Shown here piece by piece: positions 1-64,000 of a stretch of DNA of 64,000 nucleotides (within the stretch, counting starts at the first letter, position 1; every line of letters begins with the position of its first letter). The notes below the pieces were generated by a model that made no database searches, was not told the origin of the DNA, and saw nothing but the letters and a program-made list of their open reading frames with translations. The position numbers and the translations under genes are program-made. Source of the DNA: a virus; IMG/VR virus record IMGVR_UViG_3300032431_000006, positions 1 through 64,000 of that record; one strand, 5' to 3'.

Positions 1-62
1 CTAGCTACCAGCACACAAAATGGGTAGAGTCGATGGTTGAGACTGTTCGAGATTTGATGTAA
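1..62 (+). CDS. partial CDS, 3' end of a gene continuing left of the window
   Basis: Frame open from window edge to TAA 60-62; followed by a hairpin-motif copy and a terminator, as at other plus-strand cassette ends. Confidence 0.3.
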   Translation, partial: SYQHTKWVESMVETVRDLM

Positions 63-83
63 TTCCCAATACTGGGATTAACC
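61..83. repeat. hairpin motif copy 1
   Basis: aattcccaatactgggattaacc; overlaps TAA 60-62. Confidence 0.85.
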
Positions 84-93
84 GTGAATAAAA

Positions 94-128
94 AACCCGC
101 AAATTCTTTTAAAAGTTTGCGGGTTTTA
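94..128 (+). terminator. rho-independent terminator
   Basis: AACCCGCAAA..TTTGCGGGTT plus a T-run; same terminator family as 59425-59460. Confidence 0.75.
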
Positions 129-209
129 AGTGTTTTGAAGAAGAAATCAACAAAGGTAAGTTATGTCTATTGTAGCACAATTATTGGGAATCCAATAATT
201 GCTTTAAAA

Positions 210-1817
210 TCAACCGTAGGACGTGCGACCGTACTTGCTTAGTGTTTCCTTGATAAAGACTTCAAAGTCGCGCTGACGCTCTCTGAGGGTGTCTATGATG
301 TCATCTTTGGAGGCTGTACCTTCAACATTCACGGTCGGGGAATAGGTGACAGTTTGCTGTTGGCTACCGCCACTGCCAGAGGAACCAAATAAATTAGAAG
401 AGCTAGCAGTAGGCATAGATGGCAGTACGCCGATCGCACTCATAAAGCCCTCTCTCAAAGGTCGGATTGTTGCTACCGCGATCGCGCCCGCCGCAGCTAC
501 GGCTAAAAGCGCTGTTGTAGCGCCGCCACCAAACACAGAGAAAGCTAACCCCGCAGCGGTCACAATGCCAGTTATAGCTGAAAAGAATAGGACTGTAGGG
601 GCGATCGCAGCAAGCGCCGCCCCAACGTATACGATCCCTTTAACAACTTTGGGGTTTTCTTTAGCCCAATCCGCTGTTTTCTGAACTAGCGGGATCATCT
701 TGTCTAACAAAGCGTTAATAGGCGGTAGCAAGGCATCACCAACAACGATCGCTAGCTTATTCATACTAACGCCCATCCGTGCGACTTCCGAGGCTGTAGT
801 ATTTGTTTGGATGTCAAATTCTCTCTGTAATGATGTTGCTGTTGCCTGTTCATCATTGGCAAGATTTAAAGCGCGTTGTAGCAAGTCTACATTAGTAGAC
901 ATCATCCCTAAATCGTCTGAGTATTCCCGACCACCTATTAAGGCAATAGCGCGCGATCGGGTAGCAGCGTCTAGTGAGTTAATCTTAGTTAGAAAATCAG
1001 TAATAGCCGCAGACCCGCGCGACCTGACATCTTCCTCCATCTCTCTAGCCGAATAACCTACCATTGCGATCCCGCGTTTAAATCGCGCCGATCCAACAGT
1101 TGCAGCGCTCATCGATCCAACTAGAAAATTAATCGCCGTGCCTGCTTTAGCTGGTACAATTCCCAGTGAAAGAATAGCGCCGGACAAAGCCGCGGTTTCT
1201 CGATAGGTTAACCCGGCTTGTGCAGCCAGACCGGAAACACGCGGCAACACTTTAGTTATCTCTTTTGCGCTTGCTGCCATATTATTAGAAAGTTCGTTTA
1301 TCGTTCCTCCCAAATCGTTCATTTCATCGACCGAAAGTTTGAAAATATTTCTGATTTTCGCCGCACTTTCCCCGGCTTCATCGGCTGGTAAATCAAAAGC
1401 AAACGCCATCTTTCCGACTGTTTCTGTAAATTTCAGAACCTCATCAGAAGCGATTCCGTATTGTGCCGCAGCAGCAGCAAGGGCGGCAATTTTATTCGGA
1501 TCAACTACTTTTAAAGTATTAGACAAGTCTAATATTTCCCCTTTCATTACTGCCAGTTTGTCGGGAGTCAAATCAAGGATTTTATTAATACTTGTGATAC
1601 TTGTCTCGAATTTTGTTGAGGCATCAAACGCCACAGCACCGAGCGCAACTAACGGCGCTGTAATGTACGTCTGTGCGCCTCCGACAACCTCATTCATTGC
1701 CCTTTGAGCTTCACTAATCCGCTTTAATTCATCCGCACCAGAACTAGCTAATTTTTGCAAACCGGGTGTTACGTTATCGGTTAGATCCGCTTGGACACCC
1801 AACTTTATTACGCCCAT
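210..1817 (-). CDS. tail tape measure protein
   Basis: 535 aa Ala/Gly-rich helical protein; block VLPRVSGLAAQAGLTYRETAALSGAILSLGIVPAKAGTAINFLV resembles the TP901-type tape-measure core; hydrophobic C-terminal segment; lies downstream of sheath- and tube-sized genes. Confidence 0.8.
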   Translation of the reverse strand: MGVIKLGVQADLTDNVTPGLQKLASSGADELKRISEAQRAMNEVVGGAQTYITAPLVALGAVAFDASTKFETSITSINKILDLTPDKLAVMKGEILDLSNTLKVVDPNKIAALAAAAAQYGIASDEVLKFTETVGKMAFAFDLPADEAGESAAKIRNIFKLSVDEMNDLGGTINELSNNMAASAKEITKVLPRVSGLAAQAGLTYRETAALSGAILSLGIVPAKAGTAINFLVGSMSAATVGSARFKRGIAMVGYSAREMEEDVRSRGSAAITDFLTKINSLDAATRSRAIALIGGREYSDDLGMMSTNVDLLQRALNLANDEQATATSLQREFDIQTNTTASEVARMGVSMNKLAIVVGDALLPPINALLDKMIPLVQKTADWAKENPKVVKGIVYVGAALAAIAPTVLFFSAITGIVTAAGLAFSVFGGGATTALLAVAAAGAIAVATIRPLREGFMSAIGVLPSMPTASSSNLFGSSGSGGSQQQTVTYSPTVNVEGTASKDDIIDTLRERQRDFEVFIKETLSKYGRTSYG

Positions 1818-1819
1818 TC

Positions 1820-1841
1820 ATTAATCCCAATGTTGGGAATT
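1820..1841. repeat. hairpin motif copy 2
   Basis: attaatcccaatgttgggaatt; 3 nt upstream of the tape-measure ATG. Confidence 0.85.
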
Positions 1842-1943
1842 ATTTCTGCCGTCGCCTCACCTCGGTTGCTTCTTCTTCCATCAGTGCGATCGCCTCAAGG
1901 ATAAATATCTCTTGAGTCTTTTGAGGTAACGGGGCTATTTGCG

Positions 1944-2570
1944 CTAAGAAATCGTATCCGCACCATTTGGAGAGGATAATAATGGTTCTGGGATCGATAA
2001 CTCGAACTTTCCCTGATTAATGCTTACCTTAAGCAAAATTGCAGCCAATAGCCAGCCTATCCCACCCTCGGTAACTGGTAGCTCAAAATGTTGGTTTAAG
2101 ACAGGCTGTCCGTTAATCTTGCAATAACTGGTAATATCGTTGATGTGAGCTAGCAAGCGCCCGGACTCTTCTACATTTTTTGCCCATAAAGTATTCTGGA
2201 AAATATCATTATCACTGTTTGCAAAAGTGATTTCTATTTCATCAAAAGTGAAGTGCTGAGAATTTACAATGTCTAATGAGTCGTCTAGTATCTTAAAGCG
2301 ATCGCCCTCGCAGAGCAAAACACAACCCATTAACCCGGTCATTTCTACCCCGTCACCTAATGATTTTCTACCAATACCCGCGCGCTGTAAATTGTCCGCC
2401 GTTGTAGGCAAACTTTTCCCGTCTATTTCAACAGTTGAAACAGCGCCTAAAAATGCAAGTTTTGACAATACATCTCGCGGCGCTAATTCGTAATCAAAAT
2501 AATGTTGCCCTGGTTTATCGTAGTCAAGAATTAAAGCACCCTTTGGGAGTTTTAGGCTAGCTAGTGACAT
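1944..2570 (-). CDS. hypothetical protein (possible tail assembly chaperone by position)
   Basis: 208 aa ORF directly upstream of the tape measure gene; no motif recognised. Confidence 0.55.
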   Translation of the reverse strand: MSLASLKLPKGALILDYDKPGQHYFDYELAPRDVLSKLAFLGAVSTVEIDGKSLPTTADNLQRAGIGRKSLGDGVEMTGLMGCVLLCEGDRFKILDDSLDIVNSQHFTFDEIEITFANSDNDIFQNTLWAKNVEESGRLLAHINDITSYCKINGQPVLNQHFELPVTEGGIGWLLAAILLKVSINQGKFELSIPEPLLSSPNGADTIS

Positions 2571-2605
2571 TGTTCGATCGCGCTAAGGTTCCCTGTCATT
2601 TTAGC

Positions 2606-2941
2606 CTAATATTGATTATATATTAAGTCCATATCTAGATCGTCGTCTTCTTTTTTCTTAGCTTTAGAATTGGTAGTTTTCCCTACTCGGTTTTTTTTGT
2701 CGATCACCCGCTGTTTCAAGGCTTCTTTTGTTTTCTTTTGGAGCGCTAGACTCGCTGCCAAATCTTCAGCCGTGCAGGCTTTGTGGCGTACAGTTAACGG
2801 TGCATTGAGGAAACATTCATCGCACCAATTCCAGTATGCCGTCCGGCTGTCGTTGTTTGAAAACATAAACCCGCAAATGCTACAATTTCTGGTAATGCAG
2901 GGTAACGGTGGATACACGATTTCCGATCCTTCAAAACTCAT
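2606..2941 (-). CDS. cysteine-rich zinc-ribbon-like protein
   Basis: 111 aa with Cys clusters (CITRNCSICG, WCDEC), then a Lys-rich and acidic tail. Confidence 0.55.
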   Translation of the reverse strand: MSFEGSEIVYPPLPCITRNCSICGFMFSNNDSRTAYWNWCDECFLNAPLTVRHKACTAEDLAASLALQKKTKEALKQRVIDKKNRVGKTTNSKAKKKEDDDLDMDLIYNQY

Positions 2942-3006
2942 TTATTTTTTCTCCGATTGTGCTATTACTATGTTATACTACAATAGTAAGAAGCAACTGG
3001 AGAATT

Positions 3007-3369
3007 ATGATTAGTTTAACTAATTTCGCAAGCCCTGAGCTAACTAAAGCTATTAACGAATTTGAGGAATGCAACGGCTCGATCGCCCGTATTTCTCGGT
3101 TTATTAATCTGTTTGGGCTTTGGGTAGAGGATTGTCTGATTAATCCTGACTATTTTATCGCGGCTGCTGTCGCCAATCCAAACAAACCATTTACTCCGAC
3201 AGATAGGGCTGAGGTTGTATACACTTTATTCTCGCAGGGTAATGTCACATCAAAATTACAAAGTGAGATCGATAAGTTTGAAGCTCGGTATCACACCATA
3301 GAAGACGGGGATGAGCTTGATAATTTGCTGAGTGCTTTGATACTTGAGATCGTCCGCAACGAAAACTAA
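3007..3369 (+). CDS. hypothetical protein (opposite-strand insert in the tail module)
   Basis: 120 aa from ATG 3007, preceded by GGAG; own terminator 3380-3410; the longer track ORF from 2908 overlaps the minus-strand gene. Confidence 0.6.
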   Translation: MISLTNFASPELTKAINEFEECNGSIARISRFINLFGLWVEDCLINPDYFIAAAVANPNKPFTPTDRAEVVYTLFSQGNVTSKLQSEIDKFEARYHTIEDGDELDNLLSALILEIVRNEN

Positions 3370-3379
3370 AATGCAATTT

Positions 3380-3410
3380 AAAACCCGATCGCGCGATCGG
3401 GTTTTGTTTC
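3380..3410 (+). terminator. rho-independent terminator
   Basis: AAACCCGATCGCGCGATCGGGTTTTGTTT. Confidence 0.8.
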
Positions 3411-3413
3411 ATT

Positions 3414-3430
3414 ATTCCCAGTGTTGGGAC
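3414..3430. repeat. hairpin motif copy 3
   Basis: attcccagtgttgggac; between terminator 3380-3410 and the tube gene stop. Confidence 0.85.
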
Positions 3431-3435
3431 TAGCA

Positions 3436-3927
3436 TTAACCGTACACTAATTCAACTCCTATTGTGTCTGACGACCCGGTTGGGAGTCTCCAAACCACAA
3501 CACCATTCTCTGTGCGCCAAGCATCGGTCACTTGTAATTTAATAGTGCCATCATCAGCCTTATCCGGGCTAACAGTACGCCCTGGTCTGCTAACATAACC
3601 TGAGTAGAACTCTCCATCGCTAGTCGCTACGGTAGGTGATGTCATATCTACATTTAATACCATCAGAGTAACAATCAACTTTGTATTAAATGCTTTTTCA
3701 ACAAACTTTAAAAAAGTAGGATTCCTTTTGTGATCCTTTAGTGACATGGTTAATTCTGCCGCTTGAATAGATCGAGGTTCTGGTTTTGTAAAGTCAGTCC
3801 CGACCACCATATCTGTGTCGTAATTTCTAGTAAATTCTGGTATTTCAATTGTCTTCACTTCACCGTTAACCAGAATCACTCCATTGTCATCAACAAACGC
3901 AACTTTGAGCATAAATTTAATCCACAA
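3436..3927 (-). CDS. putative tail tube protein
   Basis: 163 aa; start overlaps the sheath gene stop by 11 nt; size and position after the sheath-sized gene fit a tube protein; no motif recognised. Confidence 0.5.
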   Translation of the reverse strand: MWIKFMLKVAFVDDNGVILVNGEVKTIEIPEFTRNYDTDMVVGTDFTKPEPRSIQAAELTMSLKDHKRNPTFLKFVEKAFNTKLIVTLMVLNVDMTSPTVATSDGEFYSGYVSRPGRTVSPDKADDGTIKLQVTDAWRTENGVVVWRLPTGSSDTIGVELVYG

Positions 3928-5134
3928 ATATCGTTATTTCTGCAATGCGATCGCCCTGGTTATCACCTTCTAGCATAACATCATAAACAAGACTTCGCGC
4001 TGCTGTATCCGATTTTTCGACATTGAAATTAACGACGCTATAAGGTAATAGAGAGGCATCCGGTTCACGGTTTAAAGCGATCCGGATCGCTTGAGCAATG
4101 CCCTCTATATGCACTAAATCGAATGGTTTCTGTTGCCAGTTATAGGCAACTCTGTTAGCTAAAAATTGAGCTTTTGCTTTCAGTCTGGCAATATTAAACG
4201 GCAAGCCATTTGTCATAATAGAGGTCATGATCCGATCGCTTCCCCACGTTACGCCTTTAGCCTGTAATAGTGCCGAATCTGCAAGAGTTAGGGCAACAGC
4301 GGACTCTTTTAGTGTCTCGCCGTCTGGACTCTCCCAGTAATCTAATAATGCCACGGCTGCGACAAAATGAACGCCCGCACTCTCACCACCGCGATCGCTA
4401 GTGCGGATAGGGAATACCGCAGCGGCGTTAGCAGAATTGAGTAATGGGATCGCGGCAGTAGCACTTACGCCCGGCTGAGTGTACACCGCGATCGCGCTTA
4501 ATGCGATCGCCTTCTGATTCAAAGCAGAGGCAATAGGAACCGTAATTTCAACGCCCGCGGTAACAATCATGGTCGGGATCTGTCCGTCAACGGCTGCTAC
4601 CAAACCGATCGCAGCAACTAGATCGATTGTGTCATAGTTTGCGACTGAGTAGGTAACACGAACAGTTCCAAGCGCCGGAATTGTACTCGCAGCCGTGCGG
4701 GTTATTAGCCCTGTAAGCGGGGCGATCGTGTAATGTGTAGGGGATACATAGGTTATATCCTCTCCCACGTTAGTTACGATTATAGGCGCGACTATATTAG
4801 GGTGATCTAGCTTGATTGTTTGAAGAGCATTGAATGTGTAGCTTTTAGCTGCTACCGCTGCTACCGCGACCGACGGCGTGGCATTAATTGCGATAATAGG
4901 TACTTGGACATACTTTAAAATCGTCTCGATCGCGTCAACTAACCCGTAATCCTTAAGACCTTTACCTGACGCGGTAGATAATGACAAGCGCTCCCCGTAC
5001 TTCGCGATCGCCTCAGTTAGAGATTTAATCAAAGTCGGGTTGCCGTCACCCTTTGCAGCGTTTCCCACGACTGCAATAATATCCCACGGGGATCTTGGTC
5101 TTCTAATGCCTTGCTCTATTAAAATGCTAGTCAT
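3917..5134 (-). CDS. putative contractile tail sheath protein
   Basis: 405 aa; ATGA-coupled to the upstream gene; followed by a tube-sized gene and the tape measure. Confidence 0.55.
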   Translation of the reverse strand: MTSILIEQGIRRPRSPWDIIAVVGNAAKGDGNPTLIKSLTEAIAKYGERLSLSTASGKGLKDYGLVDAIETILKYVQVPIIAINATPSVAVAAVAAKSYTFNALQTIKLDHPNIVAPIIVTNVGEDITYVSPTHYTIAPLTGLITRTAASTIPALGTVRVTYSVANYDTIDLVAAIGLVAAVDGQIPTMIVTAGVEITVPIASALNQKAIALSAIAVYTQPGVSATAAIPLLNSANAAAVFPIRTSDRGGESAGVHFVAAVALLDYWESPDGETLKESAVALTLADSALLQAKGVTWGSDRIMTSIMTNGLPFNIARLKAKAQFLANRVAYNWQQKPFDLVHIEGIAQAIRIALNREPDASLLPYSVVNFNVEKSDTAARSLVYDVMLEGDNQGDRIAEITIFVD

Positions 5135-5607
5135 AGTATGTCGATCCTCATTGTTGATATTCCTGGACTGGTTCCTGCTATTTCATTAATTCGCTGTCTT
5201 CCCACTATATCAAAACTTTGTTCTAGCACCCATCTTTTTTGTTGGAAATATTCGCGGCGGGTATCAAAAGTTAAATCAAATAAAGCGCTTGTAACTTTTA
5301 GATTTTCAAGTGCTGATTCTACTCTTTCTGCTACTTTCCCCGCACCCATTGATTGATAGTATTCCGGCAAGCTTATTACTATTAATACTTTCTGAATTCG
5401 AGTTTGAAAGTTAGCCGAAAAAGTGCGATCGTTCTCGATCGTTCTCTCGCTAGGGAATAGGATCAAAATGTCACCAGCGTTATCTGCAATCGCTAGCTCT
5501 TGCACTTTGTTAGGGTGTATCCTAAGCAATACGTTAGGCGCAAGTGTCGCGCGCACGGGTGCTAAAGCTGCTGATATTTCCGTCCTGATTTGCTCAGAAT
5601 CAAACAT
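5131..5607 (-). CDS. hypothetical protein (neck or tail completion by position)
   Basis: 158 aa ORF translationally coupled to the sheath gene. Confidence 0.5.
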   Translation of the reverse strand: MFDSEQIRTEISAALAPVRATLAPNVLLRIHPNKVQELAIADNAGDILILFPSERTIENDRTFSANFQTRIQKVLIVISLPEYYQSMGAGKVAERVESALENLKVTSALFDLTFDTRREYFQQKRWVLEQSFDIVGRQRINEIAGTSPGISTMRIDIL

Positions 5608-5706
5608 AATGGGAGAAAGAGGCGGACAAGACCGCCTTAGAGCTTAACTACAACAACAAATCAATGTTTGCCTTCAAAGTGTAGCACGTTTTGCAGATTA
5701 ATTATT

Positions 5707-5725
5707 TATTCCCAACACTGAGAAT
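5707..5725. repeat. hairpin motif copy 4 (degenerate)
   Basis: tattcccaacactgagaat. Confidence 0.6.
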
Positions 5726-5734
5726 TTTAAAAAA

Positions 5735-5983
5735 ATGACAGATTCCGCGATCGGGCTAATCGCCGTAAGGCATGGAGAAATTAGAGAATTTGAAAGCTTC
5801 TTAAGAGGCGCTGGCTTTACGCCGGAAAGCATAGAATGCGATCGGACAATTATTTATAATTGCTATGATTCTAGGCGGATTTACGGGCGCGGGATGCTTC
5901 AAACCGGACTTACGATTATTCTGGTAGATAGCCGATTTATAAATAAAGAGAGAGTTGTAAAATATTGGCACATTAAGATATGA
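5735..5983 (+). CDS. hypothetical protein
   Basis: 82 aa; degenerate hairpin motif upstream; terminator 6038-6070 downstream. Confidence 0.5.
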   Translation: MTDSAIGLIAVRHGEIREFESFLRGAGFTPESIECDRTIIYNCYDSRRIYGRGMLQTGLTIILVDSRFINKERVVKYWHIKI

Positions 5984-6037
5984 TATCTGTGTAAACCTCT
6001 CGGAGACGCAAAACTCAAGGGTTTAAGAACTGAAGGA

Positions 6038-6070
6038 AAAAACCGCTGCTGATCCGGCGGTTTTTTATTT
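6038..6070 (+). terminator. rho-independent terminator
   Basis: AACCGCTGctgatCCGGCGGTTTTTTATTT. Confidence 0.75.
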
Positions 6071-6084
6071 TGCCCGATCGCCCC

Positions 6085-6208
6085 GTCACAGAATAGGGGG
6101 ATAAAGTCATAGGATATTCGATATATTTTATAATATATAGCGTTCTGTGACAGACTTAAACCTATACACAGTAACGATTTTACCCCAATATCAAAACGGG
6201 TCGGTGGC
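6085..6208 (+). repeat. composite element E1
   Basis: GTCACAGAA..GTCATAGGA..TATATTTTATAATATATA..TTCTGTGAC, then the conserved tail AGACTTAAACCTATACACAGTAACGATTTTACCCCAATATCAAAACGGGTCGG. Confidence 0.9.
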
Positions 6209-6254
6209 TGAGGTTTGAAGCGCGCGATCGGGCGATCGGGCGATCGGGAAAAAA

Positions 6255-6305
6255 ACTATTTTTGAATTATCCTGATAATCGGCAAAATGTATGCTATGGT
6301 ATAAT
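6255..6305 (+). promoter_or_regulatory. promoter (TGgTATAAT)
   Basis: Extended -10 at 6297-6305; upstream box AAACTATTTTTGAATTATCCTGATAATC is shared with 13250-13280. Confidence 0.65.
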
Positions 6306-6355
6306 AGTTAAGCAGACAAGCTTAGCAGGAATCAAATTATTTAGAGGTTGACTCA

Positions 6356-6679
6356 ATGGTTACAGTTAGAGACTACAAAGACTATACAGCAGGCGAACTG
6401 GCAAATGAACTAGAAAGATTGCAAATAATGGCCGCTAAAAAAATCCCACGTTTTGAAAGACAACTGACGGCAACTGCAACTGCGAGCGAAGCCGATCGGA
6501 TAATCGCAGAGATAAAAGCTATCGGGAATTTTGACGCGGCGCAAGTTGCAGACATTAACACAGCTATCCGCTTTTCGCCGTTCGGCGGCTCTAGCACCGC
6601 AACAGCACAATATATTAAGGATAAAGTGTCAGAAGGGAGTGACCTATCTACAATCTTAGATGACCTTATGAAGAGTTAG
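6356..6679 (+). CDS. hypothetical protein
   Basis: 107 aa; TGgTATAAT promoter 6297-6305; GAGG before the ATG; terminator 6703-6728. Confidence 0.65.
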   Translation: MVTVRDYKDYTAGELANELERLQIMAAKKIPRFERQLTATATASEADRIIAEIKAIGNFDAAQVADINTAIRFSPFGGSSTATAQYIKDKVSEGSDLSTILDDLMKS

Positions 6680-6702
6680 TGCGACTCAGCCTAAAAGAGA
6701 TG

Positions 6703-6728
6703 AACCCGCCCCGCGCGGGTTTTTGTTT
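6703..6728 (+). terminator. rho-independent terminator (shared family)
   Basis: AACCCGCCCCGCGCGGGTTTTTGTTT. Confidence 0.85.
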
Positions 6729-6730
6729 GG

Positions 6731-6755
6731 GTTCCCAACACTGGGATTAATCTTT
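6731..6755. repeat. hairpin motif copy 5
   Basis: gttcccaacactgggattaatcttt. Confidence 0.9.
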
Positions 6756-6770
6756 GCGCGCGATCGCCAT

Positions 6771-7514
6771 TCAACTAGCGGGTTCATCTATGTCGAAAAC
6801 TTTTCCCATTAAAGCCTCTAAAGGACTGCGTACACGCCCCGCTAAAGCGTCATCAGTACCGATTACGGTGTATGTGAGGTTGCGTTCATCAAACGAGTCA
6901 TAAAACGCCGTTTTCCCCGCGCTTTCAAGTATGTCTGATGTGGTAATGCGATCGACACTTTCAATTTGATTAACCTGTTCTAAAATCTGCCTTGATGCGA
7001 TCGGACTGCTAGCGCCTATCACATTGCGATCGAGTAGCTGCGAACTGCCACCTATCACCGATCTATTCTGATGCCATTCTAAGCCTCTGCTGATAATGTC
7101 GCTAGTAGTGCGATTGATAATCTTTTCCGGATCTATTTTCAGTATATAGTTATTAGGATCTGCAATCAGATTTCTACTTTCCCTATCGACAATATCGCCT
7201 GTATTATTTATTAATCTGTCGCTATAATACTGGATTAAATCTTCATTGATTAACGCATCTTTAACCTCAGCTTTCACAAAATCTTTAGCAGCGTCTCTAA
7301 GGGCATTACCAGGACTTTCTTTAAAGGCTGTTTGCCAGTCTTTAGACTCACCCGACGCCATCTTTTTTGCTTCATTAATCGCCTTTTCGGACACTTTTGT
7401 TGCAATATATTTTTTAGCAATACTGCCGCCCGCCCATTTTGCGATTACCTTAGTCGATCCCTTAGTTAAAGCGCCCGCTGCAACCTTGATTAAAATGGGA
7501 ATTATTGCTAACAT
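6771..7514 (-). CDS. hypothetical protein with hydrophobic N-terminus
   Basis: 247 aa ORF in the structural module; N-terminus MLAIIPILIKVAAGAL. Confidence 0.6.
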   Translation of the reverse strand: MLAIIPILIKVAAGALTKGSTKVIAKWAGGSIAKKYIATKVSEKAINEAKKMASGESKDWQTAFKESPGNALRDAAKDFVKAEVKDALINEDLIQYYSDRLINNTGDIVDRESRNLIADPNNYILKIDPEKIINRTTSDIISRGLEWHQNRSVIGGSSQLLDRNVIGASSPIASRQILEQVNQIESVDRITTSDILESAGKTAFYDSFDERNLTYTVIGTDDALAGRVRSPLEALMGKVFDIDEPAS

Positions 7515-7537
7515 TGTGCTATACCTAAATTAGAATT

Positions 7538-7786
7538 ATGTCTCAACAACTAAGCGCCGTAATCAGACTAATTAATCCTCATATCAACTGCTTTTTTAGC
7601 TGCGACTGTGGCTTAAATTGGTGTACAGGCTGCGTTATCGCGACTATTCGGTTGCCTCTAGCCGAACATTCTAATGAGTTTGTGCTGGTTTGCGATATTG
7701 GCAATGAGTTGCACTGGGTAGCTGCAAACCGGGTCAAATATGCCACAATTCCCAACACGGGGATTAGTGAAATTAAAGACTTTTAG
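7538..7786 (+). CDS. doubtful Cys-rich small ORF
   Basis: 82 aa; contains a degenerate hairpin-motif copy near its 3' end; no promoter seen. Confidence 0.3.
   Translation: MSQQLSAVIRLINPHINCFFSCDCGLNWCTGCVIATIRLPLAEHSNEFVLVCDIGNELHWVAANRVKYATIPNTGISEIKDF
7747..7766. repeat. hairpin motif copy 6 (degenerate)
   Basis: aattcccaacacggggatta. Confidence 0.6.
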
Positions 7787-8192
7787 AACTAGAAAACATA
7801 TTTAATTCTAGCCGTTCCCCAAAGTTTTCGGAGTAAGCAGGCATCGAAGTGCGATCGAGACTTAGCAATATAAAATCATAAGTCCGATCGCCCAATAAAC
7901 AACTACCACCAACACCGGGAACTATCCATAAAGGTAATATTTTGGGCTGTTGCGCGTGACCTTTATAAACTCTGTTTTGCTGTCCACTGTTAGGGCTAGC
8001 AAACGATTCTAGGCTAGTGGTGATGTATAAATGAGCTAATACCCCAAATAGCTCAGAACCCGTAGGATTGCCCAAAATATCAATAGTTCCCACCAACGAT
8101 TTCTCAAAAGTTAGCGTAACGAATTGGTAATCAGATTTTAAAAAAGGTACACTGGGTAGAGTGTTTTTTATCAATTGGTTCAATGATATCAT
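7773..8192 (-). CDS. hypothetical protein
   Basis: 139 aa ORF; its start lies in the palindrome ATGATATCAT shared with the divergent ORF. Confidence 0.55.
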   Translation of the reverse strand: MISLNQLIKNTLPSVPFLKSDYQFVTLTFEKSLVGTIDILGNPTGSELFGVLAHLYITTSLESFASPNSGQQNRVYKGHAQQPKILPLWIVPGVGGSCLLGDRTYDFILLSLDRTSMPAYSENFGERLELNMFSSSKSL

Positions 8193-8557
8193 ACTCTCAA
8201 TTTACCCTAAAATATGGTGCTGAGTTTAATGAGCTAATCTACTCCGATTGGCTACCAGTCGCCACGGCTAAAGCGTCAATTTTCCCGTTAGCTTTCCGAG
8301 AGTTAGCGACCGAATATTATCTGGGTTGGCTGCTTTGTACCACATCGGGCGATCGGGAAAATTCAGAGGTCAAAAGTTTTGAAGTCAAACCAGAGGGTTA
8401 CTCAGTAAGTTATGCTAAAAATGATATCCCAAAGTGCGATCGCTGGCTTAAATTTTTAGAACAGTTAGCGATCGCAGCGGGTTTTGAGCTTCCAGAACTT
8501 AAGCGCACTCGAACGTTTGGTGGTAATCGCACCGAGGTATTTGTACACCGATTTTGA
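8183..8557 (+). CDS. hypothetical protein
   Basis: 124 aa; the only long ORF covering this interval. Confidence 0.5.
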   Translation: MISYSQFTLKYGAEFNELIYSDWLPVATAKASIFPLAFRELATEYYLGWLLCTTSGDRENSEVKSFEVKPEGYSVSYAKNDIPKCDRWLKFLEQLAIAAGFELPELKRTRTFGGNRTEVFVHRF

Positions 8558-8559
8558 GC

Positions 8560-8946
8560 TTAAGCTAAGCCCTGTTTTAACTGGTTAATCCGAGTTGCAA
8601 TAATCCCTCGGACTGACTTTCTTTGTTCTACTTTTAGCCAAGCGTCAAGCGTTGTTAAATCCACAGTAGAATTAATGACGGTTGCCGAGTCCTCTATTGC
8701 GTAAGAGCCAAGATCGACAATTTCAGTGTTAGCCATCGGATCGACTGTTTCTGACTGCTGTACAAGCTCGATCGCCTTCAGCTTAGAAAATCTTTGATAA
8801 TCCGGGTGCTCTTGTAATTGTTGGATCTTGGTCGCTCCCAGTGCGTTTGTACCCGCGACTAGCGCGATCGAGTCAAACGATAAAACTGCACCCGGTTTCA
8901 TTCTTGGCTGGCATTTTTCGGGAGAAAAGATAACAACTTGTAACAT
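8560..8946 (-). CDS. hypothetical protein (head-associated by position)
   Basis: 128 aa ORF immediately downstream of the capsid gene. Confidence 0.55.
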   Translation of the reverse strand: MLQVVIFSPEKCQPRMKPGAVLSFDSIALVAGTNALGATKIQQLQEHPDYQRFSKLKAIELVQQSETVDPMANTEIVDLGSYAIEDSATVINSTVDLTTLDAWLKVEQRKSVRGIIATRINQLKQGLA

Positions 8947-8999
8947 GGTTTTTGGGGTTTCTCTTAATAGTTGAATGGGGCTATCAAAGCAGTCAAAAC

Positions 9000-9965
9000 C
9001 TAAACAGCTTTAACCACATCAATATATTTAATCCCTGCCGGATCGTGAATCATTGTACCGCTAGAACATGAGAAAAAAGGGAAGATTCGGGTTAATCCTT
9101 GTGTTGGTGCTAAAAATTGTTCATCAACTAACTGGGCAACTGTAGACTCGATCCGGCGACTGATTACCGCGGGATCTCTTGTGTAAACAATGATCCGATC
9201 GCGGTTAGTTGCAGCCGCAAAAACTCCGTATTTTTCGAGAATATCGCTCGAACTAAAGGGCGATCGGATAAAACTTGCAGAATTACCCGCTGCTGAGGTT
9301 CCCAGTTGCTCGATCGCAGCGTCTAAAGCTGAAACATCGCCATTTTGAGGGTTCATTATTCGAGATGCTAACACCCGCATCCGCTGCGATAACAGAATTG
9401 TGTCAGGCTCTAAAACTGTCTCACCATCCGCACTCAGTCCGGCGCTCAAGATAGTATCAATTAGAAATTCTACCCACTGAGCATAAGTCGCAGTGTTAGG
9501 GTTAAATGCTGACACCGTAACACTGACGTTAGGATTGTTATACAATCCGGTATAACCTAGAACAGGTTCCCCGATCGCCGCGAACCTGTTTAAGCGCTTA
9601 GCTATCTCCGATCGAACTATGTCAATTTTCCGGTTTTCTACTATTTGCCTGATTTGTAGCGCGTCTTGTGTTCGAGCTTCTTGCCACATTACAGAATATC
9701 CTTTTGCTGCCATTACAACAGGATAATTATCTGTACTTAAATTCACGGGCGTTAACGGGATGTCAGCAGCGCCGGGCGCTAGCAATATTGCCTCTTCCCC
9801 TAAATTACCGCCCATAAAGATCGCGCCGACCTCATCCTTCCCAGGCGGTAGGTCGCCCGTAGTAGGGATCAGTGTTCCATTCTCAAAAGGATATTGAGGA
9901 AATCGGTAGTTATTCCGAATTTCTAATCCTTCCGATATGTATTGCCACAAAGCAGAAACTGGCAT
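9000..9965 (-). CDS. putative major capsid protein
   Basis: 321 aa; follows the protease-scaffold gene and a small decoration-like gene; order and size are typical, and from memory it resembles DUF2184-type capsid proteins. Confidence 0.65.
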   Translation of the reverse strand: MPVSALWQYISEGLEIRNNYRFPQYPFENGTLIPTTGDLPPGKDEVGAIFMGGNLGEEAILLAPGAADIPLTPVNLSTDNYPVVMAAKGYSVMWQEARTQDALQIRQIVENRKIDIVRSEIAKRLNRFAAIGEPVLGYTGLYNNPNVSVTVSAFNPNTATYAQWVEFLIDTILSAGLSADGETVLEPDTILLSQRMRVLASRIMNPQNGDVSALDAAIEQLGTSAAGNSASFIRSPFSSSDILEKYGVFAAATNRDRIIVYTRDPAVISRRIESTVAQLVDEQFLAPTQGLTRIFPFFSCSSGTMIHDPAGIKYIDVVKAV

Positions 9966-9978
9966 TTTTTAACCTCTA

Positions 9979-10000
9979 AATTCCCATCAATGGGATTAAT
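9979..10000. repeat. hairpin motif copy 7
   Basis: aattcccatcaatgggattaat; loop TCAA; upstream of the capsid gene start. Confidence 0.85.
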
Positions 10001-10025
10001 AATTTGAGCTTTCAACTGTTAAGAA

Positions 10026-10484
10026 TTAAACCATGTTGAGCGAACAGATTGCCACTTCACCCGCGCCGATCGTAGACAAGAATCGAGCGTTAGGGACTAA
10101 TACAGCATTAGCGCCTGCTACATTTGTTGCTTGACCTTGTGTTGCTCCCACTGTAAAAATAGCGTAAACCGGATCACCCGATTTTACAGCAGCTACAACG
10201 GGGACGCCTATTACACCACGGAAATAATAGGCTATTTGGTCATCGGGCGGATGTTCATCTTTCAGATACCAGCGCTTACAAGCCCCCACAATGATAGATG
10301 AGGCATTAACTGGTAAAATCACACCGCGGCGTTCTAGATTGCCTTCTAAAGCAGTCGCGATCGCCACAAAATGACCGGGTTTTATCGCTGCGGTAATTTC
10401 TGCATTATAAGCAGTACGTCCGCTGTCTTCCTGTCCTGACATTGCTAGCTCACCAGCAACAATCTTATTAAATAGCTCAGGCAT
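10026..10484 (-). CDS. putative head decoration or cement protein (DUF2190-like)
   Basis: 152 aa Gly/Ala/Val-rich protein between the protease and capsid genes. Confidence 0.45.
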   Translation of the reverse strand: MPELFNKIVAGELAMSGQEDSGRTAYNAEITAAIKPGHFVAIATALEGNLERRGVILPVNASSIIVGACKRWYLKDEHPPDDQIAYYFRGVIGVPVVAAVKSGDPVYAIFTVGATQGQATNVAGANAVLVPNARFLSTIGAGEVAICSLNMV

Positions 10485-10501
10485 TGATTACTCCTTTTGA
10501 T

Positions 10502-11584
10502 TTATTTTTTCCAAGCATTCTCATAGCTGATGATTGCTGCTTTACCGTTCGCTAGATCACCTTTTTCTGAGATCGTATCATCTGGCATTTCTGCGGGTAT
10601 TTTTGAGCTTTTTTTGTTTAGTGCAGCCGATCGCTTTTTAGCCATATTGACTACAATCTCGATCGCTCTCAATTCTGCCGTAGCATCCGGTGTTACCAGA
10701 AAGTCCGCGAGCGATCGAGCGAATAACTCGTCAAACTCATGACTGGGCATTTTAGTTTCATTAACCAAAGCTTCAGCCGCCGATCTCAGACTAGCGTATT
10801 TTTGGCTAATCTCAGCATCTTTCTGATATTTTGATACTGACGCTTGCAAAGCTAGCACCTGTGTCTTTAAAGCCTCATTCTCTGCCTTGTGTGTGATTAA
10901 TTCAGCCTGTGATTGTCTGTACTTATCATCTAGATCCAAGTATGCCGGGTCTCTTTTGATATCGTCTACTCTTTCTGTCATTTTTTCTAAAGCTTCCTTA
11001 ACTTTCTGTACTCCGACGGTTTTAATAACTTGCTGCAAGCTATCAGGAAAGCCGCGATCGGCGCGCCCTATTCCTACTGTAGCATCCGCCGGAATAGAAA
11101 CTACACTGATCTCGAAAATTTCCCATTCGATCGCTTTTACTTTTTTTGGGCTGACTAATTTAGAATTCCACTCGTCACTTTCCCAAACCGCATTGCTCAA
11201 TACCTCATGTTTATACACTCGATAGCCTACACTAATTCCCCTGATAATGCCGTCTTTAACATTTTGATACAATTCCTCTGTAGCGGGCGATCGCGACATC
11301 TTAGCCACAGCTAAACCTCGATCGCCTTCCCATTTTATCGAACTAATAACGCCTCGAACCTGATCCGGATCATGATTCCATAAAAATGGAATTAAACCCG
11401 AATTAAGCCGATCGCCCTTAATTGCTTCTTCCCGACAATCTAAAACCTCTTCTACCACCTCCCATAGCTCCCAGTCCATACGGCGATGTGGGGTATTGCT
11501 AGCAAAGCTAAATTCTAGCGTTTTTATCCCTTCAGTATCGATCCCCGCGATCGCCCCGGACACGTCCCGATAGTTCATGTTCAT
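10502..11584 (-). CDS. prohead protease (HK97/S78-type) fused to a coiled-coil scaffold region
   Basis: LWNHD, GISVGYRV and EISVVSIPAD blocks in the N-terminal half; Ala/Glu/Lys coiled coil in the C-terminal half. Start moved to ATG 11584 because the track N-terminus MRFPTLGF is the translated hairpin motif. Confidence 0.8.
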   Translation of the reverse strand: MNMNYRDVSGAIAGIDTEGIKTLEFSFASNTPHRRMDWELWEVVEEVLDCREEAIKGDRLNSGLIPFLWNHDPDQVRGVISSIKWEGDRGLAVAKMSRSPATEELYQNVKDGIIRGISVGYRVYKHEVLSNAVWESDEWNSKLVSPKKVKAIEWEIFEISVVSIPADATVGIGRADRGFPDSLQQVIKTVGVQKVKEALEKMTERVDDIKRDPAYLDLDDKYRQSQAELITHKAENEALKTQVLALQASVSKYQKDAEISQKYASLRSAAEALVNETKMPSHEFDELFARSLADFLVTPDATAELRAIEIVVNMAKKRSAALNKKSSKIPAEMPDDTISEKGDLANGKAAIISYENAWKK

Positions 11585-11590
11585 ATCGCA

Positions 11591-11610
11591 AAATCCCAGT
11601 GTTGGGAATC
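11591..11610. repeat. hairpin motif copy 8
   Basis: aaatcccagtgttgggaatc. Confidence 0.9.
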
Positions 11611-11716
11611 TCATTAACCTTTAACAATTTAGCATAGAGAGGCGGGTTGTAGCGCGTTCGCCCCGTTTTTCAAGACGGATTTATTTTCCTGATTTTCCTG
11701 ATTCTCCATTTTGTTA

Positions 11717-11725
11717 TGATATAAT
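11717..11725 (+). promoter_or_regulatory. promoter (TGaTATAAT)
   Basis: 30 nt upstream of ATG 11756. Confidence 0.6.
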
Positions 11726-11755
11726 ATAAATATCATTGAAAATTGAGGCAATCAA

Positions 11756-12118
11756 ATGCTATTTCTGCCTGTTGACACTTCTTTAGGAACTTTGGAGATT
11801 TCCGAGGTTTATGATTATTACGATCGCCCATGCTTTTTTTCTTGCCACAATACGGTCGGCGATTTGTTTCTCGCTCTTTCTATTGATGAGAATTGCCTGT
11901 TTCATCGGTGGCTATATCTTGCCGTAACGGGCGATCGGTTGCAAGCTATTAAATCGGCAAATATTGCCCTCAAATCTGCTTTTATTGGTGCTGGGAATAG
12001 CGAACTATTCGATGTCAAAATCTTCTGCAACAATACCAGCACGGTCAAATTAATAATCGGTGCAGACTTACCGGACGATCTACTGCCTGCGGATAATGTT
12101 TTTTTGAGTTGCTATTAG
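11756..12118 (+). CDS. hypothetical protein
   Basis: 120 aa; TGaTATAAT promoter 11717-11725. Confidence 0.55.
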   Translation: MLFLPVDTSLGTLEISEVYDYYDRPCFFSCHNTVGDLFLALSIDENCLFHRWLYLAVTGDRLQAIKSANIALKSAFIGAGNSELFDVKIFCNNTSTVKLIIGADLPDDLLPADNVFLSCY

Positions 12119-12126
12119 GAAATACT

Positions 12127-12360
12127 ATGCCATATCAAATCGTCTATTTACACCGGGTCATTGCAGAACGTACAATCTGCCGACCGCTTAAGAAAGGAGA
12201 GGTTGTGCATCATTTGAATGGCATCTCAGAAGACAATAGCCCCGAAAACTTAGAGGTTTGCTCTAGCGCCTCGGTTCATCGGTTGCACCATCGAAAACCG
12301 CACTCCGATAATTTCCAGTCCGATCGCCCTTTAGAACGCGACGGCGACCTCTGGCTTTAA
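12127..12360 (+). CDS. HNH endonuclease
   Basis: VVHHLNGISEDNSPENLEV...HRLHH matches the H-N-H signature; AGGAAA before ATG 12127. Confidence 0.75.
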   Translation: MPYQIVYLHRVIAERTICRPLKKGEVVHHLNGISEDNSPENLEVCSSASVHRLHHRKPHSDNFQSDRPLERDGDLWL

Positions 12361-12366
12361 TGGGAA

Positions 12367-12465
12367 GTCACAGAATACTGTCATATTTATATAATATATG
12401 ACGTTCTGTGACAGCCTCAAACCTATACAGTGTAACGATTTTACCCCAATATCAAAATAGGTCGG
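12367..12465 (+). repeat. composite element E2 (short left arm)
   Basis: GTCACAGAAtacTGTCATATttatataaTATATGACgTTCTGTGAC nested palindrome plus the conserved tail. Confidence 0.9.
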
Positions 12466-12538
12466 GGCGATCGGGCGATCGCCCTAAAAGATTTCTACGA
12501 TCGCCACAGTCAGTATCGGGAATTTAGAGTTTGAAGGT

Positions 12539-13165
12539 TTGATGCTAGAAGATGGGAGTTTTGCGATTGGCGTTCCCCAAATAGGCATCAACTGGCTAAA
12601 TCAAGACACGCAAAATTATACGGCTCAAACCTTGAAACGCTTACTAGCTAAGGGTTCCAAGACACACAAAATCGTCTTTTTTGAGTGTAAGACCGAATTT
12701 AACAAAAATAAGACTTTAGCCGTAAATTTGCTAGATTTCCAGCGCATACTCAGAGTGTTGGACAAATCCGGGTATCAATCGGCAACAGATACCTGTGACG
12801 ACCTAATTGGTGTCGCAATAGATCAGCTTTGGGCGGATGCTTTCAACATCAAACGTGAGAAAGAAGACCGCCAGCGTGTGATTGTTGCGCGTCAAACTCA
12901 TCGGCAACAGTTTCGCGAGATGTTCACCGATTGGCTAAAAAAAGACGGCGACAAACTCTCAATTAGTGTCAACTATGGGGCTGAGGTTAATAAATTAAAG
13001 ACAGCAGCGGGATTATCTTTGAGACTTATTGACGAATACAACCCAGAGGACTATGCACTAATGGAGAAATTAAATCGCACCTACTACAGCTATTCTATGC
13101 TGCGATCGGCTGGACACAATCACGATGAGACGATCGCCCTGATAGACTCAATATCTGCCAAATAG
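12539..13165 (+). CDS. paralog family A protein (N-terminally shortened copy)
   Basis: Shares LMLEDGS and WADAFNIKREKEDRQR...VNYGAEVNKLKT...YNPEDY...LNRTYYSYSMLR with 13363..14049 and 56048..56719; lacks the conserved leader. Confidence 0.65.
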   Translation: MMLEDGSFAIGVPQIGINWLNQDTQNYTAQTLKRLLAKGSKTHKIVFFECKTEFNKNKTLAVNLLDFQRILRVLDKSGYQSATDTCDDLIGVAIDQLWADAFNIKREKEDRQRVIVARQTHRQQFREMFTDWLKKDGDKLSISVNYGAEVNKLKTAAGLSLRLIDEYNPEDYALMEKLNRTYYSYSMLRSAGHNHDETIALIDSISAK

Positions 13166-13174
13166 ACAGCACCT

Positions 13175-13200
13175 AACCCGCCCCGCGCGGGTTTTTGTTT
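13175..13200 (+). terminator. rho-independent terminator (shared family)
   Basis: AACCCGCCCCGCGCGGGTTTTTGTTT. Confidence 0.85.
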
Positions 13201-13207
13201 GGGTAGA

Positions 13208-13231
13208 CTCCCAACACTGGGATTAATCTTT
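13208..13231. repeat. hairpin motif copy 9
   Basis: ctcccaacactgggattaatcttt. Confidence 0.9.
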
Positions 13232-13290
13232 GCGGGCGATCGGGTGAAAGAAAACTATTTTTGAATTATCCTGATAATCTGCTGAGGTTG

Positions 13291-13362
13291 TGCTATAATA
13301 TAGGAAACACCGCGAAGCGCAAACTTCCGGTGCATGAGCAAACCTACCTAAGAGGTCAACTA
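13291..13362 (+). promoter_or_regulatory. promoter TGcTATAAT plus conserved 5' leader L1
   Basis: Leader ..CACCGCGAAGCGCAAACTTCCGGTGCATGAGCAAACCTACCTAAGAGGTCAACTA-ATG; stem CACCG/CGGTG. Confidence 0.7.
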
Positions 13363-14049
13363 ATGCCTAATATAACACAGAAAGCAATCGTAACGCAAGT
13401 CCCGATCGGAACTTTGCAAATAGAGGGCTTGATGTTGGAGGATGGGAGCTACGCGGTCGCGCAACAGCAGGTCGCCAGCCTTTTTGGCTTAACCACAAAT
13501 CACGTCACGAGAGACCTCAAAGCTATACTAGGAGCGGGTTCTGGCTTAACCAAGGTAAGTACAAACCGGAATACAGGCGACGCAAAAAACGCAACCGAAG
13601 TCGCATTAAACCTTGTGCAATTTCAAATTGTAATAGTCAAGTTATCGGCAAAAGGACATCTGTTTGCTCTCGAACTGAATCTGGCTTTAGTCGGTTTGGC
13701 ATTGACTCAGTTATTCTCGGATGCGTTTGGGGTTAAGTTCGAGAAAGAGGAACGCCAGCGTCATTTATTAGCGCTTCAAACTCATCGTGAACAGTTTCGC
13801 GTTAAGTTTACCGACTGGCTAAAAGAAGACGGCGAGAAATTCTCACTTACTGTCAACTATGGGGCTGAGGTTAACAAGCTAAAAACATCCGCAAATCTAC
13901 CATTAACACATCTGCACGATTACAAACCAGAGGACTATCCAATAATGGAGGAATTGAATCGCACGTATCACAGCTATTCTATGCTGCGATTGGCTGGTAA
14001 AACTCACGATGAGACGATCGCCCTGATAACTTTAGCTTCTACCAAATAG
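13363..14049 (+). CDS. paralog family A protein
   Basis: ATG 13363 preceded by the conserved leader and AAGAGG; the track ORF start at 13261 lies inside the promoter and leader. Confidence 0.75.
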   Translation: MPNITQKAIVTQVPIGTLQIEGLMLEDGSYAVAQQQVASLFGLTTNHVTRDLKAILGAGSGLTKVSTNRNTGDAKNATEVALNLVQFQIVIVKLSAKGHLFALELNLALVGLALTQLFSDAFGVKFEKEERQRHLLALQTHREQFRVKFTDWLKEDGEKFSLTVNYGAEVNKLKTSANLPLTHLHDYKPEDYPIMEELNRTYHSYSMLRLAGKTHDETIALITLASTK

Positions 14050-14058
14050 ACAGCACCT

Positions 14059-14084
14059 AACCCGCCCCGCGCGGGTTTTTGTTT
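14059..14084 (+). terminator. rho-independent terminator (shared family)
   Basis: AACCCGCCCCGCGCGGGTTTTTGTTT. Confidence 0.85.
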
Positions 14085-14090
14085 GGGTAG

Positions 14091-14115
14091 GTTCCCAACA
14101 CTGGGATTAATCTTT
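14091..14115. repeat. hairpin motif copy 10
   Basis: gttcccaacactgggattaatcttt. Confidence 0.9.
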
Positions 14116-14131
14116 ACGGGCGATCGCCCCG

Positions 14132-15268
14132 CTAAATGCCAGCCAATTCTGCAATCCGACTTCCGACAGTCTCAGCATCTAGGATCGAATTTTCAACAGT
14201 TTTCTGTAGCGCGGTAATTAATCCGTTAGGATCGCGCGGTTCATCTATTCTCAATGGGAATTTACCCCAATCCCCAATGTCGCCATAATTAAACTGAATA
14301 ATCGGGCGGATTAGTTGCTCTACCAATTCCTCCCCAAAAATACCCGCATCGGTGCGGCTAGCCATTCTCAATATCTCAGTGTGTCCGCTGTTTAAATTCG
14401 AGTCGCCCGACCCGGATTCGCCTTGTCCTAAAATCGTCTCAGGTATTAAAAAACTCATCAAAATTCCTTGCCTGAGTAGTCTTAAAACTGAAACAAAAAA
14501 AGCGCCGTCTGTCTGTTGCGCGATCACCAAAATCTCATCAAGCAAGTCGATTACCATTACCCCACTGTTGCGGGCCTCTTCTAATTTTTCAAGCATAACT
14601 TTTGCCGCCTCATCGGTTCCGGCGTTACTTTTGCCAACTAACAGCGGCGTTGCTTGCCGTTGCGCTGCGATCGCCATTGAAAGCATCACTAACCTGTATT
14701 GCTCCCAAAATGGGATCGCTCTTTCTAGCGTAGCAACACCCGCCGGATTATTCCCAAGATTAAAACACTCTTCATTTTTGATATGTAAAAAATCGGTTAA
14801 TTCGATGTCTAATTCACCTTTTTTAAACCTAGTTTCTAAGCTTAAATCGTCTCTCAGCTTAAATTTTATAAACCGCGGATCGACCCAATTCAAACCCGCT
14901 AGCACTGCTTTTCTTGCTCTGATTTCGTGCCATTTTTCAGTAATCGAAAAGCCGTAATAAATTGATGACGCAATCTTGCTTTGATGAGTTTTAAAACTAC
15001 CTGGTAAATCTTCAATTTGCTTTAGAATATCTTGCTTAATTTGGGGATCTTCATGCGAGTATCCCTGCAAATATGAAAGCATTAATAAAATGCGAACCTT
15101 AGCCGCGGCCGCGATCCAAGGCTGCTTAAGCATGGCTGCATAATCGTTAACGTAATAATTGCTTCTCTTCCCGTACCAGCCATTCTTAAACCAGTGGGAA
15201 GAGGACTCGCCATAGCCTAGACTTTGACCTATAAGCGAGACTAATGGGGTGAGTGCTGATGTCTGCAT
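14132..15268 (-). CDS. putative portal protein
   Basis: 378 aa; next minus-strand gene after the large terminase; position-based call, no motif recognised. Confidence 0.5.
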   Translation of the reverse strand: MQTSALTPLVSLIGQSLGYGESSSHWFKNGWYGKRSNYYVNDYAAMLKQPWIAAAAKVRILLMLSYLQGYSHEDPQIKQDILKQIEDLPGSFKTHQSKIASSIYYGFSITEKWHEIRARKAVLAGLNWVDPRFIKFKLRDDLSLETRFKKGELDIELTDFLHIKNEECFNLGNNPAGVATLERAIPFWEQYRLVMLSMAIAAQRQATPLLVGKSNAGTDEAAKVMLEKLEEARNSGVMVIDLLDEILVIAQQTDGAFFVSVLRLLRQGILMSFLIPETILGQGESGSGDSNLNSGHTEILRMASRTDAGIFGEELVEQLIRPIIQFNYGDIGDWGKFPLRIDEPRDPNGLITALQKTVENSILDAETVGSRIAELAGI

Positions 15269-15278
15269 AATTGTGATG

Positions 15279-15296
15279 ATTCCCAGTGTTGGGAAT
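15279..15296. repeat. hairpin motif copy 11
   Basis: attcccagtgttgggaat; perfect 7-bp arms; 10 nt upstream of the portal ATG. Confidence 0.9.
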
Positions 15297-15343
15297 ACCG
15301 ATATAGTATGTTATGCTGTAATCTAACATACAGGATACAACTC

Positions 15344-15640
15344 ATGATATCAGGAATTTTAAAGAAATGGTTTCAGCCGTTAGCGAAGCCCTCGCAGAGG
15401 ATCGCCCCGAACGATTCTAACGAATGCCTACCGGAGCGCAAATCGTGGGAATTGAAGCCGGGCGATCGAGTATTTGTTGGCATTTGTCAAGGCGGCGCGA
15501 CGATCGAGTCGATCGCAGTCGATCGGGTAATGGGGACGGCTACGATCGTATGGGATAATGAACACGATCGGAGGCGATTAATCTCGGTCTTCAACAGTAA
15601 AGAAAAGTTTTTTATTCACTCAGTTTCTGCTGAGTTTTAA
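15344..15640 (+). CDS. hypothetical protein
   Basis: 98 aa from ATG 15344; TATAGT at 15302-15307; contains a 29-nt dispersed-repeat insert. Confidence 0.4.
   Translation: MISGILKKWFQPLAKPSQRIAPNDSNECLPERKSWELKPGDRVFVGICQGGATIESIAVDRVMGTATIVWDNEHDRRRLISVFNSKEKFFIHSVSAEF
15379..15408 (+). repeat. 29-nt dispersed repeat GTTAGCGAAGCCCTCGCAGAGGATCGCC
   Basis: Same sequence at 28085-28113, and inverted at 18814-18842. Confidence 0.8.
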
Positions 15641-17073
15641 AATGTGGGATGGGCAAACTGTACGCCAACACTAGGGGCGATCGGATCTCTAGCGTGTACC
15701 AAATCAAAACAAGCAAAAGCGCTAGCAGCCGCCATCACTAAGTCATCATGCCCTGAGACGGCGCGCCGATCGTCTTTTGAAAACTTTTTAAACTCTTCTA
15801 TCCCTTCCCAACTTTTAGGGTAATTTATCGATCCTTCCTCTACAAATAGCTTTAATCTGTCAGTGTTGATAATTTTACTCGACTTAGTTGAAAGTATGCC
15901 TTGTATGCGAATATCAGGCATTTTTTCAGCTAAGTTTTCAGCTATTACCTTACCGCCTGAGTTAATTTCCACTCCGATGATTAGCGGGGGATATCGCCTT
16001 ATAAATGGAATTAAAGCCCTGATTGATGTTGACACTGGGGTTTTGTTTTTGTGGTACTCATAAGCCAAATTATAGGGAACTGTGGAGATATCCCAAGCTT
16101 GAGCCGTGAAGTAATCATCCCCGCCATAGTTGGGATCTATCCCCCACAAATAGCGGCGATTGTGAATAGGTGAAGCATAGTTGCCGATCGCACAAGCATC
16201 AACAGCCTCGACATCGAATAGCATAGATTCTGCTTTTTTAACGTGCCAGTTGCCATATAAAAGCCGATCGCGATCTACTGAGTTTTGAGCTTGTAAGTTT
16301 GCTAAATAGCCGGGATCTGCTTTTAGCAAGGTCGGGTTATCTTCTACGGTCGCGCCAATAAAAGTAAAACTTTTTGGTAGGCAACCCGGATATTTTATCT
16401 GCAATTCCTGCTTTGTGTCACCCCAAATAATAATATCATCAACTACGATAAAAAACCTTATTTTCCCTGCTTTTTTGGGGTCTGCATAGCCGTCTTCACC
16501 TATCCACCAATTAACCAACTCAGCAACCCAACTATCGGCATCCGGGTTGCAAGTTGCCCTCATTTTTGGCTCAAAACCGTGGGGCGATCGTAACCTAGAA
16601 AGTAAGTAAAAAAACTGTTTTTTAGTAAAATGCGTAACTTCATCAAAGCCTACATAGGGTAATTGTGCGCCCTGCCAATTATTCACGTTTTTTTCGTGCT
16701 GTAAATGCGAGAATCTGATTGTAGCACCGCTGGGAAAAGTCCACTCTAAACGGGTCTGATGAGCCGTCGCGCCCTTCAAAGGATACCATCTCTGAGACTC
16801 ATCCCACAAGCCGCCCTCATTGCATATTTCTGGGTATGTCCTACGCAAGATAACGGCGCTATAAATGCCATTATCAATATGTTTTGCAGCATCCCAAAGC
16901 AACCATGTAGTTTTACCGGGCCCCGCGCCGCCTCCAAACAATAAAACTTCTGCTTTACTTTTGAGTGCCAGCGCTTGCTTAGGGTGTGGCGGCGGAAAAT
17001 CTGCGAACTTTTGCCGCTTTCCTCTGGCAATTTCTGCCATTTTTCTTAGCTGCAAGGCTTTAGCTAAAGGCAT
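15637..17073 (-). CDS. terL: terminase large subunit
   Basis: 478 aa; Walker A LLFGGGAGPGKTT; overall layout typical of phage large terminases; overlaps the upstream small gene by 10 nt. Confidence 0.9.
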   Translation of the reverse strand: MPLAKALQLRKMAEIARGKRQKFADFPPPHPKQALALKSKAEVLLFGGGAGPGKTTWLLWDAAKHIDNGIYSAVILRRTYPEICNEGGLWDESQRWYPLKGATAHQTRLEWTFPSGATIRFSHLQHEKNVNNWQGAQLPYVGFDEVTHFTKKQFFYLLSRLRSPHGFEPKMRATCNPDADSWVAELVNWWIGEDGYADPKKAGKIRFFIVVDDIIIWGDTKQELQIKYPGCLPKSFTFIGATVEDNPTLLKADPGYLANLQAQNSVDRDRLLYGNWHVKKAESMLFDVEAVDACAIGNYASPIHNRRYLWGIDPNYGGDDYFTAQAWDISTVPYNLAYEYHKNKTPVSTSIRALIPFIRRYPPLIIGVEINSGGKVIAENLAEKMPDIRIQGILSTKSSKIINTDRLKLFVEEGSINYPKSWEGIEEFKKFSKDDRRAVSGHDDLVMAAASAFACFDLVHARDPIAPSVGVQFAHPTF

Positions 17074-17549
17074 GATTCAACCTCGCTAGCTGGTAATAAG
17101 TATTGCTCTGATTCGGCTGAAACATCTATAATTTCATGCTTAACGGCATCCAATTCGATGCCTTCCGGCGCGATCGCCGTGGCACTGACTGAAATATCAC
17201 CTAATACCTCTGCCGCCCTTACTAGCTCTCGCAACTGTAGCAAATTAATCTCATCTTCACCGATCGTCTCAGTGATTTTAGCAAGTGTTGCGGACATTGT
17301 TTCGCCCAATTGATTCATCCACCGTTTCGCGATCGAATTTCTGTACTGCCAGTAAACCGCATCTAAATGCGGCGATGTTTTCACTTTTGCACTAATCGGA
17401 ATCTGCTTTTTTGCCGGAATATTAAAGTGATTTTCAGCCGCTTTGATGCCTAGCACATCTCGCATCGCCGTCATCATGCAGCATTGCTCATCGGTCAATT
17501 TTGGGTGTAACCTACGCAAAAAAGGATCTTTCTTCCTCATTAGTTTCAA
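17064..17549 (-). CDS. putative terminase small subunit
   Basis: 161 aa gene overlapping the terL start; call by position only. Confidence 0.5.
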   Translation of the reverse strand: MKLMRKKDPFLRRLHPKLTDEQCCMMTAMRDVLGIKAAENHFNIPAKKQIPISAKVKTSPHLDAVYWQYRNSIAKRWMNQLGETMSATLAKITETIGEDEINLLQLRELVRAAEVLGDISVSATAIAPEGIELDAVKHEIIDVSAESEQYLLPASEVESCL

Positions 17550-17642
17550 CTGAGATTAATTGCAAATATATCTAAAAGTAACACACAAACACAATAAATG
17601 CGATCGAGATTTTAGTCCCGATCGCCCTGGTTATTGCTGGTT

Positions 17643-17661
17643 AATTCCCAACACTGGGAAT
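17643..17661. repeat. hairpin motif copy 12
   Basis: aattcccaacactgggaat. Confidence 0.9.
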
Positions 17662-17662
17662 G

Positions 17663-18715
17663 CTAAAACGGTACTAACTCCGAGAATACTTCTTTTGTTA
17701 GCGCGGTTAAAGCGTCAAGATTCTCGATCGTTAAAGCTTCTGATCTGAGCAACTTATCAAATTTCTCAAGCGCTTTGTGTCCGGGTAGTTTGTCTTGTAT
17801 TAGCTCTATTACCAGGCTAATCGTAACCTGCTTTTTACGGAATAAGCTCAACTCGCCAAAGGTTTTAGCTTTTGCTGCTTCTAAAAACTTATCCATCCGA
17901 TTTTGGTCGATCGTCACTGCATTTAGGTCATACACACCCTCAATCATCAGCATAAATTCATCGTACATCCCACTGAGGAATTCCATTGCTTTTATCTGAT
18001 CCGGTGTCGGTTGCTTTGCAGTATCGGATGGCGATTGTGTTTGGGGTTCTTGAGCTTTTAAAGGTACGTTAGGGTAAGTTATGCCCGATCGCCCGGTTGT
18101 TGGTGCTTGACTGCTGAAACCCGATTTAGAGGCAACTGATGGCTGGCTGTTAGTTTTGCCTTCATCATCGCTGAACACCCAAGATGCGGGGATCTCTGCG
18201 ATCGGATAATCGCAGTTATTAGCTTTACTTAGAGCGATTTGTGCTATTATTTGCCAGTCCGGACGCCCTTCCCCGCCAAAAAATGGCAACTCGACACCAT
18301 CACACAGCATATTGCAGTATAAAATACTGCCTGGGTTTGCCGATTTTGTTTTCGCGGGATCGGCGGGTGTCGGATTAATGCCTATTTGTCCGTTTTGCGC
18401 TTGTTCAGTAGTCAGGCTAGCCATTGCCCATATCATGCCCCGTGCAAAGCTAGTTCCTGATCCCGTCTCAAACTTGTATACTTGGTTTTGCTCGTCTTCC
18501 AGCATTAACCCGACTTTCCAGCCGTCTTTACCGCCGCGATTAGCCTCATAGATATTCAAACCTCGCAACCCGCCCGCTTTACTTTGAAAGCTTACCGCGT
18601 CCACCTTTACAGGCTCACCGTTTGAAACGGTAAACCATAAACCGCCTTTGGTGCGGTTGCAGTATACGGTCTGAACGCCTAATCTAAATGTCAAAAATCC
18701 TGTTTGCTTAGTCAT
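17663..18715 (-). CDS. hypothetical protein
   Basis: 350 aa ORF with no competing frame; function not recognised. Confidence 0.65.
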   Translation of the reverse strand: MTKQTGFLTFRLGVQTVYCNRTKGGLWFTVSNGEPVKVDAVSFQSKAGGLRGLNIYEANRGGKDGWKVGLMLEDEQNQVYKFETGSGTSFARGMIWAMASLTTEQAQNGQIGINPTPADPAKTKSANPGSILYCNMLCDGVELPFFGGEGRPDWQIIAQIALSKANNCDYPIAEIPASWVFSDDEGKTNSQPSVASKSGFSSQAPTTGRSGITYPNVPLKAQEPQTQSPSDTAKQPTPDQIKAMEFLSGMYDEFMLMIEGVYDLNAVTIDQNRMDKFLEAAKAKTFGELSLFRKKQVTISLVIELIQDKLPGHKALEKFDKLLRSEALTIENLDALTALTKEVFSELVPF

Positions 18716-18813
18716 GTTTGGTTCCGTTTAGTTTGTTTGCTTCTGTCCAACTATTTAACTATACCATAGCATTCTGCAAAATCCGCAAAAAATAAAAAAA
18801 ATATTTTTGGTCG

Positions 18814-18842
18814 GGGCGATCCTCTGCGAGGGCTTCGCTAAC
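18814..18842 (-). repeat. 29-nt dispersed repeat (inverted copy)
   Basis: ggggcgatcctctgcgagggcttcgctaac. Confidence 0.8.
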
Positions 18843-18867
18843 GGCGCTTTTTTTGCCCGATCGCCCC

Positions 18868-19012
18868 GTCACAGAATAGGGGATAAAGTCATAGAATATT
18901 CGGTATATTTTATAATATATAGCGTTTTGTGACAGACTTAAACCTATACACAGTAACGCTTGCAGCCATTTTGAAAACTCGATGCCAAATAGCACTAATA
19001 TCCCCAATATTG
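18868..19012 (+). repeat. composite element E3 (long tail variant)
   Basis: Same head as E1; the tail carries about 40 extra nt between GTAACG and CCCCAATATT. Confidence 0.9.
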
Positions 19013-19068
19013 CGCGGGCGATCGCTCTAAAAGATTTCTACTATTTTCCTGATATTCCACTAGAGCTA

Positions 19069-19141
19069 TGCTATAATACAGATAGCACCGCAAAGCTACT
19101 GACTTCCGGTGCATGAGCTAACCTACCTAAGAGGCTAACTA
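19069..19141 (+). promoter_or_regulatory. promoter TGcTATAAT plus conserved 5' leader L2
   Basis: GCACCGCAAAGCTACTGACTTCCGGTGCATGAGCTAACCTACCTAAGAGGCTAACTA-ATG. Confidence 0.7.
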
Positions 19142-19993
19142 ATGGCTATCATACCACACAATTTCAATGGCAAGGCGATCGGGCAAACATCTTCAGAGAC
19201 CGTGCTTAACGGCGTTAAAATCCCCAAAGGGTATGTCAATCTTAGTCAGATGTGCAAAGCAGGTGGCAAGAAGTTAAACGACTACTTAACGAAAGATAAG
19301 AAGCGCTTATCTTATTTTCACGCTGTCTTGAGAATTTTAGAGGCTGGAACCTATAGCCCGTCAGATGCGACTATACTCGCTTCTGACAACCATGCGGGTT
19401 GTAGCGATTGCCTAGCTTTTGGAATCACATCAGGGTTACTTATCAATCCGGGTAATGCCATCGGAGGTAAATCGGATTTATACGGACATCCACAAATCGC
19501 GATCTCGGTAGCAAGTTGGATTAGCTCGGAGTTTGAAGCGTGGGCGGGTTACACACTGCTATTAGTCCTCAGTGGGGAATTTAAGGCTCTTACCGATGAA
19601 GCTAAACAGGCAGAAAAGGAGCTACAGATAAGATGGGAAAAGATCCGATCGGCAACAATATTTACCCGCCGCGAACTTACCGACTCAATTAAAGCTTGGT
19701 ACGATCGCCCCGACACCCAGACGAATCTACCACTAGGAAAAATAATTGCCCAATGCACCAATCAACTCTATCTAGCCATGTGGGGAGTTACCGCAGCGCA
19801 AATCCGATCGCACTTCAATCTAACCAAAGATTCCCAATTGACCCGCGATTACCTCTCGGAACGCGCTTTAGACAAGCTAAAACTCCGTGAAGACTACGTG
19901 ATTGAGTTTATCGACTTTGAGGGTGCTATTCCCCACGAAAACGCCGTGCAGATGGCAAACATTGTCCGCTGCCGCGTTCACTTCACAGATTAA
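19142..19993 (+). CDS. KilA-N domain protein (paralog family B)
   Basis: N-terminus GYVNLSQMCKAGGKKLNDYL is KilA-N-like; C-terminus WYDRP...CTNQLYLAMWGVTAAQIRSHF is shared with 32607..33392; conserved leader upstream. Confidence 0.8.
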   Translation: MAIIPHNFNGKAIGQTSSETVLNGVKIPKGYVNLSQMCKAGGKKLNDYLTKDKKRLSYFHAVLRILEAGTYSPSDATILASDNHAGCSDCLAFGITSGLLINPGNAIGGKSDLYGHPQIAISVASWISSEFEAWAGYTLLLVLSGEFKALTDEAKQAEKELQIRWEKIRSATIFTRRELTDSIKAWYDRPDTQTNLPLGKIIAQCTNQLYLAMWGVTAAQIRSHFNLTKDSQLTRDYLSERALDKLKLREDYVIEFIDFEGAIPHENAVQMANIVRCRVHFTD

Positions 19994-20009
19994 TCCCACT
20001 GTTGGGAAT
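19988..20009. repeat. hairpin motif copy 13
   Basis: gattaatcccactgttgggaat; contains stop TAA 19991-19993. Confidence 0.85.
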
Positions 20010-20015
20010 ATTTGC

Positions 20016-20043
20016 AACCCGTCGCACTCAGACGGGTTTTTTG
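20016..20043 (+). terminator. rho-independent terminator
   Basis: ACCCGTCgcactcaGACGGGTTTTTTG. Confidence 0.8.
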
Positions 20044-20078
20044 TGGGGAATTGTTAGCTCAGACGGGCGATCGGGAAA

Positions 20079-20194
20079 GTCATACGAAAAAGTCATAATT
20101 TATATATATATATGCCTTCTATGACAAGCTTAAACCTATATACAGTAACGATTGCAGACATTGTAAAAACAGAGTGTCAAATTACCCCAATATT
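20079..20194 (+). repeat. composite element E4 (long tail variant, divergent head)
   Basis: GTCATACgaaaaaGTCATAAtttatatatatatatgccTTCTATGAC, plus a tail with an insert related to E3. Confidence 0.8.
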
Positions 20195-20414
20195 CCCATA
20201 ATCTGACTTCGGAGGCAGAGCAAATTAAGGGCGATCGGGTCATTCTCTGGCTGCATTTTAATAGGTTGCTACAGAAACAACCGGACTCTACCATTAACAG
20301 TTGGATGATATTTTTTATCAAAAATATTTTAAACATTTTGGCTTTTTGACTTTTGTTTTGTTTTGCTTTAATGTAGCTTCAGTATGTTAAATTTTCCTAG
20401 TTTTAAAAAATGCT

Positions 20415-20453
20415 CAGAGGGGGGGGTCTAGGGGGGTATGCTAGGGTAGCACT
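20415..20453 (+). repeat. G-run box 1
   Basis: TCAGAGGGGGGGGTCTAGGGGGGTATGCTAGGGTAGCAC. Confidence 0.8.
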
Positions 20454-20526
20454 TTTCAAGCTAAATCTAAAATGATTTATGATTCTAGCTTCAAAGTTTT
20501 ATAATCAAGATTAATTTTGATAAATC

Positions 20527-20568
20527 AAGAAAACTTTAAGAAACTTTAAGAAACTTTAAGAAACTTGC
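20527..20568 (+). repeat. 10-bp tandem repeat AAGAAACTTT, about 4 units
   Basis: Read directly, within an AT-rich segment. Confidence 0.85.
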
Positions 20569-20659
20569 AAAACTTCATTAAACAAAGTTTTGCTTTAAAA
20601 CTTTATTCATCATAATATTCAAACTTGCTTCTACTTTGAATTTGATATTAGGAAATAAT

Positions 20660-20697
20660 CTGAGGGGGGGGCTAGTGAGGGGGGGCTGGGTGCTACT
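20660..20697 (+). repeat. G-run box 2
   Basis: TCTGAGGGGGGGGCTAGTGAGGGGGGGCTGGGTGCTAC; paralogous to box 1. Confidence 0.8.
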
Positions 20698-20751
20698 ACT
20701 CTAAGTAAACTCAAAGCTAATTTTTTCTTGATGATAATATCTTGAAGCTTT

Positions 20752-20838
20752 CTTGATTTTAGATTTTAGATTTTAGATTTTAGATTTTAGATTTTAGATT
20801 TTAGATTTTAGATTTTGGATTTTGGATTTTGGATGTTC
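20752..20838 (+). repeat. 7-bp tandem repeat AGATTTT (about 8 units), then GGATTTT (3 units)
   Basis: Read directly. Confidence 0.9.
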
Positions 20839-20880
20839 AGATGTTTAAAAGTTTAAGAGTTTCTAGTTTCGATCGCCTCC

Positions 20881-21065
20881 CATACCTTACCTTACCTTAG
20901 CCATACCATACCTTACCTTACCTTAGCCATGCCATGCCATACCTTAGCCATGCCATACCTTAGCCATGCCATACCTTAGCCATGCCATACCTTAGCCATG
21001 CCATACCTTAGCCATGCCATACCTTAGCCATGCCATACCTTAGCCATGCCATGCCTTAGCCATGC
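20881..21065 (+). repeat. tandem repeat built from CCTTA/CCATA/CCATG; core 16-bp unit CCTTAGCCATGCCATA, about 7 units
   Basis: Read directly. Confidence 0.9.
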
Positions 21066-21173
21066 CTAGCGCGCGTGTAGTCTCGATCGCGCGCTATAGC
21101 CTACCTTCTAACCTTAGCTACCTTAGCCATGCCTAGCGCGCGTGTAGTCTCGATCGCGCGCTATAACCTACCT
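21054..21173 (+). repeat. two direct copies of about 53 bp, each with a GC-rich hairpin
   Basis: CCTTAGCCATGCCTAGCGCGCGtgtagtctcgatCGCGCGCTATA.CCTACCT at 21054-21107 and 21121-21173; the second abuts the stop of 21172..22128. Confidence 0.85.
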
Positions 21174-22128
21174 ATTGATAGTGTCTAACGCGCAAGAATG
21201 CCCAAGGCGTTGTTTCCCCTAAGCTACTCGATATGATTGCGCCGCTACTTAAGAATATTTGGGCGTTGTATACACGAGTGCTATTAATACTAAATGATGT
21301 CATTAGATGCGAGTAGATGCTAAGGCGATCGCTCCCTATAACTCCTGCATTGTCAGTACCTTTACCACTAGATCCTAAGTATCGAGTAGAACCTTGCAAT
21401 AATGACATCTGCACTAACTGGGTGTTAGTAGCTACGATATAGCCCTCGATCGAGTATTCCCCTGCACTTAACGTGAGATTGCGTGTAGCGCTGTTGTAGC
21501 TCACAACGTTGCTAGCATTGTTGAGTGTTTGAAGTAATGGCAAGTTAACCCAAACATCACCCGCGATCGAAGGTGATCCCGCGCTTGCTGCTAGTGTTGC
21601 TTGCAGTATAACATCTCGCATTCTAGTCCCCGTGCTGAGTTGTGGTGTAGCATAACTGATAACTGCACTAGGATCGCTGTATAGGTAATTGCTGGCACTC
21701 GCCGCCGCAGCGCCGATCGCGCTTAAATTCGAGTTAAACGCCTGATAAGTCGAGGGAGTGATAGAATCTAGCTTTGTATTGATCCCCGCAACTCTATTAG
21801 CCTCTGTTGTAGTTGTGCTAGTTAATGAAGTGATCCCCGACTCGACTGTTGATGCCTGAGTGTCAGCCGTTGCCGACTGGCTGCGTTCAGACTGTAGATT
21901 ATTCCTGAGTGCGATCGCCCCGTCTTTGAGACTTATCGCGTCTGCCAACTGTGTTAAGCGCGTCCCGATCGTCGCTTGTGTCGCTACGATCGCCTCTAAT
22001 TGTACGCTTATATCTAATGCCTGGTTCAGAAACCCTTGCGCGGGTACGTTTATCACGATCGCACTATTAGCGTCACCTGACTCGAATTTTCTAACTGGAT
22101 TGTTGCCTGCAATCGGTGTTAATGTCAT
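21172..22128 (-). CDS. fibre-like paralog (coiled-coil N-terminus, beta-rich C-terminus)
   Basis: 318 aa, Ser/Thr/Asn/Ala-rich; same architecture and C-terminal hydrophobic-R-hydrophobic ending (AFLRVRHYQ) as 48318..49304, 54315..55331 and the fibre 57305..59326. Confidence 0.65.
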   Translation of the reverse strand: MTLTPIAGNNPVRKFESGDANSAIVINVPAQGFLNQALDISVQLEAIVATQATIGTRLTQLADAISLKDGAIALRNNLQSERSQSATADTQASTVESGITSLTSTTTTEANRVAGINTKLDSITPSTYQAFNSNLSAIGAAAASASNYLYSDPSAVISYATPQLSTGTRMRDVILQATLAASAGSPSIAGDVWVNLPLLQTLNNASNVVSYNSATRNLTLSAGEYSIEGYIVATNTQLVQMSLLQGSTRYLGSSGKGTDNAGVIGSDRLSIYSHLMTSFSINSTRVYNAQIFLSSGAIISSSLGETTPWAFLRVRHYQ

Positions 22129-22155
22129 GACTGATCCCGCGTGTTTGTCCTCCTT

Positions 22156-22161
22156 ATTATA
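22156..22161 (-). promoter_or_regulatory. -10 TATAAT for 21172..22128
   Basis: Minus strand reads gtagtaTATAATaagg. Confidence 0.45.
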
Positions 22162-22192
22162 TACTACACTGCTAAATAGTTAATCCCGGATG

Positions 22193-22210
22193 GTTCCCAT
22201 TGTTGGGAAT
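22193..22210. repeat. hairpin motif copy 14
   Basis: gttcccattgttgggaat. Confidence 0.85.
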
Positions 22211-22252
22211 AGTGGGGCGATCGCTCGCCCGATTAAATCGAGGCGAACGCGC

Positions 22253-22738
22253 TTAAGCGTAATATTTGTTGTAGAACTCGGAGATGCGATTGTCAACTGT
22301 CAGGCATTCAAACTCACTGATAATATTTTTCAGCTTTTTCGCGATCGCGGGTAGAGTCTTAGCCGTTGCCATGTTGCGGTCGGCGTGGGCGCATTCATGA
22401 CGAATAATGAACTGATCCCCGTTGCCGATCACTTCCCAGCCGTAAATGTTGGCAACTTTTGCTAGACTAGCGCGTGTTACGGGTTCTTTCTTAGCTTTGG
22501 GTGCTTTGGCTGCTTTGGGGGCTTTAGGCGCGATCGAGGCTGTAGGGTAGCCATAATAAGCAGTCATAATCAAGTCGATTTTAAGAGCGCGGGTCGTTGC
22601 TTTAGAGCGTCCTTTAATTTCAGCACTCTTGAGGAACCAAGTCATGTCCTTGACAGACATAGACTCAACTACTGCGAGGTTTTGGGTGTAGTAGCTATCG
22701 ATCGGGCGGGCGGTTGTAGCGGTTGTTGTAGTTTTCAT
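22253..22738 (-). CDS. hypothetical protein with Lys/Ala/Pro linker
   Basis: Start moved to ATG 22738 (MKTTTT) because the track N-terminus MMVYYNKN is the translated TGGTATACTATAA promoter. Confidence 0.6.
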   Translation of the reverse strand: MKTTTTATTARPIDSYYTQNLAVVESMSVKDMTWFLKSAEIKGRSKATTRALKIDLIMTAYYGYPTASIAPKAPKAAKAPKAKKEPVTRASLAKVANIYGWEVIGNGDQFIIRHECAHADRNMATAKTLPAIAKKLKNIISEFECLTVDNRISEFYNKYYA

Positions 22739-22773
22739 GGTCTTTGTTTCCTTTGTCTCTGTGTTCTTATTAT

Positions 22774-22782
22774 AGTATACCA
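22774..22782 (-). promoter_or_regulatory. promoter (TGGTATACT)
   Basis: Minus strand reads TGATGGTATACTATAATAAGAACA. Confidence 0.65.
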
Positions 22783-22826
22783 TCAATCTCAGGGAATACC
22801 GGAAAGTTTTAAAACTATTTTCCGGT

Positions 22827-22845
22827 ATTCCCAGTGTTGGGATTA
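22827..22845. repeat. hairpin motif copy 15
   Basis: attcccagtgttgggatta; contains the minus-strand stop 22843-22845. Confidence 0.9.
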
Positions 22846-23808
22846 TTTGGGCATAGTCTTAATCAGAGAGGAATAGAACAGCGGCGGGACGCTATACCCA
22901 AACCCAGCCCCTACAAACCGCGCTGTGTTTGGGTATCGGAAGGTATCGGGAAAGCCGGACAGCCGTGCGTGAGCTTCTAAATTGAAATTAAGCCAATCCC
23001 CGCTAGCAGGGAAATAGAGGCATGATATTTTCGATCGCCCGTTTTCAGCACCGTCTCTAAATTTGGATTTAATCAAGGTCGGTATCAATTCCGATCGCCC
23101 GCGCGCTTTGGGTTTCTCGCCGCAAGTCACCCGCTCTACATAGAGAGGGCTTTTAAGCTGATCCGGATTGCGCGCTTGCCAATCGAGTACAGCTTGCCTT
23201 TGCCGCGGTGTAGGGACGATCGGGGCAAACGCGGGTATCAAATCTTCGACTACCTCATACCAGTCACGGCTAGCAGGCTGTATGGGTGACTCCCAGTTGC
23301 CATGCAGCGCAGCCGTGACGATAAGCCGGACGCGCGACTGTCCAAACGGTGATCCGACATTTAAGACTGTGCTATTGACTGTGTAGCCAAGCGCGATCGC
23401 CCGCGCTTTCATATAATCAAACTCAGGTGATTTTCTATACATAGGAACCTGTTCTAGTGTGAAGCACCGAGGCATCCCGATCTCGATCGCGTCCATAGAT
23501 GCCCGGATCATGGCTTGATTCTCATTTCTAGGCGCGCCCGACGTGGCTGCTGAGTAGTCTGCACAAACAGGGGATATGTGCGCTATTTGGGCATTGCGAG
23601 GCAAACCAGGGCATCCCCAATCCGCAAATTCTTGCACGGTCTCTAACCGGGTTCCTTGCCAGCCGTTCATCAGATGAATTTTAATAAAAGCCTCGGAGAG
23701 TTTGGGGTCGCGGGGATCGAACTCGACACCCAACACAGGTTTAATACCCGCTAAGGTCATCCCACATTTAACGCCGCCTATGCCTGAAAACAAATCCCAT
23801 CCAATCAT
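22843..23808 (-). CDS. DNA (cytosine-5) methyltransferase
   Basis: DLFSGIGG (motif I), ISPVCADYS (PC motif), LEQVP (ENV-like), GAGFGYSVPP (motif X-like); AAGGAA before ATG 23808. Confidence 0.85.
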   Translation of the reverse strand: MIGWDLFSGIGGVKCGMTLAGIKPVLGVEFDPRDPKLSEAFIKIHLMNGWQGTRLETVQEFADWGCPGLPRNAQIAHISPVCADYSAATSGAPRNENQAMIRASMDAIEIGMPRCFTLEQVPMYRKSPEFDYMKARAIALGYTVNSTVLNVGSPFGQSRVRLIVTAALHGNWESPIQPASRDWYEVVEDLIPAFAPIVPTPRQRQAVLDWQARNPDQLKSPLYVERVTCGEKPKARGRSELIPTLIKSKFRDGAENGRSKISCLYFPASGDWLNFNLEAHARLSGFPDTFRYPNTARFVGAGFGYSVPPLFYSSLIKTMPK

Positions 23809-23824
23809 TGCGATTCCTTTAAAA

Positions 23825-23856
23825 AAAAACAAAGGCGATCGAGCGATCGCCTATCA
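23825..23856 (-). terminator. rho-independent terminator
   Basis: Minus strand reads AGGCGATCGctcGATCGCCTTTGTTTTTTTTT. Confidence 0.75.
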
Positions 23857-23917
23857 AAGTAAGCTCTAATTAGCCAATTTCCAGTCGGTGATATTCAGTT
23901 GCCGACGTGCCAGGGGC

Positions 23918-23943
23918 GATTCCCATTGTTGGGAATTAATCCC
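23918..23943. repeat. hairpin motif copy 16
   Basis: gattcccattgttgggaattaatccc. Confidence 0.85.
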
Positions 23944-23978
23944 GATCGCTTCGATTTAATCGCCTCGATTTAATCGCG

Positions 23979-24398
23979 TTAATAGCGCTGCAATCTGCGG
24001 CTATAGTAGCAATTCGCGATAATTCTCACGATATAACCTTTACTTTCAAGTTGCGCGATAACCTCGCCCAGAGAATTCTCAAAAATACTCAATATGATGG
24101 TAGTAATATCCCGATCGTGAGTGCGAGAGCGGCAACCTATGCCCTCGATCGTGATAGCGTCATCGACAGTTATCGCCGTGCTGCCGTAACAATGATATTG
24201 ATTCATCCCCGCACTCTCCGACTCTGTAGTTACCAGGTAGATTTCATTGCTAGCGGCGGCGCGTTGTGCTGTTAACCAGCGCTTCTCATGCACTTTTATA
24301 GAGTGCGCTACTAAATCCATCGCTTTGTCTGCATTTGTTTTCTTTTCAGTATCATCCGAGAATTGCTCAAAAGTGACGCGGGCATTGTTAGGTTTCAT
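23979..24398 (-). CDS. hypothetical protein
   Basis: 139 aa; own TGGTATACT promoter and a downstream terminator; C-terminal LESKGYIVRII resembles 46754..47161. Confidence 0.6.
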   Translation of the reverse strand: MKPNNARVTFEQFSDDTEKKTNADKAMDLVAHSIKVHEKRWLTAQRAAASNEIYLVTTESESAGMNQYHCYGSTAITVDDAITIEGIGCRSRTHDRDITTIILSIFENSLGEVIAQLESKGYIVRIIANCYYSRRLQRY

Positions 24399-24438
24399 CG
24401 TGTTTCTCTCTCTTGTGTTGTTTTTTCTGTCTTATTAT

Positions 24439-24447
24439 AGTATACCA
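24439..24447 (-). promoter_or_regulatory. promoter (TGGTATACT)
   Basis: Minus strand reads AGTATGGTATACTATAATAAGACA. Confidence 0.65.
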
Positions 24448-24513
24448 TACTATCTCAGAGAATCCGTAAGGTTTTGAAAAGATTTCTGTAGGGCGATCGG
24501 GCGATCGGCCCAC

Positions 24514-24536
24514 AATTCCCAACACTGGGATTAATC
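24514..24536. repeat. hairpin motif copy 17
   Basis: aattcccaacactgggattaatc; contains the minus-strand stop 24531-24533. Confidence 0.9.
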
Positions 24537-25256
24537 TGTCAAGTTGTCAAAGTAGGCTTCGATCGCCAAATCCAAGTCCTCATTAACTAAGTAGACATTT
24601 ATTTTCCGAATAGTTCCATTGCAGAGTCGGTCTTCTCTCTTTTTGTTTAGGTCTAGTTTGGCGATCGCCATGCCCAAACTGACTCGCTTCTCTACTACCA
24701 GTCCTACGGGATAACCTAACTGCTCAGCACGTTCAGCAACACCACACCAACCCTCGCTATTTTCAGCTTTGAGCGCGGGTTGACCGACTCCTAGCATATC
24801 TAGCGCTAAATCCTGCAAACCCTGCTGAAATCGCGGGTTAGTTAGGTCTATCTTGAGGCGATCGAGCGCGGTTATCAGATTATTTAACCGGATGTCAGAG
24901 GGCGGTAGTTGGGGTTGCTGCGGGGCGATCGAGACAGTCCCGGTCGTCATCAGGGCTTTAATTTGCTGCGATACCCAAACTCGGAATTTGACATTGCACC
25001 ACGCCGCAAAGTCGATCGCCACTTCCTCAATTGCCCACGTCCCCTGACTAGCGGGGATGCCGCCTTGCACGGTTTCCGTTACGGGAAATCCCGTAACGCT
25101 CTCCATCTCTGCTAAAAACTCAACAGTAGCGCCAAGCCTGGTATAGTCATTAACTTTTTTTCCCGTCGCCTTAGCCATATCAGAAAGCGAAACCCACACC
25201 CGATCGCCCCGCTTCTCAAACCGGATCTTCTTACCACCAAAATCTAAATCTGTCAT
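24531..25256 (-). CDS. KilA-N domain protein (paralog family C)
   Basis: DFGGKKIRFEKRGDRVWVSLSDMAKATGKKVNDY...GTWAIEEVAIDFAAWCNVKFRVWV is KilA-N-like; stop TAA lies in the hairpin motif. Confidence 0.8.
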   Translation of the reverse strand: MTDLDFGGKKIRFEKRGDRVWVSLSDMAKATGKKVNDYTRLGATVEFLAEMESVTGFPVTETVQGGIPASQGTWAIEEVAIDFAAWCNVKFRVWVSQQIKALMTTGTVSIAPQQPQLPPSDIRLNNLITALDRLKIDLTNPRFQQGLQDLALDMLGVGQPALKAENSEGWCGVAERAEQLGYPVGLVVEKRVSLGMAIAKLDLNKKREDRLCNGTIRKINVYLVNEDLDLAIEAYFDNLTD

Positions 25257-25282
25257 AATCTCACTCGCTAAACTATCTCTAT

Positions 25283-25291
25283 ACTATACCA
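25283..25291 (-). promoter_or_regulatory. promoter (TGGTATAGT)
   Basis: Minus strand reads AGTATGGTATAGTATAGAG. Confidence 0.65.
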
Positions 25292-25344
25292 TACTCTCCC
25301 ATAAAATCCGTAAAGTTTTGAAAAGATTTTTAGGCGCGATCGCC

Positions 25345-25866
25345 CTACAATCCGATCGCCAGTTTTGCCTCAAGTGCGGCGGTGGCAAGGGCTGTATTCG
25401 CGTCGATCGCCTCTTTGAGTGACCCGAACCCTTGCGTCGCTAGCACTGCATAAATATGCTTGCAGGCGGGTGCTTTGAATGCCTCAGACAACATTTTAAA
25501 ATCCGTACAGCCACAAGTGTATTTGAGTAAACCTTTGGGAGCAACACTCAAAATCAGATAGGATTTTGTGTACTCAGCGGGGGGTTCTTGCGCGATCGGA
25601 CTTACTCTGTAAGTTTGACTGTCTGTTTTAACGACTGTGTAGTTGGTCGCCGCTTGTTTGCGGAAATTCGCGAAGTGCTTATCAAACAAAGATTTTTTGT
25701 AGAGGCGGGGGCTTCTACCTTTGATTAGAATCCAGAAGCCAGACCACCAAACCATAGTCCGTATGACGCGTTTGATAGTGACTCCCAGCAAGCGGGCGAT
25801 CGCTTCTTTAGTATAGATGAGAGCGTTCTGTAAATCTTTGCGGTTGGGCTTTAGTGTAGTTTTCAT
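25345..25866 (-). CDS. SWIM zinc-finger protein
   Basis: CGCTDFK...ACKH matches the CxC..CxH SWIM pattern. Start moved to ATG 25866 because the track N-terminus overlaps the helicase gene and translates the promoter (MVYYNKN). Confidence 0.65.
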   Translation of the reverse strand: MKTTLKPNRKDLQNALIYTKEAIARLLGVTIKRVIRTMVWWSGFWILIKGRSPRLYKKSLFDKHFANFRKQAATNYTVVKTDSQTYRVSPIAQEPPAEYTKSYLILSVAPKGLLKYTCGCTDFKMLSEAFKAPACKHIYAVLATQGFGSLKEAIDANTALATAALEAKLAIGL

Positions 25867-25904
25867 TGTGTTTATTTTCTCTGTTGTTTTGTTGTTCTTA
25901 TTAT

Positions 25905-25913
25905 AGTATACCA
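25905..25913 (-). promoter_or_regulatory. promoter (TGGTATACT)
   Basis: Minus strand reads AGTATGGTATACTATAATAAGAACA. Confidence 0.65.
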
Positions 25914-25974
25914 TACTTTTGAGGGAATCCCGGACAATCTCAAAACTATTTTTCGGGGCGGGCGATCGCCCCAC

Positions 25975-25998
25975 AATTCCCAACACTGGGATTAATCC
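25975..25998. repeat. hairpin motif copy 18
   Basis: aattcccaacactgggattaatcc. Confidence 0.9.
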
Positions 25999-26002
25999 GG
26001 CA

Positions 26003-27451
26003 TTAGAGAGGTAGTGCAAGCTGCCGCGATCGCCAATCGGCATTCAGCCTCAGCCCCTCAGTCAGTAGCCAGCCTTCGATTTCCGGTGATGGTCTGAAAT
26101 TTTGCCGCCATAGGATCGGGGGTGTATACCTGTAACGATTGTAAAATTCAACTCTGGCCGCTTGCGGGCGATCGCCCCGCTCAAAAGCCTCTAAAAGCAA
26201 TTCCTCATATATCGCCTTATGCTCTCTCTCATCACTATTAAGCAGCGCAAACACGTTACCCTCTGGGATGACAGTCCGGCGCTTTTTAATCTCAAACTCG
26301 CAGCCACAACGACAAAACCGCGCGCTAATATATGATTTGATGTCGCATTCTTCTCTCATACATGATTTCATCGGTACATCGCCTAACTGAATATCCGGCA
26401 ACTCTATGTCACTCGCAGTATATTCTAATTCCTCTACCCGACCGTGGCGTTCTACACAGCCAGTCAGATCGTATATATTAGCGTGAGTTTTTTTGGTTCC
26501 ATCTTTGTAGATAGCAGGTCTCAATACCCGACCTATACACTGCACATAACTACTGTGAGAATCCGGATCTATTGCCAATATTAAATTAGTGGCGATCGGT
26601 AGATCGATCCCTTCTCTGAGTACACAGCAATTTACTATTACAGGCAAGGTCTCAGCATTGAATTGTGCAAAGATGTCGCGCCGATCGTCCGTTGAGGTAC
26701 TACCCGTGACAACACGCGCTTTTATGCCCTCATCATTGAATCTCATAGCCATCATTATCGCTTTGGGTACACTAGGTGCAAACACGATCGTAGGGCGGCG
26801 ATCGGTTAACTTATAGGTTGCCAGAACGTAACCCGGATCAAATACCATCTTTCTTGTGACGGCATTAGGGCATACACCATAACTCGGTCGCACCAAATAC
26901 CCCATCCGGATTAGTTCTGCAATATTAGGTGCAAATACTATATTGTCAGGCAAGAATAACTCACCTAAGCTAGTGTGTTTGTCCGATCGCCGCGGTGTCG
27001 CCGTCACGCCGATCGTCCTATTTTTGTGCAACCAATAGTCGCTAACAGTAGGTATCCATCCCTTCACAGACTCAGGAAAAGCGCTCAAATGTGCCTCATC
27101 TAGTACCGTATAGTCCGGCTTTAGCCAGCTTATATCCCGCGATGCCATACTTTGATAAGTTGCCACCTGGACTCTTGCGCGCTTCGACTCTGGGAAATTT
27201 CCGGCGATCGCACCCGCATCAATCTCCCAGTCCGCTAACTCATCCATTGCCTGCACTACTAAACTTTTCCGAGGTACAATGACCAGGAATTTGTGCGCCC
27301 GATCGCGCTTTGATAATACTTTTATCAATTTGCACCACATCGCCGTCTTCCCTGATCCCGTAGGACTAATCAAAAGCGGATCTTGCCCACTGTCCAAAAT
27401 GCCTAAGATTTTATTAACACAATCTAACTGAAAAGACCTCATCCGTTTCAT
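26003..27451 (-). CDS. superfamily 2 DEAD/DEAH-box helicase
   Basis: SPTGSGKT Walker A, VLDEAH DEAH box, TATP and later helicase C-terminal blocks. Confidence 0.9.
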   Translation of the reverse strand: MKRMRSFQLDCVNKILGILDSGQDPLLISPTGSGKTAMWCKLIKVLSKRDRAHKFLVIVPRKSLVVQAMDELADWEIDAGAIAGNFPESKRARVQVATYQSMASRDISWLKPDYTVLDEAHLSAFPESVKGWIPTVSDYWLHKNRTIGVTATPRRSDKHTSLGELFLPDNIVFAPNIAELIRMGYLVRPSYGVCPNAVTRKMVFDPGYVLATYKLTDRRPTIVFAPSVPKAIMMAMRFNDEGIKARVVTGSTSTDDRRDIFAQFNAETLPVIVNCCVLREGIDLPIATNLILAIDPDSHSSYVQCIGRVLRPAIYKDGTKKTHANIYDLTGCVERHGRVEELEYTASDIELPDIQLGDVPMKSCMREECDIKSYISARFCRCGCEFEIKKRRTVIPEGNVFALLNSDEREHKAIYEELLLEAFERGDRPQAARVEFYNRYRYTPPILWRQNFRPSPEIEGWLLTEGLRLNADWRSRQLALPL

Positions 27452-27491
27452 ACCCTTTTCTCCCTTTTTAATCTCTCTACTATCTTAACAT

Positions 27492-27500
27492 ATTATACCA
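27492..27500 (-). promoter_or_regulatory. promoter (TGGTATAAT)
   Basis: Upstream of the SF2 helicase gene. Confidence 0.6.
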
Positions 27501-27542
27501 TTTATTGCAAGCGATCCCGGATAATTCTAAAGTAGTATTTAT

Positions 27543-27616
27543 GTAACACGTTTATACTACATACGATTAATCCCAGTGTTGGGAATATCTCATGCCCGTT
27601 AGTCTAAACGTGTTAC
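27543..27616. repeat. 12-bp inverted repeat enclosing hairpin-motif copy 19
   Basis: GTAACACGTTTA (27543-27554) and TAAACGTGTTAC (27605-27616). Confidence 0.8.
27565..27587. repeat. hairpin motif copy 19
   Basis: gattaatcccagtgttgggaata; enclosed by a 12-bp inverted repeat. Confidence 0.9.
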
Positions 27617-27621
27617 AAACC

Positions 27622-27639
27622 GTAGTACGTGTGTACTAC
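27622..27639. repeat. hairpin with GTGT loop
   Basis: GTAGTAC-gtgt-GTACTAC. Confidence 0.75.
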
Positions 27640-27643
27640 AAAA

Positions 27644-27668
27644 GGATTAATCCCAGTGTTGGGAATTA
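27644..27668. repeat. hairpin motif copy 20
   Basis: ggattaatcccagtgttgggaatta. Confidence 0.9.
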
Positions 27669-27831
27669 TCCGGGATTAACCGTGAGGAAGTGTAGATATA
27701 GATATACAAACAAAACGATCCCCGCTTCAACGGATCGAGGTTGTAGCGGGTAACGGCTGAGGCTATAGCAGCAAGGACTGCATTAAGGGCGATCGGATTT
27801 TAAAGGCGCGATCGACATCGCCCAGAAAGAG

Positions 27832-30800
27832 CTAGGAAGGCTCAGGAGGCAACCAATATAAGTCATCGCAAGCAATTAGCCACACCACGCCCTCGATCGT
27901 CACGCTAAAGCCTTCTCCTTCACAATCTATTAGCAATGCAGGCTCGATTTTAGGGCGATCGAGACTATTTGTTCGTACCCATACAGTTAAAAAATCACAA
28001 TCATCAGATTTATGCGAGTCCTCACCACCATTGACTCCTAGTGACTCGATCGCCCCGATCGCCCTCTCTGCAACCGTTTCACCCGTTAGCGAAGCCCTCG
28101 CAGAGGATCGCCCGCCGTTTTGTCCAAAAATGGGGCTATCGGGTGTATTTGTCGAATGATTATCATTTGTTTGTATATATATAGCAGGATCTTCGACTCC
28201 TGCTATAGTATGCCTTTGAAGCCCTTTGTAACGCTCAAAATCTATTGTTTCCGTTTGAGGTATATTACCATCATTAGAAGAAATCGGAACCTGTACGCTG
28301 TCCGGGTTTGGAGTTAACGGGCGCTGAATTTGGGGTAAATCTGAGATGTCTGCACCGAGTTTGAGTTGGAATCGGCGATCGACATATTGGATCAACTCTT
28401 CAAAATTGGCTGTGTGTGAGTGGGCGCGATCGTAATGATAGAAATTGACCCGCGCCCCTTCTACGCCTATAGTATGTACGGGTAGCCGTACTTGACGCTT
28501 TACGGGTTTAATGCCAAACATCGGCATGAGTATGCGGTTGATAAAATGCAAATTAGTAGCATCGCCGGGGTGTCCGGTAATTCGGGAAACGGTTTTATGC
28601 GATCGGATCTTGCCGATCAAATTCAGCACATCTTCAGACTGATCTGAGTAGCGATGCCCATCAGCCAATAGCTTAGGAAATCCCAAACGGTTTAAGGCTT
28701 CTATAATTACCCATCGATCGCCGATCCTGTCAGGTACGAAAAAATCTATGTCTTCTTTCCCCGCCCATTTTTGAGCTTGTAAAGCCTTAGACTCTTCTGG
28801 ATGAGTCAATAGCCAGAACATCTCAAGAGAGCTTGTTAAATCGCGTTCTGCATACCTCAGACGGTGAATAAGGTCGGCAGTCCACAAAAGAGAATCTTGC
28901 AAACCAGGAAATCGGTAGAGAATTTTGTATTTAAGAACGCTGCAACGTTCTATCCAAGTCGAGTCTATTTTTTTGCCGATCGCTTCGGCCTCTGAATCGG
29001 TAAGGTCGGGCGCGTTAAAAATCTGAGTGCATTCTACAATCTGTACTTCTAGCTTAGCAGTGCGATAGGCTTCTGAGTCTATCTCATAAGCCTCTACACG
29101 CTGCGGGGTCATGCCCATCGACTCAAAAGCAAGATATAGAAATTCTCGATAGTTGCGAGTTTCCAAATAGGAAATAGCCTGCATTTTTGCCCAGGCTTGT
29201 ACATGAGGACTGTCAAGTTGCGCGCGCAAAGTCGCCATAACTTTGTCCCCGATCGTACTTTCTGGAAACAAACCAGCTTCTGCTGTAATCCGCACTGCCA
29301 AATCTTCCATCAGCACCTGCTCAAACGCGCCCGCATTCCGTTTATGGTCGATCCCTACTTTGGGAGCGTATACAATAATCCGACCGGGATTCCTCACCCG
29401 TCGCGACATCTGCACGGCTTCATTTATTCCCACAACTCCGACAAACCAGCAAAACAGAGTATCAAACTTGCTGACTTTTTCAATAGACACACCGCTTTCT
29501 ACAGTGGGAGTGCATACCGCCCAATTAACGCGATCGGGATTAGCGTCAATATAATCGTCAGGCGCTCTCAGAAAGTCCCGAACCCATTTTTCGGTAACAG
29601 TTTTGCTAGTAATAAGTATGCCCTCACCTTTGAGTTTTCTCAATTGTTCTGCAATCGCTTCAGCCTTGATAATCGAGTCAACAACGATCGCGGGTAAAGC
29701 ACTCTCTAAAATTTGAAGATTAAGCCATTCCTCAGCCTTGCGTTTTGTAATAGTATTGTCATCTACAAAAAAGATCGGCGGGGTTTCCCGATCGCTAGTA
29801 TTTTCGTACAAATCGATCGTCTTTGTCGGGTCGATCGCCGCGACATAATCCACCATCCAGTCTGACATATTACCATCCATAAGTATTAGTCGGGCGCATA
29901 CCCTAACAATATACTCGAATCGAGTGATAATATCGAGACGCTTGCCTCGGAGTGTAGAGCTAGTTAGTAAATGTTTGATAGCCGTCATGGTTTCATCAAT
30001 CACCACGGTCGCGCCGTCAAAAATCTCGATCGGCAGTTTCAATAAACTATCAAAGCATAGGGCGACCCGTAGGTTGGGATCTTTGAAGCGCCCATAAGCA
30101 CTATGTATGTCAAGATGATCAAAATCCCATCTTTCACAAAGTTGCTCTTGTAAAGAATTCCTGTGTCCGATCGACACCATAACGCCGTCTGCCTCAGCTT
30201 TTTTAATAATCTTGCCGTTAATTTTGAAGGGTTTAACTTTACTAACAACATCACCAAACCATTGAGACTTACCTGAGTTGAGGTTAGATTTAACTATTGT
30301 GATGCTGTTTGCTTGCGGTTCTAAGGCTGCAAAAAAGCGATTGTGTGTCTTTTGACCTTTCTCATCAAAGCGTCTGTATTCGCGCCACATCCGTGTTTGC
30401 TCCATACTTTGCGCCGATCGCGAATCAGTCAAAGCTTTCTCTATGTCCGCAATCGCACCCGCTGCGAGATAATCATCGGCCCCTTTATAGGGGCCCGGTA
30501 AATTACAAATCTTGACGGTCGCTTTTTTGAATTGTCTGCTGAGTATGGCTGAGGCTTTAAATTCAACTGTCGCCTCAAAATCCTGATCAGGACGGCGATC
30601 GAACATTATATAAACCGTGCGACCGGGTTGGTCAAATTCTTTTAGCTCTTCCCGGATCAACCGCTCTTTAGTATTTCCCGATTCATCCCGAATCGCCTTA
30701 AACCCGGTAAATATACCAGGCAAACTTATCGCAGGTATTCCAGCACAAATTAACGCGGCCGCTTTTTTCTCGCCTTCTGTTATTACCACAGGCAAAAAAT

Positions 30801-31245
30801 AAGTTAAGACCCATTGCCAGTAAGTTAATGCGATCGGCTTAGGGATATTAAATCTTGCCTCAGCTAACTCGATCGCCCTTTGGGAAGGTGCAATAAATGT
30901 AATCGGGGTCGGCTTATCCGATGCGGCCATGTACCGCCGCGCGCTGCCATCACTATTTTTAAAAGGTGATCCGCCTAAGTGTCTAATTCTACCATTGCAG
31001 ATCCAGCCTGTAAAATCTTGCACCTTATATAGGCTTCTCATCCACGGTGCAGAAACTCCAAAACCGCCCTGCAACTTGCGCGCTTTGTCGCCGTACACAA
31101 AATCAAAAGCGTCTACGCCCGTTATAGGGGAAAAGTTTAAAGCTTGCGTCTCAGTGTCGATCGCGCTTGCATCTAAATCTTTCTTAATCAGTGCTAATAA
31201 TCTTGGGGTAGTATCTAGCTTGACATACTCAATAAAATCTGCCAT
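27832..31245 (-). CDS. Toprim-domain primase / P-loop helicase fusion
   Basis: 1137 aa; VITEGEKKAAALICAGIPAISLPG plus an acidic FD..D block (Toprim / DUF3854-like), then P-loop-like NSGKS and a helicase-sized central region. Confidence 0.7.
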   Translation of the reverse strand: MADFIEYVKLDTTPRLLALIKKDLDASAIDTETQALNFSPITGVDAFDFVYGDKARKLQGGFGVSAPWMRSLYKVQDFTGWICNGRIRHLGGSPFKNSDGSARRYMAASDKPTPITFIAPSQRAIELAEARFNIPKPIALTYWQWVLTYFLPVVITEGEKKAAALICAGIPAISLPGIFTGFKAIRDESGNTKERLIREELKEFDQPGRTVYIMFDRRPDQDFEATVEFKASAILSRQFKKATVKICNLPGPYKGADDYLAAGAIADIEKALTDSRSAQSMEQTRMWREYRRFDEKGQKTHNRFFAALEPQANSITIVKSNLNSGKSQWFGDVVSKVKPFKINGKIIKKAEADGVMVSIGHRNSLQEQLCERWDFDHLDIHSAYGRFKDPNLRVALCFDSLLKLPIEIFDGATVVIDETMTAIKHLLTSSTLRGKRLDIITRFEYIVRVCARLILMDGNMSDWMVDYVAAIDPTKTIDLYENTSDRETPPIFFVDDNTITKRKAEEWLNLQILESALPAIVVDSIIKAEAIAEQLRKLKGEGILITSKTVTEKWVRDFLRAPDDYIDANPDRVNWAVCTPTVESGVSIEKVSKFDTLFCWFVGVVGINEAVQMSRRVRNPGRIIVYAPKVGIDHKRNAGAFEQVLMEDLAVRITAEAGLFPESTIGDKVMATLRAQLDSPHVQAWAKMQAISYLETRNYREFLYLAFESMGMTPQRVEAYEIDSEAYRTAKLEVQIVECTQIFNAPDLTDSEAEAIGKKIDSTWIERCSVLKYKILYRFPGLQDSLLWTADLIHRLRYAERDLTSSLEMFWLLTHPEESKALQAQKWAGKEDIDFFVPDRIGDRWVIIEALNRLGFPKLLADGHRYSDQSEDVLNLIGKIRSHKTVSRITGHPGDATNLHFINRILMPMFGIKPVKRQVRLPVHTIGVEGARVNFYHYDRAHSHTANFEELIQYVDRRFQLKLGADISDLPQIQRPLTPNPDSVQVPISSNDGNIPQTETIDFERYKGLQRHTIAGVEDPAIYIQTNDNHSTNTPDSPIFGQNGGRSSARASLTGETVAERAIGAIESLGVNGGEDSHKSDDCDFLTVWVRTNSLDRPKIEPALLIDCEGEGFSVTIEGVVWLIACDDLYWLPPEPS
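28085..28113 (+). repeat. 29-nt dispersed repeat inside the primase-helicase CDS
   Basis: gttagcgaagccctcgcagaggatcgccc. Confidence 0.8.
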
Positions 31246-31365
31246 AATGTACCTACTATTTTAATTTTTCATTTGGGCGGTAGCTTTCAAGCGGTCGCCC
31301 ATTTTTTTTGCTGCATATAGTTTACACCAATTTTGACTTATTGGCAATGTCTATTCATTGCTGAT

Positions 31366-31384
31366 AATTCCCAACACTGGGAAC
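31366..31384. repeat. hairpin motif copy 21
   Basis: aattcccaacactgggaac. Confidence 0.9.
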
Positions 31385-31443
31385 CTATACGCTCTAAGGG
31401 TTTGAGCCGTTTTTGTGTCACCTTTTTAATCCTGTTCTATTCT

Positions 31444-31452
31444 ACTATACCA
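31444..31452 (-). promoter_or_regulatory. promoter (TGGTATAGT)
   Basis: Far upstream of the primase-helicase gene; implies a 5' UTR of about 190 nt. Confidence 0.5.
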
Positions 31453-31490
31453 TAGCATGAGACAAAACCCGGACGTTCGCTTCGATTTAA

Positions 31491-31565
31491 TCGCCTCGAC
31501 TCGATCGCCTCGACTCGATCGCCCCGACTCGATCGCCTCGACTCGATCGCCCCGACTCGATCGCC
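31491..31565 (+). repeat. 14-15 bp tandem repeat TCGCCYCGACTCGA, about 5 units
   Basis: Read directly, immediately upstream of E5. Confidence 0.85.
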
Positions 31566-31567
31566 CC

Positions 31568-31651
31568 GTCACAGAATAGGGAGAAAGTCACAGCACAAAC
31601 GTCATATTTATAATCTATATGACATTCTGTGACAGACTCAAACCTATACAG
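31568..31651 (+). repeat. composite element E5 (tail truncated by a gene)
   Basis: GTCACAGAATAGGGAGAAAGTCACAG...GTCATATTTATAATCTATATGACATTCTGTGACAGACTCAAACCTATACAG. Confidence 0.85.
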
Positions 31652-31658
31652 GGTATAG

Positions 31659-32123
31659 CTATCTCCCCTTTTTTTTGTAGCGCGCGGGTAGTTTTTGAGT
31701 TTTGGGAATAATGCCGGTGATACTTGACCAACTAATGCCACAGAGAATGCTGGAAATAGCGGCTCTAGAGACTTGATAGCGATCGGCAAGCTCGATCGCA
31801 CTAGATCCTGAGTCTGCCAAAGTCACAATGTCTCTAACTTGTGTCTCGGTTAGCTTAGCTTTTGGGTGATTCTCTCCCAGGTTGCAAGATTTAACGGTGC
31901 GATCGGGGGCGATCCTCTCCGTTGGCGCAGCCCCCGTAGGGGCGGGCTGCGCTAACGGGCCCGTGGCTAACTCAGAGATAAACCGAGTAAAGCTCACGTT
32001 GCAGCGGCGACAAACGAGCCGATAAAATCCATCTCCAGCGGTAGGGTAACGGCCCTTTCTGACTACCCGATCGCTAATCAAACATTGTGGGCAATTAACC
32101 GGGTATTTTGGAATGCCTGCCAT
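31659..32123 (-). CDS. zinc-ribbon plus helix-turn-helix DNA-binding protein
   Basis: N-terminal CPQC...CRRC; C-terminal NHPKAKLTETQVRDI...LADRYQVSRAAISSIL block, also present in 53898..54116; lies between two composite-element copies. Confidence 0.6.
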   Translation of the reverse strand: MAGIPKYPVNCPQCLISDRVVRKGRYPTAGDGFYRLVCRRCNVSFTRFISELATGPLAQPAPTGAAPTERIAPDRTVKSCNLGENHPKAKLTETQVRDIVTLADSGSSAIELADRYQVSRAAISSILCGISWSSITGIIPKTQKLPARYKKKGR

Positions 32124-32141
32124 ATTCAGTCAAATCTAAAC

Positions 32142-32189
32142 GTCATAGTTTATATTATATAGCATCATCTGTGACACCCCAAAATCCCC
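32142..32189 (+). repeat. composite element E6 (partial)
   Basis: GTCATAGTTTATATTATATAGCATCATCTGTGACACCCCAAAATCCCC. Confidence 0.6.
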
Positions 32190-32450
32190 ACAGACCAAAG
32201 GTTGCAAGCGCGGGGCGATCGGGAAATATTGAGAGGTTGCTTTGTAGTATACAGATGTTACAAGTAGTAGTATTAGGGGCGATTAAATCGAAGCGATCGC
32301 GCGATTTTGAGATGCAATTTGTAGGTGGAAACAAAACGCTGCACAAAATGGCTGAGTTCCTTATACAGCAAGGCGTTGAGGGTGGAAACTTTTCTAGCTA
32401 CGGAACCGATGGAGTGCCAGACATTGCCGCGGGTTAGTGCGATCGCCCGC

Positions 32451-32475
32451 AAAGATTAATCCCAGTGTTGGGAAG
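32451..32475. repeat. hairpin motif copy 22
   Basis: aaagattaatcccagtgttgggaag. Confidence 0.9.
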
Positions 32476-32532
32476 CGCGGGGCGATCGGGCGCAAAGATT
32501 TCTGAAACTGTCCTGATATTCTGCTGAAGTTC

Positions 32533-32606
32533 TGCTATAATATAAAAAACACCGCAAAGCTGTAAACTTCCGGTGCATTGAGCTAACCTACCTAAGAGGT
32601 CAACTA
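32533..32606 (+). promoter_or_regulatory. promoter TGcTATAAT plus conserved 5' leader L3
   Basis: ACACCGCAAAGCTGTAAACTTCCGGTGCATTGAGCTAACCTACCTAAGAGGTCAACTA-ATG. Confidence 0.7.
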
Positions 32607-33392
32607 ATGAGTATTATAACAGTTTTCAAGACAGAAATCCACATCGGCTCGATCACGATCGACGCTTACACTGGCAACCAAATCTCGTCAACTACCGGAA
32701 AATTTATCAACTATTTATCAGGTGCGGGGCTTGCAGCAAGTATCGGATTAGCCAATAGCACCACGTTGCAAAATCGGCTATCTGAAGACCTGAAAGCTAT
32801 GCTAGGAGCGGGTTTCACCACTATGCAAGGAACCTGCAAAAACGAATCAGGTGCTAAGTCAAAAATCAACCTGTGGGATACCACAAGCGCCGCAATCTAC
32901 TACCGATACCACGATAAAGAAAAAAATGTTTTAGCGGGCGCGATCGTGACTGCTTTGATTTCTACAACGATTGACATCATCATTGACGACTCAATGGGGC
33001 GGATGTATCAATCAGGAGAAGCAGCGGCGCGAGTAAAGGCAAGGCTAGCTGGGAAATATACCCGCCGATCGATTACCGATGCCTGTAAGTCTTGGTACGA
33101 TCGCCCGAATGTTGATTGCCCATTACCGCTTAAAGATGTTATTGCGAGTTGCACAAACCAGACCTACATGGCACGGTGGGGAGTAACCGCAGCGGAGATC
33201 CGATCGCATTTTGGACTCAAACCTGGTACTAATCCCCCAACACGCGACAGCCTCTCAGAACGCGCTTTAAAGGCTCTCGACTTTGCAGAGGCTAAAGTAT
33301 GCGAGGCGATCGATGAGTTCGATGCTATACCGCATATAGACGCTGTACAGATAGCGCGGGTAATGCCAGCCAAGGTTAAATTCTACGAATAG
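32607..33392 (+). CDS. paralog family B protein
   Basis: C-terminus KSWYDRPNVDCPLPLKDVIASCTNQTYMARWGVTAAEIRSHF is homologous to 19142..19993; conserved leader upstream. Confidence 0.75.
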   Translation: MSIITVFKTEIHIGSITIDAYTGNQISSTTGKFINYLSGAGLAASIGLANSTTLQNRLSEDLKAMLGAGFTTMQGTCKNESGAKSKINLWDTTSAAIYYRYHDKEKNVLAGAIVTALISTTIDIIIDDSMGRMYQSGEAAARVKARLAGKYTRRSITDACKSWYDRPNVDCPLPLKDVIASCTNQTYMARWGVTAAEIRSHFGLKPGTNPPTRDSLSERALKALDFAEAKVCEAIDEFDAIPHIDAVQIARVMPAKVKFYE

Positions 33393-33416
33393 CCCGCCCG
33401 ATCGCCCGCAACACCG

Positions 33417-33440
33417 AACCCGCCCCGCGCGGGTTTTTTC
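33417..33440 (+). terminator. rho-independent terminator (shared family)
   Basis: GAACCCGCCCCGCGCGGGTTTTTTC. Confidence 0.85.
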
Positions 33441-33458
33441 TTAGGTACGATCGCGCGC

Positions 33459-33482
33459 AAAGATTAATCCCAGTGTTGGGAG
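33459..33482. repeat. hairpin motif copy 23
   Basis: aaagattaatcccagtgttgggag. Confidence 0.9.
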
Positions 33483-33527
33483 TAACCGGAAACTTTTTTT
33501 AATGTTTCCGGTTTGTGTAACTTACTA

Positions 33528-33536
33528 TGGTATAGT
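33528..33536 (+). promoter_or_regulatory. promoter (TGgTATAGT)
   Basis: Preceded by hairpin AACCGGAAAC..GTTTCCGGTT. Confidence 0.6.
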
Positions 33537-33563
33537 ATAGCAGACACTAAAAAGCAAAAAACA

Positions 33564-33899
33564 ATGACACCATTATTAGCTCAGACTCGGATTGTGGTAC
33601 AAATTCAGTTTGTCGAAAAAGGATTCCCAGCCGCTTTAGGTGCTGATATTTTTGACGGCGTGACCAGAGATATTGAGGAAAATTGGTCTGAGGATCGCTT
33701 CATGGAGTGGACACAGGAACTAGAAGTAAGATATAACCGCTACACTCCTAAAGAATTAGTAAATGCTCATCACCTAGTAAATCGTATCACGGCTGATCAG
33801 GTCAAGCAATACCGGATCGAGGGTCACGCTGCTAAGCTTATCGATCGCGGTATGGAACCGCAAATAGCCACCGATGACGCGGTTAGCTTCTACTCTTAA
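33564..33899 (+). CDS. hypothetical protein
   Basis: Start moved to ATG 33564 because the track start overlaps promoter TGgTATAGT 33528-33536. Confidence 0.6.
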   Translation: MTPLLAQTRIVVQIQFVEKGFPAALGADIFDGVTRDIEENWSEDRFMEWTQELEVRYNRYTPKELVNAHHLVNRITADQVKQYRIEGHAAKLIDRGMEPQIATDDAVSFYS

Positions 33900-33928
33900 T
33901 TTCTAACCGCCCGATCGCCCGCAACACC

Positions 33929-33953
33929 GAACCCGCCCGGCGCGGGTTTTTTC
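33929..33953 (+). terminator. rho-independent terminator (shared family)
   Basis: GAACCCGCCCGGCGCGGGTTTTTTC. Confidence 0.8.
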
Positions 33954-33985
33954 TTGCCAGTCACGAGGCGATCGCGCGCAAAGAT

Positions 33986-34020
33986 AAAAAGCCTCTACCA
34001 GGAATGGTTAGAGGCTTTTT
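33986..34020. terminator. bidirectional terminator
   Basis: AAAAAGCCTCTAccaggaatggTTAGAGGCTTTTT, between convergent genes. Confidence 0.75.
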
Positions 34021-34024
34021 GTGA

Positions 34025-34327
34025 CTATTCGGTGTCGGTTGGCTCTTCAGTGTCGATATAGGTAAGGTCGGGCGCGATCGAGCCGTTCAGAATGCCCTCT
34101 CTGAGAGCTTGAGGCGTGATGCCCATTCTTTCTGCGAGTAGGGCTAACATCTCTCCCCGTTTGCCTTCACGCTCCCCTAGTTTAGAGCATAACAGAGATC
34201 CTGCCTCTTCTGGTAGCGATCGCCCTTTAAGCCAAGCTTCGATAGCCAGCATATACAGATAGTAGGGCGGTAGGTTGACATAGTACCGCCCGTGTTTGTT
34301 TGGGGCGATCGGGATTACTTTACTCAT
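34025..34327 (-). CDS. putative ribbon-helix-helix-like DNA-binding protein
   Basis: 100 aa from ATG 34327 (GGAG upstream); RYYVNLPPYYLYMLAIEAWLKGRSLPEEAGSLL fits a strand-helix-helix pattern; divergent from an HTH gene. Confidence 0.45.
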   Translation of the reverse strand: MSKVIPIAPNKHGRYYVNLPPYYLYMLAIEAWLKGRSLPEEAGSLLCSKLGEREGKRGEMLALLAERMGITPQALREGILNGSIAPDLTYIDTEEPTDTE

Positions 34328-34365
34328 TTTGGCTCCGAGATTAATTGGTATTTGTGCGGACATCT

Positions 34366-34371
34366 ATTATA
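34366..34371 (-). promoter_or_regulatory. -10 TATAAT for 34025..34327
   Basis: Minus strand reads gatacTATAATagatg, 38 nt upstream of ATG 34327. Confidence 0.45.
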
Positions 34372-34471
34372 GTATCACACACACCAAAGATTAATGATGC
34401 GATTTTGAAGCATGATTGTACCACGCTGGAATCAGGGTTGCAGCCAATTTGAACTATTTTTGATTTACCCC

Positions 34472-34500
34472 TTGACAGTTCCTGTTTAGTATGACATATT
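34472..34500 (+). promoter_or_regulatory. promoter TTGACA-17-CATATT with TG at -15/-14
   Basis: In the divergent region between the RHH-like and HTH genes. Confidence 0.5.
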
Positions 34501-34591
34501 AGTAGACATAGAGCGAAACGGCGACGGGCTAAGATTAGCACATCAAACGGGGGCTTTATAAAATACGCAATACAGAGTTAGACAGACAAAA

Positions 34592-34966
34592 ATGAGGTTA
34601 GCCCTTATGGAAACGGGGGAAGTGATCCCCCAAAGAAACACAAAACCGCAACAATGGACGCGCCGATCGCTCCAAAGACATCTAAAAGTATCGATCGAGA
34701 CTATTTACAAATGGGAATTTGAGATTCACTCGAATTTGTTAAAACTTCCCCACAGTTTCAATATCTGGCAATTCCTAGTAATGCAGTCAGAGGTAGAAAG
34801 AAAGAAACATCCACCGCTAGACGATTATCAAATTCATTGCTTGATTCTACTTTCTGAGCTAAGAAAAAAAGCATATCCAAACGATACGATCGCCCAAACA
34901 ATACAGGCTAATGAGCTTGCATTTTACAAGCTACACGAGAAATACAGCACAGCACACACACACTAA
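34592..34966 (+). CDS. putative HTH DNA-binding protein
   Basis: LQRHLKVSIETIYKWE helix-turn-helix-like segment; TTGACA-17-CATATT promoter upstream. Confidence 0.5.
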   Translation: MRLALMETGEVIPQRNTKPQQWTRRSLQRHLKVSIETIYKWEFEIHSNLLKLPHSFNIWQFLVMQSEVERKKHPPLDDYQIHCLILLSELRKKAYPNDTIAQTIQANELAFYKLHEKYSTAHTH

Positions 34967-34977
34967 GGAAAATTATC

Positions 34978-35463
34978 ATGTCTAAGAATCAACAGCCAAT
35001 GTCAGCACAACAATATAACACACTTAAAGCGGGTTATGCACAAAAGTTAGGATTCGATATCGACAAACTAACAGCCGACCAGGAGCACGAATTAGTAGAG
35101 TCGATGGCCGCAGCCGGGATATTGCGTCAGGACATCAAAGCACTACCAGGTAGCGGGGAGGTTAATGATGGTATTCCCAACACTGGGAATATAGAAGTCA
35201 GTTTGCATGAGGGAGTCAAATCAGCCACAGCAAAAAAAAGCAGAAGAGCGGCCGCTAGTACAGCCAGCCGTGACGCGGACATCAATCGGGTTTTAGTTAA
35301 TACGGCTCAACAATGGGATCAACTTGGTAATTTAGCAGCCGATGTCGCAGCGACCGCCTATAGCAATGCTTTTGATTCCAAGTTGACAGAGTTTATTGTT
35401 GAGGCTTTACCCGGTAGTCAATACACGGGAATGAGTGCAGCCGATTTTTTGTCAAGACATTAA
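34978..35463 (+). CDS. hypothetical protein
   Basis: 161 aa; carries an in-frame hairpin-motif copy (GIPNTGN). Confidence 0.6.
   Translation: MSKNQQPMSAQQYNTLKAGYAQKLGFDIDKLTADQEHELVESMAAAGILRQDIKALPGSGEVNDGIPNTGNIEVSLHEGVKSATAKKSRRAAASTASRDADINRVLVNTAQQWDQLGNLAADVAATAYSNAFDSKLTEFIVEALPGSQYTGMSAADFLSRH
35173..35190. repeat. hairpin motif copy 24 (inside a CDS)
   Basis: attcccaacactgggaat; translated in frame as IPNTGN. Confidence 0.9.
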
Positions 35464-35552
35464 GCACCCGCGATCGGGAGCAACTAGAGCAACTTAGGGC
35501 GCGCATAAGCGCCCTTGAAAACCAACTAACAACAGATAGGGAGCGATCGACT

Positions 35553-35663
35553 ATGCAATGGCTTAAACGCAAAATCAATGGGTTTCTAAAGCATCTACCG
35601 CCGGACAATCTGAGCAACATGGTATCACCAGTTAGTTTTTTTGAAGTAATGGGGTATATGTAA
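35553..35663 (+). CDS. small ORF (36 aa), or C-terminal extension reached by a -1 frameshift
   Basis: ATG 35553 with GGGAG upstream; stop abuts the next ATG; the frame is open from 35418. Confidence 0.3.
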   Translation: MQWLKRKINGFLKHLPPDNLSNMVSPVSFFEVMGYM

Positions 35664-35664
35664 C

Positions 35665-36378
35665 ATGGTTAAGGCAAAATCGACTAGCAAAAGCTCAAAA
35701 ATACCGGGATTAAATGCTGAGGATAGTTATGCAACCGGGCTAACTCTTAAAGTTCCTGTTACCAATGCCCAATATGCTGAGGTAGGCAATCTAACACCCG
35801 CAAAGGTTCGAGCTTTAAACATTAAGAAAGAGAATGCAAAATTACAGGTAGAGTGGGCCCGCGAATGGTTTGAGGCTGTTAAGGAATTAGAGGGAGCCAG
35901 AAAAGAAATAGAGGAAATTCGATCTAATATCGAAAAGTTACATTTCAAGACTGAGAAAGAAATTGACGAATACGTTTTAGCGTCGCTATTAGCTAAGGCG
36001 GCTTATGAAGAACATTTTAGGGAGTGGACAGCGCGAAAAACTGAAGAGTTAGGTCTGTTAACAAAAGTCACCGATGATGAGATCCGCGCGGTTAGTGCTG
36101 AATTTGCAGACAGAGTGCGGGTGTGGAAAGCGAAAACCGATCAACGTATTGCCGACAGTAGCGAAAAATCCGAGGCCTCGATCGCGCAATTTGGGAGGAA
36201 AAAAGACAACGGACAAGCGCAACGGGATGCTGAGGCTAGAGCGCGTTTAAAAGCTTTCACAAGTGGGAAGCCGATGGAATATGTCAATGCGATCGGATCA
36301 GAAAGTTCTGGTAATGGTTACACCCAAAATAGGGGGCAAAATTCATTGCTTGATAAATTATTCACTTTTGGCAATTAA
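35665..36378 (+). CDS. coiled-coil protein
   Basis: 237 aa, Glu/Lys/Ala-rich with heptad-like sequence. Confidence 0.65.
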   Translation: MVKAKSTSKSSKIPGLNAEDSYATGLTLKVPVTNAQYAEVGNLTPAKVRALNIKKENAKLQVEWAREWFEAVKELEGARKEIEEIRSNIEKLHFKTEKEIDEYVLASLLAKAAYEEHFREWTARKTEELGLLTKVTDDEIRAVSAEFADRVRVWKAKTDQRIADSSEKSEASIAQFGRKKDNGQAQRDAEARARLKAFTSGKPMEYVNAIGSESSGNGYTQNRGQNSLLDKLFTFGN

Positions 36379-36390
36379 TAGGACTAACTA

Positions 36391-36939
36391 ATGTTTGAAG
36401 TAGAGCAATATCAATATCAAAGCAATCGAGAGGTAAATGATCCTATCGAAGTGCAGGCAATAGAAGATTATGAGCAATTGCAGCGCGATTTCTCGCACTC
36501 GGAGAATCGCAAGAAATCCGAGGAAACTGTGAGGAATAGAAAGCTAAGTTTATACGATCGCATGGATTCACAATGGATAGTATTAGTTGAAATCGGCTTC
36601 ACTATTTCCACATTGTTAGGAACGGGGACGGCTATTTGCTTAATGAGGGTGTTTGGTGCAGGGTTTCTGGCAACAGGCGTAGCGTTAAGCGCGGTAGCAA
36701 GTGCTTTAGCGCTTATGGTGTGTTGTTGGAGGGAGCTAAACCATTCTGAATACAAATTAAGAGTATTTGTGATGTTGATTGCAATGACCGCGGGTTTAAT
36801 TGTTTCTATGTCTGACGCGGGGCTTGATTGGGGACGGGATAATTGGCGGGTATTAGCAACTACTTCGATACTTTTTACCACATCGGTTGTAGTTGTTTTA
36901 GGTTTAATCATTGCATCTAAAGGAATTAGTCGCGAATAA
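36391..36939 (+). CDS. integral membrane protein (about 4 TM segments)
   Basis: 182 aa with four long hydrophobic stretches after a polar N-terminus. Confidence 0.65.
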   Translation: MFEVEQYQYQSNREVNDPIEVQAIEDYEQLQRDFSHSENRKKSEETVRNRKLSLYDRMDSQWIVLVEIGFTISTLLGTGTAICLMRVFGAGFLATGVALSAVASALALMVCCWRELNHSEYKLRVFVMLIAMTAGLIVSMSDAGLDWGRDNWRVLATTSILFTTSVVVVLGLIIASKGISRE

Positions 36940-36990
36940 ATGCTAATAGTTTGCGATCGCACTGAGTGCGATCTCAGGCTGGCTGGCAAG

Positions 36991-37012
36991 GTTAATCCCA
37001 GTGTTGGGAATT
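36991..37012. repeat. hairpin motif copy 25
   Basis: gttaatcccagtgttgggaatt. Confidence 0.9.
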
Positions 37013-37041
37013 GAGAAAAACAAATAAAGGAAAATATCATC

Positions 37042-38937
37042 ATGAGCCGGAATCAGAAAGCAACATTAATGACAAGCGGATTTTATGGATTGGCATTGAT
37101 CCTCGGTTTATGGGGTGCTATACTCCAGCCTGAGACGCGGATCACGGGGACTATAGACAGTAAGCTGATTGATATTCCCGTCTGGCAACAAAAAGATCCA
37201 AAATATCAAAAAATCAAAGACGCAAAAGTGACTCAGGGTTGGGGCGGTTTACGGTTGTTAGTTTGGGCGGTTGGGGCGGCCGCGGGTATAACGGGGGTCA
37301 CATTATCAGCAGAGCGGCGATCGGAACTAGAAAGAGAAAGGATCGAATATGAACGCAATTGCCGCGAGGCTGATACTCAAGCCGACATTCAAGCCAGCTA
37401 TAACTTGAGTTTGCAGCGGGCTAAACTGCAAAAGCAAGGTGAAGCTCAGATGGCTTTATTTGAGGATAGCTTAGTAGAAGAGGTAGACGATATCCGCGCG
37501 GCTAACGGCTGGTTTGCGCCCGAACCGGAACCCAAACCAGCGATCGCACCCGCAGCACCTATACTGCAAAATACTGCTTTTGCAGGCATGAAAACACCAG
37601 AACAATATCAAGCTGAGATAGAGGCCGCGGCTGAGGGTGCAAAGTCAAGACTAAGAGAAGACGGAATTAATGGGGCTGAGGTTCCCGACGATCGCAAAAA
37701 ATTCTATCAAGATAACGGCGACAAAATTATGCGATCGCTCGCAGCGCTGCGGATGTCTATTCTGTCAGCCGCGCCTACAGGTGGCGGCAAAACCCACACC
37801 CTGTACCGCTGGTTAGGCGACTTGCAGACACTGTATCCGCAGGCTGAAGTCTATGTTATTGCCCACAAAAGAGATTCTTTTTTAGGTTTACTAGATCAAG
37901 GTAGAGTCACGATTTTTGACGATCTCAATCCAGAACCATCAATGGCTTATCTGGATAAAGTTTATTCTGAGATGAAGCGGAGACTAAATACCCCAGAGAG
38001 CGATCGGAAAAAGTTTGAAAAATTGCCTATTCGATTAATTCTTGATGATTGGTTTGCAAGTTTTGGAGTCCTGAGATTGTATCCGGCAATATGGAATATC
38101 ATCAAGACAAAAATCGCTGCGATTATCACTAAAGGACGCGAAGCTAACGTTTGTGTCTACATAGCAACACAGAGCTTTAATTTAGACGCTTTGGGCATTC
38201 AAGACAGCAATATCCGAGGCAACTTAGCCATAAGCTGCCAAGGCTTAGTAACCGAGCAAATAGACGTGAACGGCGATCTAGTTGAGCAAGGTAATTATGA
38301 GAGCTTGCAGCTACTGATTAACAATAGTTATATAGTGGCATCGAAGTTAGATCGCGATCGGCTGAATACTGAACTTGAGGAATTGGTTAAACTCTCAAGA
38401 CTCCATCAATTGCCTGCTATATTCTCTGCTGTTGGCAAACCTGTCCTGGCACTCGCTCCCTACTATCAGAAGCCTACAAATACGCCAGTTGCTGATAGTA
38501 AAGAAGATGAGGAAATAGCAAGGGAATTAAGGCAATTAAAAGCACACTTTGAGACGATCGAGCCAAGTGATACTCAGTCTCAGTCTCGGTCTGAGATTCC
38601 CACAGGAAACACCCCAAACAACGACAGCATCGACATCCCAGCGAGTGAGATTCCCCAAAGTGAGAGTGAGATTCCAGAGACTGAGAGCCAATTAAACCCA
38701 GAACTTGAGGGCTGGTATAAGTGGTTGCCTAGCAAAGCAGAAGTGATAAAATTGCTCGAAGATACCGACGGGGGGATTTACAATTTCACAAGTTTTATCA
38801 GGGCCAAACTAAAGAAAACAGAGACCGAGTATCACAAGAAAAGCAAAAATGCGGTAGTCGAGTTGCTGTTAACTTTAGAGCGATTTGACCTCATAACAAA
38901 ATACAAGATAGACACCACAAAATATCCGATCGAATAA
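37042..38937 (+). CDS. membrane-anchored FtsK/SpoIIIE-like P-loop ATPase
   Basis: N-terminal TM segments; AAPTGGGKTHT Walker A; RLILDDWF Walker B; KGREANVCVYIATQSFN block resembles the FtsK motor; last 78 aa shared with the next gene. Confidence 0.7.
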   Translation: MSRNQKATLMTSGFYGLALILGLWGAILQPETRITGTIDSKLIDIPVWQQKDPKYQKIKDAKVTQGWGGLRLLVWAVGAAAGITGVTLSAERRSELERERIEYERNCREADTQADIQASYNLSLQRAKLQKQGEAQMALFEDSLVEEVDDIRAANGWFAPEPEPKPAIAPAAPILQNTAFAGMKTPEQYQAEIEAAAEGAKSRLREDGINGAEVPDDRKKFYQDNGDKIMRSLAALRMSILSAAPTGGGKTHTLYRWLGDLQTLYPQAEVYVIAHKRDSFLGLLDQGRVTIFDDLNPEPSMAYLDKVYSEMKRRLNTPESDRKKFEKLPIRLILDDWFASFGVLRLYPAIWNIIKTKIAAIITKGREANVCVYIATQSFNLDALGIQDSNIRGNLAISCQGLVTEQIDVNGDLVEQGNYESLQLLINNSYIVASKLDRDRLNTELEELVKLSRLHQLPAIFSAVGKPVLALAPYYQKPTNTPVADSKEDEEIARELRQLKAHFETIEPSDTQSQSRSEIPTGNTPNNDSIDIPASEIPQSESEIPETESQLNPELEGWYKWLPSKAEVIKLLEDTDGGIYNFTSFIRAKLKKTETEYHKKSKNAVVELLLTLERFDLITKYKIDTTKYPIE

Positions 38938-38950
38938 CTCCGGATCTGTA

Positions 38951-38995
38951 GGCTGTCCCTGGTATATTATAATATAAAACATACCAGAGACAGCC
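38951..38995 (+). promoter_or_regulatory. inverted-repeat-embedded promoter
   Basis: GGCTGTCCCTGGTAT-attataatataaaac-ATACCAGAGACAGCC; 15-bp arms with 1 mismatch; TATAAT 38968-38973; the ATG follows at 38996. Confidence 0.55.
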
Positions 38996-39637
38996 ATGAA
39001 CGGATCGGTTTATATTCTGAAGATTGAAGGACAAAATGCCTACAAAATAGGTATGACGATTATTGGGTTGGCAGACAGGATCAGGGATTTACAAACGGGA
39101 TGTCCTTACAAGATTGTTGCAGTATTTCATGGTCAAGTAGAGGATGAATCGAGTTTAGAGCGATACTTGCACACACTTTTTTGCGAAAAAAAAATAAGAG
39201 GTGAATGGTTTTGCTTGTCAGAACTAGAGTTAAGTGAAGCCATCCAAGTCATTCAAGAGAATCAACTCTGTTTTTGTTTGAATAAAGCGAGTAAAAGTAA
39301 CTACGATTCAATAGATTTTGCCGTCACGAATACACGGCAAAACACGAAAAAGAGAGAAGAGCAAGCAAAAACTACACGTATTTTGTTTCTGGAAAGTGAG
39401 TTGACAAATTGGTACAAGTGGCTCCCAAGTAAAGCAGAAGTCTTGTTAATGATGGAGGACTTAGATGCAGGATTCTGCAACTTTACTTACTTAGTGAAAC
39501 ACAAGCTAAAGAAAACCGAGGCATTCTACAACCGCAAAGCTAAAGGCGCGATCGTTCGCTTGTTACTTGATTCAAATCGTACCGACTTGATGCAAAAGTT
39601 TCAAATAGACCCGGCACAATTCCCGTTCTTAGACTAA
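38996..39637 (+). CDS. T5orf172 (GIY-YIG-like) domain protein
   Basis: VYILKIEGQNAYKIGMT...RIRDLQTGCPYKI...LERYLHTLF...RGEWF matches the T5orf172 pattern; C-terminal 78 aa homologous to the ATPase C-terminus. Confidence 0.7.
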   Translation: MNGSVYILKIEGQNAYKIGMTIIGLADRIRDLQTGCPYKIVAVFHGQVEDESSLERYLHTLFCEKKIRGEWFCLSELELSEAIQVIQENQLCFCLNKASKSNYDSIDFAVTNTRQNTKKREEQAKTTRILFLESELTNWYKWLPSKAEVLLMMEDLDAGFCNFTYLVKHKLKKTEAFYNRKAKGAIVRLLLDSNRTDLMQKFQIDPAQFPFLD

Positions 39638-39641
39638 ACAA

Positions 39642-39676
39642 ACCCGGACGGATTTTAATTAAAAACCGTCCGGTTT
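39642..39676 (+). terminator. terminator-like hairpin
   Basis: CCGGACGG..CCGTCCGG, then TTTG. Confidence 0.55.
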
Positions 39677-39692
39677 GCAACCCGATCGCGAG

Positions 39693-39698
39693 TATAAT
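39693..39698 (+). promoter_or_regulatory. -10 TATAAT
   Basis: gagTATAATgt, after terminator 39642-39676. Confidence 0.45.
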
Positions 39699-39750
39699 GT
39701 ACTATATCAATACTTGCGATCGCCCTTTAAAACCTTTACCCAATACCAAA

Positions 39751-40077
39751 ATGGCAACCAAAAAACCATCAGAACCGGGCCCGCTAGAGAAGGCTTTAAG
39801 AGTGAATAGTAATGCCGATCGCGCTGCCAAACGTGCCACAGAAAATAAAAGCGAACCGCTTACCTTCAGCTTACCCGAAGCTTTTTTTTACACTCAACAA
39901 TCAAAACACAAGTATGGTACTTGCTGGCAGTGCGGCGATCCCAGAAATCATGCAGGCGGTATACCAGGCGGATCGGATGCCTATTGGTGCGATCGCTGCA
40001 AAGACTGGCTACCCGTTAGAGAGTGCCGATCCGATCCGGCAAAAGTGTCGATTCAGGTCGGGAAGTCGCGGGTATAG
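39751..40077 (+). CDS. zinc-ribbon protein
   Basis: CWQCG...CDRC. Start moved to ATG 39751 because the track start overlaps TATAAT 39693-39698. Confidence 0.5.
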   Translation: MATKKPSEPGPLEKALRVNSNADRAAKRATENKSEPLTFSLPEAFFYTQQSKHKYGTCWQCGDPRNHAGGIPGGSDAYWCDRCKDWLPVRECRSDPAKVSIQVGKSRV

Positions 40078-40096
40078 GCGCTCGATCGGACAGATA

Positions 40097-40162
40097 TCGA
40101 CACATAGGCTACAGCGTTTATTTTGCGTAGTTAGACACTTAGGGAGACACATATAGACACAT
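40097..40162 (+). promoter_or_regulatory. AGACAC iteron cluster
   Basis: tcGACACat, ttAGACACtt, ggAGACACat, atAGACACat; the last three start 12 and 10 bp apart. Confidence 0.55.
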
Positions 40163-40171
40163 CTCTCAAAC

Positions 40172-40201
40172 TTGCTTAGCACAAGCCTTTAAGGCTATAA
40201 T
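40172..40201 (+). promoter_or_regulatory. promoter TTGCTT-18-TATAAT for the candidate sRNA
   Basis: Preceded by AGACAC iterons at 40097-40162. Confidence 0.5.
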
Positions 40202-40202
40202 A

Positions 40203-40279
40203 CAGGCAATCATACTTGCTCCCAAAATCAAGGGATAGACACAGGGTAGACACAGCGAAATGTGTCTACCCTATTTTTT
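40203..40279 (+). ncRNA. candidate small RNA (promoter-to-terminator unit without an ORF)
   Basis: TTGCTT-18-TATAAT (40172-40201), then about 75 nt ending in terminator GGGTAGACAC-agcgaaat-GTGTCTACCC-TATTTTTT. Confidence 0.4.
40244..40279 (+). terminator. rho-independent terminator
   Basis: GGGTAGACACagcgaaatGTGTCTACCCTATTTTTT. Confidence 0.8.
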
Positions 40280-40293
40280 CCCAGTGTTGGGAA
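40278..40293. repeat. hairpin motif copy 26
   Basis: ttcccagtgttgggaa; directly after terminator 40244-40279. Confidence 0.85.
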
Positions 40294-40307
40294 TTTTCCG
40301 GATTTTA

Positions 40308-40316
40308 TGCTATAGT
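40308..40316 (+). promoter_or_regulatory. promoter (TGcTATAGT)
   Basis: Upstream of the Dam gene. Confidence 0.55.
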
Positions 40317-40354
40317 GTTGTAGGTTGGTTTAAGTCGTTAAGAGTTCCCAAAAA

Positions 40355-41197
40355 ATGCAGACAAAGTATATCAAAAGTTTTCTCAGTTGGCAAGGTGGGA
40401 AACTAAGACTTTTGCCCCAATTATTGCCGCTGTTTCCAGAAAAGATTAAGGCATATTATGAGCCGTTTTTAGGTGGCGGGGCGGTCGCGCTTAATATTGC
40501 CCCACGGTGTAAGGATCTGATCCTTAGTGATAAAAATGATTGTTTAATCAACGCTTGGCAGTGTATGAGGGAAGATCCGATCGGGCTAGGCGAATTATTG
40601 ATATGGCACAAAGCGCAACACGATCGAGGGCATTACCGAAAAAAGGATTTTTATTCGGGTCATTACTACAGTATGCGGGATGACTACAATGCAGACCGAG
40701 GTACGGGCCCGATCGCGGCCGCGCGTTTTATCTATTTAATCAAGGCTTGTTTCAATGGTACATGGCGATCGAACCGCTCAGGCAAAATAAATACGCCGTT
40801 AGGTACTCGATTTTATTTGCCTGAGCTAGACGGTCACGCCGCAAAACTCGCAAGCGCTGCTATTATTGCGACTGACTACACTATAATTAAGGGTGCGGGG
40901 CGGGGCGATGTTGTTTATCTCGATCCGCCTTATTATGCCGATCGGGAAATTGCCAGCGATTACGGGGTCGGCGGGTTTAGTGAAAGCGATCGAGTTGCTA
41001 TGGTTGCACTTGCAGCTAAAATCGGCAAGCGCGGGGCGATCGTCATAGGTTCCGACCTTGATACACCGATTACCCGCGAACTGTACGGCGGGGCGGGTTT
41101 TGTTTATGATACCTTCCCCTATACTTACTGTGTGGGAGGAACCGATAAGAGCCGATTCATAAGCTCAGAGTTAATATACCACAACATCCCATACTAA
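40355..41197 (+). CDS. Dam-class (D12) DNA N6-adenine methyltransferase
   Basis: SWQGGKLRLLPQLLP, YYEPFLGGGAV (FxGxG) and VVYLDPPY (DPPY) blocks. Confidence 0.9.
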   Translation: MQTKYIKSFLSWQGGKLRLLPQLLPLFPEKIKAYYEPFLGGGAVALNIAPRCKDLILSDKNDCLINAWQCMREDPIGLGELLIWHKAQHDRGHYRKKDFYSGHYYSMRDDYNADRGTGPIAAARFIYLIKACFNGTWRSNRSGKINTPLGTRFYLPELDGHAAKLASAAIIATDYTIIKGAGRGDVVYLDPPYYADREIASDYGVGGFSESDRVAMVALAAKIGKRGAIVIGSDLDTPITRELYGGAGFVYDTFPYTYCVGGTDKSRFISSELIYHNIPY

Positions 41198-41244
41198 TAT
41201 ATTATATCGCGTTAAATTTGCGGATTAAAGATTTAACTGTGGTA

Positions 41245-41253
41245 TGGTATATT
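41245..41253 (+). promoter_or_regulatory. promoter (TGgTATATT)
   Basis: Upstream of 41312..43387. Confidence 0.5.
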
Positions 41254-41269
41254 AAGAACAGCAAACAAC

Positions 41270-41289
41270 GATTCCCAGTAATGGGAATC
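41270..41289. repeat. hairpin motif copy 27
   Basis: gattcccagtaatgggaatc; perfect 8-bp arms; loop GTAA. Confidence 0.85.
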
Positions 41290-41311
41290 TACAAACTAAG
41301 GATCAAAAAAC

Positions 41312-43387
41312 ATGGCACGTCAAAGTAAGAAAGTCAACACCCAAACAGCATCTATCGCTGTGTTAGAGAATGAGCCAGAGTCTGACGTGTTGACTGTAGA
41401 TGCTGTTGTTAAAGCAGAGTCGCTAGAAATTTTTAGCACCGGGGACTATACTTTTGAGTATAATTTGCTAGCGTCTGGCACTTGCTACCCAGTTTTGAAA
41501 GTCAAAAATGATATTTTCTTTAGCGGTTGGGAGTGTAAGGATCTGGCATCTGCTGAGGCTTTACTCATCAGCCTGTACTATCAAATAACAGGAGTCCTAA
41601 AGGGATCGATCGCCAGTATACGACCTAGCCTATTGGCTAAGCACCCGCTATCTGACTTGATTTATACGGCAAACAATACGGCGACGATCTCAGAGTCGTT
41701 TGAGGCTCAGGGCAACCGGACAGATTTATTCCGAGTTGTAGTTAACCCGCACGGTTGGGCGCTTTCTGGTAACACCCGATTAGAGACGCTTAAAAATATT
41801 GAGAAAGCGACCGGGCTACCGCAACAAGTTCATGCTGTAGTTACTGATGGAAATAGCGACATAGAAGTTATTCTCGGAGGAAATACGCAACGAGAAAAAA
41901 CCGGACAAGATAAATTTAATGAAGCGATCGTCCGATCGGGCGCTAACGAATCCGATAAGCGTTACTGGACGATCGTCCGGGAAACCTATATCCGTGAAGG
42001 ATTCGGAGGCGGTGGCACTTTTGACGCGATGGCTGCGGTTAAAAAATATGTTGAAAAAAATCCGGGTTCGCCTTTTGCCGAGAATTTAAGTGAAATTGCT
42101 AAAAGCAATGAAACTATTGCATACGATTTAATGAAATTGCAGCAAGCAACACAGGATAAAGATGGTGACACATTAGCACCACAACAGGCAATAACAGAGT
42201 TAGGTAAAAAACTCTCTAAAATGGCACGGATTAAGAATGCGGAACCCGTGAATTTAGAGCAAGTATATGAGGGCATCCACCTTGATACTGCGGACATTCG
42301 CCGTTACTATACGGGTGAAACCTTAACCGAGATTTCACGGGTATTGATGGAATCGACAGAGGCAATTCGGGCGCAATTAATCGCAGCCAAACAAGACGGC
42401 GACAAACAAAAATTAAGTGTGCTTAAAGCGCAATTAGAGAACCCTCAAACTGAGGATGTCGAAAATAATGAAGACGGCGCTAGCCCAGACTGGAATAGTT
42501 TAAATGACTCAGATTCGGAAACTGAGGACGCAGTAACCGCCGTGACTGTACCAGATCCTGACTATTCCCAGAAGGAATACAATAAAGAAATGAGAAAGGC
42601 TGGCTACAGTGAGGATAATTGCTGGCTGCTAAACCAAAAAACGGCAGAAAGTTTACTACAGGCGATCGGTGGCGTGGCGGACGTTGATCCCTTTGCTGAG
42701 AGAGGGCAAAACTTGAAAGCAGACCGGTATATTCTGGCAACAGAAAGACCGTTAGACTTGAAAGAATGGGGCGGCGGGGCGCATGACGGCGGGGAAGGGT
42801 TAAGGGTTGCGACTTCATTACCATTAGTAGAGGGTTTGGTTTCTAGCGCTACTGAGTTATTTAAGCGGATCGAGTCAAAGGAGATCCGCGAGGCTGCTTT
42901 TGTAGTAGAGGCTAACGCTATATTCTACCCGCGTTTGGCAACCTATTTCAAAGCGATCCCGATGGCATGGGTTGTAGTTAGTCGCGAGAATGCTTTAGAA
43001 GCTACTGAGGGATTCGGTTTTGAGCCGTCAGCCTATCTGAAAAGTAACGCCCGTTTTAAAAATGTCACAGCCGATAACTGGAATGAAGCAAAGCGCGCTT
43101 ATCTCATTGTTTATTTTGGAGAGAATTACGATCGATTTGAAACCAGTTGTGGTAAGTATGGCGTAATCTGCTATAACAAAAAAGCAGCGCTTGCTAAGTC
43201 GATCGCCCTCGACTGGGAGGAAACCTCGCAAGGTGATCTAACCGCCAACCATGAGGGGAGCTTGTATGAAATCCAAAAAATTGGGGATACTTATTTCCTG
43301 AGTGTTGATGCCAAACGTCAGCCGGACGGGTTTAAAAAATTGCAACACGCGCAAGGAGCGGCTATTCTGGATTCTCTCGGTTTGTAA
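41312..43387 (+). CDS. ParB-like N-terminal domain protein with a methyltransferase-like C-terminal domain
   Basis: SGNTRLETLKNI resembles the ParB/Srx GxxR block. C-terminal VDPFAE...DLKEWGGG...AYLIVYFGENYDRF resembles phage Dam-type methylases, but the NPPY position reads TSLP. Confidence 0.5.
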   Translation: MARQSKKVNTQTASIAVLENEPESDVLTVDAVVKAESLEIFSTGDYTFEYNLLASGTCYPVLKVKNDIFFSGWECKDLASAEALLISLYYQITGVLKGSIASIRPSLLAKHPLSDLIYTANNTATISESFEAQGNRTDLFRVVVNPHGWALSGNTRLETLKNIEKATGLPQQVHAVVTDGNSDIEVILGGNTQREKTGQDKFNEAIVRSGANESDKRYWTIVRETYIREGFGGGGTFDAMAAVKKYVEKNPGSPFAENLSEIAKSNETIAYDLMKLQQATQDKDGDTLAPQQAITELGKKLSKMARIKNAEPVNLEQVYEGIHLDTADIRRYYTGETLTEISRVLMESTEAIRAQLIAAKQDGDKQKLSVLKAQLENPQTEDVENNEDGASPDWNSLNDSDSETEDAVTAVTVPDPDYSQKEYNKEMRKAGYSEDNCWLLNQKTAESLLQAIGGVADVDPFAERGQNLKADRYILATERPLDLKEWGGGAHDGGEGLRVATSLPLVEGLVSSATELFKRIESKEIREAAFVVEANAIFYPRLATYFKAIPMAWVVVSRENALEATEGFGFEPSAYLKSNARFKNVTADNWNEAKRAYLIVYFGENYDRFETSCGKYGVICYNKKAALAKSIALDWEETSQGDLTANHEGSLYEIQKIGDTYFLSVDAKRQPDGFKKLQHAQGAAILDSLGL

Positions 43388-43389
43388 TT

Positions 43390-43408
43390 AATTCCCAACA
43401 ATGAGAAC
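43390..43408. repeat. hairpin motif copy 28 (degenerate)
   Basis: aattcccaacaatgagaac. Confidence 0.55.
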
Positions 43409-43432
43409 CGGGCGCGATCGCTCGGTTTTCTT
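43404..43432 (+). terminator. rho-independent terminator
   Basis: AACCGGGCGcgatCGCTCGGTTTTC. Confidence 0.6.
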
Positions 43433-43489
43433 GTACCCGATCGCCTAAAGGATTAATCTTTGGAAATTCCCGGACAACCTCGGAATTTA

Positions 43490-43498
43490 TGGTATACT
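43490..43498 (+). promoter_or_regulatory. promoter (TGgTATACT)
   Basis: Upstream box TCCCGGAC. Confidence 0.6.
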
Positions 43499-43527
43499 AT
43501 ATTAAGCAACACTAGCAGTAGGACATC

Positions 43528-44571
43528 ATGGCAATCAAAACAGAAACAGGCGTTATTAATAGCAAGGCTTTAGCTAAGCAGGTCGTCAGTTGGGGTAAAA
43601 AGGGGATCGATGTTTCAAACTGCCGGGATGCTGAGGAAATGTTAGCAAAATCTGGCTTAGACTGGCACGTCGCCTTACAGGAAATCAGGACGGCTGACGG
43701 CACTCCCACACCCTGGAAACAATCGGTTAAAATCGATCCTGATGGTACTCAGACACCGCTCTCGATCGTGCCTGTGAAAAATTGGGAACCGCTCTCAAAT
43801 CACACTTTTTTAAACCGGGCGATCGGAGTTGCCGAAAGTTTTGGGGGTAGTGTATCGCGCGTTGGTTGGCTAAAAAAAGATACCGCCGCGGTAAATCAGC
43901 AGAGTTTTCTATGGGCAACTATATCGCCCGGTGAACTTGCGATCGAGTTGGGGCTTGACAAATACGAGGGTATCACTCCCAATATTCTCTTAAGCTCAGG
44001 GACTAGCTACGGGTGCGGGTATTCTTGCAAGATGCTATTAGTCCGCAACTGTTGCCAGAATGGTATGGTCGATCGACAATCGACTAGCCTAAAAAGCACA
44101 CATCAGACTAATGTAGCTTTTGAAAATTTCACTTTTGAACAAGTGCGCGACTCTATCAATTTGTACAAAATAGAGCGCGACCTATTACTCAATACTCAGA
44201 TAGCAGCCGATCGCGTTTATACCATGTTTATACACACTTTTGGGCATGAAGCTAAACTCAATCAGCCGATCGACAGACAGCCTCGCAAGGTGCAACTGCT
44301 ATGGGATATCTACAATGGAGAGGCCGATCGCACTTTTGAAGATGTCGGGATCGATTTAGGGCAAGCTCGGATCAGAGGTACTTACTACGGCGTTTTGCAG
44401 GCTGTTGTTGCGTACAATAATCATTTTGGAGAGTCTAGCGGCGACAATAAAATGATGGAAATTATGAACGCCGAACGCGGCAAGGAAATAGACAAGATTC
44501 GCGCTAGCCTGACAGCAGCGGCCGCTAAGCGCGTTAAAGAAACCGTATCGGTCGGTGTCCGTGCCTGGTAA
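43528..44571 (+). CDS. DUF932-like phage/plasmid protein
   Basis: N-terminal ...MLAKSGLDWHVALQEI... and overall size resemble the DUF932 / TIGR03299 family (from memory). Confidence 0.6.
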   Translation: MAIKTETGVINSKALAKQVVSWGKKGIDVSNCRDAEEMLAKSGLDWHVALQEIRTADGTPTPWKQSVKIDPDGTQTPLSIVPVKNWEPLSNHTFLNRAIGVAESFGGSVSRVGWLKKDTAAVNQQSFLWATISPGELAIELGLDKYEGITPNILLSSGTSYGCGYSCKMLLVRNCCQNGMVDRQSTSLKSTHQTNVAFENFTFEQVRDSINLYKIERDLLLNTQIAADRVYTMFIHTFGHEAKLNQPIDRQPRKVQLLWDIYNGEADRTFEDVGIDLGQARIRGTYYGVLQAVVAYNNHFGESSGDNKMMEIMNAERGKEIDKIRASLTAAAAKRVKETVSVGVRAW

Positions 44572-44582
44572 ATAATCCCCTA

Positions 44583-44604
44583 TTTCCCAACACTGGGATT
44601 AACC
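44583..44604. repeat. hairpin motif copy 29
   Basis: tttcccaacactgggattaacc. Confidence 0.9.
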
Positions 44605-44632
44605 GTCGCTACTCAAAAGCGGCGGTTTTTTG
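44602..44632 (+). terminator. rho-independent terminator
   Basis: CCGTCGCTactcaaaAGCGGCGGTTTTTTG. Confidence 0.75.
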
Positions 44633-44648
44633 TGGCGGGCGATCGCGC

Positions 44649-44679
44649 TTTGGGGGTGTCAATTTATTGACACCCCAAA
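44649..44679. repeat. G/C-clamped hairpin 1
   Basis: TTTGGGGG-TGTCAATTTATTGACA-CCCCAAA. Confidence 0.85.
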
Positions 44680-44703
44680 CGGGCGATCGGTAGCAAGTTT
44701 TGG

Positions 44704-44727
44704 GGTCTATGCAGATCCGCATAGACC
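44704..44727. repeat. GATC-loop hairpin H1
   Basis: GGTCTATGC-agatcc-GCATAGACC. Confidence 0.8.
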
Positions 44728-44750
44728 AAACATCAGGTCGCCCGATCGCG

Positions 44751-44788
44751 CTTAAAGTAAATACTGGGATCGCAGTATTTACTTTAAG
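44751..44788. repeat. GATC-loop hairpin H2
   Basis: CTTAAAGTAAATACTG-ggatcg-CAGTATTTACTTTAAG; 16-bp stem. Confidence 0.85.
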
Positions 44789-44807
44789 CTGATGCCGATC
44801 GCCCGCC

Positions 44808-44926
44808 GTCACACAATGGGGTAAAAAGTCATAGGACATTCACTGTATTTTATAATATATAGCGTCCTGTGACTAACCCAAACCTATACACTGTAACGAT
44901 TTTACCCCAATATCAAAACAGGTCGG
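44808..44926 (+). repeat. composite element E7
   Basis: GTCACACAATGGGGTAAAAAGTCATAGGACA...TATAAT...CCTGTGAC plus the conserved tail. Confidence 0.9.
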
Positions 44927-44936
44927 GCGATCGGGC

Positions 44937-44973
44937 TTTGGGGGGGGTGTGAATAAATGCACACCCCCCAAAA
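44937..44973. repeat. G/C-clamped hairpin 2
   Basis: TTTGGGGGGGG-TGTGAATAAATGCACA-CCCCCCAAAA. Confidence 0.85.
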
Positions 44974-44995
44974 CGGGCGATCGGGCTTTGGGCTA

Positions 44996-45145
44996 AGTCA
45001 AGTTTTCTTGACTCAGGTCGGTCTTGAAGCTGCCGTGCATTTATTCACATCAGGTCGCGCCGATCGCCCGCCGCGACCTGATGTCAATTTTCTGACATCA
45101 GGTCGCGCTTGAAGCTGGTACAAGAAAACTTGTATCAGGTCGCGC
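44996..45145 (+). repeat. array of short palindromes, each followed by ATCAGGTCGCG
   Basis: AGTCAAGTTTTCTTGACTCAGGTCGG / GTGCATTTATTCACATCAGGTCGCG / TGTCAATTTTCTGACATCAGGTCGCG / GTACAAGAAAACTTGTATCAGGTCGCG; TTGAAGCTG linkers. Confidence 0.8.
45048..45107. repeat. three-arm alternative hairpin
   Basis: ACATCAGGTCGCG (45048-45060), CGCGACCTGATGT (45072-45084), ACATCAGGTCGCG (45094-45106); the middle arm can pair with either neighbour. Confidence 0.8.
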
Positions 45146-45152
45146 TTAAGAC

Positions 45153-45174
45153 CATTATGCAGATTCCCATAATG
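45153..45174. repeat. hairpin related to H5
   Basis: CATTATG-cagattcc-CATAATG. Confidence 0.65.
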
Positions 45175-45300
45175 CTGTCTAACGCGCCGATCGCCCGCTA
45201 AAAAAGCCACCACTCGAACGCATTGATGTTTAAGGTTCTCAGTCATTTTGTGGGCATTTTACCACCACCTAAGAAAGCCGTCACCCGCCGATCGCCCGCC

Positions 45301-45419
45301 GTCAGATAATGGGGTAAAAAGTCATAGGACAAACGATATATTTTATAATATATACCCTTCTGTGACTAACCTAAACCTATACGCTGTAACGGTTTTACCC
45401 CAATTTCAAAACAGGTCGG
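45301..45419 (+). repeat. composite element E8
   Basis: GTCAGATAATGGGGTAAAAAGTCATAGGACA...TATAAT...TTCTGTGAC plus the conserved tail. Confidence 0.9.
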
Positions 45420-45432
45420 GCGATCGGGCTTT

Positions 45433-45462
45433 GGGGGGGTACAAGTTTTCTTGTACCCCCCC
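45433..45462. repeat. G/C-clamped hairpin 3
   Basis: GGGGGGG-TACAAGTTTTCTTGTA-CCCCCCC; perfect 13-bp stem. Confidence 0.9.
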
Positions 45463-45483
45463 GTCAATGGGCGATCGCCCACT

Positions 45484-45533
45484 AAAAAATACTTTCTAAA
45501 CCGTCCGGTTTTGTCGATATGTTATGGTATAAT
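45484..45533 (+). promoter_or_regulatory. promoter (TGgTATAAT) with an upstream box
   Basis: AAAAAATACTTTCTAAACCGTCCGGTTTTGTCGATATGTTATGGTATAAT. Confidence 0.65.
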
Positions 45534-45559
45534 ATAGAGACAGTTTAGCGAGTGACATT

Positions 45560-45916
45560 ATGACTGGTATCACGGGTTTGGATTTTGGTGGTAAGAAGAT
45601 CCGGTTTGAGAAGCGGGGCGATCGAGTGTGGGTTAGCTTGACCGATATGGCTAAGGCGACGGGTAAGTTGGTCGGCAACTGGAACCAGCTAGACGGTACG
45701 ATTAAGTACCTGAGCAAGCTTGAAGCCGTTATTGGAATCCCAATAACGGAAATAAATCAAGGCGGCATCCCTGAGAAACAAGGAACATGGGCAATTAAGC
45801 AGGTCGCAATCAAATCGGTTTTCCGACACCCCCCCCAAATCCCGATCGCGCTCAAAGATTCTTTTAAACCGTCCGGTTTTGTCGCCGTACTATGGTATAA
45901 TATAGAGATAGTTTAG
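45560..45916 (+). CDS. truncated KilA-N paralog (family C), possibly a pseudogene
   Basis: First 85 aa or so parallel 45928..46626; the frame then runs into the next promoter (AVLWYNIEIV translates TATGGTATAATATAGAG). Confidence 0.45.
   Translation: MTGITGLDFGGKKIRFEKRGDRVWVSLTDMAKATGKLVGNWNQLDGTIKYLSKLEAVIGIPITEINQGGIPEKQGTWAIKQVAIKSVFRHPPQIPIALKDSFKPSGFVAVLWYNIEIV
45857..45901 (+). promoter_or_regulatory. promoter (TGgTATAAT) with an upstream box
   Basis: GATTCTTTTAAACCGTCCGGTTTTGTCGCCGTACTATGGTATAAT. Confidence 0.65.
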
Positions 45917-45927
45917 CTAGTGACATC

Positions 45928-46626
45928 ATGACAGATTTAGATTTTGGTGGTAAGAAGATCCGGTTTGAGAAGCGGGGCGATCGGGTTTGGGTTTCGCTTT
46001 CTGATATGGCGGCGGCAACAGGCAAACAAGTTTACGGATACACTCGCAATAAAGAGACAAAAGAATTTCTGGCTGAGATGGAGAGCGTTACGCAAATTTG
46101 CGTAACGGAAACCGTGCAAGGCGGCATTCCTGCTAGTCAGGGAACATGGGCGATCGAGGAAGTGGCGATCGACTTCGCGGCGTGGTGCAATGTCAAATTC
46201 CGAGTTTGGGTATCTCAACAAATTAAAACCCTGATGATGACGACCGGGACTGTCACGATCGCCCCGCCCGATCGCCCTTGTTGGATCGAGGACTCTGCTA
46301 ATCCGTGGGTAGCGTTTTTTGACAAGGATTTTTGCGATCGGGTGTTTGGCTGGTACGGGGCACAGTTTTATTGGCAATTCGTGTACAAGGTATTAACGCC
46401 GGAAGAGGCTGCTAAAGTCAATCGGCTTAATCCGCCAGTTGCGGGTGTAAGGGCCCAGCGAATCCACCAATACCTAACACCGGAAGCAAAGACGCGCTTA
46501 ACTCCCTATATTGGGGTGCTAGTTGGCATGGTGTACGGCGCGCGATGCCGTGAGGACTTCCGGCTAGGCTATGCGGACAAGTTTGGAGGTAACGACCAAA
46601 AACGGATACCCGGATTTGATAAGTAA
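45928..46626 (+). CDS. KilA-N domain protein (paralog family C)
   Basis: N-terminal 100 aa nearly identical to 24531..25256. Confidence 0.8.
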   Translation: MTDLDFGGKKIRFEKRGDRVWVSLSDMAAATGKQVYGYTRNKETKEFLAEMESVTQICVTETVQGGIPASQGTWAIEEVAIDFAAWCNVKFRVWVSQQIKTLMMTTGTVTIAPPDRPCWIEDSANPWVAFFDKDFCDRVFGWYGAQFYWQFVYKVLTPEEAAKVNRLNPPVAGVRAQRIHQYLTPEAKTRLTPYIGVLVGMVYGARCREDFRLGYADKFGGNDQKRIPGFDK

Positions 46627-46642
46627 TTCCTTGTAATGGGAG
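46625..46642. repeat. hairpin motif copy 30 (degenerate)
   Basis: aattccttgtaatgggag. Confidence 0.5.
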
Positions 46643-46708
46643 CGGGGCGATCGCCCGATCGCCCACTAAACAATACTTTCTGAATTGTCCTGTTTTGTTA
46701 CTATACTA

Positions 46709-46717
46709 TGGTATAGT
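46709..46717 (+). promoter_or_regulatory. promoter (TGgTATAGT)
   Basis: Upstream box ATACTTTCTGAATTGTCCTGTTTTGT. Confidence 0.6.
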
Positions 46718-46753
46718 ATAATAGCAACCAAATAGCCCAAACAATCACCAAAA

Positions 46754-47161
46754 ATGGCAATATACACTCAGAAAGAAATAAATGCAGCCAATAAAACGAT
46801 CGCCCTTGCGGATTATCGTGATACTCCTGCGGAGGCTAAACACTGGGGTAGATACCGCAAGAATGCTCATGCAAAGACTCTTACTGCGATTATGTTGCTA
46901 GGCTACAAGAATAAATATGTTACGTTTGCGGGGGATGCCATGTTATTATCCCAATATACGGATCAAACCTTGATCCCTTACGAATACGGGAAAGCACCCG
47001 GTTATATTGCGGTTATAGACTGGATGGACACACTCAAGACGGTCGCCGCCCTTAAGGCTCATGGTTATATTATTGATTTCATAGTGCGAGAATATGAATA
47101 TGATGGACGGGAAGAGGGAGAGGAAGAGGGAGAGGAAGAGGGAGAGGAAGAGGAAGATTAA
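46754..47161 (+). CDS. small protein with poly-acidic tail
   Basis: 135 aa ending GREEGEEEGEEEGEEEED, encoded by 12-bp repeats; stop TAA lies in the hairpin motif. Confidence 0.65.
   Translation: MAIYTQKEINAANKTIALADYRDTPAEAKHWGRYRKNAHAKTLTAIMLLGYKNKYVTFAGDAMLLSQYTDQTLIPYEYGKAPGYIAVIDWMDTLKTVAALKAHGYIIDFIVREYEYDGREEGEEEGEEEGEEEED
47110..47157 (+). repeat. 12-bp coding repeat GAGGAAGAGGGA
   Basis: Encodes the EEGE tail of 46754..47161. Confidence 0.85.
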
Positions 47162-47177
47162 TCCCAGTAATGGGAAC
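47156..47177. repeat. hairpin motif copy 31
   Basis: gattaatcccagtaatgggaac; contains stop TAA 47159-47161. Confidence 0.85.
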
Positions 47178-47234
47178 GGGGCGATCGCCCGATCGCCCGC
47201 TAACAAATACTTTTCTAAATTGTCCGGTTAGGGC

Positions 47235-47262
47235 TTGACAATTTAGTATGGTATGATATGAT
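47235..47262 (+). promoter_or_regulatory. promoter TTGACA-16-TATGAT (also TGgTATGAT)
   Basis: Upstream box ATACTTTTCTAAATTGTCCGGTT. Confidence 0.6.
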
Positions 47263-47292
47263 AGAACAATCCAAACAACAGAGGACTAAATT

Positions 47293-47772
47293 ATGCCGAT
47301 CGCACTGACTGAATATACCCAATATCACCCAACACGCTTAACCCGTCAATCCGATAATCCTGTAATGTCTGGCACTTATACCTTAGAGGCGTTAACTGCA
47401 CTATACGGCGGGGATAATGAATATGAAACTTTGCGGGTTGCAGCCATGCAAGGTCAAGCCTTTTTTAAAAAGGCTGACGGCTTTACTGCGTTTAACCCAA
47501 TACCAGGGGAAACCGCCGACCTGCCTTTAGACGTTAATCCTACTACTGAGACTGAGGTTGATGCGATCGAGGTTGATGCGATCGAGGCTGAGGCTGAGAC
47601 TGAGGTTGAGACTGAGGTTGATGCGATCGAGGCTGAGGCGATCGAGGCTGAGGCTGAGGCTGACACCGATGAGGCGATCGAGGCTGAGGCTGAGGCTGAC
47701 ACCGATGAGGCGATCGAGGCTGACACCGAGGCTGACACTGATGATACCGATGAAGGTAACGATATTTTCTAA
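47293..47772 (+). CDS. highly acidic repeat protein
   Basis: 159 aa; C-terminal 80 aa are Asp/Glu/Ala/Thr/Ile repeats (EAEAEADTDEAIEA...); terminator downstream. Confidence 0.65.
   Translation: MPIALTEYTQYHPTRLTRQSDNPVMSGTYTLEALTALYGGDNEYETLRVAAMQGQAFFKKADGFTAFNPIPGETADLPLDVNPTTETEVDAIEVDAIEAEAETEVETEVDAIEAEAIEAEAEADTDEAIEAEAEADTDEAIEADTEADTDDTDEGNDIF
47536..47752 (+). repeat. coding tandem repeats (GAGGCTGAGGCT / GATGCGATCGAGG units)
   Basis: Encodes the acidic repeat region; explains the multiple overlapping track ORFs. Confidence 0.85.
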
Positions 47773-47787
47773 TTTGAAATAGCACCT

Positions 47788-47817
47788 AAACCGATCGCAC
47801 GGGCGATCGGTTTTTTG
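47788..47817 (+). terminator. rho-independent terminator
   Basis: AAACCGATCGCacggGCGATCGGTTTTTTG. Confidence 0.8.
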
Positions 47818-47821
47818 TGAC

Positions 47822-47840
47822 TTTTCCCATTGTTGGGAAA
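47822..47840. repeat. hairpin motif copy 32
   Basis: ttttcccattgttgggaaa. Confidence 0.85.
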
Positions 47841-48012
47841 TTTGCCGGATTCCTAGTTCGATCGTAGATAGCGTTGACAAGATTCGTGTAAAGAAAAGTT
47901 TACGGACTCTTCATACTTTGATTTAAAATTCCTCTATCTAAGGGAGTACAATGGAAAGTAGCAGGATGCGCTTTATACCAAAATCGGCTATGTAAATATA
48001 CGGAGAGTTAAT

Positions 48013-48255
48013 ATGTTAAAAGAGAATAGCGAGATTTTCCTAATTACTTTAAAGGGTTTCTATGAGGTAGTAAATACCAGACAAAAAGTCTGTCTATTTA
48101 TTCTCACTTGGATCATGCTTGGTGGCAGTTTGTTAGCTCACCGTATAGTGACTGTTGATGCGATCGAGCGCTTGATTGTAGTACCCCGCTACGAATATTT
48201 GAAAGAAAAAGGGCTGATCCCTTCACCTACTATAAGCCCAAAATCTAAAGGTTAA
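48013..48255 (+). CDS. small protein with one hydrophobic segment
   Basis: 80 aa; VCLFILTWIMLGGSLLA; strong terminator 48277-48307. Confidence 0.5.
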   Translation: MLKENSEIFLITLKGFYEVVNTRQKVCLFILTWIMLGGSLLAHRIVTVDAIERLIVVPRYEYLKEKGLIPSPTISPKSKG

Positions 48256-48276
48256 ACCATGTCTGAGCAAAACAGT

Positions 48277-48307
48277 AAAACCCGCTAGCTCTAGCGGTTT
48301 TTTTTTT
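48277..48307 (+). terminator. rho-independent terminator
   Basis: AACCCGCTAGctcTAGCGGTTTTTTTTTTT. Confidence 0.85.
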
Positions 48308-48317
48308 GGGCGGGCAA

Positions 48318-49304
48318 TTAAGCCAAGCGAATAAATCGCAATTTTGCAAAATCTTCCGGCATTGTGGGAGTGGTCACAGGCATCCCGCCGCTTAACGCCG
48401 CGGTACTATGTGGGGCTTTAAATTTATATTGCAATTCAATTTCACAAGCGGGTAGGACATAAGTATTCTTAAGATAGCTTTTTATCGTGACCGAAGCACC
48501 CAACGCCCCGCCTGATATCACTGTATGCGCTGTATTACCATTGCCTATTAGTGTCGCCGCCTCTCCCACAAATTGCACTAGCCGACACATGAACTCGACA
48601 CAACCAACACCGGAAACCTGAGCAAAAATATCATAAGTACCAGCCGTGACAATTACCCGTGATCCGCTGTGAGAATAGCCTGATCCTGCGTATATTAACG
48701 ACATAGGCAGTGCGATCCAAGTATTAGCCTGGCCAGCCGTGAAACCTGAGTTAGCACCCGATGCGACAGTCCAGGTGCTTTGATAAATAGAAGGAGGGAG
48801 AGCGCCGAAATTTGGGGGCGTAACAAGCCCTAAGACGTTTGAGGCGTTAGTCTGTAGCACTCGGTCTCCCATAGGCATTAAAGCTGCAATAGCCGCCAAA
48901 TCCGGGTCGTTTCTTTGGTAGTTTATGTCAATTCGTCTGATATTGCCTTTGCCCTCGATCGTGTTGGCATTAGTTGTTAAAGTGTTAACAGAAATTTCGG
49001 CTGTGTTGAGGTTAGGCACGATCGTATTCAGCCTAGAATTTAGTGCTGTATTTTGGGCAATTAACCCGTCAATTTCTGTCTGTATTTGTATTAGTAGCGG
49101 CGCGATCGTACTTGCACCCGTAGCCTGGTATTGTTGAATAAATAAGCTTTGCTGTTCTGCAATTTGCAGACTCAAATTATAGTTGTATTGCAGCCGATTT
49201 ACGATCGCCTGCACTTGCGCGTTAAGGTTTGCAGCGCTATTAGCTGAGGCGTTCGTAATAGCGGGGACGACCGCGTTGCGGTTTGGATTTCCAGTTGAAT
49301 ACAT
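48318..49304 (-). CDS. fibre-like paralog
   Basis: 328 aa; Asn/Ala/Thr-rich coiled-coil N-terminal half; beta-rich C-terminal half ending KLRFIRLA. Confidence 0.65.
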   Translation of the reverse strand: MYSTGNPNRNAVVPAITNASANSAANLNAQVQAIVNRLQYNYNLSLQIAEQQSLFIQQYQATGASTIAPLLIQIQTEIDGLIAQNTALNSRLNTIVPNLNTAEISVNTLTTNANTIEGKGNIRRIDINYQRNDPDLAAIAALMPMGDRVLQTNASNVLGLVTPPNFGALPPSIYQSTWTVASGANSGFTAGQANTWIALPMSLIYAGSGYSHSGSRVIVTAGTYDIFAQVSGVGCVEFMCRLVQFVGEAATLIGNGNTAHTVISGGALGASVTIKSYLKNTYVLPACEIELQYKFKAPHSTAALSGGMPVTTPTMPEDFAKLRFIRLA

Positions 49305-49308
49305 GGCA

Positions 49309-49333
49309 ACAAAAAACCGCGAAAATCGCGGTA
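49309..49333 (-). terminator. terminator-like hairpin abutting a start codon
   Basis: Minus strand reads ACCGCGAttttCGCGGTTTTTTGTTGCC-ATG (start of 48318..49304). Confidence 0.55.
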
Positions 49334-49472
49334 TCTAATCTAGGGTGAGTTCGTGCGCGACTATTGGCTGGTTGCCAAGTTAATTAATAATAGCATCTTT
49401 AAGTCTGCTAATATTAATTGTTAAGTACGGTTAACAATTCTATGGGCGATCGGCAAGGGCGATCGCCTTTTT

Positions 49473-49488
49473 ATTCCCAGTGCTAAGG
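49473..49488. repeat. hairpin motif copy 33 (half copy)
   Basis: attcccagtgctaagg; right arm replaced by the gene end. Confidence 0.45.
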
Positions 49489-49929
49489 TTTGGCTATTTC
49501 TCGATAACGATCGCGCCACGGCGTGATAAGAGAATAATCATTAAATCGGTTGGGCAATGACCTTACTAAATTACACCCGCCAAAAGTTTTACCATCAAAA
49601 TAATAGACTGGTTTGCCTCGGAATTTTGCGAATTGTTCTTCTTCCTTTGTGGAATCCCCAATATATCCACCGGGCGAGATTATTATAATCGCGTCGCTGT
49701 CTAGGATTTTCTGAAAGTGCAAATCTTTGACTTTTGCGATTTGCTCGGTCGTTAACAACAAATCAGAGTGAACCGAATTAAGCCAAAGACCACATAAATG
49801 CACGCCCCAATTCTCAAGAGTCAGCAGCAACATTGCTTGATGCGCCTCATCTCGAAAACGGGTAGAACCGCAGAGAGTGATTACGCCATTACCTTTTTCG
49901 ATGTATTCCTTGGCTGACAGATTAAACAT
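49483..49929 (-). CDS. nucleoside 2-deoxyribosyltransferase-like protein (tentative)
   Basis: 148 aa; ITLCGSTRF...DAIIIISPGGYIGDSTKEE...GKPVYY recalls the deoxyribosyltransferase-like fold family; own TGGTATAGT promoter. Confidence 0.4.
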   Translation of the reverse strand: MFNLSAKEYIEKGNGVITLCGSTRFRDEAHQAMLLLTLENWGVHLCGLWLNSVHSDLLLTTEQIAKVKDLHFQKILDSDAIIIISPGGYIGDSTKEEEQFAKFRGKPVYYFDGKTFGGCNLVRSLPNRFNDYSLITPWRDRYREIAKP

Positions 49930-49959
49930 TTTTGGCTCCTATTTTCTACTCGCTATTAT

Positions 49960-49968
49960 ACTATACCA
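49960..49968 (-). promoter_or_regulatory. promoter (TGGTATAGT)
   Basis: Minus strand reads ACTATGGTATAGTATAATAGC. Confidence 0.6.
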
Positions 49969-49974
49969 TAGTTT

Positions 49975-50285
49975 CAATACAAACCCGGACTATTGAAAAT
50001 TCCCGTTCGCTTCGATTTAATCGCCCGGCTTATATCAGGCTTATGTAATCGGAGGCGATCGGGCGATCGGGCGATCGCTGCTTTGGTTACAGAGTGCAAA
50101 CCGTTATCAGCAGACGGTTCCAGCGATTCTGAGGGTGATTTGGTTACAGGGTTCAAAATACTCTCACGGGACAAGTCCAAAGGCTTACCCCGCAAAGGTT
50201 TCAGCCATTTAGGGATGCTCTCACGGGACAAGCAAAAACCCGGCAATATTTACCGGGTTTTTTATAGCGGGCGATCGGGTTGTGT
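49975..50285 (-). pseudogene. decayed remnant of a family D paralog
   Basis: Minus-strand translation contains SESLEPSADNGL, resembling the SEWLEPPADNDL repeats of 51104..51724; internal duplications; no intact start. Confidence 0.35.
50234..50264 (+). terminator. rho-independent terminator
   Basis: AAAAACCCGGcaatatttaCCGGGTTTTTTA. Confidence 0.75.
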
Positions 50286-51077
50286 TTACTTCCCAGTGTT
50301 GGGATTAATCTGCAACTTCATTTTTAACTGTCTGTTGCCGAAAAATTCTAATTGATACATTGCATCAAAATCTTGACGATCTAATGCCTGATTGACTAAA
50401 ACAGCCAATTGGATCAAATACTTTTCAAGTCTGGGAAGTGTATCGGGACTGATGTGCTGATGAATGTAATTAATCCGCCCGTTGGGAGTTTGTTCGTTAA
50501 CCAGGTTTAGCTTGCAGCGCTCTGTCAGTGTTAGGAAATCATAACAGTAGTGCCAGTAAAAACCAACGCCCATCAACTCTATCGCTTTTTTGTACAACAG
50601 AGGCTCATAGAATACTTTGTAGGGCTTTGCATCATCTAAGATGCGATCGAGCGCTGTCCGCGATTCTTGGCTTGATTGAAGCGCGATCGGTAGCCAGCCA
50701 GTCACGCCTTGAATGTAGCTGGTAGCACCTATGATACCAAACGACCGATAAGTCTGCAAAGCTTTGCGTGTTTTTTGTTTGGACTCAAAAGCATAGTATT
50801 CCGCAAAACAAGCCCAAGTATCAGAACTAAGTATTTTTGCATTTTTGTAGGTTGCTTGCAACTGCAATTCCTTACCCCATAAGGGTTGCAGGCATTCTGG
50901 GAGGTCTTTGCTTGCATCTGAATTTGAGACAAATTCGATAAGCAGGGTAATTGCTTGACGACTTACTCCCAAACTCTTCCCAACACCGCTAGTATTTAAG
51001 CCTGATTCTCCGGTTGATGGATGTGTGTAAAACTCGATCCCATTGACTTTCGATCGTAAAAATTCTATGCTTGACAT
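50286..51077 (-). CDS. paralog family D protein (antirepressor-like N-terminus)
   Basis: Start at ATG 51077 (MSSIEFLRSKVNGIEFY); the track N-terminus translates the promoter; the last residues INPNTGK are encoded by the hairpin motif. Confidence 0.7.
   Translation of the reverse strand: MSSIEFLRSKVNGIEFYTHPSTGESGLNTSGVGKSLGVSRQAITLLIEFVSNSDASKDLPECLQPLWGKELQLQATYKNAKILSSDTWACFAEYYAFESKQKTRKALQTYRSFGIIGATSYIQGVTGWLPIALQSSQESRTALDRILDDAKPYKVFYEPLLYKKAIELMGVGFYWHYCYDFLTLTERCKLNLVNEQTPNGRINYIHQHISPDTLPRLEKYLIQLAVLVNQALDRQDFDAMYQLEFFGNRQLKMKLQINPNTGK
50289..50310. repeat. hairpin motif copy 34 (encodes a C-terminus)
   Basis: cttcccagtgttgggattaatc; minus strand translated as INPNTGK-stop. Confidence 0.9.
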
Positions 51078-51103
51078 ATTGCTACTCAAATGTTTTGTTG
51101 TAA

Positions 51104-51724
51104 TTACATTATAGCATAAAAACAAAACAAAACCCGGATATAATATTCGGGTTTTGTTTTAGGCTTTGCATCATCTAAGATGCGATCGAGCGCTGTCCGC
51201 GATTCTTGGCTAGACTGAAGCGCGATCGGTAGCCAGCCAGTCATGCCTTGAATATAGCTGGTTAGCCCGATCGCGGTTGTCGCCATCAAAACTTTTAAAG
51301 CCTTAGCGCGTCCCTTGCCTGCATAATGCCCTATTACTGCTGAGCAAAAGTCGGCTCGATAGACTACAACATCAACATTGCCTTTTTTGAAATTCCCTGA
51401 CAGGTGCAAGTCCTTACCTATAAAAGGTTCTAGCCATTCTGACGGTGCTTTCCCTGACGGTGACAAACCATTATCCTGCAAGGGTTCTAGCCATTCTGAC
51501 GGTGCTTTCCCTGACGGTGACAAATCATTATCAGCAGGCGGTTCTAGCCATTCTGACGGTGCTTTAGTCGCCAGGTTTGCTATTAACTCACATAGGGATT
51601 GTTTGCGGATACCACAAGCGCGCGCTAAACCCGATTGGCTCATGCCACATTCCCCGGTCGCGACGATCGTAAAATACTCGATCCCGTTTTGTTCGGTTCT
51701 GATAAACTCTGGTATACTAGACAT
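51104..51724 (-). CDS. paralog family D protein, C-terminally truncated, with 19-aa tandem repeats
   Basis: MSSIPEFIRTEQNGIEYF; three APSEWLEP..DN.LSPSGK repeats; homology with 50286..51077 ends at DDAKP, where a terminator-promoter cassette begins. Confidence 0.6.
   Translation of the reverse strand: MSSIPEFIRTEQNGIEYFTIVATGECGMSQSGLARACGIRKQSLCELIANLATKAPSEWLEPPADNDLSPSGKAPSEWLEPLQDNGLSPSGKAPSEWLEPFIGKDLHLSGNFKKGNVDVVVYRADFCSAVIGHYAGKGRAKALKVLMATTAIGLTSYIQGMTGWLPIALQSSQESRTALDRILDDAKPKTKPEYYIRVLFCFYAIM
51108..51116 (-). promoter_or_regulatory. promoter (TGCTATAAT)
   Basis: Part of a duplicated terminator-promoter cassette. Confidence 0.6.
51126..51160 (-). terminator. rho-independent terminator (cassette copy 1)
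   Basis: Minus strand reads AAAACCCGAATATTATATCCGGGTTTTGTTTTGTTTTT. Confidence 0.75.
51426..51566 (-). repeat. 57-bp in-frame tandem repeat, 2.5 units
   Basis: ggttctagccattctgacggtgctttccctgacggtgacaaa.cattatc... repeated; encodes the APSEWLEP repeats. Confidence 0.85.
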
Positions 51725-51752
51725 AGTGTTAAATGCGAGTGTGGTTGCTAAC

Positions 51753-51761
51753 ATTATAACA
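51753..51761 (-). promoter_or_regulatory. promoter (TGTTATAAT)
   Basis: Part of a duplicated terminator-promoter cassette. Confidence 0.6.
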
Positions 51762-51771
51762 TAAAAACAAA

Positions 51772-51806
51772 ACAAAACCCGGATATTTTATTCGGGTTTT
51801 GTTTTA
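51772..51806 (-). terminator. rho-independent terminator (cassette copy 2)
   Basis: Minus strand reads AAAACCCGAATAAAATATCCGGGTTTTGTTTTGTTTTT. Confidence 0.75.
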
Positions 51807-51825
51807 GGCGATCGGGTTTTGCTTA

Positions 51826-51849
51826 CTTCCCAGTGTTGGGATTAATCTT
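51826..51849. repeat. hairpin motif copy 35
   Basis: cttcccagtgttgggattaatctt. Confidence 0.9.
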
Positions 51850-51851
51850 GG

Positions 51852-52688
51852 TTAGATTCGATCGCGTCTCTCAGCAGAAAAATAAAGAAAGTTTTCGGAG
51901 TTCGACTCAGTAGGGAGTAACGGGTAAAGCTGGAAACTGATCTCTATCCTCCGAGTATCATCGCTTAGATGAGGTGAGTCATTGCAATGGGCATACCCTA
52001 GAGCATCTAAATTTTGCTGACTCATAAAGTATGTATTTTGAGAAAAATCCATCCAAGAAGCCAATCTGCAAGCTTCTAAAAATTCAGCTTGATTACATTT
52101 TTGTGTTTGAGATTCATAACCTTTAAACCATTCCCAGTCATGCCCTAACATGGCATCTAAGATCCTATCAATGGTCGGCTGTTTAGCATCCCACAATAAC
52201 ATTTTATCTGACTCTGTAGGCTTGAAAACATCATTATGGAAATCTGCATATATCCAGTCATAGTAAGGGATAAAAGTTGAGTTTATGACTTTTATTACAT
52301 TTTTCAGTGCTGAAATATTGTTTGTTTGCTGGTATTTTGTCAACTTAGCGATCGCACGTTTGAGCCGTAATCTTGGCACGTCTAGCGCTTTAAAGCCTAT
52401 GTCTAACACCATATCTACTATCTCAGCAGCAAACATTGATCGGGGATCTTTCCCGACGCTTTCTAATACTCCGCAAGCGTAAGCGATTGATTTCCTTGCC
52501 TCTTCTATATTCTCGGTTGGAACCTTACCTAGCACAACGTTATTGTAGCCGTGCGTCATACAGAATACTGAGAATTTGCGGAATTTTATCAAGTGATCCG
52601 CTTTATTCCATGTGCTATTAATTTTGTTGGCAATATCGAGCAAGCGCTCAATCTCAGGAGTCAAAGGTAAAGACTTTATAACAGTCAT
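51852..52688 (-). CDS. hypothetical protein
   Basis: 278 aa ORF with its own TGtTATAGT promoter. Confidence 0.65.
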   Translation of the reverse strand: MTVIKSLPLTPEIERLLDIANKINSTWNKADHLIKFRKFSVFCMTHGYNNVVLGKVPTENIEEARKSIAYACGVLESVGKDPRSMFAAEIVDMVLDIGFKALDVPRLRLKRAIAKLTKYQQTNNISALKNVIKVINSTFIPYYDWIYADFHNDVFKPTESDKMLLWDAKQPTIDRILDAMLGHDWEWFKGYESQTQKCNQAEFLEACRLASWMDFSQNTYFMSQQNLDALGYAHCNDSPHLSDDTRRIEISFQLYPLLPTESNSENFLYFSAERRDRI

Positions 52689-52730
52689 AATTTAGAACCC
52701 AGTAAAGCGAGTGTTACTACCTACTACTAT

Positions 52731-52739
52731 ACTATAACA
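52731..52739 (-). promoter_or_regulatory. promoter (TGTTATAGT)
   Basis: Directly after terminator 52741-52776. Confidence 0.6.
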
Positions 52740-52740
52740 T

Positions 52741-52776
52741 AAAACCCGGCAACTATCTAAAATTGCCGGGTTTAAA
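52741..52776 (-). terminator. rho-independent terminator
   Basis: Minus strand reads AAACCCGGCAATTTTAGATAGTTGCCGGGTTTT. Confidence 0.8.
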
Positions 52777-52926
52777 TTATTTCTTGCCCTTGCCTGGTTT
52801 GTTTTTGTTGCGTCGCTTAAGCCTAATTTTACGTTGCAGCGCGTCGATCGCCCCGATTCTGTACGTCTGCAACTCTTCAAAAGTTAAGTCACTTTCACGC
52901 GCCGTCAATCCTTTTAGTCTAGTCAT
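52777..52926 (-). CDS. small basic protein (49 aa)
   Basis: Below the track cutoff; sits between promoter TGcTATAAT 52952-52960 and terminator 52741-52776; MTRLKGLTARESDLTFEELQTYRIGAIDALQRKIRLKRRNKNKPGKGKK. Confidence 0.4.
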   Translation of the reverse strand: MTRLKGLTARESDLTFEELQTYRIGAIDALQRKIRLKRRNKNKPGKGKK

Positions 52927-52951
52927 GATATTTGTTCTAACTTGCTACCAT

Positions 52952-52960
52952 ATTATAGCA
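52952..52960 (-). promoter_or_regulatory. promoter (TGCTATAAT)
   Basis: Upstream of small ORF 52777..52926. Confidence 0.55.
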
Positions 52961-53000
52961 TGGTATCCGAAGGGAATCCGGATCGTTCAGAAATTTTTTA

Positions 53001-53022
53001 AATTCCCAGTGTTGGGATTAAC
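53001..53022. repeat. hairpin motif copy 36
   Basis: aattcccagtgttgggattaac; contains the minus-strand stop 53018-53020. Confidence 0.9.
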
Positions 53023-53806
53023 GCGCGAATACGGTCGGGCGACCGTCAATACGGGTAACAACACGTCCCCATCCGCCCGAACCTCCAACTAGCCATAGTT
53101 TTGTCATTGAGGCGATCGAATAAACGTCAAATTTCCCGGCTTCTGACAGATTCGATAGCCAGTAATCGGTAGTACCTTCACGCGCCCCAAACGGGTCATG
53201 TACGATAATTTTATCTCGCAATTCAAAACCGACACCACAAACGATATGACCCGCGGTCTTGTAATCTAGTCCTAATACCATCGGGATAGAATTGCGAATA
53301 GACAGATAATAATCGTCAAAGGTTAATGATGTTGACCAATAGCTATCGACACCAAACTGGTTTAAAGCCTCTGTGTTGGCATTGTGATCTATAGTGTCGC
53401 CGTATCGTTTGAGCACGTCTAAATAGATAGATTCTGGCTGAGCTATATTATTTTTCGCTGCGGTAGCGTCTAATTTTCCATTGAGCACATAGTTGAGCAT
53501 TATCGCGTTACAAGTGCCGTTACACTCTCGATAGCCGTATCCGCTAAGGTTGTCGGTTTGGTAATAATACTCCGCAGGCAGAACTATATTTGTCGGTTTG
53601 TAATCCCAGTGTGGGGCGTAAACAAATCCCTGATTAAATTCGCTATGAACCAAATCTAAAGCAAGGTGCTGATGAGGGGCGGGCGTAATCTTTGAAACCT
53701 GCAATACTTCCCCTTTTATAATGTTGATTTTCTCATGCGCTTGTAGCTGTTCTGATGGCAGATTGCGCGCTTTGAGAATTGTTGAAACTTTAGCTGTAAT
53801 TGTCAT
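53018..53806 (-). CDS. C39-like cysteine peptidase, putative endolysin
   Basis: RECNGTCNAIMLNYVL (catalytic Cys context) and TAGHIVCGVGF...VHDPFG (His context) resemble the Peptidase_C39-like family. Confidence 0.55.
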   Translation of the reverse strand: MTITAKVSTILKARNLPSEQLQAHEKINIIKGEVLQVSKITPAPHQHLALDLVHSEFNQGFVYAPHWDYKPTNIVLPAEYYYQTDNLSGYGYRECNGTCNAIMLNYVLNGKLDATAAKNNIAQPESIYLDVLKRYGDTIDHNANTEALNQFGVDSYWSTSLTFDDYYLSIRNSIPMVLGLDYKTAGHIVCGVGFELRDKIIVHDPFGAREGTTDYWLSNLSEAGKFDVYSIASMTKLWLVGGSGGWGRVVTRIDGRPTVFAR

Positions 53807-53835
53807 TTTTTATCCTTAATTATGGGTTAAAATAA

Positions 53836-53872
53836 AGCCAGCAATTTAATAGCTGCTGGCACTACTTTAAAC
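53836..53872 (-). terminator. rho-independent terminator
   Basis: Minus strand reads GCCAGCAGCTATTAAATTGCTGGCTTTATTTT. Confidence 0.7.
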
Positions 53873-53897
53873 AGTAGGTAGCTTTTCCCATTTTAGC

Positions 53898-54116
53898 TTA
53901 GTTTTGCTTTAAAACGTTTCCCCAAGTTCTGCCAGTCAATATGCTACCGATCGCGCTTTTGGACACCCCAAATAGCTCTACCAGTGATTTTCTGCTTACG
54001 CCTTCTGCTGACATTCGCCGGATATCTAGCACGTCTTGCTCTGTCAATTTAGCATTAGTATGATCCGCGCCTTTACGGGTAGTTGGTCGGCAATTGTTAA
54101 TGTATTGTTTAGGCAT
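53898..54116 (-). CDS. small HTH DNA-binding protein
   Basis: HTNAKLTEQDVLDIRRM...LVELFGVSKSAIGSILTGRTW; same block as the C-terminus of 31659..32123. Confidence 0.6.
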   Translation of the reverse strand: MPKQYINNCRPTTRKGADHTNAKLTEQDVLDIRRMSAEGVSRKSLVELFGVSKSAIGSILTGRTWGNVLKQN

Positions 54117-54314
54117 TGTTTTATTCTCCGATCGGGTGTCCTACTTTTAAGTATAATAGCAAAATGGAAATTAGCTTGCTAATTCCTATTTTTTCTGCTA
54201 CATTTAGTTAGGCGGGCGTTTGCTGCTAAATCCGAATGTCCGATCGCGAATTGTGAATTTGTAGGGGAATCTTAGTGGTATCTCCTGCAAATTCATTTTA
54301 AATTTTAATAACCG

Positions 54315-55331
54315 ATGGCAGATTATATTCCCTTGTCTCAGTGGGCAATTCCCAACGTATTTGTAAATACAACGCAACAATCAGCCGCAGAAATAAACAG
54401 TAGGTATCAAAGAATTGCCAACTGTGGGGAATTTTTGCGTAATCAAGCCGTGACTCTGGCTAATGCTGCGATCGTTCTATTAGCAGAGATAGACGCGGCG
54501 CTGGCTAATTTTGCATCACAACAGACTGCATTTAATTTGATGGCTACTGATGCCGGAAACAGAGTAAGCACCGCTAACACTTTACAAGCTAGCGCGGCGA
54601 CTTCTGTTGCTAAATTAAATACTAATAATGCAGCGGTAGTTACTGCTAGAGGCAAGTTGACCACAGCAGACAGTAATGCTAACGGCGTTATTAATAATGG
54701 CATGGTAAAATCGGGGACTAACTTGGATGCCATAGCATCAGCAATTAGAGCCAATCCGGGTATTCTTGGACTCAATGGTTCTAGCGTTTGGACTTGGTAT
54801 TCTGCACCTAGTGGGGCCCCGTTTGTTATCGAATTTCAAACTTTTGCGGGACAGTACGCGAGTACATCAAACGGCGGTTCCGTAACTGCGGGGGCTTGGA
54901 ATCTTGTAGATATTAACAGCGCGGGTTATGGTAGCTTTAAAAACGCGATCGGGTTTCCTCAGAATGTAGTTGAGGAATTTTCCGATCGCCTCAATTTGAA
55001 AGAATTTACCCATTATTGGCAAGCGGTTATATTAGGCTCAAATACTGATTCGATGCGCGCGCGGTTTACACTTGATGGAGTAGGTATAGATAGGTCGTTA
55101 TCGACTCAAATGGGAACTGATAGCAACACCAACACATTAAGACATTATAATCAAGATTTGATTATAGATGCTGTAATTATTCCCACGATCGAGACAGCAT
55201 ACCTCAGACTAGAAACCTATCACCCCGCGGTTAATACTGCTATTAGTACAGCCGCTAAGGGCTTATCAGGTAATAAAGGCATCGAAAACGTGTACATGAT
55301 AGGATATGGATTTAGAGTTAGAAACATTTAA
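54315..55331 (+). CDS. fibre-like paralog
   Basis: 338 aa; Ala/Asn/Thr-rich helical N-terminal half; beta-rich C-terminal half ending YGFRVRNI; stop TAA lies in the hairpin motif. Confidence 0.65.
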   Translation: MADYIPLSQWAIPNVFVNTTQQSAAEINSRYQRIANCGEFLRNQAVTLANAAIVLLAEIDAALANFASQQTAFNLMATDAGNRVSTANTLQASAATSVAKLNTNNAAVVTARGKLTTADSNANGVINNGMVKSGTNLDAIASAIRANPGILGLNGSSVWTWYSAPSGAPFVIEFQTFAGQYASTSNGGSVTAGAWNLVDINSAGYGSFKNAIGFPQNVVEEFSDRLNLKEFTHYWQAVILGSNTDSMRARFTLDGVGIDRSLSTQMGTDSNTNTLRHYNQDLIIDAVIIPTIETAYLRLETYHPAVNTAISTAAKGLSGNKGIENVYMIGYGFRVRNI

Positions 55332-55348
55332 TCCCAGTGTTGGGAATT
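55327..55348. repeat. hairpin motif copy 37
   Basis: tttaatcccagtgttgggaatt; contains stop TAA 55329-55331; GGAG of the next gene follows. Confidence 0.9.
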
Positions 55349-55356
55349 GTGGAGAT

Positions 55357-55860
55357 ATGCAGAGAGAAACGCGCCCAAATATTACTAAGGTCGGTCTGAA
55401 GGCTGCAAAAAAAGCACCGGGCGATCGAACCCAAAAAGAGCATAAACAGGCTAAACGAGTTGAGAATGCGATCGCGCGCAAAAACAAGCTGTTAAAAGAG
55501 AAGGAAACAGCCAATAAATCCCGAATCAATCAAGCTTTAAAACAGCTATCTAAACAGTGCAGGAAGGGCGATAAAGGGTTAACTAGGTTAGCTTATCGGG
55601 TCAAGTTATTCTGGTTAATTCCTAACACTAAGCCCCGCCGATTCTACCCGCCGGGGACTGAAATTGACAATGATATTTTCGACATTCTCAAAGCAGCGAC
55701 GATCGCGCTGGCTAATCAGTGCATTGAAGATTACGAATACGGCGATCGGGCGATCGAGATATTATTAATTCTTGAGAATCCGCCCTACAAAGCTAAAAGA
55801 ACTAATCTTGCAGTAAGCTGTCGCAATTTTGCGGATCTAGTGCTTAGTAACGAAAACTGA
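55357..55860 (+). CDS. basic hypothetical protein
   Basis: Start at ATG 55357 after GGAG; the track N-terminus translates the hairpin motif. Confidence 0.5.
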   Translation: MQRETRPNITKVGLKAAKKAPGDRTQKEHKQAKRVENAIARKNKLLKEKETANKSRINQALKQLSKQCRKGDKGLTRLAYRVKLFWLIPNTKPRRFYPPGTEIDNDIFDILKAATIALANQCIEDYEYGDRAIEILLILENPPYKAKRTNLAVSCRNFADLVLSNEN

Positions 55861-55861
55861 A

Positions 55862-55885
55862 GCATTATTGTGATCCCAATAATGC
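55862..55885. repeat. GATC-loop hairpin H3
   Basis: GCATTATTG-tgatcc-CAATAATGC. Confidence 0.8.
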
Positions 55886-55886
55886 C

Positions 55887-55910
55887 CAATTATCGGGATC
55901 ACGATAATTG
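55887..55910. repeat. GATC-loop hairpin H4
   Basis: CAATTATCG-ggatca-CGATAATTG. Confidence 0.8.
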
Positions 55911-55917
55911 CCGATCG

Positions 55918-55943
55918 CCCGTTATGGGAATCCTCATAACGGG
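55918..55943. repeat. hairpin H5
   Basis: CCCGTTATG-ggaatcct-CATAACGGG. Confidence 0.75.
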
Positions 55944-55953
55944 CGATCGGGTA

Positions 55954-56047
55954 TTGACAAGTCGCAGAACTAGAGTATAATATAAATAGCACCGCAAAGC
56001 TACTAACTTTGGGTGCATTGAGTCAACCTTAACTAACAAGGCAACTA
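55954..56047 (+). promoter_or_regulatory. promoter TTGACA-16-TATAAT plus conserved 5' leader L4
   Basis: TTGACA 55954-55959; TATAAT 55976-55981; leader GCACCGCAAAGCTACTAACTTTGGGTGCATTGAGTCAACC... Confidence 0.75.
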
Positions 56048-56719
56048 ATGAGTATTATAGCACGGAAAGCAACAGTCGCGATCGTCAAAATGGGAATCTT
56101 GGAAATAGAAGGTCTCAGGTTTGATGACAATGGGGAGTATGCGGTAGCGGTTCCACAAATCTGTAGTCTATTTTCAATCGACACAAACCAGGCTGCAAGA
56201 AGCCTCAAAAGTATACTGGGTAAAGGTTTGTCAATCGACAAAGCGCGTACTACATTACACTCGAACCCTGTCAATTGTATTACACTTCTAGACTTCGATC
56301 GGTTGATAACCGAACTGACAATAAAGCAAAACCCAACCGCGATCGGGTTCAGTCGAGCATTAAACGGTTTGGCATTAACTCAGTTATTCTCAGACGCTTT
56401 TGGGATCAAGTTTGAGAAGGAAGATCGCCAGCAATATTTGATTAAGCGTCAGACACATAAAGAGCAATTTCATCCCAAGTTCACGGCATGGCTAAAGAAG
56501 GATGCAGGTGGCGATAGTAGCGCCGTCAAATGGGGTTTAAAGGTGGATGAACTCAAACTAGCTGCTGGGGTTCCATTGACCTTTATTGATGAATACAACC
56601 CGGCTGAGTATGCGACGATCGACAAACTGAATCAAGCTTATGCCTCATACCATTCGCTACGTTTGGCGGGTATTTCTCATGAAGGGGCGATCGGGGTTTT
56701 GAAATTGCAAAATAATTAA
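56048..56719 (+). CDS. paralog family A protein
   Basis: ILEIEGLRFDDNGEY and FSDAFGIKFEKEDRQQ blocks; canonical TTGACA-16-TATAAT promoter and conserved leader. Confidence 0.75.
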   Translation: MSIIARKATVAIVKMGILEIEGLRFDDNGEYAVAVPQICSLFSIDTNQAARSLKSILGKGLSIDKARTTLHSNPVNCITLLDFDRLITELTIKQNPTAIGFSRALNGLALTQLFSDAFGIKFEKEDRQQYLIKRQTHKEQFHPKFTAWLKKDAGGDSSAVKWGLKVDELKLAAGVPLTFIDEYNPAEYATIDKLNQAYASYHSLRLAGISHEGAIGVLKLQNN

Positions 56720-56739
56720 TTCCCAATACTGGGATTAAC
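56717..56739. repeat. hairpin motif copy 38
   Basis: taattcccaatactgggattaac; begins with stop TAA 56717-56719. Confidence 0.85.
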
Positions 56740-56746
56740 TAATAGA

Positions 56747-56776
56747 AACCTGTGAATAATTTCACAGGTTTTTTAT
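56747..56776. terminator. bidirectional terminator
   Basis: AACCTGTGAAtaatTTCACAGGTTTTTT, between convergent genes. Confidence 0.8.
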
Positions 56777-57267
56777 TAGCTGAGAGTAGTCGATCCGTCA
56801 AATAGTCGAGTGCCATCTAATAGTATGGCTGCAAAGTTTTGAATACTGGTTAAGACGCGCCCGACAGGTTTAAAGTAGTTGACAATCGCCGTCACTTCAG
56901 CAAGGTTAAAAGCCTGGACTATTCTAACATGAAAAGTGCCAGCAACACTACCAGGATTTTCGACTAATTCCGCCGTATATCCAAATAATTCTAAAGTTCT
57001 AACAACACTGTGATTAGTGCCAGCCAGCCTCAAAAGCCCCGGCAATTCACGCAATAAAACACGCCGATCGCCTGCTGATAATCTAGCAGCAAACGGCGCG
57101 ATCGATGGCGTGAAAGCTGCGATAGATTGTATTAGGTATTCGTCATCTTCTAGCTGCCAAGCAAACGATCCGGTCTGTGTTTCTGTCCAAATAATATCGG
57201 CAAAATATTTGGCGCGATCGTCGGAATAAGCAGGGGGGATTAAGTTGATAGCGTCTTGTTTTTGCAT
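56776..57267 (-). CDS. tail protein I-like (P2 gpI-like), tentative
   Basis: 163 aa; LIPPAYSDD... and DRRVLLRELPGLLRLAGTNHSVVRTLELFGY recall gpI-family blocks; adjacent to the fibre gene. Confidence 0.45.
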   Translation of the reverse strand: MQKQDAINLIPPAYSDDRAKYFADIIWTETQTGSFAWQLEDDEYLIQSIAAFTPSIAPFAARLSAGDRRVLLRELPGLLRLAGTNHSVVRTLELFGYTAELVENPGSVAGTFHVRIVQAFNLAEVTAIVNYFKPVGRVLTSIQNFAAILLDGTRLFDGSTTLS

Positions 57268-57304
57268 AATTCCTGTTAGTTTATTGGGGCGATCGTATAA
57301 ATTT

Positions 57305-59326
57305 TTAAAGAAGTCTTATAAAAGTGATTCTATAATAGCTATTAGCGCCCCCCGCAAAAGTTAAGGCTTTGTCAAAAGCTAACTGCACTACTCGATTTCC
57401 TACTGCGGTATTAAGCCTAACAGAGCAGTTATAGTCATTCCCTGCATAATCTTCGATCTTGAATGTTGTCGGTGATTGTGATCCAGCAAACTTCCATAAG
57501 ATATTAGCTAATATCCCCGCCCCGTGGTGTTGCCAGTTTCCAAAATTTTGATTTGAAGCGTCTGATACCTGAAAATAAACAGAAACAATCCAAACAGACT
57601 CTATAAAGTTCAGTCCAGCATTATTTAGAGTGCCAAAAGTAGTATAAGTATTTGCTGCTATCGAACCGGGCAAAGTTCCACTAAGTATAACTTTAGCTGA
57701 TACGGTTGCATCAACATTATTGCTGATTCGCCGCCATCTTTCACCGTCGGAGTATGTTAAGTCACCCGTAGAATTAACTACTGTCGATGCCGTACTACCA
57801 ACCAAAACATTAGGTATGGTAAGGTCACTACGAAAATACAAAGCCCCCGGTACGAATGTCGCGCCTGTAAATGCGGTCGCACCGCTACCAGGCCTCATCG
57901 TGCCGTTTGTTAGAACATTTCCTGATGCTGTATGCTCTAGTACGTTGCCATCACTTAAATCGTCATTATGATGTCGGATTTGCACATTCCCATTGTTGGC
58001 TACTGTGATGCTTTTGATGCGACTATTTACAGGTGCGACTGAATTTACCAGCCAATATCTAGGAAGACCGTTAGCATCAACACCAGCCTGAGTTATTGAT
58101 GGAGTATTCGCAGGGGAAGATCCGGCTCTAAAGCTAGCACCTGCTGTAAAAGGGAAGAAATTATTTAAAGGTAGGTTCGCGATCGGGACAAAACTATTAA
58201 CATCTAAAGGTGCAACACCGTTAGCAGTCGATCGCGCGCTGGCATCTAATTTTAATGCTAGTCCTGCTGTATAAGTTGATGTTGATACCGCCCCCAAACT
58301 TGCAAGCGTAGGATAAGCGGGTAGGTTTGCTGTAGGGACTAAGCTGTTAACATTTAAAGGTGCAACACCGTTAGCAGCCGATCGCGCGCTGGCATCTAAT
58401 TTGAGTGCTAGCCCGTCTGTATAAGTTGATGTTGATACCGCCCCCAAACTTGCAAGCGTAGGATAAGCGGGTAGGTTTGCTATCAACAAATAATTGTTTA
58501 GTTGGGAGATCGAAGCCCCGCCCAAACTTGCGAGTGTGGGATAAGCGGGTAAGTCCGCAATCAATAAATAATTGGCTAGTTGTGTCAGTGATGGCACTCC
58601 TAGATTTGTCCGTGCTGTTGCAGCGTCTAGCGCGTTTGTACCGCCTTGTGCAACAGTAATGGGAAATGTAACGTTACCGCCACCGCCGCCACTACCAGAG
58701 GGTAAGAATATAGCTGAAACTTTCCCATCCGCTCCTAACGGCGCTACCCCAAAGGGCAAACCTTTGCTAGCTGAACTAATCGCGCCTAAGTTAATTAATG
58801 CTATTACCGGATCACTCGCACCCGTACCGCCCAAACTCACAGGAAGTACGGCAGGGGAAATATTATCATCACTTGCACTAGCGATCTCAGTATTGCCTAC
58901 TTTCCAGCTTTCTGCGATCGGGTTTATCTTTCTTCCGGCTGCGATTATAGCGCCGTCTGTTTGCTCTAAATTCTGCGATAAAGCGATTAAATCGTGCCGC
59001 CATTTGTATACCGGGATCTCGTCTTGAGGTACGTCCGATCGCTCACATTCTTTCAATTCTAACCGTGTCCGATATCGATCGCCATCCCATTCCTGGGATA
59101 CATTACCGATGACAAAATAACCTACATATTTTTTCTGCCAATATACCCGCCTAACTTTTTTGACTGGTTTAAATTTGTTGCCTTTAATCGTCACTTCTAA
59201 AGTTAGCGGCTCTGTACTTTGTACCGCTACGGGTAACGCGAACAAGCGCGCGATCGTGCTGTTGTAACTTCCCCTCACTCTGAATGACTCGCACTCGACT
59301 TCTTCACGCCCGATCGTTAATGTCAT
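57305..59326 (-). CDS. tail fibre protein
   Basis: 673 aa; GGTGA...NLG fibre-repeat signatures; internal repeats LPAYPTLASLGAVSTSTYT.GLALKLDASARS; C-terminus YYRITFIRLL. Confidence 0.8.
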   Translation of the reverse strand: MTLTIGREEVECESFRVRGSYNSTIARLFALPVAVQSTEPLTLEVTIKGNKFKPVKKVRRVYWQKKYVGYFVIGNVSQEWDGDRYRTRLELKECERSDVPQDEIPVYKWRHDLIALSQNLEQTDGAIIAAGRKINPIAESWKVGNTEIASASDDNISPAVLPVSLGGTGASDPVIALINLGAISSASKGLPFGVAPLGADGKVSAIFLPSGSGGGGGNVTFPITVAQGGTNALDAATARTNLGVPSLTQLANYLLIADLPAYPTLASLGGASISQLNNYLLIANLPAYPTLASLGAVSTSTYTDGLALKLDASARSAANGVAPLNVNSLVPTANLPAYPTLASLGAVSTSTYTAGLALKLDASARSTANGVAPLDVNSFVPIANLPLNNFFPFTAGASFRAGSSPANTPSITQAGVDANGLPRYWLVNSVAPVNSRIKSITVANNGNVQIRHHNDDLSDGNVLEHTASGNVLTNGTMRPGSGATAFTGATFVPGALYFRSDLTIPNVLVGSTASTVVNSTGDLTYSDGERWRRISNNVDATVSAKVILSGTLPGSIAANTYTTFGTLNNAGLNFIESVWIVSVYFQVSDASNQNFGNWQHHGAGILANILWKFAGSQSPTTFKIEDYAGNDYNCSVRLNTAVGNRVVQLAFDKALTFAGGANSYYRITFIRLL

Positions 59327-59389
59327 AGTTCATATTGCTATTTTTCTATACTTTTAGCTTAGCATTTTTTGGCTAGCCCGATCGCCCGC

Positions 59390-59416
59390 AAAGATTCCCA
59401 ACACTGGGATTAATCC
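59390..59416. repeat. hairpin motif copy 39
   Basis: aaagattcccaacactgggattaatcc. Confidence 0.9.
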
Positions 59417-59424
59417 TCAAGAAT

Positions 59425-59460
59425 AAACCCGCAAATTCTTTTAAGAACGTGCGGGTTTTT
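59425..59460 (+). terminator. rho-independent terminator
   Basis: AAACCCGCAaattcttttaagaacgTGCGGGTTTTT. Confidence 0.75.
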
Positions 59461-59470
59461 AATATTAGTA

Positions 59471-59479
59471 TGTTATAAT
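59471..59479 (+). promoter_or_regulatory. promoter (TGtTATAAT)
   Basis: Upstream of the Bro-N gene. Confidence 0.55.
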
Positions 59480-59542
59480 ATTATTAGGCGATCGGGAATT
59501 TGGCAATACGCGATCGCCCTTGCAAACTTACAAAAAACTATC

Positions 59543-60271
59543 ATGACCTTAGCATTTTTTCAATTCCAAAGCAATCAAGTCCGGGTTGTTGCGATCAACG
59601 GCGAACCCTGGTTTGTGGCTAAAGATTTGTGTGCAGTGTTGGGAATCAGTAATTCCCGTGATGCTGTTGAACGTTTGGATGAGGATGAGAAGGGTGTCGT
59701 TACTACCGACACCCTTGGTGGAAAACAAGAGCTAGTAACGGTTTCAGAGTCTGGGATGTACTCGCTGGTGTTGACTTCCCGTAAACCGCAGGCTAAAGTT
59801 TTTAAACGCTGGATTACTCACGATGTTGTACCCACTATCCGCCAGACTGGGAAATATGAAATCGAGCCGATCGCTCCTACCGAACACCAACTACCAGCTA
59901 CCTATATAGAAGCCTTGAAAGCACTTGTAATAGCGGAGGAAGAGAAAGAGGCATTGATACAAGCAAACGCGCTTCTAAGTGCAACTAACGAATGCTTGCA
60001 AGAGGATATTGAGCTATTTACCGAAGTAGTGGATGAGCTTTTTAACTACTCTTCAATTATTCGGATTGCCAAGTTTAACGAAGTTAATGAAAAAATCTTC
60101 AATTGGTACAGCTTGAAAGCCGCTAGCAAAATGTTAAAAGTAGAGGTAAAAACAGCACCTTGCCCACGCTACGGAAAGAAAAACCTTTACAGCCACGATG
60201 CTTGGCGACTAGCCTATCCCGATGCTAAATTGCCTGAGACTACTACACTAACGATCGCCCGCAAAGATTAA
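59543..60271 (+). CDS. Bro-N domain antirepressor-like protein
   Basis: FQFQSNQVRVVAINGEPWFVAKDLCAVLGI...MYSLVLTSRKPQAKVFKRWITHDVVPTIRQTGKY is a typical Bro-N domain. Confidence 0.85.
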   Translation: MTLAFFQFQSNQVRVVAINGEPWFVAKDLCAVLGISNSRDAVERLDEDEKGVVTTDTLGGKQELVTVSESGMYSLVLTSRKPQAKVFKRWITHDVVPTIRQTGKYEIEPIAPTEHQLPATYIEALKALVIAEEEKEALIQANALLSATNECLQEDIELFTEVVDELFNYSSIIRIAKFNEVNEKIFNWYSLKAASKMLKVEVKTAPCPRYGKKNLYSHDAWRLAYPDAKLPETTTLTIARKD

Positions 60272-60286
60272 TTCCCAACACTGAGA
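60263..60286. repeat. hairpin motif copy 40 (degenerate)
   Basis: aaagattaattcccaacactgaga; contains stop TAA 60269-60271. Confidence 0.6.
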
Positions 60287-60311
60287 TGGGTACGTTAGTA
60301 ACGTACCCATC
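60285..60311. repeat. 27-nt perfect palindrome
   Basis: GATGGGTACGTTA-g-TAACGTACCCATC. Confidence 0.85.
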
Positions 60312-60349
60312 TTAGACGGTCTAAATCGGGAACACTGCCGATCGCCCGC

Positions 60350-60376
60350 AAAGATTCCCAACACTGGGATTAATCC
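60350..60376. repeat. hairpin motif copy 41
   Basis: aaagattcccaacactgggattaatcc; identical to copy 39. Confidence 0.9.
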
Positions 60377-60471
60377 TCAAGAATAAACCCGCAAATTCTT
60401 TGAAGTGCTAAGCCTAAGCTCGTCTATTTTCGATTAGTTCGAGTTTAGAATCCCCACGCCTTTAGGCTGGG

Positions 60472-61167
60472 GTGTATGTCAAACACACTGAGCAAGAATT
60501 TTTGAGCTTCATTCGAGATCAGGCAATGCCTAACGGAAATTTGAGCATCCGTGGTGTCGCGCGCTGCTGTAGTGTTGATGATACTAGCATCATCCGAGGT
60601 GCTGACTTCAAGTCGGCAAAATTAGGTCAAACCCTTACAGAGTATGGGTTTAAGCCTGCTGACTTGGTAGAGAATGGCTTTTCCCCGCAGGCTGTTTGGC
60701 TAGCGATCGAATACTTCGCTTATGAATCAAAAGCAGCCGCCCCGATGGCTAAGCAGTTGGCTCGAACGTTTGGGGCGATCGGGATAAAACACGTTGTCAG
60801 CCAACTAACAGCACCCACGCCAGAACCGCCCCGACAGTTGCCGACATCTTTTGAGGTATTAATAGAAGCTACAAAACTGTTGCCAAGTATCACTAACCCA
60901 ATAATCAAAGCAGCGTTTGAGCAGCGCTTAGCAGAGGAATTGGGAGCAAACAACGCTCTACCAGGAAGTCAAGCTAAACCCGTCATAGCAGCCGTTTTAG
61001 CGCGGGATCTTGGCTATTCTTTAAAACCCGGTGAAGATGCAAAATTGGGTAAGTGGGTGAGGACTTCTCACGAACCTTTGGGGCAAACTCAACACGGACG
61101 CTATCAAGTCAATGTGTACGATCGCACCCCAGAATTAGAGGCAACGATTCGCGGGTTTTTTGACTAA
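60472..61167 (+). CDS. paralog family D-related protein (GTG start)
   Basis: EFLSFIRDQ and AIEYFAYESKAAAPMAKQLARTFGAIG parallel 50286..51077; no ATG upstream of the homologous region. Confidence 0.55.
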   Translation: MYVKHTEQEFLSFIRDQAMPNGNLSIRGVARCCSVDDTSIIRGADFKSAKLGQTLTEYGFKPADLVENGFSPQAVWLAIEYFAYESKAAAPMAKQLARTFGAIGIKHVVSQLTAPTPEPPRQLPTSFEVLIEATKLLPSITNPIIKAAFEQRLAEELGANNALPGSQAKPVIAAVLARDLGYSLKPGEDAKLGKWVRTSHEPLGQTQHGRYQVNVYDRTPELEATIRGFFD

Positions 61168-61180
61168 CCCGATCGCCCGC

Positions 61181-61212
61181 AAAGATTAATCCCAACGCTG
61201 GGATTAATCTTT
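61181..61212. repeat. hairpin motif copy 42 (fullest form)
   Basis: aaagattaatccca-acgc-tgggattaatcttt; perfect 14-bp arms. Confidence 0.9.
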
Positions 61213-61909
61213 AAATAATTGTTGTAACGATCGTAACAGTTCCTATTTTGGGGAATTGATTTGCTGCTGTAATTAAATTAGATATAGGTGCTGAAATTGC
61301 CACGTCATCAATACCCGCGATCGAGCGGATAGCTGCTGTTAAATCACTAGGACGGATGGTCGCGCCTAATTTCAGTTTAGACACGGCATAGTTGCTTACA
61401 GCGGTTGTGGCTAGAGCTTGTAAGGCGATCGGATTACCGCTTACGGTAATAGTTGCATTAAAATTCCATGTGACCTGAGTTGCTGCGGATACGGTGTAAG
61501 TATCACAGATATTTTTAACTGTAGGGCTATTCAAATAAGCCTGTAACCCGGCAATTTGACCCGCGCTGGGTGTACCTGTTTTTGCTAATAGAAAGACCTG
61601 TATACTCATCGGAGTGTTCGTGTTAGCAACATTCACATCCGCCACATCAGTATATGCTCGTGATAAAGCAATAATTGCCTCTTTATTCCCCGCGCCATAA
61701 GGGAGTAAATATATCTCGGTTTTATACTTCTCATACGCTGCAACAATTGCCGTCTCAGTGTCAATTTTTGCCCATGACGCAATTAAAACTAAAACCTCTC
61801 TATAAGCCCATTCTAGCGATCCGATCGTCAAGTTTTGACCGGATAATTCAAACCATTTTGTAGCTATGCGATCGCGCAAAGCTGCTAAATTCAAATCAGA
61901 TTGAAACAT
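61211..61909 (-). CDS. baseplate J-like protein
   Basis: 232 aa; C-terminal IRPSDLTAAIRSIAGIDDVAISAP resembles Baseplate_J family ends; follows the gp25-like gene. Confidence 0.5.
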   Translation of the reverse strand: MFQSDLNLAALRDRIATKWFELSGQNLTIGSLEWAYREVLVLIASWAKIDTETAIVAAYEKYKTEIYLLPYGAGNKEAIIALSRAYTDVADVNVANTNTPMSIQVFLLAKTGTPSAGQIAGLQAYLNSPTVKNICDTYTVSAATQVTWNFNATITVSGNPIALQALATTAVSNYAVSKLKLGATIRPSDLTAAIRSIAGIDDVAISAPISNLITAANQFPKIGTVTIVTTII

Positions 61910-62189
61910 TTATTTGTTTGCCATTTAAATAAACACTAACCCGATCGCCTTCGACTTCTATACTATCGATCGAGAATGGTAAATATCTCTCAATCATAGC
62001 GGTAATTTGTTCTACCGGATCGACGGCATCCCGATCGCGCCCAAAATCCCAGTTAAACGGAATTTCCCAGTGATGGGAATTTAAACAAAGCGTTAATATC
62101 TGACGTTGAGATTGAAACCCAGAAACAGGCTCATTTATTTTCCCGAATTGCATCATCATGTCTTGTATTGTGGTATAGTGGAATAACAA
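61896..62189 (-). CDS. gp25/W-like baseplate wedge protein
   Basis: 97 aa; size and position between the gpD-like and J-like genes; contains an in-frame hairpin-motif copy. Confidence 0.45.
   Translation of the reverse strand: MLFHYTTIQDMMMQFGKINEPVSGFQSQRQILTLCLNSHHWEIPFNWDFGRDRDAVDPVEQITAMIERYLPFSIDSIEVEGDRVSVYLNGKQINVSI
62064..62079. repeat. hairpin motif copy 43 (inside a CDS)
   Basis: ttcccagtgatgggaa; inside the gp25-like gene. Confidence 0.7.
62171..62179 (+). promoter_or_regulatory. promoter (TGgTATAGT)
   Basis: Upstream of 62208..62489; lies inside the start of the divergent gene. Confidence 0.45.
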
Positions 62190-62207
62190 ACTAAAGAGAA
62201 TAAAGTC

Positions 62208-62489
62208 ATGGGAAAATTTAAGAAAGAAGAAGACCGATTAATTGCCGTTAACTGCACTATTAGCAAAAGTGATCTAGAGTTGGCAGAAATGATGGGGAGT
62301 AAATTAGTAGACGGCAAAACGGTCGTCAATACTTCTTTAGGTCTCAGGCAAGTCTTTGATGCTGTCAGAAGGTTTGGGCAAGCTCTGCAAGTCTTGGAGA
62401 ATATCAGAGCTAACCCGCGTCAATCTAGAAAGTTAGTCGATGCTTTTTTGGGGCCTCTTGAAATTAAGGAGGCAAGTAGCGACAGCTAA
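62208..62489 (+). CDS. hypothetical protein (opposite-strand insert)
   Basis: 93 aa; TGgTATAGT promoter 62171-62179. Confidence 0.45.
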   Translation: MGKFKKEEDRLIAVNCTISKSDLELAEMMGSKLVDGKTVVNTSLGLRQVFDAVRRFGQALQVLENIRANPRQSRKLVDAFLGPLEIKEASSDS

Positions 62490-63402
62490 GGGACGCAACC
62501 CAATCCAGTTTATCCTGAGTGTCGATCGTGTGAATAACGCGATCGACAAAAGCCGATCGCCCGTCTAACGTAAAAACACTGCCTGCTATCATTCTCCAGT
62601 CTCCCAGAATTTCAAAGTCGAATAAATAGTTAGCCCCGTTGATCCGCCTTAATTGGTCGCGCGCTGCTATTACCATTAAGTTTTCGTCATCCGCTCCGAC
62701 ACCCGCTCCCCTATAGGTGATTATTTTACCATTAGAAACGCGGGTATCTTCAACTCTGATATATTCCCTATCTCCAAATAATACCACCTCATAATCAATA
62801 TATTGATAAGTTTCTGTACCTAAAATTGTCTCCGAATAATTTATAAATTGTGTTGAATTAATAGCAAATAACGGCGGGCGGGTTTCTAAGTCTATAAGCA
62901 ATGTAAAAATTAACTCTCTGTTTTCTATCTTGAAAACAGCGCCGATCCTATTTGCCAACCCGTTTAAAAAATCAAGGTCTGACTGGTTAGTCTGTGCTAT
63001 TTGCGAAAATTCTATATCAGGTAAATCAAGGGTAAATACTGACAATTGATAGCGTTCTGCTATCTCTTCGAGTATGTCTATTAATCTATATTCTGAATAA
63101 TCCGCATCCCGTTTGAGCTTCAACTGAGGATCTGACAATGGCAACCCGGTCGCTGCGATCGTTCTTAGGTTATTTTGCAGGCTGATCCGATCGACTTCAA
63201 ATAAACCCGCTTTAAGCCTGTATACCGAGTCTACACGCCCTATTTCTAACTCGATAGTAGCTTTAGGCGCGATCGGGATTATGCCTCTGTCAATGACGCT
63301 TAACTCGATATCCGGCGATCCTCCTGTTAGCGGGTCACTATAGCTGAGTTTTACAACGTCTGTTATCAATCTGGGATAGTTGAGTCTGATTAAACTTGGC
63401 AT
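62464..63402 (-). CDS. gpD-like baseplate hub / late control D-like protein
   Basis: 312 aa; N-terminal layout (short edge strand, IELEIGRVDS...GLFEVDRISL, DILEEIAERYQL) resembles the P2 gpD / Mu gp44 family. Confidence 0.6.
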   Translation of the reverse strand: MPSLIRLNYPRLITDVVKLSYSDPLTGGSPDIELSVIDRGIIPIAPKATIELEIGRVDSVYRLKAGLFEVDRISLQNNLRTIAATGLPLSDPQLKLKRDADYSEYRLIDILEEIAERYQLSVFTLDLPDIEFSQIAQTNQSDLDFLNGLANRIGAVFKIENRELIFTLLIDLETRPPLFAINSTQFINYSETILGTETYQYIDYEVVLFGDREYIRVEDTRVSNGKIITYRGAGVGADDENLMVIAARDQLRRINGANYLFDFEILGDWRMIAGSVFTLDGRSAFVDRVIHTIDTQDKLDWVASLSCRYLPP

Positions 63403-63407
63403 ACTTT

Positions 63408-63435
63408 AGATCCCAGTGTTGGGAATAATTAATCC
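63408..63435. repeat. hairpin motif copy 44
   Basis: agatcccagtgttgggaataattaatcc; 6 nt upstream of the gpD-like ATG. Confidence 0.85.
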
Positions 63436-63482
63436 TAGTATACCGCGCGCCGTTCGCCTCGATTTAATCGCCCGATCGCCCC

Positions 63483-63610
63483 GTCACCCGCCGTCACAGG
63501 ATAGGGAGAAAGTCATACAACATACTGATATTTATAATATATATGACGTTCTATGACAGCATCAAACCTATACGCTGTAACGGTTTTACCCCAATATCAA
63601 AACGGGTCGG
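63483..63610 (+). repeat. composite element E9
   Basis: GTCACCCGCCGTCACAGGATAGGGAGAAAGTCATAC...TATAAT...TTCTATGAC plus the conserved tail. Confidence 0.9.
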
Positions 63611-63627
63611 TGGCTGAGGGCGATCGG

Positions 63628-63651
63628 CCGTTACTGGGATCGCAGTAACGG
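63628..63651. repeat. GATC-loop hairpin H6
   Basis: CCGTTACTG-ggatcg-CAGTAACGG. Confidence 0.8.
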
Positions 63652-63680
63652 GATCTAACGCGGGCGATCGCCTTTAAAAC

Positions 63681-63702
63681 CATTACTCGGATCTGAGTAA
63701 TG
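63681..63702. repeat. GATC-loop hairpin H7
   Basis: CATTACTC-ggatct-GAGTAATG. Confidence 0.8.
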
Positions 63703-63718
63703 CTCAGCCGATCGCCCC

Positions 63719-63830
63719 GTCACAGAATAGGGAGAAAGTCATAGGACACACGATATATTTTATAATATATGACATCCTGTGACAGACTAAAACCTATACA
63801 GTGTAACGGTTTTACCCCAATATTAAAACA
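63719..63830 (+). repeat. composite element E10
   Basis: GTCACAGAATAGGGAGAAAGTCATAGGACA...TATAAT...TCCTGTGAC plus the conserved tail. Confidence 0.9.
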
Positions 63831-63872
63831 GCTTTAAAAATACTTTGCTAAAACACTTGACATCTTTTAGGA

Positions 63873-63881
63873 TGGTATAGT
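63873..63881 (+). promoter_or_regulatory. promoter (TGgTATAGT)
   Basis: Upstream box AAATACTTTGCTAAAACACTTGACA; possible ATG at 63988 at the window edge. Confidence 0.5.
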
Positions 63882-64000
63882 ATATTAAATGTATTCCCAC
63901 CGGGAGCGAAAGCTTGCCAAATAGCAGTGTAAATCGGGATGGAACTAGAGGCTAAGCCTTGCGCTGCTACATCAAAAATACAATTGAATGACCGAGCAAA

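Follow-up and report, generated by a model that had tools for sequence, protein, structure and literature searches.

A conserved palindrome at gene boundaries in an uncultured virus of cyanobacteria

The stoperators of mycobacteriophages are sets of 20-30 sites in short intergenic spaces, with a consensus that co-varies with the repressor. We describe a presumably cis-acting palindrome that is specific to one cyanophage lineage and resembles stoperators in having many short intergenic sites and a lineage-specific consensus. However, its density in the window (the entire 64,000-nucleotide stretch of an uncultured virus of cyanobacteria that we analyzed) is higher than that of known stoperators, roughly one copy per 1.5 genes, and copies occupy even tiny gaps inside late operons.

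The pattern TYCCCA-N4-TGGGAW matched the window 44 times, against 0.03 expected from shuffled sequences. The first-pass annotation had read this as 44 copies. The motif does exist, at a frequency well beyond chance, but 11 palindromic sites had been matched on both strands, so the pattern has only 33 distinct sites. The shorter CCCA-N4-TGGG has 39 sites (0.6 expected), and TCCCA-N4-TGGGA, also with 39 copies, is by far the dominant short dyad of the window; the runner-up dyad (13 copies) is merely tandem HIP1 (GCGATCGC). Adding four one-mismatch copies to the 39 exact ones and subtracting one probable chance match (59085) gives a census of about 42 family members, beyond which there is one decayed copy at 46628 (Table 1). 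The family consensus is AATTCCCA-N4-TGGGAATT. The copy singled out earlier as the fullest, 61181-61212, is indeed a perfect 14+14 palindrome, but it falls outside the pattern by which copies had been defined (ATCCCA). The stem is 5 bp in most copies, with a T.T or A.A mismatch at position 6 in 26 of 42, so the typical copy in this clade is an asymmetric unit, ATTCCCA-ACAC-TGGGATTAATC. Centre orientation, previously described as uncoupled from the side carrying TTAATC, is in fact coupled to it: with TTAATC set 3', the centre is ACAC-like in 21 of 25 copies (p about 0.001). Relative to the sense strand, neither orientation of the centre prevails (15 versus 12), and sub-families of paralogous copies in the window have longer flanks in common.

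Genes fill 80% of the window, yet 37 of the 42 copies lie outside called genes (p about 6e-21). They occur in 34 of the 53 intergenic gaps of at least 20 nt (64%), so the earlier wording of "almost every gene boundary" was too strong. Copies are tied to gene 3' ends: one lies within 15 nt after the stop codon in 16 of 68 genes, versus 4 of 68 before the start; within 60 nt, the counts are 30 and 9. All eight TAA stops previously quoted as lying at palindrome arms adjoin a copy (0-1 nt), and the three reported translated copies were verified. About 28 of the 42 copies (about two thirds) are in 3'UTR or intercistronic positions with no strong terminator between, and strong canonical terminators adjoin about 17. 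Copies 13209, 33468, 40279 and 47825 lie beyond terminators, some others sit in divergent promoter gaps, and two copies, 15281 and 40279, each overlap a -35 region. With respect to transcription, the asymmetric extension is modestly biased towards one orientation (19/25, p 0.015).

Table 1 Coordinates, sequence features and surroundings of the palindrome copies in the window.
Copy	Centre or arms	Surroundings	In relatives
64..77	ATAC; TTAAC extension right	1 nt past TAA of + ORF running in from window start; terminator 92-127 adjoins	
1825..1838	ATGT; TTAA left	start of tape-measure gene 210..1817(-) 7 nt downstream	kept in 5
3416..3429	GTGT	convergent genes; 6 nt past stop of 3436..3912(-); terminator 3379-3406 adjoins	
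5710..5723	one mismatch, TGAGA arm		TGAGA variant common to 4
6733..6746	ACAC; extension TTAATCTTTGCG then HIP1	after terminator 6702-6722; 3' end of gene cassette 6236-6756	
7750..7763	one mismatch, GGGGA arm	9 nt past stop of 7773..8192(-)	arm intact (TGGGA) in C
9982..9995	TCAA	16 nt upstream of major capsid gene 9000..9965(-)	centre TTGT
11594..11607	GTGT	divergent gap; 9 nt upstream of prohead protease gene 10502..11584(-)	
13209..13222	ACAC	after terminator 13175-13193, ahead of HIP1 and promoter of 13363..14049(+)	
14093..14106	ACAC	3' end of two-gene cassette 12484-14117; 25 nt past portal gene stop	
15281..15294	symmetric ATTCCCA-GTGT-TGGGAAT	divergent gap, portal gene / 15344..15640(+); -35 region of TATAGT promoter	
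17646..17659	symmetric, ACAC	3 nt past stop of 17663..18715(-)	
19994..20007	CTGT	TTAATC arm contains TAA stop of KilA-N gene 19142..19993(+); terminator 20016-20038 next	
22195..22208	symmetric, TTGT	minus strand past copy: CCGGGATT, then TATAAT promoter for 21172..22128(-)	
22829..22842	GTGT	adjoins TAA stop of Dcm-like methyltransferase gene 22843..23808(-)	
23921..23934	symmetric, TTGT	44 nt past stop of 23979..24398(-)	
24517..24530	ACAC	adjoins TAA stop of KilA-N gene 24531..25256(-)	
25978..25991	ACAC	11 nt past stop of helicase gene 26003..27451(-); within longest ORF call for 25345..26043	
27571..27584	GTGT	first of pair 80 bp apart, in 380-nt gap from helicase to primase gene	
27651..27664	GTGT	second of pair with 27571..27584	
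31369..31382	ACAC	divergent gap upstream of primase gene 27832..31245(-)	
32460..32473	GTGT	left HIP1-CCGCAAAGATTAA, right HIP1; upstream of 32607..33392(+) promoter	
33468..33481	GTGT	after terminator 33416-33436, then CCGGAAAC hairpin and TATAGT promoter	
35175..35188	symmetric	inside gene 34978..35463(+), read as IPNTGN	
36996..37009	GTGT	32 nt upstream of 37042..38937(+)	
40279..40292	symmetric, GTGT	directly past hairpin 40243-40272; TTGGGA is -35-like hexamer 18 nt before TATAGT of Dam methyltransferase gene promoter	
41273..41286	symmetric, GTAA	promoter upstream; 41312..43387(+) 25 nt downstream	
43393..43406	one mismatch, TGAGA arm	5 nt past stop of 41312..43387(+)	TGAGA variant kept in A and B2
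44585..44598	ACAC	13 nt past stop of 43528..44571(+); then terminator 44601-44627	
46628..46641	decayed, TCCTT-GTAA-TGGGA	1 nt past stop of KilA-N gene 45928..46626(+)	intact version in A
47162..47175	GTAA	adjoins TAA stop of 46754..47161(+); HIP1 and promoter next	
47825..47838	symmetric, TTGT	terminator before, GCCGGATT after	
50291..50304	GTGT; TTAATC right	last codons (INPNTGK-stop) of 50286..51077(-)	
51828..51841	GTGT	10 nt past stop of 51852..52688(-); then HIP1, terminator, promoter	
53004..53017	GTGT	adjoins TAA stop of 53018..53806(-)	
55332..55345	GTGT	adjoins TAA stop of 54315..55331(+)	
56721..56734	ATAC	1 nt past TAA stop of 56048..56719(+); bidirectional terminator next	
59396..59409	ACAC	divergent gap; in repeat of about 70 nt common with copy 60356	
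60273..60286	one mismatch, TGAGA arm	1 nt past TAA stop of Bro-N gene 59543..60271(+)	
60356..60369	ACAC	module is duplicate of 59396	
61190..61203	core of 61181-61212, AAAGATTAATCCCA-ACGC-TGGGATTAATCTTT	convergent genes either side	
62065..62078	symmetric, GTGA	inside ORF 61896..62159(-), read as NSHHWEI	
63411..63424	GTGT	8 nt upstream of baseplate-hub-like gene 62464..63402(-)	

Comparison with related viruses revealed how the repeat evolves. In orthologous copies from relatives about 85% identical, the arms are 97-100% identical, versus 60-85% for the centre and 75-92% for the flanks; taken together, arm conservation is 99-100%, with centre and flanks drifting at about 80-87% identity. The window preserves 55 of 59 copies of the relatives intact, whereas neutral evolution would predict 14-20%. 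This retention and the near-100% arm conservation point to site-by-site purifying selection. Judged from these alignments, selection on the arms is strong while the centre drifts and sometimes flips (copy 3416 to ACAC in relatives C and B8; copy 35175 in relatives A and B2). Across nine genomes, the 4-nt spacing is constant in 143 of about 147 copies, and compensated arm variants within one genome did not exceed chance. The centre is ACAC here, CGGC or TGCG at 79% portal identity, GCGC at 64-67% and GCAA in relative E. At 54% portal identity both arms have changed symmetrically, giving TTTCCA-AATT-TGGAAA (16 copies, 15 intergenic). The whole consensus is perfectly palindromic in two lineages, and in L170 eight copies are arrayed in tandem, one every 39 bp, ahead of a promoter. 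The aligned genomes thus document selective constraint together with lineage-specific concerted change of the palindrome, and some turnover and concerted evolution of the repeat within the phage lineage are real.

A 20-mer of the repeat, searched in 185,579 species genomes, matched only a phage-like contig binned into a MAG, and the metagenome contigs with multiple copies were all relatives of this phage. The repeat is therefore absent from cellular genomes and is not a host dispersed repeat, which refutes the host part of an earlier proposal, a self-spreading SDR-like repeat common to phage and host.

Given the strong selection and the lineage-specific variants, the palindrome is most likely where a single sequence-specific factor docks to mark gene boundaries, much as at mycobacteriophage stoperators. 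We tentatively favor the interpretation that it is a double-stranded DNA site through which a putative two-fold symmetric protein acts at gene boundaries; that the reader is a protein, that DNA rather than RNA is read, and that the effect is transcription block or insulation are points we infer. The constant spacing, centre flips, lack of sense-strand bias and symmetric arm switch all point to a symmetric DNA reader, as do the palindromic consensus, the L170 array and the copies beyond terminators or in divergent gaps. An operator for a dimeric DNA-binding protein, one of the roles suggested at first pass, best fits the fixed sequence and spacing, the conserved arms and the arm switch, but no reader or lysogeny module was found for it. 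Family scans for the putative reader returned only KilA-N, Bro-N, a 72-aa HTH protein and a Zn-ribbon + HTH protein, and a double-HTH protein beside the portal gene is present in one sub-clade only. The scans detected no integrase or partition genes and no lysogeny module, so a lysogenic repressor scenario is without support. Several features sit less easily with DNA reading. About two thirds of the copies would be transcribed and RNA hairpins are thermodynamically plausible in the folding predictions, while the symmetric arm switch fits a base-paired stem equally well. The uniform centre per genome despite near-neutral drift among orthologs needs weak selection or concerted evolution, and a purely symmetric reader leaves the orientation bias of the extension unexplained.

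It is possible, though we consider it doubtful, that the UCCCA-N4-UGGGA hairpin at cistron 3' ends works as RNA, either by stabilizing mRNA 3' ends or by being recognized or processed by a sequence-specific RNA-binding protein or RNase, and would delimit cistrons in a Rho-less host. The proximity to stop codons and the many 3'UTR or intercistronic positions are consistent with this proposal, as are predicted hairpin energies of -6.3 to -13.2 kcal/mol, a drifting loop between conserved arms, pairing that is preserved in the switch from TCCCA/TGGGA to TTCCA/TGGAA, and palindromic arms that would be functional from either strand. However, the loop has no sense-strand preference, 26 of 42 stems end at 5 bp, and the copies past terminators or in divergent promoter gaps are poorly placed for such a role. 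The conserved variants 43393 and 60273 would produce a C.A mismatch in the sense RNA. The loop length is near-constant and the arm sequence is the same throughout, lacking compensatory variants within a genome; the palindromic centres (GCGC, AATT) and the gene-less tandem array have no obvious RNA rationale, and an Rfam search gave no family match.

Still less probable in our view, and unlikely overall, is that the copies are recombination linkers or selfish repeats with no regulatory role, which act mainly as microhomology at gene boundaries and are maintained and homogenized by copy-paste, gene conversion and cassette exchange among co-infecting relatives. This would liken them to PeSLs, which provide a precedent, or to integron attC sites. 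The genome alignments do place copies at cassette-exchange junctions. Cassette indels end 3' in a copy (6236-6756, missing in relative A and bounded by HIP1 repeats, and 12484-14117), and at the 25978 locus relatives A and B2 have an extra small gene flanked by two copies. Relative A also has an extra gene directly left of copy 36996 and a cassette swap with its junction inside the motif, where the left flank of copy 64 meets the right flank of copy 56721, both with the rare centre ATAC. One clean 26-nt indel was found, and 25% of the intergenic breakpoints in homology have a copy no more than 15 nt away, versus 11% expected (p 0.002), an enrichment of only about 2-fold that is inflated by alignment anchoring on conserved islands. 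The shared flanks of paralogous sub-families, the centres that are uniform per genome and different per lineage, and the centre-extension coupling, expected of descent by copying, fit as well, and the phage encodes domain-shuffled paralogous cassette genes and a RusA resolvase. Low turnover and the near-complete conservation of the arms argue against this explanation, as do both sequenced cassette junctions, which fall at HIP1 rather than at the motif. Moreover, a stretch of 14-20 bp offers little length for homologous recombination, the analysis turned up no recombinase dedicated to such sites, and host genomes are without the motif.

Very improbable is the remaining suggestion, that the copies are weak intrinsic terminators (a scanner marks TCCCAACACTGGGA then TTAATCTTTG as terminator-like, but the stem is merely 5 bp, the T-rich tail is antisense in 19/25 co-directional contexts, strong canonical terminators stand alongside about 17 copies and the flank 3' of the L169 variant is A-rich, in agreement with the initial view of the motif as something other than a terminator) or a decoy of a host CRISPR repeat or Cas6 hairpin, for which the sole support is a partial resemblance of just 7+4 nt to the Synechocystis I-D repeat (TAATCCCG-GCGAT-CGGGA), from which the palindrome differs in loop length and closing pair, with no GAAAC tail and no spacer-containing arrays.

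Under the favored interpretation of a double-stranded DNA site, one sequence-specific dimeric protein with two-fold symmetry would read the palindrome. Copies lie just past stops, usually ahead of the next promoter and often by an intrinsic terminator, and because of this position their occupancy would delimit or insulate transcription units. An occupied palindrome would then be a roadblock or boundary element in the manner of mycobacteriophage stoperators, and at the few promoters that it overlaps it may have an ordinary operator role. The recurrence of one 14-30 bp sequence at gene ends would also make the copies, together with HIP1, crossover points for the gain, loss and swapping of gene cassettes.

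The TCCCA-N4-TGGGA palindrome (hereafter the dyad, with TCCCA and TGGGA as its arms and the N4 as its centre) is strongly over-represented in the window. The first-pass annotation had counted 44 copies. Its pattern does match 44 times against 0.03 expected, but 11 palindromic sites were counted twice, leaving 33 distinct sites. The shorter CCCA-N4-TGGG occurs 39 times against 0.6 expected. Allowing TCCCA-N4-TGGGA up to one mismatch gave 44 matches, two of them apparently due to chance, and thus about 42 copies; a further, decayed copy starts at 46628. The dyad dominates the short dyads of the window, with 39 copies against 13 for the runner-up, tandem HIP1 (the cyanobacterial repeat word GCGATCGC).

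Five of the 42 copies lie wholly within called genes and 37 outside them, in a window that is 80% coding (p ~6e-21). The dyad is present in 34 of 53 intergenic gaps, which falls short of the "almost every gene boundary" first described, and tandem, convergent and divergent gaps are occupied alike. A copy is found within 15 nt past the stop codon in 16 of 68 genes and within the same distance before the start in 4; within 60 nt, the counts are 30 and 9. The dyad is primarily a gene 3'-end feature. The stop codons, the translated copies and the 14+14 palindrome quoted in the first-pass annotation were all right on checking.

Read outward from the centre, about 60% of half-sites are TGGGA-AT and about 35% are TGGGA-TTAATC(TTTGCG-HIP1). 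Most copies pair one half-site of each type, so that 26 of 42 copies are mismatched (T.T or A.A) at position 6. A longer stem or cruciform is rejected by this mismatch, and arms of 5-7 bp are probably too short for cruciform extrusion. Centre orientation had been described as uncoupled from the side of the TTAATC extension. However, the centre is ACAC-like in 21 of the 25 copies with TTAATC set 3' (p ~0.001), and the typical copy is therefore an oriented unit, ATTCCCA-ACAC-TGGGATTAATC. Among 25 co-directional contexts, 19 have the extension on the transcription-upstream side (p 0.015), and the centre has no sense-strand bias (15 versus 12). The flanks inspected gave no consistent sign that copies had inserted into a split HIP1 or had produced a TTAA target-site duplication.

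The phage promoters form a regular set, TCCGGnTT-N17-TATGGTATAGT, with TCCGGnTT or CCTGATA about 17 nt upstream of an extended -10. The dyad lies upstream of consensus promoters, and the usual order is stop codon, dyad, HIP1 cluster and promoter. It can be as near as 8 nt or as far as 86 nt from the extended -10, and a copy lies within 100 nt upstream of 12 of 33 promoters, so it is not a fixed-position promoter element. Of about 24 strong intrinsic terminators, about 17 have a dyad no more than 40 nt away, on one side or the other. The dyad accompanies terminators without replacing them. An intrinsic terminator needs a GC-rich stem of some 6-7 bp or more and, on the sense strand, a U-tract after it; the earlier statement that the dyad is not itself a terminator holds, with a stem of 5 bp, a T-rich side that is mostly antisense and separate strong terminators adjoining. 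Four cassette genes, starting at 13363, 19142, 32607 and 56048, have a promoter and a 5' leader of ~60 nt in common, which may serve as a common translational or regulatory leader.

Coordinates of features in the window and its relatives, and dyad consensus by lineage (L-numbered loci, E and F are related viral or metagenome contigs)
Feature	Location	Strand	Portal identity	Dyad copies	Sequence or detail
HIP1 examples	6224-6248, 12466-12482, 47177-47200
Promoter set	33 sites, e.g. 13289, 24449(-), 33526, 43488, 47247, 51763(-)				extended -10 TRTGNTAKRNT, typically TATGGTATAGTATA
Shared leaders	13283-13365, 19061-19144, 32525-32609, 55966-56050	+			conserved hairpin CACCG...CGGTG, RBS TAAGAGG
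Shuffled gene families	19142-19993, 24531-25256, 45560-46626, 50286-51754, 12542-14049, 56048-56719, 59543-60271, 38996-39637
ATCGCCTCGACTCG/GCGATTAAATCGAGGCGAACG repeat family	31490-31565, 23945-23977; also near 22230, 63440, 49990
L170			79%	26 in 21 kb	AATTCCCA-(CGGC, TGCG/CGCA)-TGGGAATT
L168, L172, L173, L174, E, F			64-70%	5-12 per locus	CATTCCCA-GCGC/GCAA-TGGGAATG
L169			54%	16, 15 intergenic	TTTCCA-AATT-TGGAAA
L171			33%	none	no dominant dyad; HIP1 abundant
Double-HTH protein	L168:9597-9923, L172:631-936, L173:4378-4698, L174:14817-15122, also L011, L036

Several other repeats were observed in the window. A gene-less 1.2-kb region (19994-21172) carries tandem repeats of a 10-bp unit (x3.6), GATTTTA (x13) and the 16-bp TACCTTAGCCATGCCA (x11), and may be an origin or a pac region; at the syntenic position, L170 (6378-6690) has a 39-bp x8 dyad array instead. 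Another family consists of the 14-bp ATCGCCTCGACTCG (x5.4), and related GCGATTAAATCGAGGCGAACG strings lie beside several dyad copies. The 380-nt helicase-primase gap (27460-27830) holds two dyad copies and the palindrome GTAGTAC-ACAC-GTACTAC; the copy starting at 27571 is flanked by the palindrome TAACACGTTTA...TAAACGTGTTA, and the gap may be a replication or regulatory region. Two coding tandem repeats encode low-complexity acidic or Gly-rich stretches: GGAAGAGGGAGA x4 (47110-47157) at the end of gene 46754..47161, and a GAGGCT-type, HIP1-containing repeat (47547-47744) within gene 47293..47772.

The structural genes of the window include a T4-type large terminase, Mu-like portal, prohead protease, major capsid protein and tape measure, alongside a DUF3854 primase-like protein, a helicase and Dam and Dcm-like methyltransferases. 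No tRNAs were detected. No close relative was found among deposited phages (no megablast match in INPHARED), and terminase identity to any deposited phage is at most 49%. The genome is slightly longer than the window, as ~3.2 kb separate the window's two ends in a relative. HIP1 abundance is a hallmark of cyanobacterial DNA. CGATCG-type words are the most over-represented in the phage. HIP1 occurs 54 times in the window against 1.2 expected, which shows the host to be a cyanobacterium. Together with the sole motif match in a cellular genome, which lies in a phage-like contig of a cyanobacterial MAG, this marks the source of the window as an uncultured tailed cyanophage.

Viral and metagenome scans recovered relatives ~81-88% identical to the window, in which the motif is about as dense. 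Between orthologous copies, identity is 97-100% in the arms, 60-85% in the centre and 75-92% in the flanks. Of 59 copies in relatives, 55 are intact in the window, whereas drift of the ten arm positions at the rate of the flanks would leave 14-20% intact. At two orthologous sites the centre has flipped from GTGT to ACAC.

A graded series of more distant relatives was gathered via portal homologues. The consensus varies by lineage, with ACAC, CGGC/TGCG, and GCGC or GCAA centres and with TGGAAA arms in L169, and the dyad is a perfect palindrome in two lineages. L170 includes a tandem array of eight dyads with a 39-bp period upstream of a promoter. In L169, copies usually lie 2-57 nt past a stop codon and, in the early region, 6-20 nt upstream of a TTGACA -35. 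Copies in three metagenome contigs (L111, L119 and L149) were unrelated chance pairs. In 143 of ~147 copies from nine genomes, the two arms are exactly 4 nt apart. The stem covariation raised in the first-pass annotation was not seen: no compensated arm variants exceeded chance within any of the nine genomes. The arm switch between lineages preserves pairing but is equally a dyad switch. The dyad is thus a lineage trait, fixed in sequence and spacing, and its sequence changes in concert at all the sites of a genome.

These properties lead us to propose, tentatively and as a possibility somewhat short of probable, that a two-fold symmetric, sequence-specific reader binds the dyad on double-stranded DNA and acts at gene boundaries in a stoperator-like manner. 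Pointing to such a reader are arms that are identical everywhere, the invariant spacing and a neutral, invertible centre. So do the perfectly palindromic consensus of two lineages, arms that switch symmetrically, a tandem array free of genes and the copies away from gene 3' ends. Pfam, NCBIfam and PHROGs scans of ~60 ORFs identified no reader and gave generic DNA-binding candidates only: KilA-N and Bro-N proteins, a 72-aa HTH protein (53898..54116) and a Zn-ribbon plus HTH protein (31659..32123). The same databases returned no immunity repressor, integrase or parABS in the window or in a relative's off-window segment, many ORFs being without annotation; lysogeny is unsupported because no integrase or partition system was found. 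A protein of 101-108 aa with two HTH-like repeats, divergent from the portal gene, occurs only in the clade at 64-70% portal identity. It was rejected as the reader, being absent from the window clade, where an unrelated 98-aa ORF (15344-15640) takes that position. A 124-aa gene, 8183..8557(+), lies on the opposite strand within the head-tail structural module, and every lineage with the motif has kept it, at 36-90% identity. No family matches it, and its medium-confidence model (pLDDT 70) has no significant PDB fold match.

The DNA-reader, RNA-hairpin and recombinational roles are not mutually exclusive. We consider a role as an RNA hairpin unlikely: the predicted stability would suffice and the majority of copies are transcribed, but the copies are without strand bias, the sense-strand mismatches are conserved and covariation is absent within genomes.

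Two window cassettes (6236-6756 and 12484-14117) are missing in relative A, a related contig; both have HIP1 direct repeats at their borders and a dyad just inside the 3' end. At the copy starting at 25978, relatives A and B2 have an extra small gene with a copy on each side. A cassette swap in relative A joins the left flank of the copy at 64 to the right flank of that at 56721, both of which have the rare ATAC centre, and elsewhere one clean 26-nt indel adds or removes a copy past a terminator. Intergenic homology breakpoints lie within 5 nt of CGATCG in 31% of cases against 11% (p ~2e-5), and within 15 nt of a dyad in 25% against 11% (p 0.002); both enrichments are inflated by conserved islands, and the latter is modest and partly an alignment-anchor artefact. 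The phage also carries paralogous, domain-shuffled cassette genes of the KilA-N, Bro-N and T5orf172/MUG113 types. Their KilA-N N-termini are up to 88% identical and their C-terminal modules are common to several paralogues, which indicates active cassette recombination. One relative encodes a RusA resolvase just beyond the stretch that corresponds to the window. A role that is chiefly recombinational or selfish would account for the concerted evolution and the junctions, but leaves the site-by-site purifying selection unexplained, and we regard it as quite unlikely.

A broader reading, which we think very improbable, would make the dyad the tag of all gene ends in a phage cassette system, where one phage factor both insulates each transcription unit and provides a crossover point. 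The factor would recognise either the DNA palindrome or a hairpin extruded from it, promoter-gene-terminator cassettes would be exchanged between co-infecting relatives at the dyad, and lineage-specific centres and arms would define compatibility groups for recombination and regulation. Its functional counterparts would be the attC sites of integrons, or the "linker sequences" that have long been hypothesised for modular phage evolution.

A host-type dispersed repeat (SDR, REP or MITE) would often be gained or lost with precise edges and would decay neutrally in older copies; it is rejected by the retention of 55 of 59 copies, the single clean indel and the identity of the arms against ~82% for the flanks. 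The first-pass suggestion of an SDR-like repeat shared with the host also fails on distribution, as genome and metagenome scans place the motif in phage relatives only. The 20-mer TTCCCAACACTGGGATTAAT was found in one contig among 185,579 species genomes, itself 85-91% identical to the window, and metagenome contigs with several copies and HIP1 were all relatives of this phage. No Rfam family matched in the window. The proposed CRISPR-repeat decoy is very unlikely: copies are dispersed, the sole array (in L170) is a pure 39-bp tandem repeat without unique spacers, and similarity is partial and confined to the I-D repeat of Synechocystis, which may not be the host of this phage. The dyad thus stands outside host SDR/REP, terminator, CRISPR-repeat and Rfam families.

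Among known systems, a highly conserved inverted repeat recurs in many intergenic copies in Streptomyces phage phiC31 (the CIRs, bound by the phage repressor) and as the 17-bp palindromes of Cluster O mycobacteriophages, with about 18-30 copies in phages of actinobacterial hosts. The dyad differs from these in its greater copy number, its unrelated sequence and the lack of an identified repressor, and its role is putative. In integrons, every gene cassette ends 3' in attC, an imperfectly palindromic site that moves with it. The dyad shares the position at the cassette 3' end. However, it is far shorter and also lies between core genes, no integrase was found, and sequenced junctions fall at HIP1 or inside the dyad without an attC signature.

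The stoperators of Cluster A mycobacteriophages L5 and Bxb1 are 13-mers that lack symmetry, bind a monomer and work in one orientation to transcription (PMC9283540, PMC6550527). In stoperator systems, the bound protein blocks the elongation of transcripts. Both systems place dozens of one short site genome-wide, chiefly in short intergenic spaces near stop codons, with a few copies overlapping promoters and a consensus that varies by sub-lineage and follows phylogeny. The cyanophage site, in contrast, has dyad symmetry, an invariant 4-bp spacing and a core that shows no clear orientation rule. It is denser (42 copies in 64 kb), and its host is cyanobacterial, with no repressor, integrase or parABS found. 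PeSLs (promoter-early stem-loop cassettes) of T4-type phages each combine a strong sigma70-like promoter and a terminator stem-loop, and recombination between them yields mini-circles that are encapsidated (PMC2839356, PMC4122927). They resemble the dyad as short conserved intergenic modules, repeated many times, that flank non-essential genes and are present at insertion, deletion and replacement junctions of close relatives. Unlike PeSLs, the dyad is neither promoter nor terminator but adjoins separate terminators, HIP1 clusters and promoters, and it also occurs within core structural operons, beyond hyperplastic regions. SDR (Elhai et al. 2008) and REP/REPIN elements (PMC3116915) are likewise very short, hairpin-capable intergenic repeats with some evidence of copy turnover. 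Cyanobacterial SDR also share the HIP1 association, and SDR5 is reported to insert in HIP1. The dyad differs in its absence from cellular genomes and in arms under strong purifying selection with no neutral decay; neither a RAYT (REP-associated tyrosine transposase) nor any other transposase was found. The closest functional analogues would be Cluster A stoperators, phiC31 CIRs and Cluster O palindromes, with PeSLs for cassette shuffling. No comparable cyanophage system was described in the literature searched, where the dyad sequence gave irrelevant matches only.

The dyad is real and strongly selected, with an interesting evolutionary series and a putative function. If it is a protein-binding boundary element, a single factor acting at more than 40 sites would control or insulate the majority of transcription units in this cyanophage lineage. 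The graded relatives, with their differing centres and a symmetric arm switch, offer a natural experiment on the coevolution of reader and site, a question already studied for stoperators and superinfection immunity. The dyad and HIP1 at cassette junctions bear on how short gene-boundary sequences channel recombination. The motif is also a sharp signature of this phage lineage in metagenomes and MAGs, one relative having been binned into a cyanobacterial MAG.

Follow-up and report, generated by a model that had tools for sequence, protein, structure and literature searches.

Mycobacteriophage L5 stoperators (gp71) and the C1 operators of phage P1 are dispersed, asymmetric repressor sites, each a single sequence of 13 to 17 bp, that keep a consistent orientation and lie in intergenic regions or over promoters. 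Promoter-early stem-loops (PeSLs) of T4-type myoviruses are composite repeats that consist of a sigma-70-like promoter and a stem-loop, border ORFans, and bring about indels (Arbiol et al. 2010, PMC2839356; Comeau et al. 2014, PMC4122927). For halovirus HF2, PMC8707807 describes intergenic repeats conjectured to be promoters, nine of which were cloned upstream of a bgaH reporter, and the title of that paper states that the repeats carry promoters. Small non-coding repeats with presence/absence polymorphism are also represented by MITEs and by the SDRs of cyanobacteria (Elhai et al. 2008, as cited in PMC5861425 and PMC4390886), among which SDR5 inserts precisely within HIP1, between nt 3 and 4 (Elhai 2008, as cited in PMC4390886).

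Here we describe a non-coding module, E, of ~125 nt (range, 100 to 150 nt) that occurs 10 times, on the plus strand only, in a 64,000-nt stretch (the window) representing about 94% of the genome of one uncultured tailed cyanophage (Table 1). With a probability of roughly 50%, we read E as a lineage-specific non-coding regulatory cassette, made up of a promoter and multiple operators, that also provides portable homology for gene shuffling. Nine copies are clear: they were recovered by a repeat search (family D3, 68 nt, nine copies; family D1, 153 nt, seven copies) and independently by an nhmmer profile, which placed all nine on the plus strand at the starts given in Table 1. The initial annotation had listed ten co-oriented elements; the nine copies and the orientation stand, while the tenth, E6, is degenerate, differs from the others in its tail, and was not detected by the profile at an E value of ≤1e-3. 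The expected number of matches to a 31-mer and a 21-mer from the tail is 0 in the shuffled window. Orientation relative to the shared backbone is the same for 10/10 window copies and for 72/72 profile matches in related viral and metagenome contigs, so that co-orientation extends to the relatives and no random orientation is seen. When 185,579 species-representative genomes were scanned for the exact pattern, the single match lay on a 15-kb MAG contig that is collinear with the phage; there is thus no host-genome E family, and E is restricted to one cyanophage lineage.

Table 1. Copies of E and adjoining features in the window
Feature	Coordinates	Strand	Description
E1	6085-6204	+	Full copy; tail up to GGTCGG at 6204; S1 GTCACAGAA 6085, S2 GTCATAGGA 6106, TATAAT 6129-6134, S3 TTCTGTGAC 6143-6151; HIP1-type CGATCG on both sides
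E2	12367-12465	+	Lacks S1; GTCACA 12367, inner GTCATAT/ATATGAC palindrome, TATAAT 12390-12395, S3 12404-12412; tail up to 12465, then GGGCGATCGCCC
E3	18868-19016	+	Subfamily with ~31-nt tail insertion; S1 18868, S2 18888, TATAAT 18911-18916, S3 18925-18933
E4	20079-20207	+	Same tail-insertion subfamily as E3; weak hexamer TATATA 20103-20108, S3 TTCTATGAC 20117-20125
E5	31568-31676	+	Head complete, tail diverges past AAACCTATACAGGG; S1 31568, S2 31587, inner GTCAT 31601, TAATCT 31611-31616, S3 31625-31633
E6	32142-32209	+	Degenerate relative; GTCATAG, AT core, ATCTGTGAC 32167-32175
E7	44808-44926	+	Full copy; S1 44808, S2 44828, TATAAT 44851-44856, S3 44865-44873
E8	45301-45419	+	Full copy; S1 45301, S2 45321, TATAAT 45344-45349, S3 45358-45366
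E9	63483-63610	+	Full copy, additional GTCAC at 63483; S1 63493, S2 63512, TAATAT 63535-63540, S3 63549-63557
E10	63719-63835	+	S1 63719, S2 63738, TATAAT 63761-63766, S3 63775-63783; tail ends in AAAACAGC
E1-downstream cassette	6237-6755	+	Promoter, gene 6356-6679, terminator, 20-mer motif TTCCCAACACTGGGATTAAT; bracketed by 11-bp direct repeat GCGCGCGATCG
E2-downstream block	12485-14116	+	Two paralogous cassettes; bracketed by 12-bp direct repeat GGGCGATCGCCC
Empty site	50006-50043		Solo E in L016, L017, and L033, between TTTAATCGCCC and GGCTTATAT

The core of E runs in the order GTCAYA, 17 to 18 nt, TAnnnT (mostly TATAAT), 8 nt, TTCTGTGAC, and 6 nt, followed by a tail of ~55 to 65 nt (AAACCTATAC..GTAACG..TTTTACCCCAATATCAAAACAGGTCGG). 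Half-sites, TATAAT core, and the E2 double palindrome all agree with the first annotation. The window has 31 GTCAYAG/CTRTGAC heptamers, and 22 of them fall within E, which occupies 1.9% of the sequence. Geometry was counted on 47 unique copies. Half-sites S2 and S3 are 37 nt apart in 38 copies and 38 nt apart in 9, and S3 lies 6 nt from AAACC in 46 of the 47; the S1-S2 distance is variable (17 to 21 nt), and S1 is absent from 15 copies. At the fixed hexamer position, 28 copies read TATAAT, 10 read TAATAT, and 5 read TATACT; 45/47 fit TAnnnT. The boxes and the tail are 83 to 92% identical between copies (mean pairwise identity of 87% for S2, 86% for the -10 hexamer, 92% for S3, and 83% for the tail), compared with 61% for the S1 region and 58% for the spacer, the length of which is nevertheless fixed. 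Conservation starts at about the predicted start site and extends for 55 to 65 nt, and column identity in the tail reaches 89% among 31 standard copies. The additional segment that had been noted at one point in the tails of E3 and E4 measures 28 to 31 nt, sits between GATT and TTACCCC, and is also carried by their orthologues in related phages. Sequence comparison suggests that orthologous copies are under purifying selection: identity to the orthologue is 99% for E2, 100% for E9 (locus L015), and 96% for E10, with flanks at the same loci 84 to 88% identical (84 to 93% across all loci). E is non-coding, and the earlier statement that no ORF is conserved across copies was borne out, with variability by codon position of 0.104/0.120/0.098 (no coding signal), an in-frame ATG in just 21/48 copies, and an early stop in some.

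The head of E would constitute a sigma-70-type promoter reading rightward on the plus strand, with GTCAYA in the -35 position, TAnnnT as the -10 hexamer, and a spacer of 17 to 18 nt. It would be set within two to five direct and inverted GTCAY(AG) half-sites (S1 at about -58, S2 over the -35 position, S3 over about +1 to +10, and optional inner sites), which may serve as operators for a DNA-binding protein, probably phage encoded; the tail may form the first part of the transcript or an additional platform for protein binding. An operator-flanked promoter producing a structured leader or a small RNA had been one of two readings offered initially. Its promoter and operator geometry is supported by the fixed 17/18-nt spacing, the TAnnnT fit, the conserved boxes around a variable spacer, and the strand score: the best sigma-70 match averages 9.0/12 on the plus strand versus 7.8 on the minus strand, and scores of at least 9 are reached by 38/47 copies versus 17/47. 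The promoter scan selects E2 as GTCACA-17-TATAAT (10/12). The half-sites probably act as independent sites and not as a hairpin. The Y of S2 and the R of S3 vary independently (4 C/A mismatches observed and ~3.4 expected under independence, as we calculate from the counts), the presence of inner GTCAT and that of inner ATGAC are not linked, and z scores for a single-stranded DNA hairpin range from -6.0 (E2) to +0.4 (E4), the perfectly conserved E9 scoring -0.4.

Other observations bear on how far a promoter is called for. The -35 element is poor, with GTCAYA matching TTGACA at 3 to 4 of 6 positions, and a TAnnnT hexamer is readily found within an AT-rich palindrome. Plus-strand genes follow E1, E2, E3, E6, E8, and E10, as had been reported, although the description of these as single-gene cassettes fails for E2, which stands ahead of two cassettes, and for E10, which heads a multi-gene block whose first gene we take, from its translation alone, to be RusA-like. 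Each downstream gene has, past E and ahead of its start codon, a stronger dedicated promoter (extended -10 or TTGACA-17-TATAGT) and could thus be expressed without E; past E8, a separate promoter at ~45491-45537 precedes the KilA-N gene at 45560, and the tail of E10 is directly followed by a TTGACA-17-TATAGT promoter. Minus-strand cassettes with the same promoter class lack E, and co-orientation is therefore not fully explained by a link between E and the downstream gene. In relatives, solo copies lie between two minus-strand late genes (for example, portal and terminase in L028), where transcription from a plus-strand promoter would enter a late gene in the antisense direction. A scan of 30 ORFs found no sigma factor, RNA polymerase, repressor, or integrase and no candidate binding protein for the half-sites.

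A promoter with operators also gives no account of why 55 to 65 nt downstream are conserved as unstructured sequence. That conservation, which begins near the predicted start, amounts to 89% in the standard tails, and rises to complete identity between orthologues, would suit a gene for a short trans- or cis-acting RNA with the unstructured A/C-rich tail as its active part. Such an RNA could be an antisense regulator, could titrate a host RNA-binding factor as a sponge or decoy, or could be a polymerase-modifying leader; ten promoters would mean a high dose, and a transcript from the solo context would run antisense to a late gene at its 3' end. We consider such a gene improbable. The tail seems to be conserved as primary sequence and not as structure: RNAalifold gave 0 pairs and no consensus structure, minimum free energy z scores were ~0 on both strands, and the stem GTTCTGTG/CACAGTAAC drawn in the initial annotation is not conserved, with pair 7-31 broken in 27/31 copies and no compensatory changes, so that the "structured" part of the leader or small RNA is not supported. 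No conserved terminator or defined 3' end follows the tail, the sequence past GGTCGG differing from copy to copy, which makes a discrete small RNA gene unlikely. An RNA mimic of a host factor target, also suggested earlier, found no support: Rfam yielded no family for the tail at gathering score and no match at an E value of ≤5, and the longest complementary match elsewhere in the window was 11 to 13 nt, a chance level given 9 to 14 nt for shuffled tails. Even less credit goes to E as a DNA signal that acts strand specifically in replication or genome handling, either an origin or priming site, where inverted repeats that bind an initiator would surround an AT-rich unwinding element, perhaps with transcription-primed initiation as at T4 oriF/oriG, or a promoter set pulling the genome in one direction. 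The classic origin layout consists of inverted binding sites around an 18- to 20-bp AT-rich palindrome, and E shares inverted sites around such a palindrome; its genome-wide co-orientation is strict whatever the local gene direction in solo cases, and E5 lies ~320 bp upstream of the gene for a 1137-aa DUF3854 protein that matches the origin-of-replication-binding-protein family PF02399, although weakly (E value of 5e-5, 22 bits). However, ten origins per ~68 kb would be unusual, copies are freely gained and lost among close relatives, cumulative GC skew tracks gene orientation and not E positions, and hairpin potential is not conserved.

Related phages differ at E. Presence/absence polymorphism, proposed as a comparison in the initial annotation, was seen at several E loci and cassettes, with recombination junctions at E. 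In the window, L014, and L026, a KilA-N gene (19142-19993 in the window) is bracketed by E3 and E4, whereas L008, L009, and L011 have one chimeric copy, with the crossover in the 3' part of the tail, and lack the KilA-N gene. A single copy takes the place of E7 to E8 in L023 and L035, and in L034 a 32607-like gene between two E copies replaces window positions 44648-47196. The region downstream of E1 exists in three different states across relatives, and the genes enclosed by E pairs differ between them; the E1-downstream cassette is missing in L011 and L047, and the E2-downstream block is missing in L001, L005, L009, L011, L013, and L026. E copies, 75 to 90% alike and mostly bracketed by HIP1-type CGATCG palindromes, could thus provide homology that is portable: when two copies recombine, accessory genes between or behind them, mostly KilA-N-type DNA-binding genes, would be deleted, duplicated, or exchanged, and spread through recombination with resident copies would keep all copies in the same orientation. 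E marks sites of accessory-gene gain, loss, or swap in related viruses.

The other initial reading, a MITE-like recombination or insertion end, is upheld by this comparison as far as recombination goes. Its MITE-like part is not, since no transposase was found in the window, there are no host-genome copies, and conservation is higher in the interior than at the ends. It remains an unlikely view that E represents a small mobile element, non-autonomous and MITE- or SDR-like, inserting into HIP1-type palindromes by means of a transposase or nuclease in trans or as excised circles integrating at HIP1, with interior conservation reflecting sites the reaction needs. HIP1 is about 90-fold overrepresented in the window, and where S1 or GGTCGG is present, CGATC(G) occurs within 16 nt upstream in 24/32 copies and within 14 nt downstream in 23/30, resulting in inverted ends CGATCGCCCC/GGGGCGATCG. 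Solo copies occupy sites that are free of E in other phages. One filled/empty pair is clean: the empty junction in the window and L023 joins TTTAATCGCCC to GGCTTATAT, or CCCGATCGCCC to GGTTATAT, and the filled counterpart in L033 and L017 has the same flanks around an insert GTCAC...GGTCGGGGCGATCGCCC, leaving a 7-bp ATCGCCC repeat; the junction would suit an insertion that splits a HIP1-like site between nt 3 and 4, as for SDR5. That pair is the single such case, however, and its repeat equally fits a slippage deletion between HIP1-like repeats. Ends that are generic HIP1 around a best-conserved interior are the opposite of a typical MITE. Two adjacent non-E cassette blocks show the same HIP1-bracketed presence/absence, and HIP1 junctions thus characterize the genome and not E; synteny breakpoints are not significantly nearer CGATCG than random non-coding positions (34/91 observed; controls, mean of 24.7 and maximum of 37), and a palindromic target leaves strict co-orientation unexplained. 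We give very little weight to the idea that free-standing homing endonucleases use E as a target or landing pad, with cutting and repair spreading E and its neighbors. The candidate enzymes are an HNH gene (12109-12360), whose stop codon adjoins the head of E2 and which has E on both sides in L006, L008, L009, and L011, and a minus-strand Zn-ribbon/HTH ORF (31659-32123), whose stop adjoins E5 and which, enclosed by E5 and E6, carries an HTH of the HNH homing endonuclease type (PHROG 6156, 517, and 59). Yet the same HNH gene has E on neither side in L028, an endonuclease gene is absent near most copies, and the association holds at only two of about a dozen E loci.

As a regulatory cassette with portable homology, E can be set beside each of the described systems. 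Like L5 stoperators and P1 C1 operators, it repeats a short asymmetric site (in E, putative operators) many times, in a consistent orientation and in intergenic DNA or over promoters (predicted in E); it differs in being a 100- to 150-nt composite that combines two to five half-sites with a -10 box and an extended conserved tail, in the lack of a repressor among the 30 ORFs scanned, and in that a temperate lifestyle has no support. The HF2 repeats are likewise repeated intergenic classes with AT-rich motifs in a tailed virus, although that virus and its promoters are archaeal and the repeats are 29 to 58 bp. With SDRs and MITEs, E shares small size, non-coding character, and presence/absence polymorphism, and its one clean insertion is compatible with the SDR5 position; unlike SDRs, it is confined to a phage lineage, with none in the scanned cyanobacterial genomes, and unlike both, its interior and not its ends is conserved, with orthologues under apparent purifying selection. 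By analogy, E appears functionally similar to PeSLs without being a member of that family. The two have no sequence relationship, and their phage lineages and hosts are unrelated. The PeSL stem-loop is GC rich (GGGG..CCCC) and terminates transcription from upstream of the element, whereas the inverted repeats of E straddle the promoter, have an AT-rich interior, and show no conservation as a hairpin; E also has a weak -35 element, HIP1 bracketing, and a conserved 55- to 65-nt tail not described for PeSLs. Both are short composite non-coding repeats that combine a sigma-70-like promoter (predicted in E) with an inverted repeat, both cluster beside non-essential accessory genes and flank single genes, and in both, indel or replacement junctions of close relatives fall in or at the repeats, with chimeric copies marking the crossovers.

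The best-supported reading of E, the repeated non-coding element of 100 to 150 nt, is that of a lineage-specific regulatory cassette, a promoter with multiple operator sites whose copies also provide homology for accessory-gene shuffling; we put its probability at about one half. Repeat finding, pattern searches and nhmmer agreed on nine copies in the window, all on the + strand, where chance would give none. The initial annotation had counted ten, but E6 is a degenerate relative below profile detection; the tail of E5 has diverged. The insert described in the tails of E3 and E4 was confirmed, at 28 to 31 nt, between GATT and TTACCCC. Pooling the window with 17 viral-contig loci and 23 metagenome loci gave 47 to 48 distinct copies. 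Co-orientation held beyond the window, with 72 of 72 outside profile hits matching the window copies relative to the common gene backbone. The element was recovered from one phage lineage only: head-only and tail patterns each recovered nothing beyond it, and six further pattern matches were due to chance. A host MITE was rejected, as the GTDB scan of species-representative genomes returned a single match, on a phage-like MAG contig; blastn with E1 found nothing beyond a chance 26-nt match. A 38-nt stretch resembling the E tail lies opposite a window gene and recurs in a related locus (L002, 12522-12559); this resemblance is probably due to chance.

The window belongs to a tailed phage. From their translations, we take several of its genes to encode tape measure, tail sheath-like and major capsid-like proteins, and the large terminase, likewise read from its translation, has support from tblastn. 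Pfam and PHROG searches assigned a DEAD-box helicase, an HNH endonuclease and several KilA-N genes, and a 1,137-aa DUF3854 protein weakly matched an origin-binding-protein (helicase) family. No tRNA or tmRNA genes were found. Megablast against phage and plasmid collections returned no match, and no close relative is known; the closest cultured large terminase subunit (TerL) has at most 48% protein identity, and related uncultured contigs have 84 to 93% DNA identity to the window. Because related contigs join the window ends via ~4.2 kb, the window covers ~94% of a genome of ~68 kb. Within this joining segment, the related locus L022 (contig Ga0209490_10000220) carries, behind a phage-type TGGTATAAT promoter, a 395-aa ORF (1165-2352) that is absent from the window and whose N terminus we read as TnpB-like (IS605 OrfB family). 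A link between E and this TnpB element was rejected because their ends are unrelated.

HIP1, a palindrome with a CGATCG core, is strongly overrepresented in the window (GCGATCGC, 54 occurrences versus 0.6 expected), as is the core itself (360 versus 12 expected; 8.1 per kb in non-coding and 5.1 per kb in coding sequence). This excess points to a HIP1-rich cyanobacterium as the host. L043, a more distant relative whose portal shows 70% identity, lacks E and contains just one HIP1 in 10 kb.

The head of E has a nearly fixed geometry. The half-site S2 (GTCAYA) lies 17 nt from a putative -10 hexamer in 38 copies and 18 nt in 9, and the hexamer reads TAnnnT in 45 of 47 (TATAAT in 28, TAATAT in 10, TATACT in 5). 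The half-site S3 (TTCTGTGAC) follows the hexamer by 8 nt and precedes AAACCTATAC by 6 nt in 46 of 47 copies; the outer half-site S1, missing from 15 copies, is 17 to 21 nt from S2. Mean pairwise identity is 87% for S2, 86% for the hexamer, 92% for S3 and 83% for the tail, compared with 58% for the spacer and 61% for the S1 region. A variable spacer of fixed length between conserved boxes is what a promoter with operators should show, and the mean sigma-70 score is higher on the + strand (9.0/12) than on the - strand (7.8/12). Both features fit the operator-flanked promoter proposed in the initial annotation, which on this sequence evidence remains a putative one; the structured leader proposed with it found no such agreement, RNAalifold predicting 0 pairs. 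A minus-strand promoter or terminator within E was also considered and set aside as weaker and inconsistent.

The half-sites are concentrated in E, which holds 22 of the 31 GTCAYAG heptamers in the window while making up 1.9% of its sequence. Dispersed repressor operators of the L5 stoperator or P1 C1 type, with which they were compared, are bound specifically by a phage repressor and silence in an orientation-dependent manner. Pairings of the Y in S2 with the R in S3 are as frequent as independent variation predicts, so that the arms do not covary, and the optional inner GTCAT and ATGAC motifs show no dependence on one another. Single-stranded hairpin z-scores range from -6.0 (E2) to +0.4 and are near 0 in E4, E6 and E9, even though E9 and its orthologue are 100% identical. 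We therefore read the half-sites as separate, putative protein-binding sites and set aside the models that depend on hairpin conservation (IS200/IS605-like ends, integron attC-like sites and single-strand priming signals). The scanned ORFs included neither an integrase nor a Y1 transposase. An ORF of 154 aa fits exactly between E5 and E6; its product, which combines an InsA-like zinc ribbon with an HTH like the DNA-binding domain of HNH homing endonucleases, is a candidate E-binding protein.

Comparison with related phages bore out the recombination role that had been suggested for E, through a chimeric copy, single copies in place of pairs and exchanged genes. Synteny breaks between the window and these phages cluster at E. 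Two related loci (L014 and L026) share with the window the order E3-KilA-N gene-E4; three others (L008, L009 and L011) lack the KilA-N gene and have one chimeric copy, with the left side of E3 and the right side of E4 and a crossover within the 3' part of the tail. Similarly, L023 and L035 carry a single copy with the left flank of E7 and the right flank of E8. In L034, a gene like that at 32607, with an E on each side, stands in for window positions 44648-47196. The segment behind E1 varies: it holds gene 6356 in the window, nothing in L011 and L047, and a different insert of ~2.5 kb in L045. Solo copies also occur. In L003 and L028 one separates portal from terminase, a place taken in the window by a small + strand ORF; in L016, L017 and L033 one lies at window positions 50006-50043, a site that is cleanly empty in the window and L023, with a 7-bp ATCGCCC repeat at its junction.

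The idea that E is the sole promoter of the downstream genes did not hold, since every one of them has a strong predicted promoter of its own in the interval that separates E from its start codon. Members of this promoter family, ~14 in number, occur on both strands and have an extended -10 or TTGACA-17-TATAGT; the extended -10 members are near consensus, have a conserved upstream block (TAAAAGATTTCTA..TTTCCTGATATTC or AAACCGTCCGGTTTTG) and front accessory genes. Near-identical intrinsic terminators end several cassettes, which thus have both 5' and 3' regulatory ends in common. A typical arrangement runs from terminator through 20-mer hairpin motif, HIP1, E, HIP1 and promoter to gene, and this order, together with the separate promoters, makes E a module of its own between cassettes and not their only promoter. 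The 20-mer (TTCCCAACACTGGGATTAAT, hairpin TCCCA-ACAC-TGGGA) is more abundant than E, with 29 sites at up to 3 mismatches on both strands (0.02 expected), often after cassette terminators or 3 to 10 nt upstream of - strand starts (1817, 15268 and 63402). Four paralogous accessory gene families, several with KilA-N domains, are scattered through the window, which fits repeated duplication and exchange of cassettes. The ORF-free stretch after E4 may serve as an origin or packaging region, or may encode a long non-coding RNA.

Coordinates of features in the window
Feature	Position	Strand	Basis or remark
Portal (presumed)	14132-15268	-	read from translation
Large terminase	15637-17073	-	read from translation; tblastn matches to annotated terminase large subunits
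DNA methylases (presumed)	22843-23832, 40355-41197		read from translations
Anti-repressor Ant-like gene	59543-60271		Pfam/PHROG
Tail-fibre-like gene (presumed), 673 aa	57305-59326	-	read from translation
150-bp tandem duplication in this gene	58170-58469		91% identity; translation repeats LPAYPTLASLGAVSTSTY blocks
ORF between E5 and E6	31659-32123	-	154 aa
E-tail-like stretch (GGCTTAAACCCATACTCTGTAAGGGTTTGACC)	60621-60658	-	opposite gene 60472-61167(+); nhmmer E 7.6e-4
HIP1-derived 14-bp units (ATCGCCTCGACTCG / CGATTTAATCGCC)	31490-31565		5.4-copy array just upstream of E5
HIP1-derived 14-bp units	23945-23977		
HIP1-derived 14-bp units	63451-63492		directly left of E9
HIP1-derived 14-bp units	50004-50045		empty E site
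ORF-free stretch	20200-21170		~1 kb, downstream of E4
Tandem GATTTTA x13	20755-20847		in ORF-free stretch
Tandem 16-mer TACCTTAGCCATGCCA x11	20893-21066		in ORF-free stretch
Extended -10 promoters (TGnTATAAT)	6265-6319, 13264-13318, 19042-19096, 32506-32560	+	repeat families
Extended -10 promoters (TGnTATAAT)	33494-33540, 45491-45537, 45859-45905, 46675-46721	+	repeat families
Extended -10 promoters (TGnTATAAT)	18755-18804, 22771-22820, 24436-24485, 25280-25329, 25902-25951	-	repeat families
Intrinsic terminators (AACCCGCCCCGCGCGGGTTTTTG)	6702-6722, 13175-13193, 14059-14077, 33394-33442, 33907-33955		end several cassettes
20-mer sites, examples	6732-6751, 14092-14111, 59395-59414	+	
20-mer sites, examples	15276-15295, 27566-27585, 63406-63425	-	
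Paralogue family 1	12539-13165, 13261-14049, 56048-56719		
Paralogue family 2	19142-19993, 32607-33392		
Paralogue family 3	24531-25256, 45560-45916, 45928-46626		
Paralogue family 4	50286-51125, 51104-51775		

The tail raises the question of an RNA product. Its identity by column is 89% across the 31 standard copies, and it is near-invariant between some orthologues whose flanks are 84 to 88% identical, indicating that it is conserved as primary sequence. A structured RNA, either a cis-regulatory leader or an sRNA, was rejected: the consensus has no RNAalifold pairs and no covariation, and folding is no better than that of shuffles on either strand (MFE z-scores of -0.14 and +0.45). The tail stem that had been drawn initially is broken in most copies, with 77% paired versus 78% in shuffles and 0 compensatory changes. 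Rfam, CRISPR repeat families included, gave 0 matches at the gathering score, and at E<=5 none of its matches overlapped E. No terminator or other feature common to the copies follows GGTCGG, and no window region is complementary to the tail beyond chance, as an antisense target would be. A micro-ORF was rejected too, for its lack of 3-nt periodicity, an ATG in only 21 of 48 copies and early stops in some; of 31 copies, 26 have frame +0 open and 24 have frame +1 open. An unstructured functional RNA would be compatible with conservation of primary sequence, but we consider it improbable.

Other readings treat E as a mobile or replicative unit. As a small mobile element targeted to HIP1, which we regard as rather unlikely, E would account for the one clean filled/empty pair found, whose junction shows a 7-bp ATCGCCC repeat that allows a second reading, as a 2-bp AT repeat. 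The ends of E (CGATCGCCCC / GGGGCGATCG, at 24 of 32 left and 23 of 30 right ends) are generic HIP1, and the ORFs scanned included no transposase. A more speculative proposal, to which we assign a low probability, is that E and its neighboring cassettes are HIP1-bounded modules that leave the genome in circular form and insert again between nt 3 and 4 of HIP1, making HIP1 the generic attachment site of an integrase-less cassette system and E its shared regulatory and homology unit. To our knowledge, the function of HIP1 has been open for 30 years, and if the proposal is true, HIP1 would gain a concrete role in cyanophage-host horizontal exchange. Two cassette blocks (one cassette after E1, two after E2) vary in presence, with direct repeats of 11 to 12 bp that contain HIP1 as their exact limits, and SDR5 is reported to insert inside HIP1 between the same two nucleotides (PMC4390886). 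Overall, 34 of 91 breakpoints lie near CGATCG, which exceeds the values for all positions (mean 19, maximum 31) but not significantly those for non-coding controls (mean 24.7, maximum 37), and we therefore do not claim HIP1 as a general breakpoint. The HIP1-type brackets on E and on the two blocks offer a testable link between HIP1 and modular exchange. A strand-specific replication signal would suit the single orientation, but with unmaintained hairpins we think it very improbable. Least credible is a landing pad for a homing endonuclease: phages differ in whether E adjoins the HNH gene, which has a copy on each side in some of them, a copy on one side only in the window and no copy next to it in L028.

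Under the regulatory-cassette reading, E would spread by recombining with resident copies and so retain a constant orientation; this leaves the absence of E from - strand cassettes unexplained. If E is a regulated promoter cassette, it would define a regulon of accessory DNA-binding genes (KilA-N and perhaps further antirepressor-like genes) in an uncultured lineage of cyanophages and point to a regulator recognizing GTCAYAG.

The closest functional likeness is to the PeSLs of T4-type phages, which combine a strong sigma-70-like early promoter (-35, -10 and AT-rich upstream region) with an adjoining stable GC-rich stem-loop acting as a terminator, and which are found in excised mini-circles of one repeat plus one gene (PMC2839356, PMC4122927). 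Like PeSLs, E flanks accessory genes, and indel junctions and chimeric repeats between close relatives fall at E. In its predicted promoter, the -10 reads TAnnnT in 45 of 47 copies, the spacer is 17 or 18 nt long and GTCAYA at the -35 position has only 3 to 4 of 6 matches to the sigma-70 -35; the mean score is 9.0/12. The inverted repeats of E also differ in straddling the promoter, with S2 and S3 varying independently, and no terminator-like site was called at E1 to E4 (region 5600-21200 scanned). Lacking both a GC-rich terminator stem-loop and any relationship in sequence to PeSLs, and having an additional conserved tail, E falls outside the PeSL family. In function it resembles PeSLs and also the intergenic repeats of halovirus HF2, which are described as promoter-bearing (PMC8707807). 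Whatever its role, E is a second and independent case, from an unrelated phage and host, of the PeSL principle, in which short regulatory repeats double as recombination linkers for accessory-gene shuffling.
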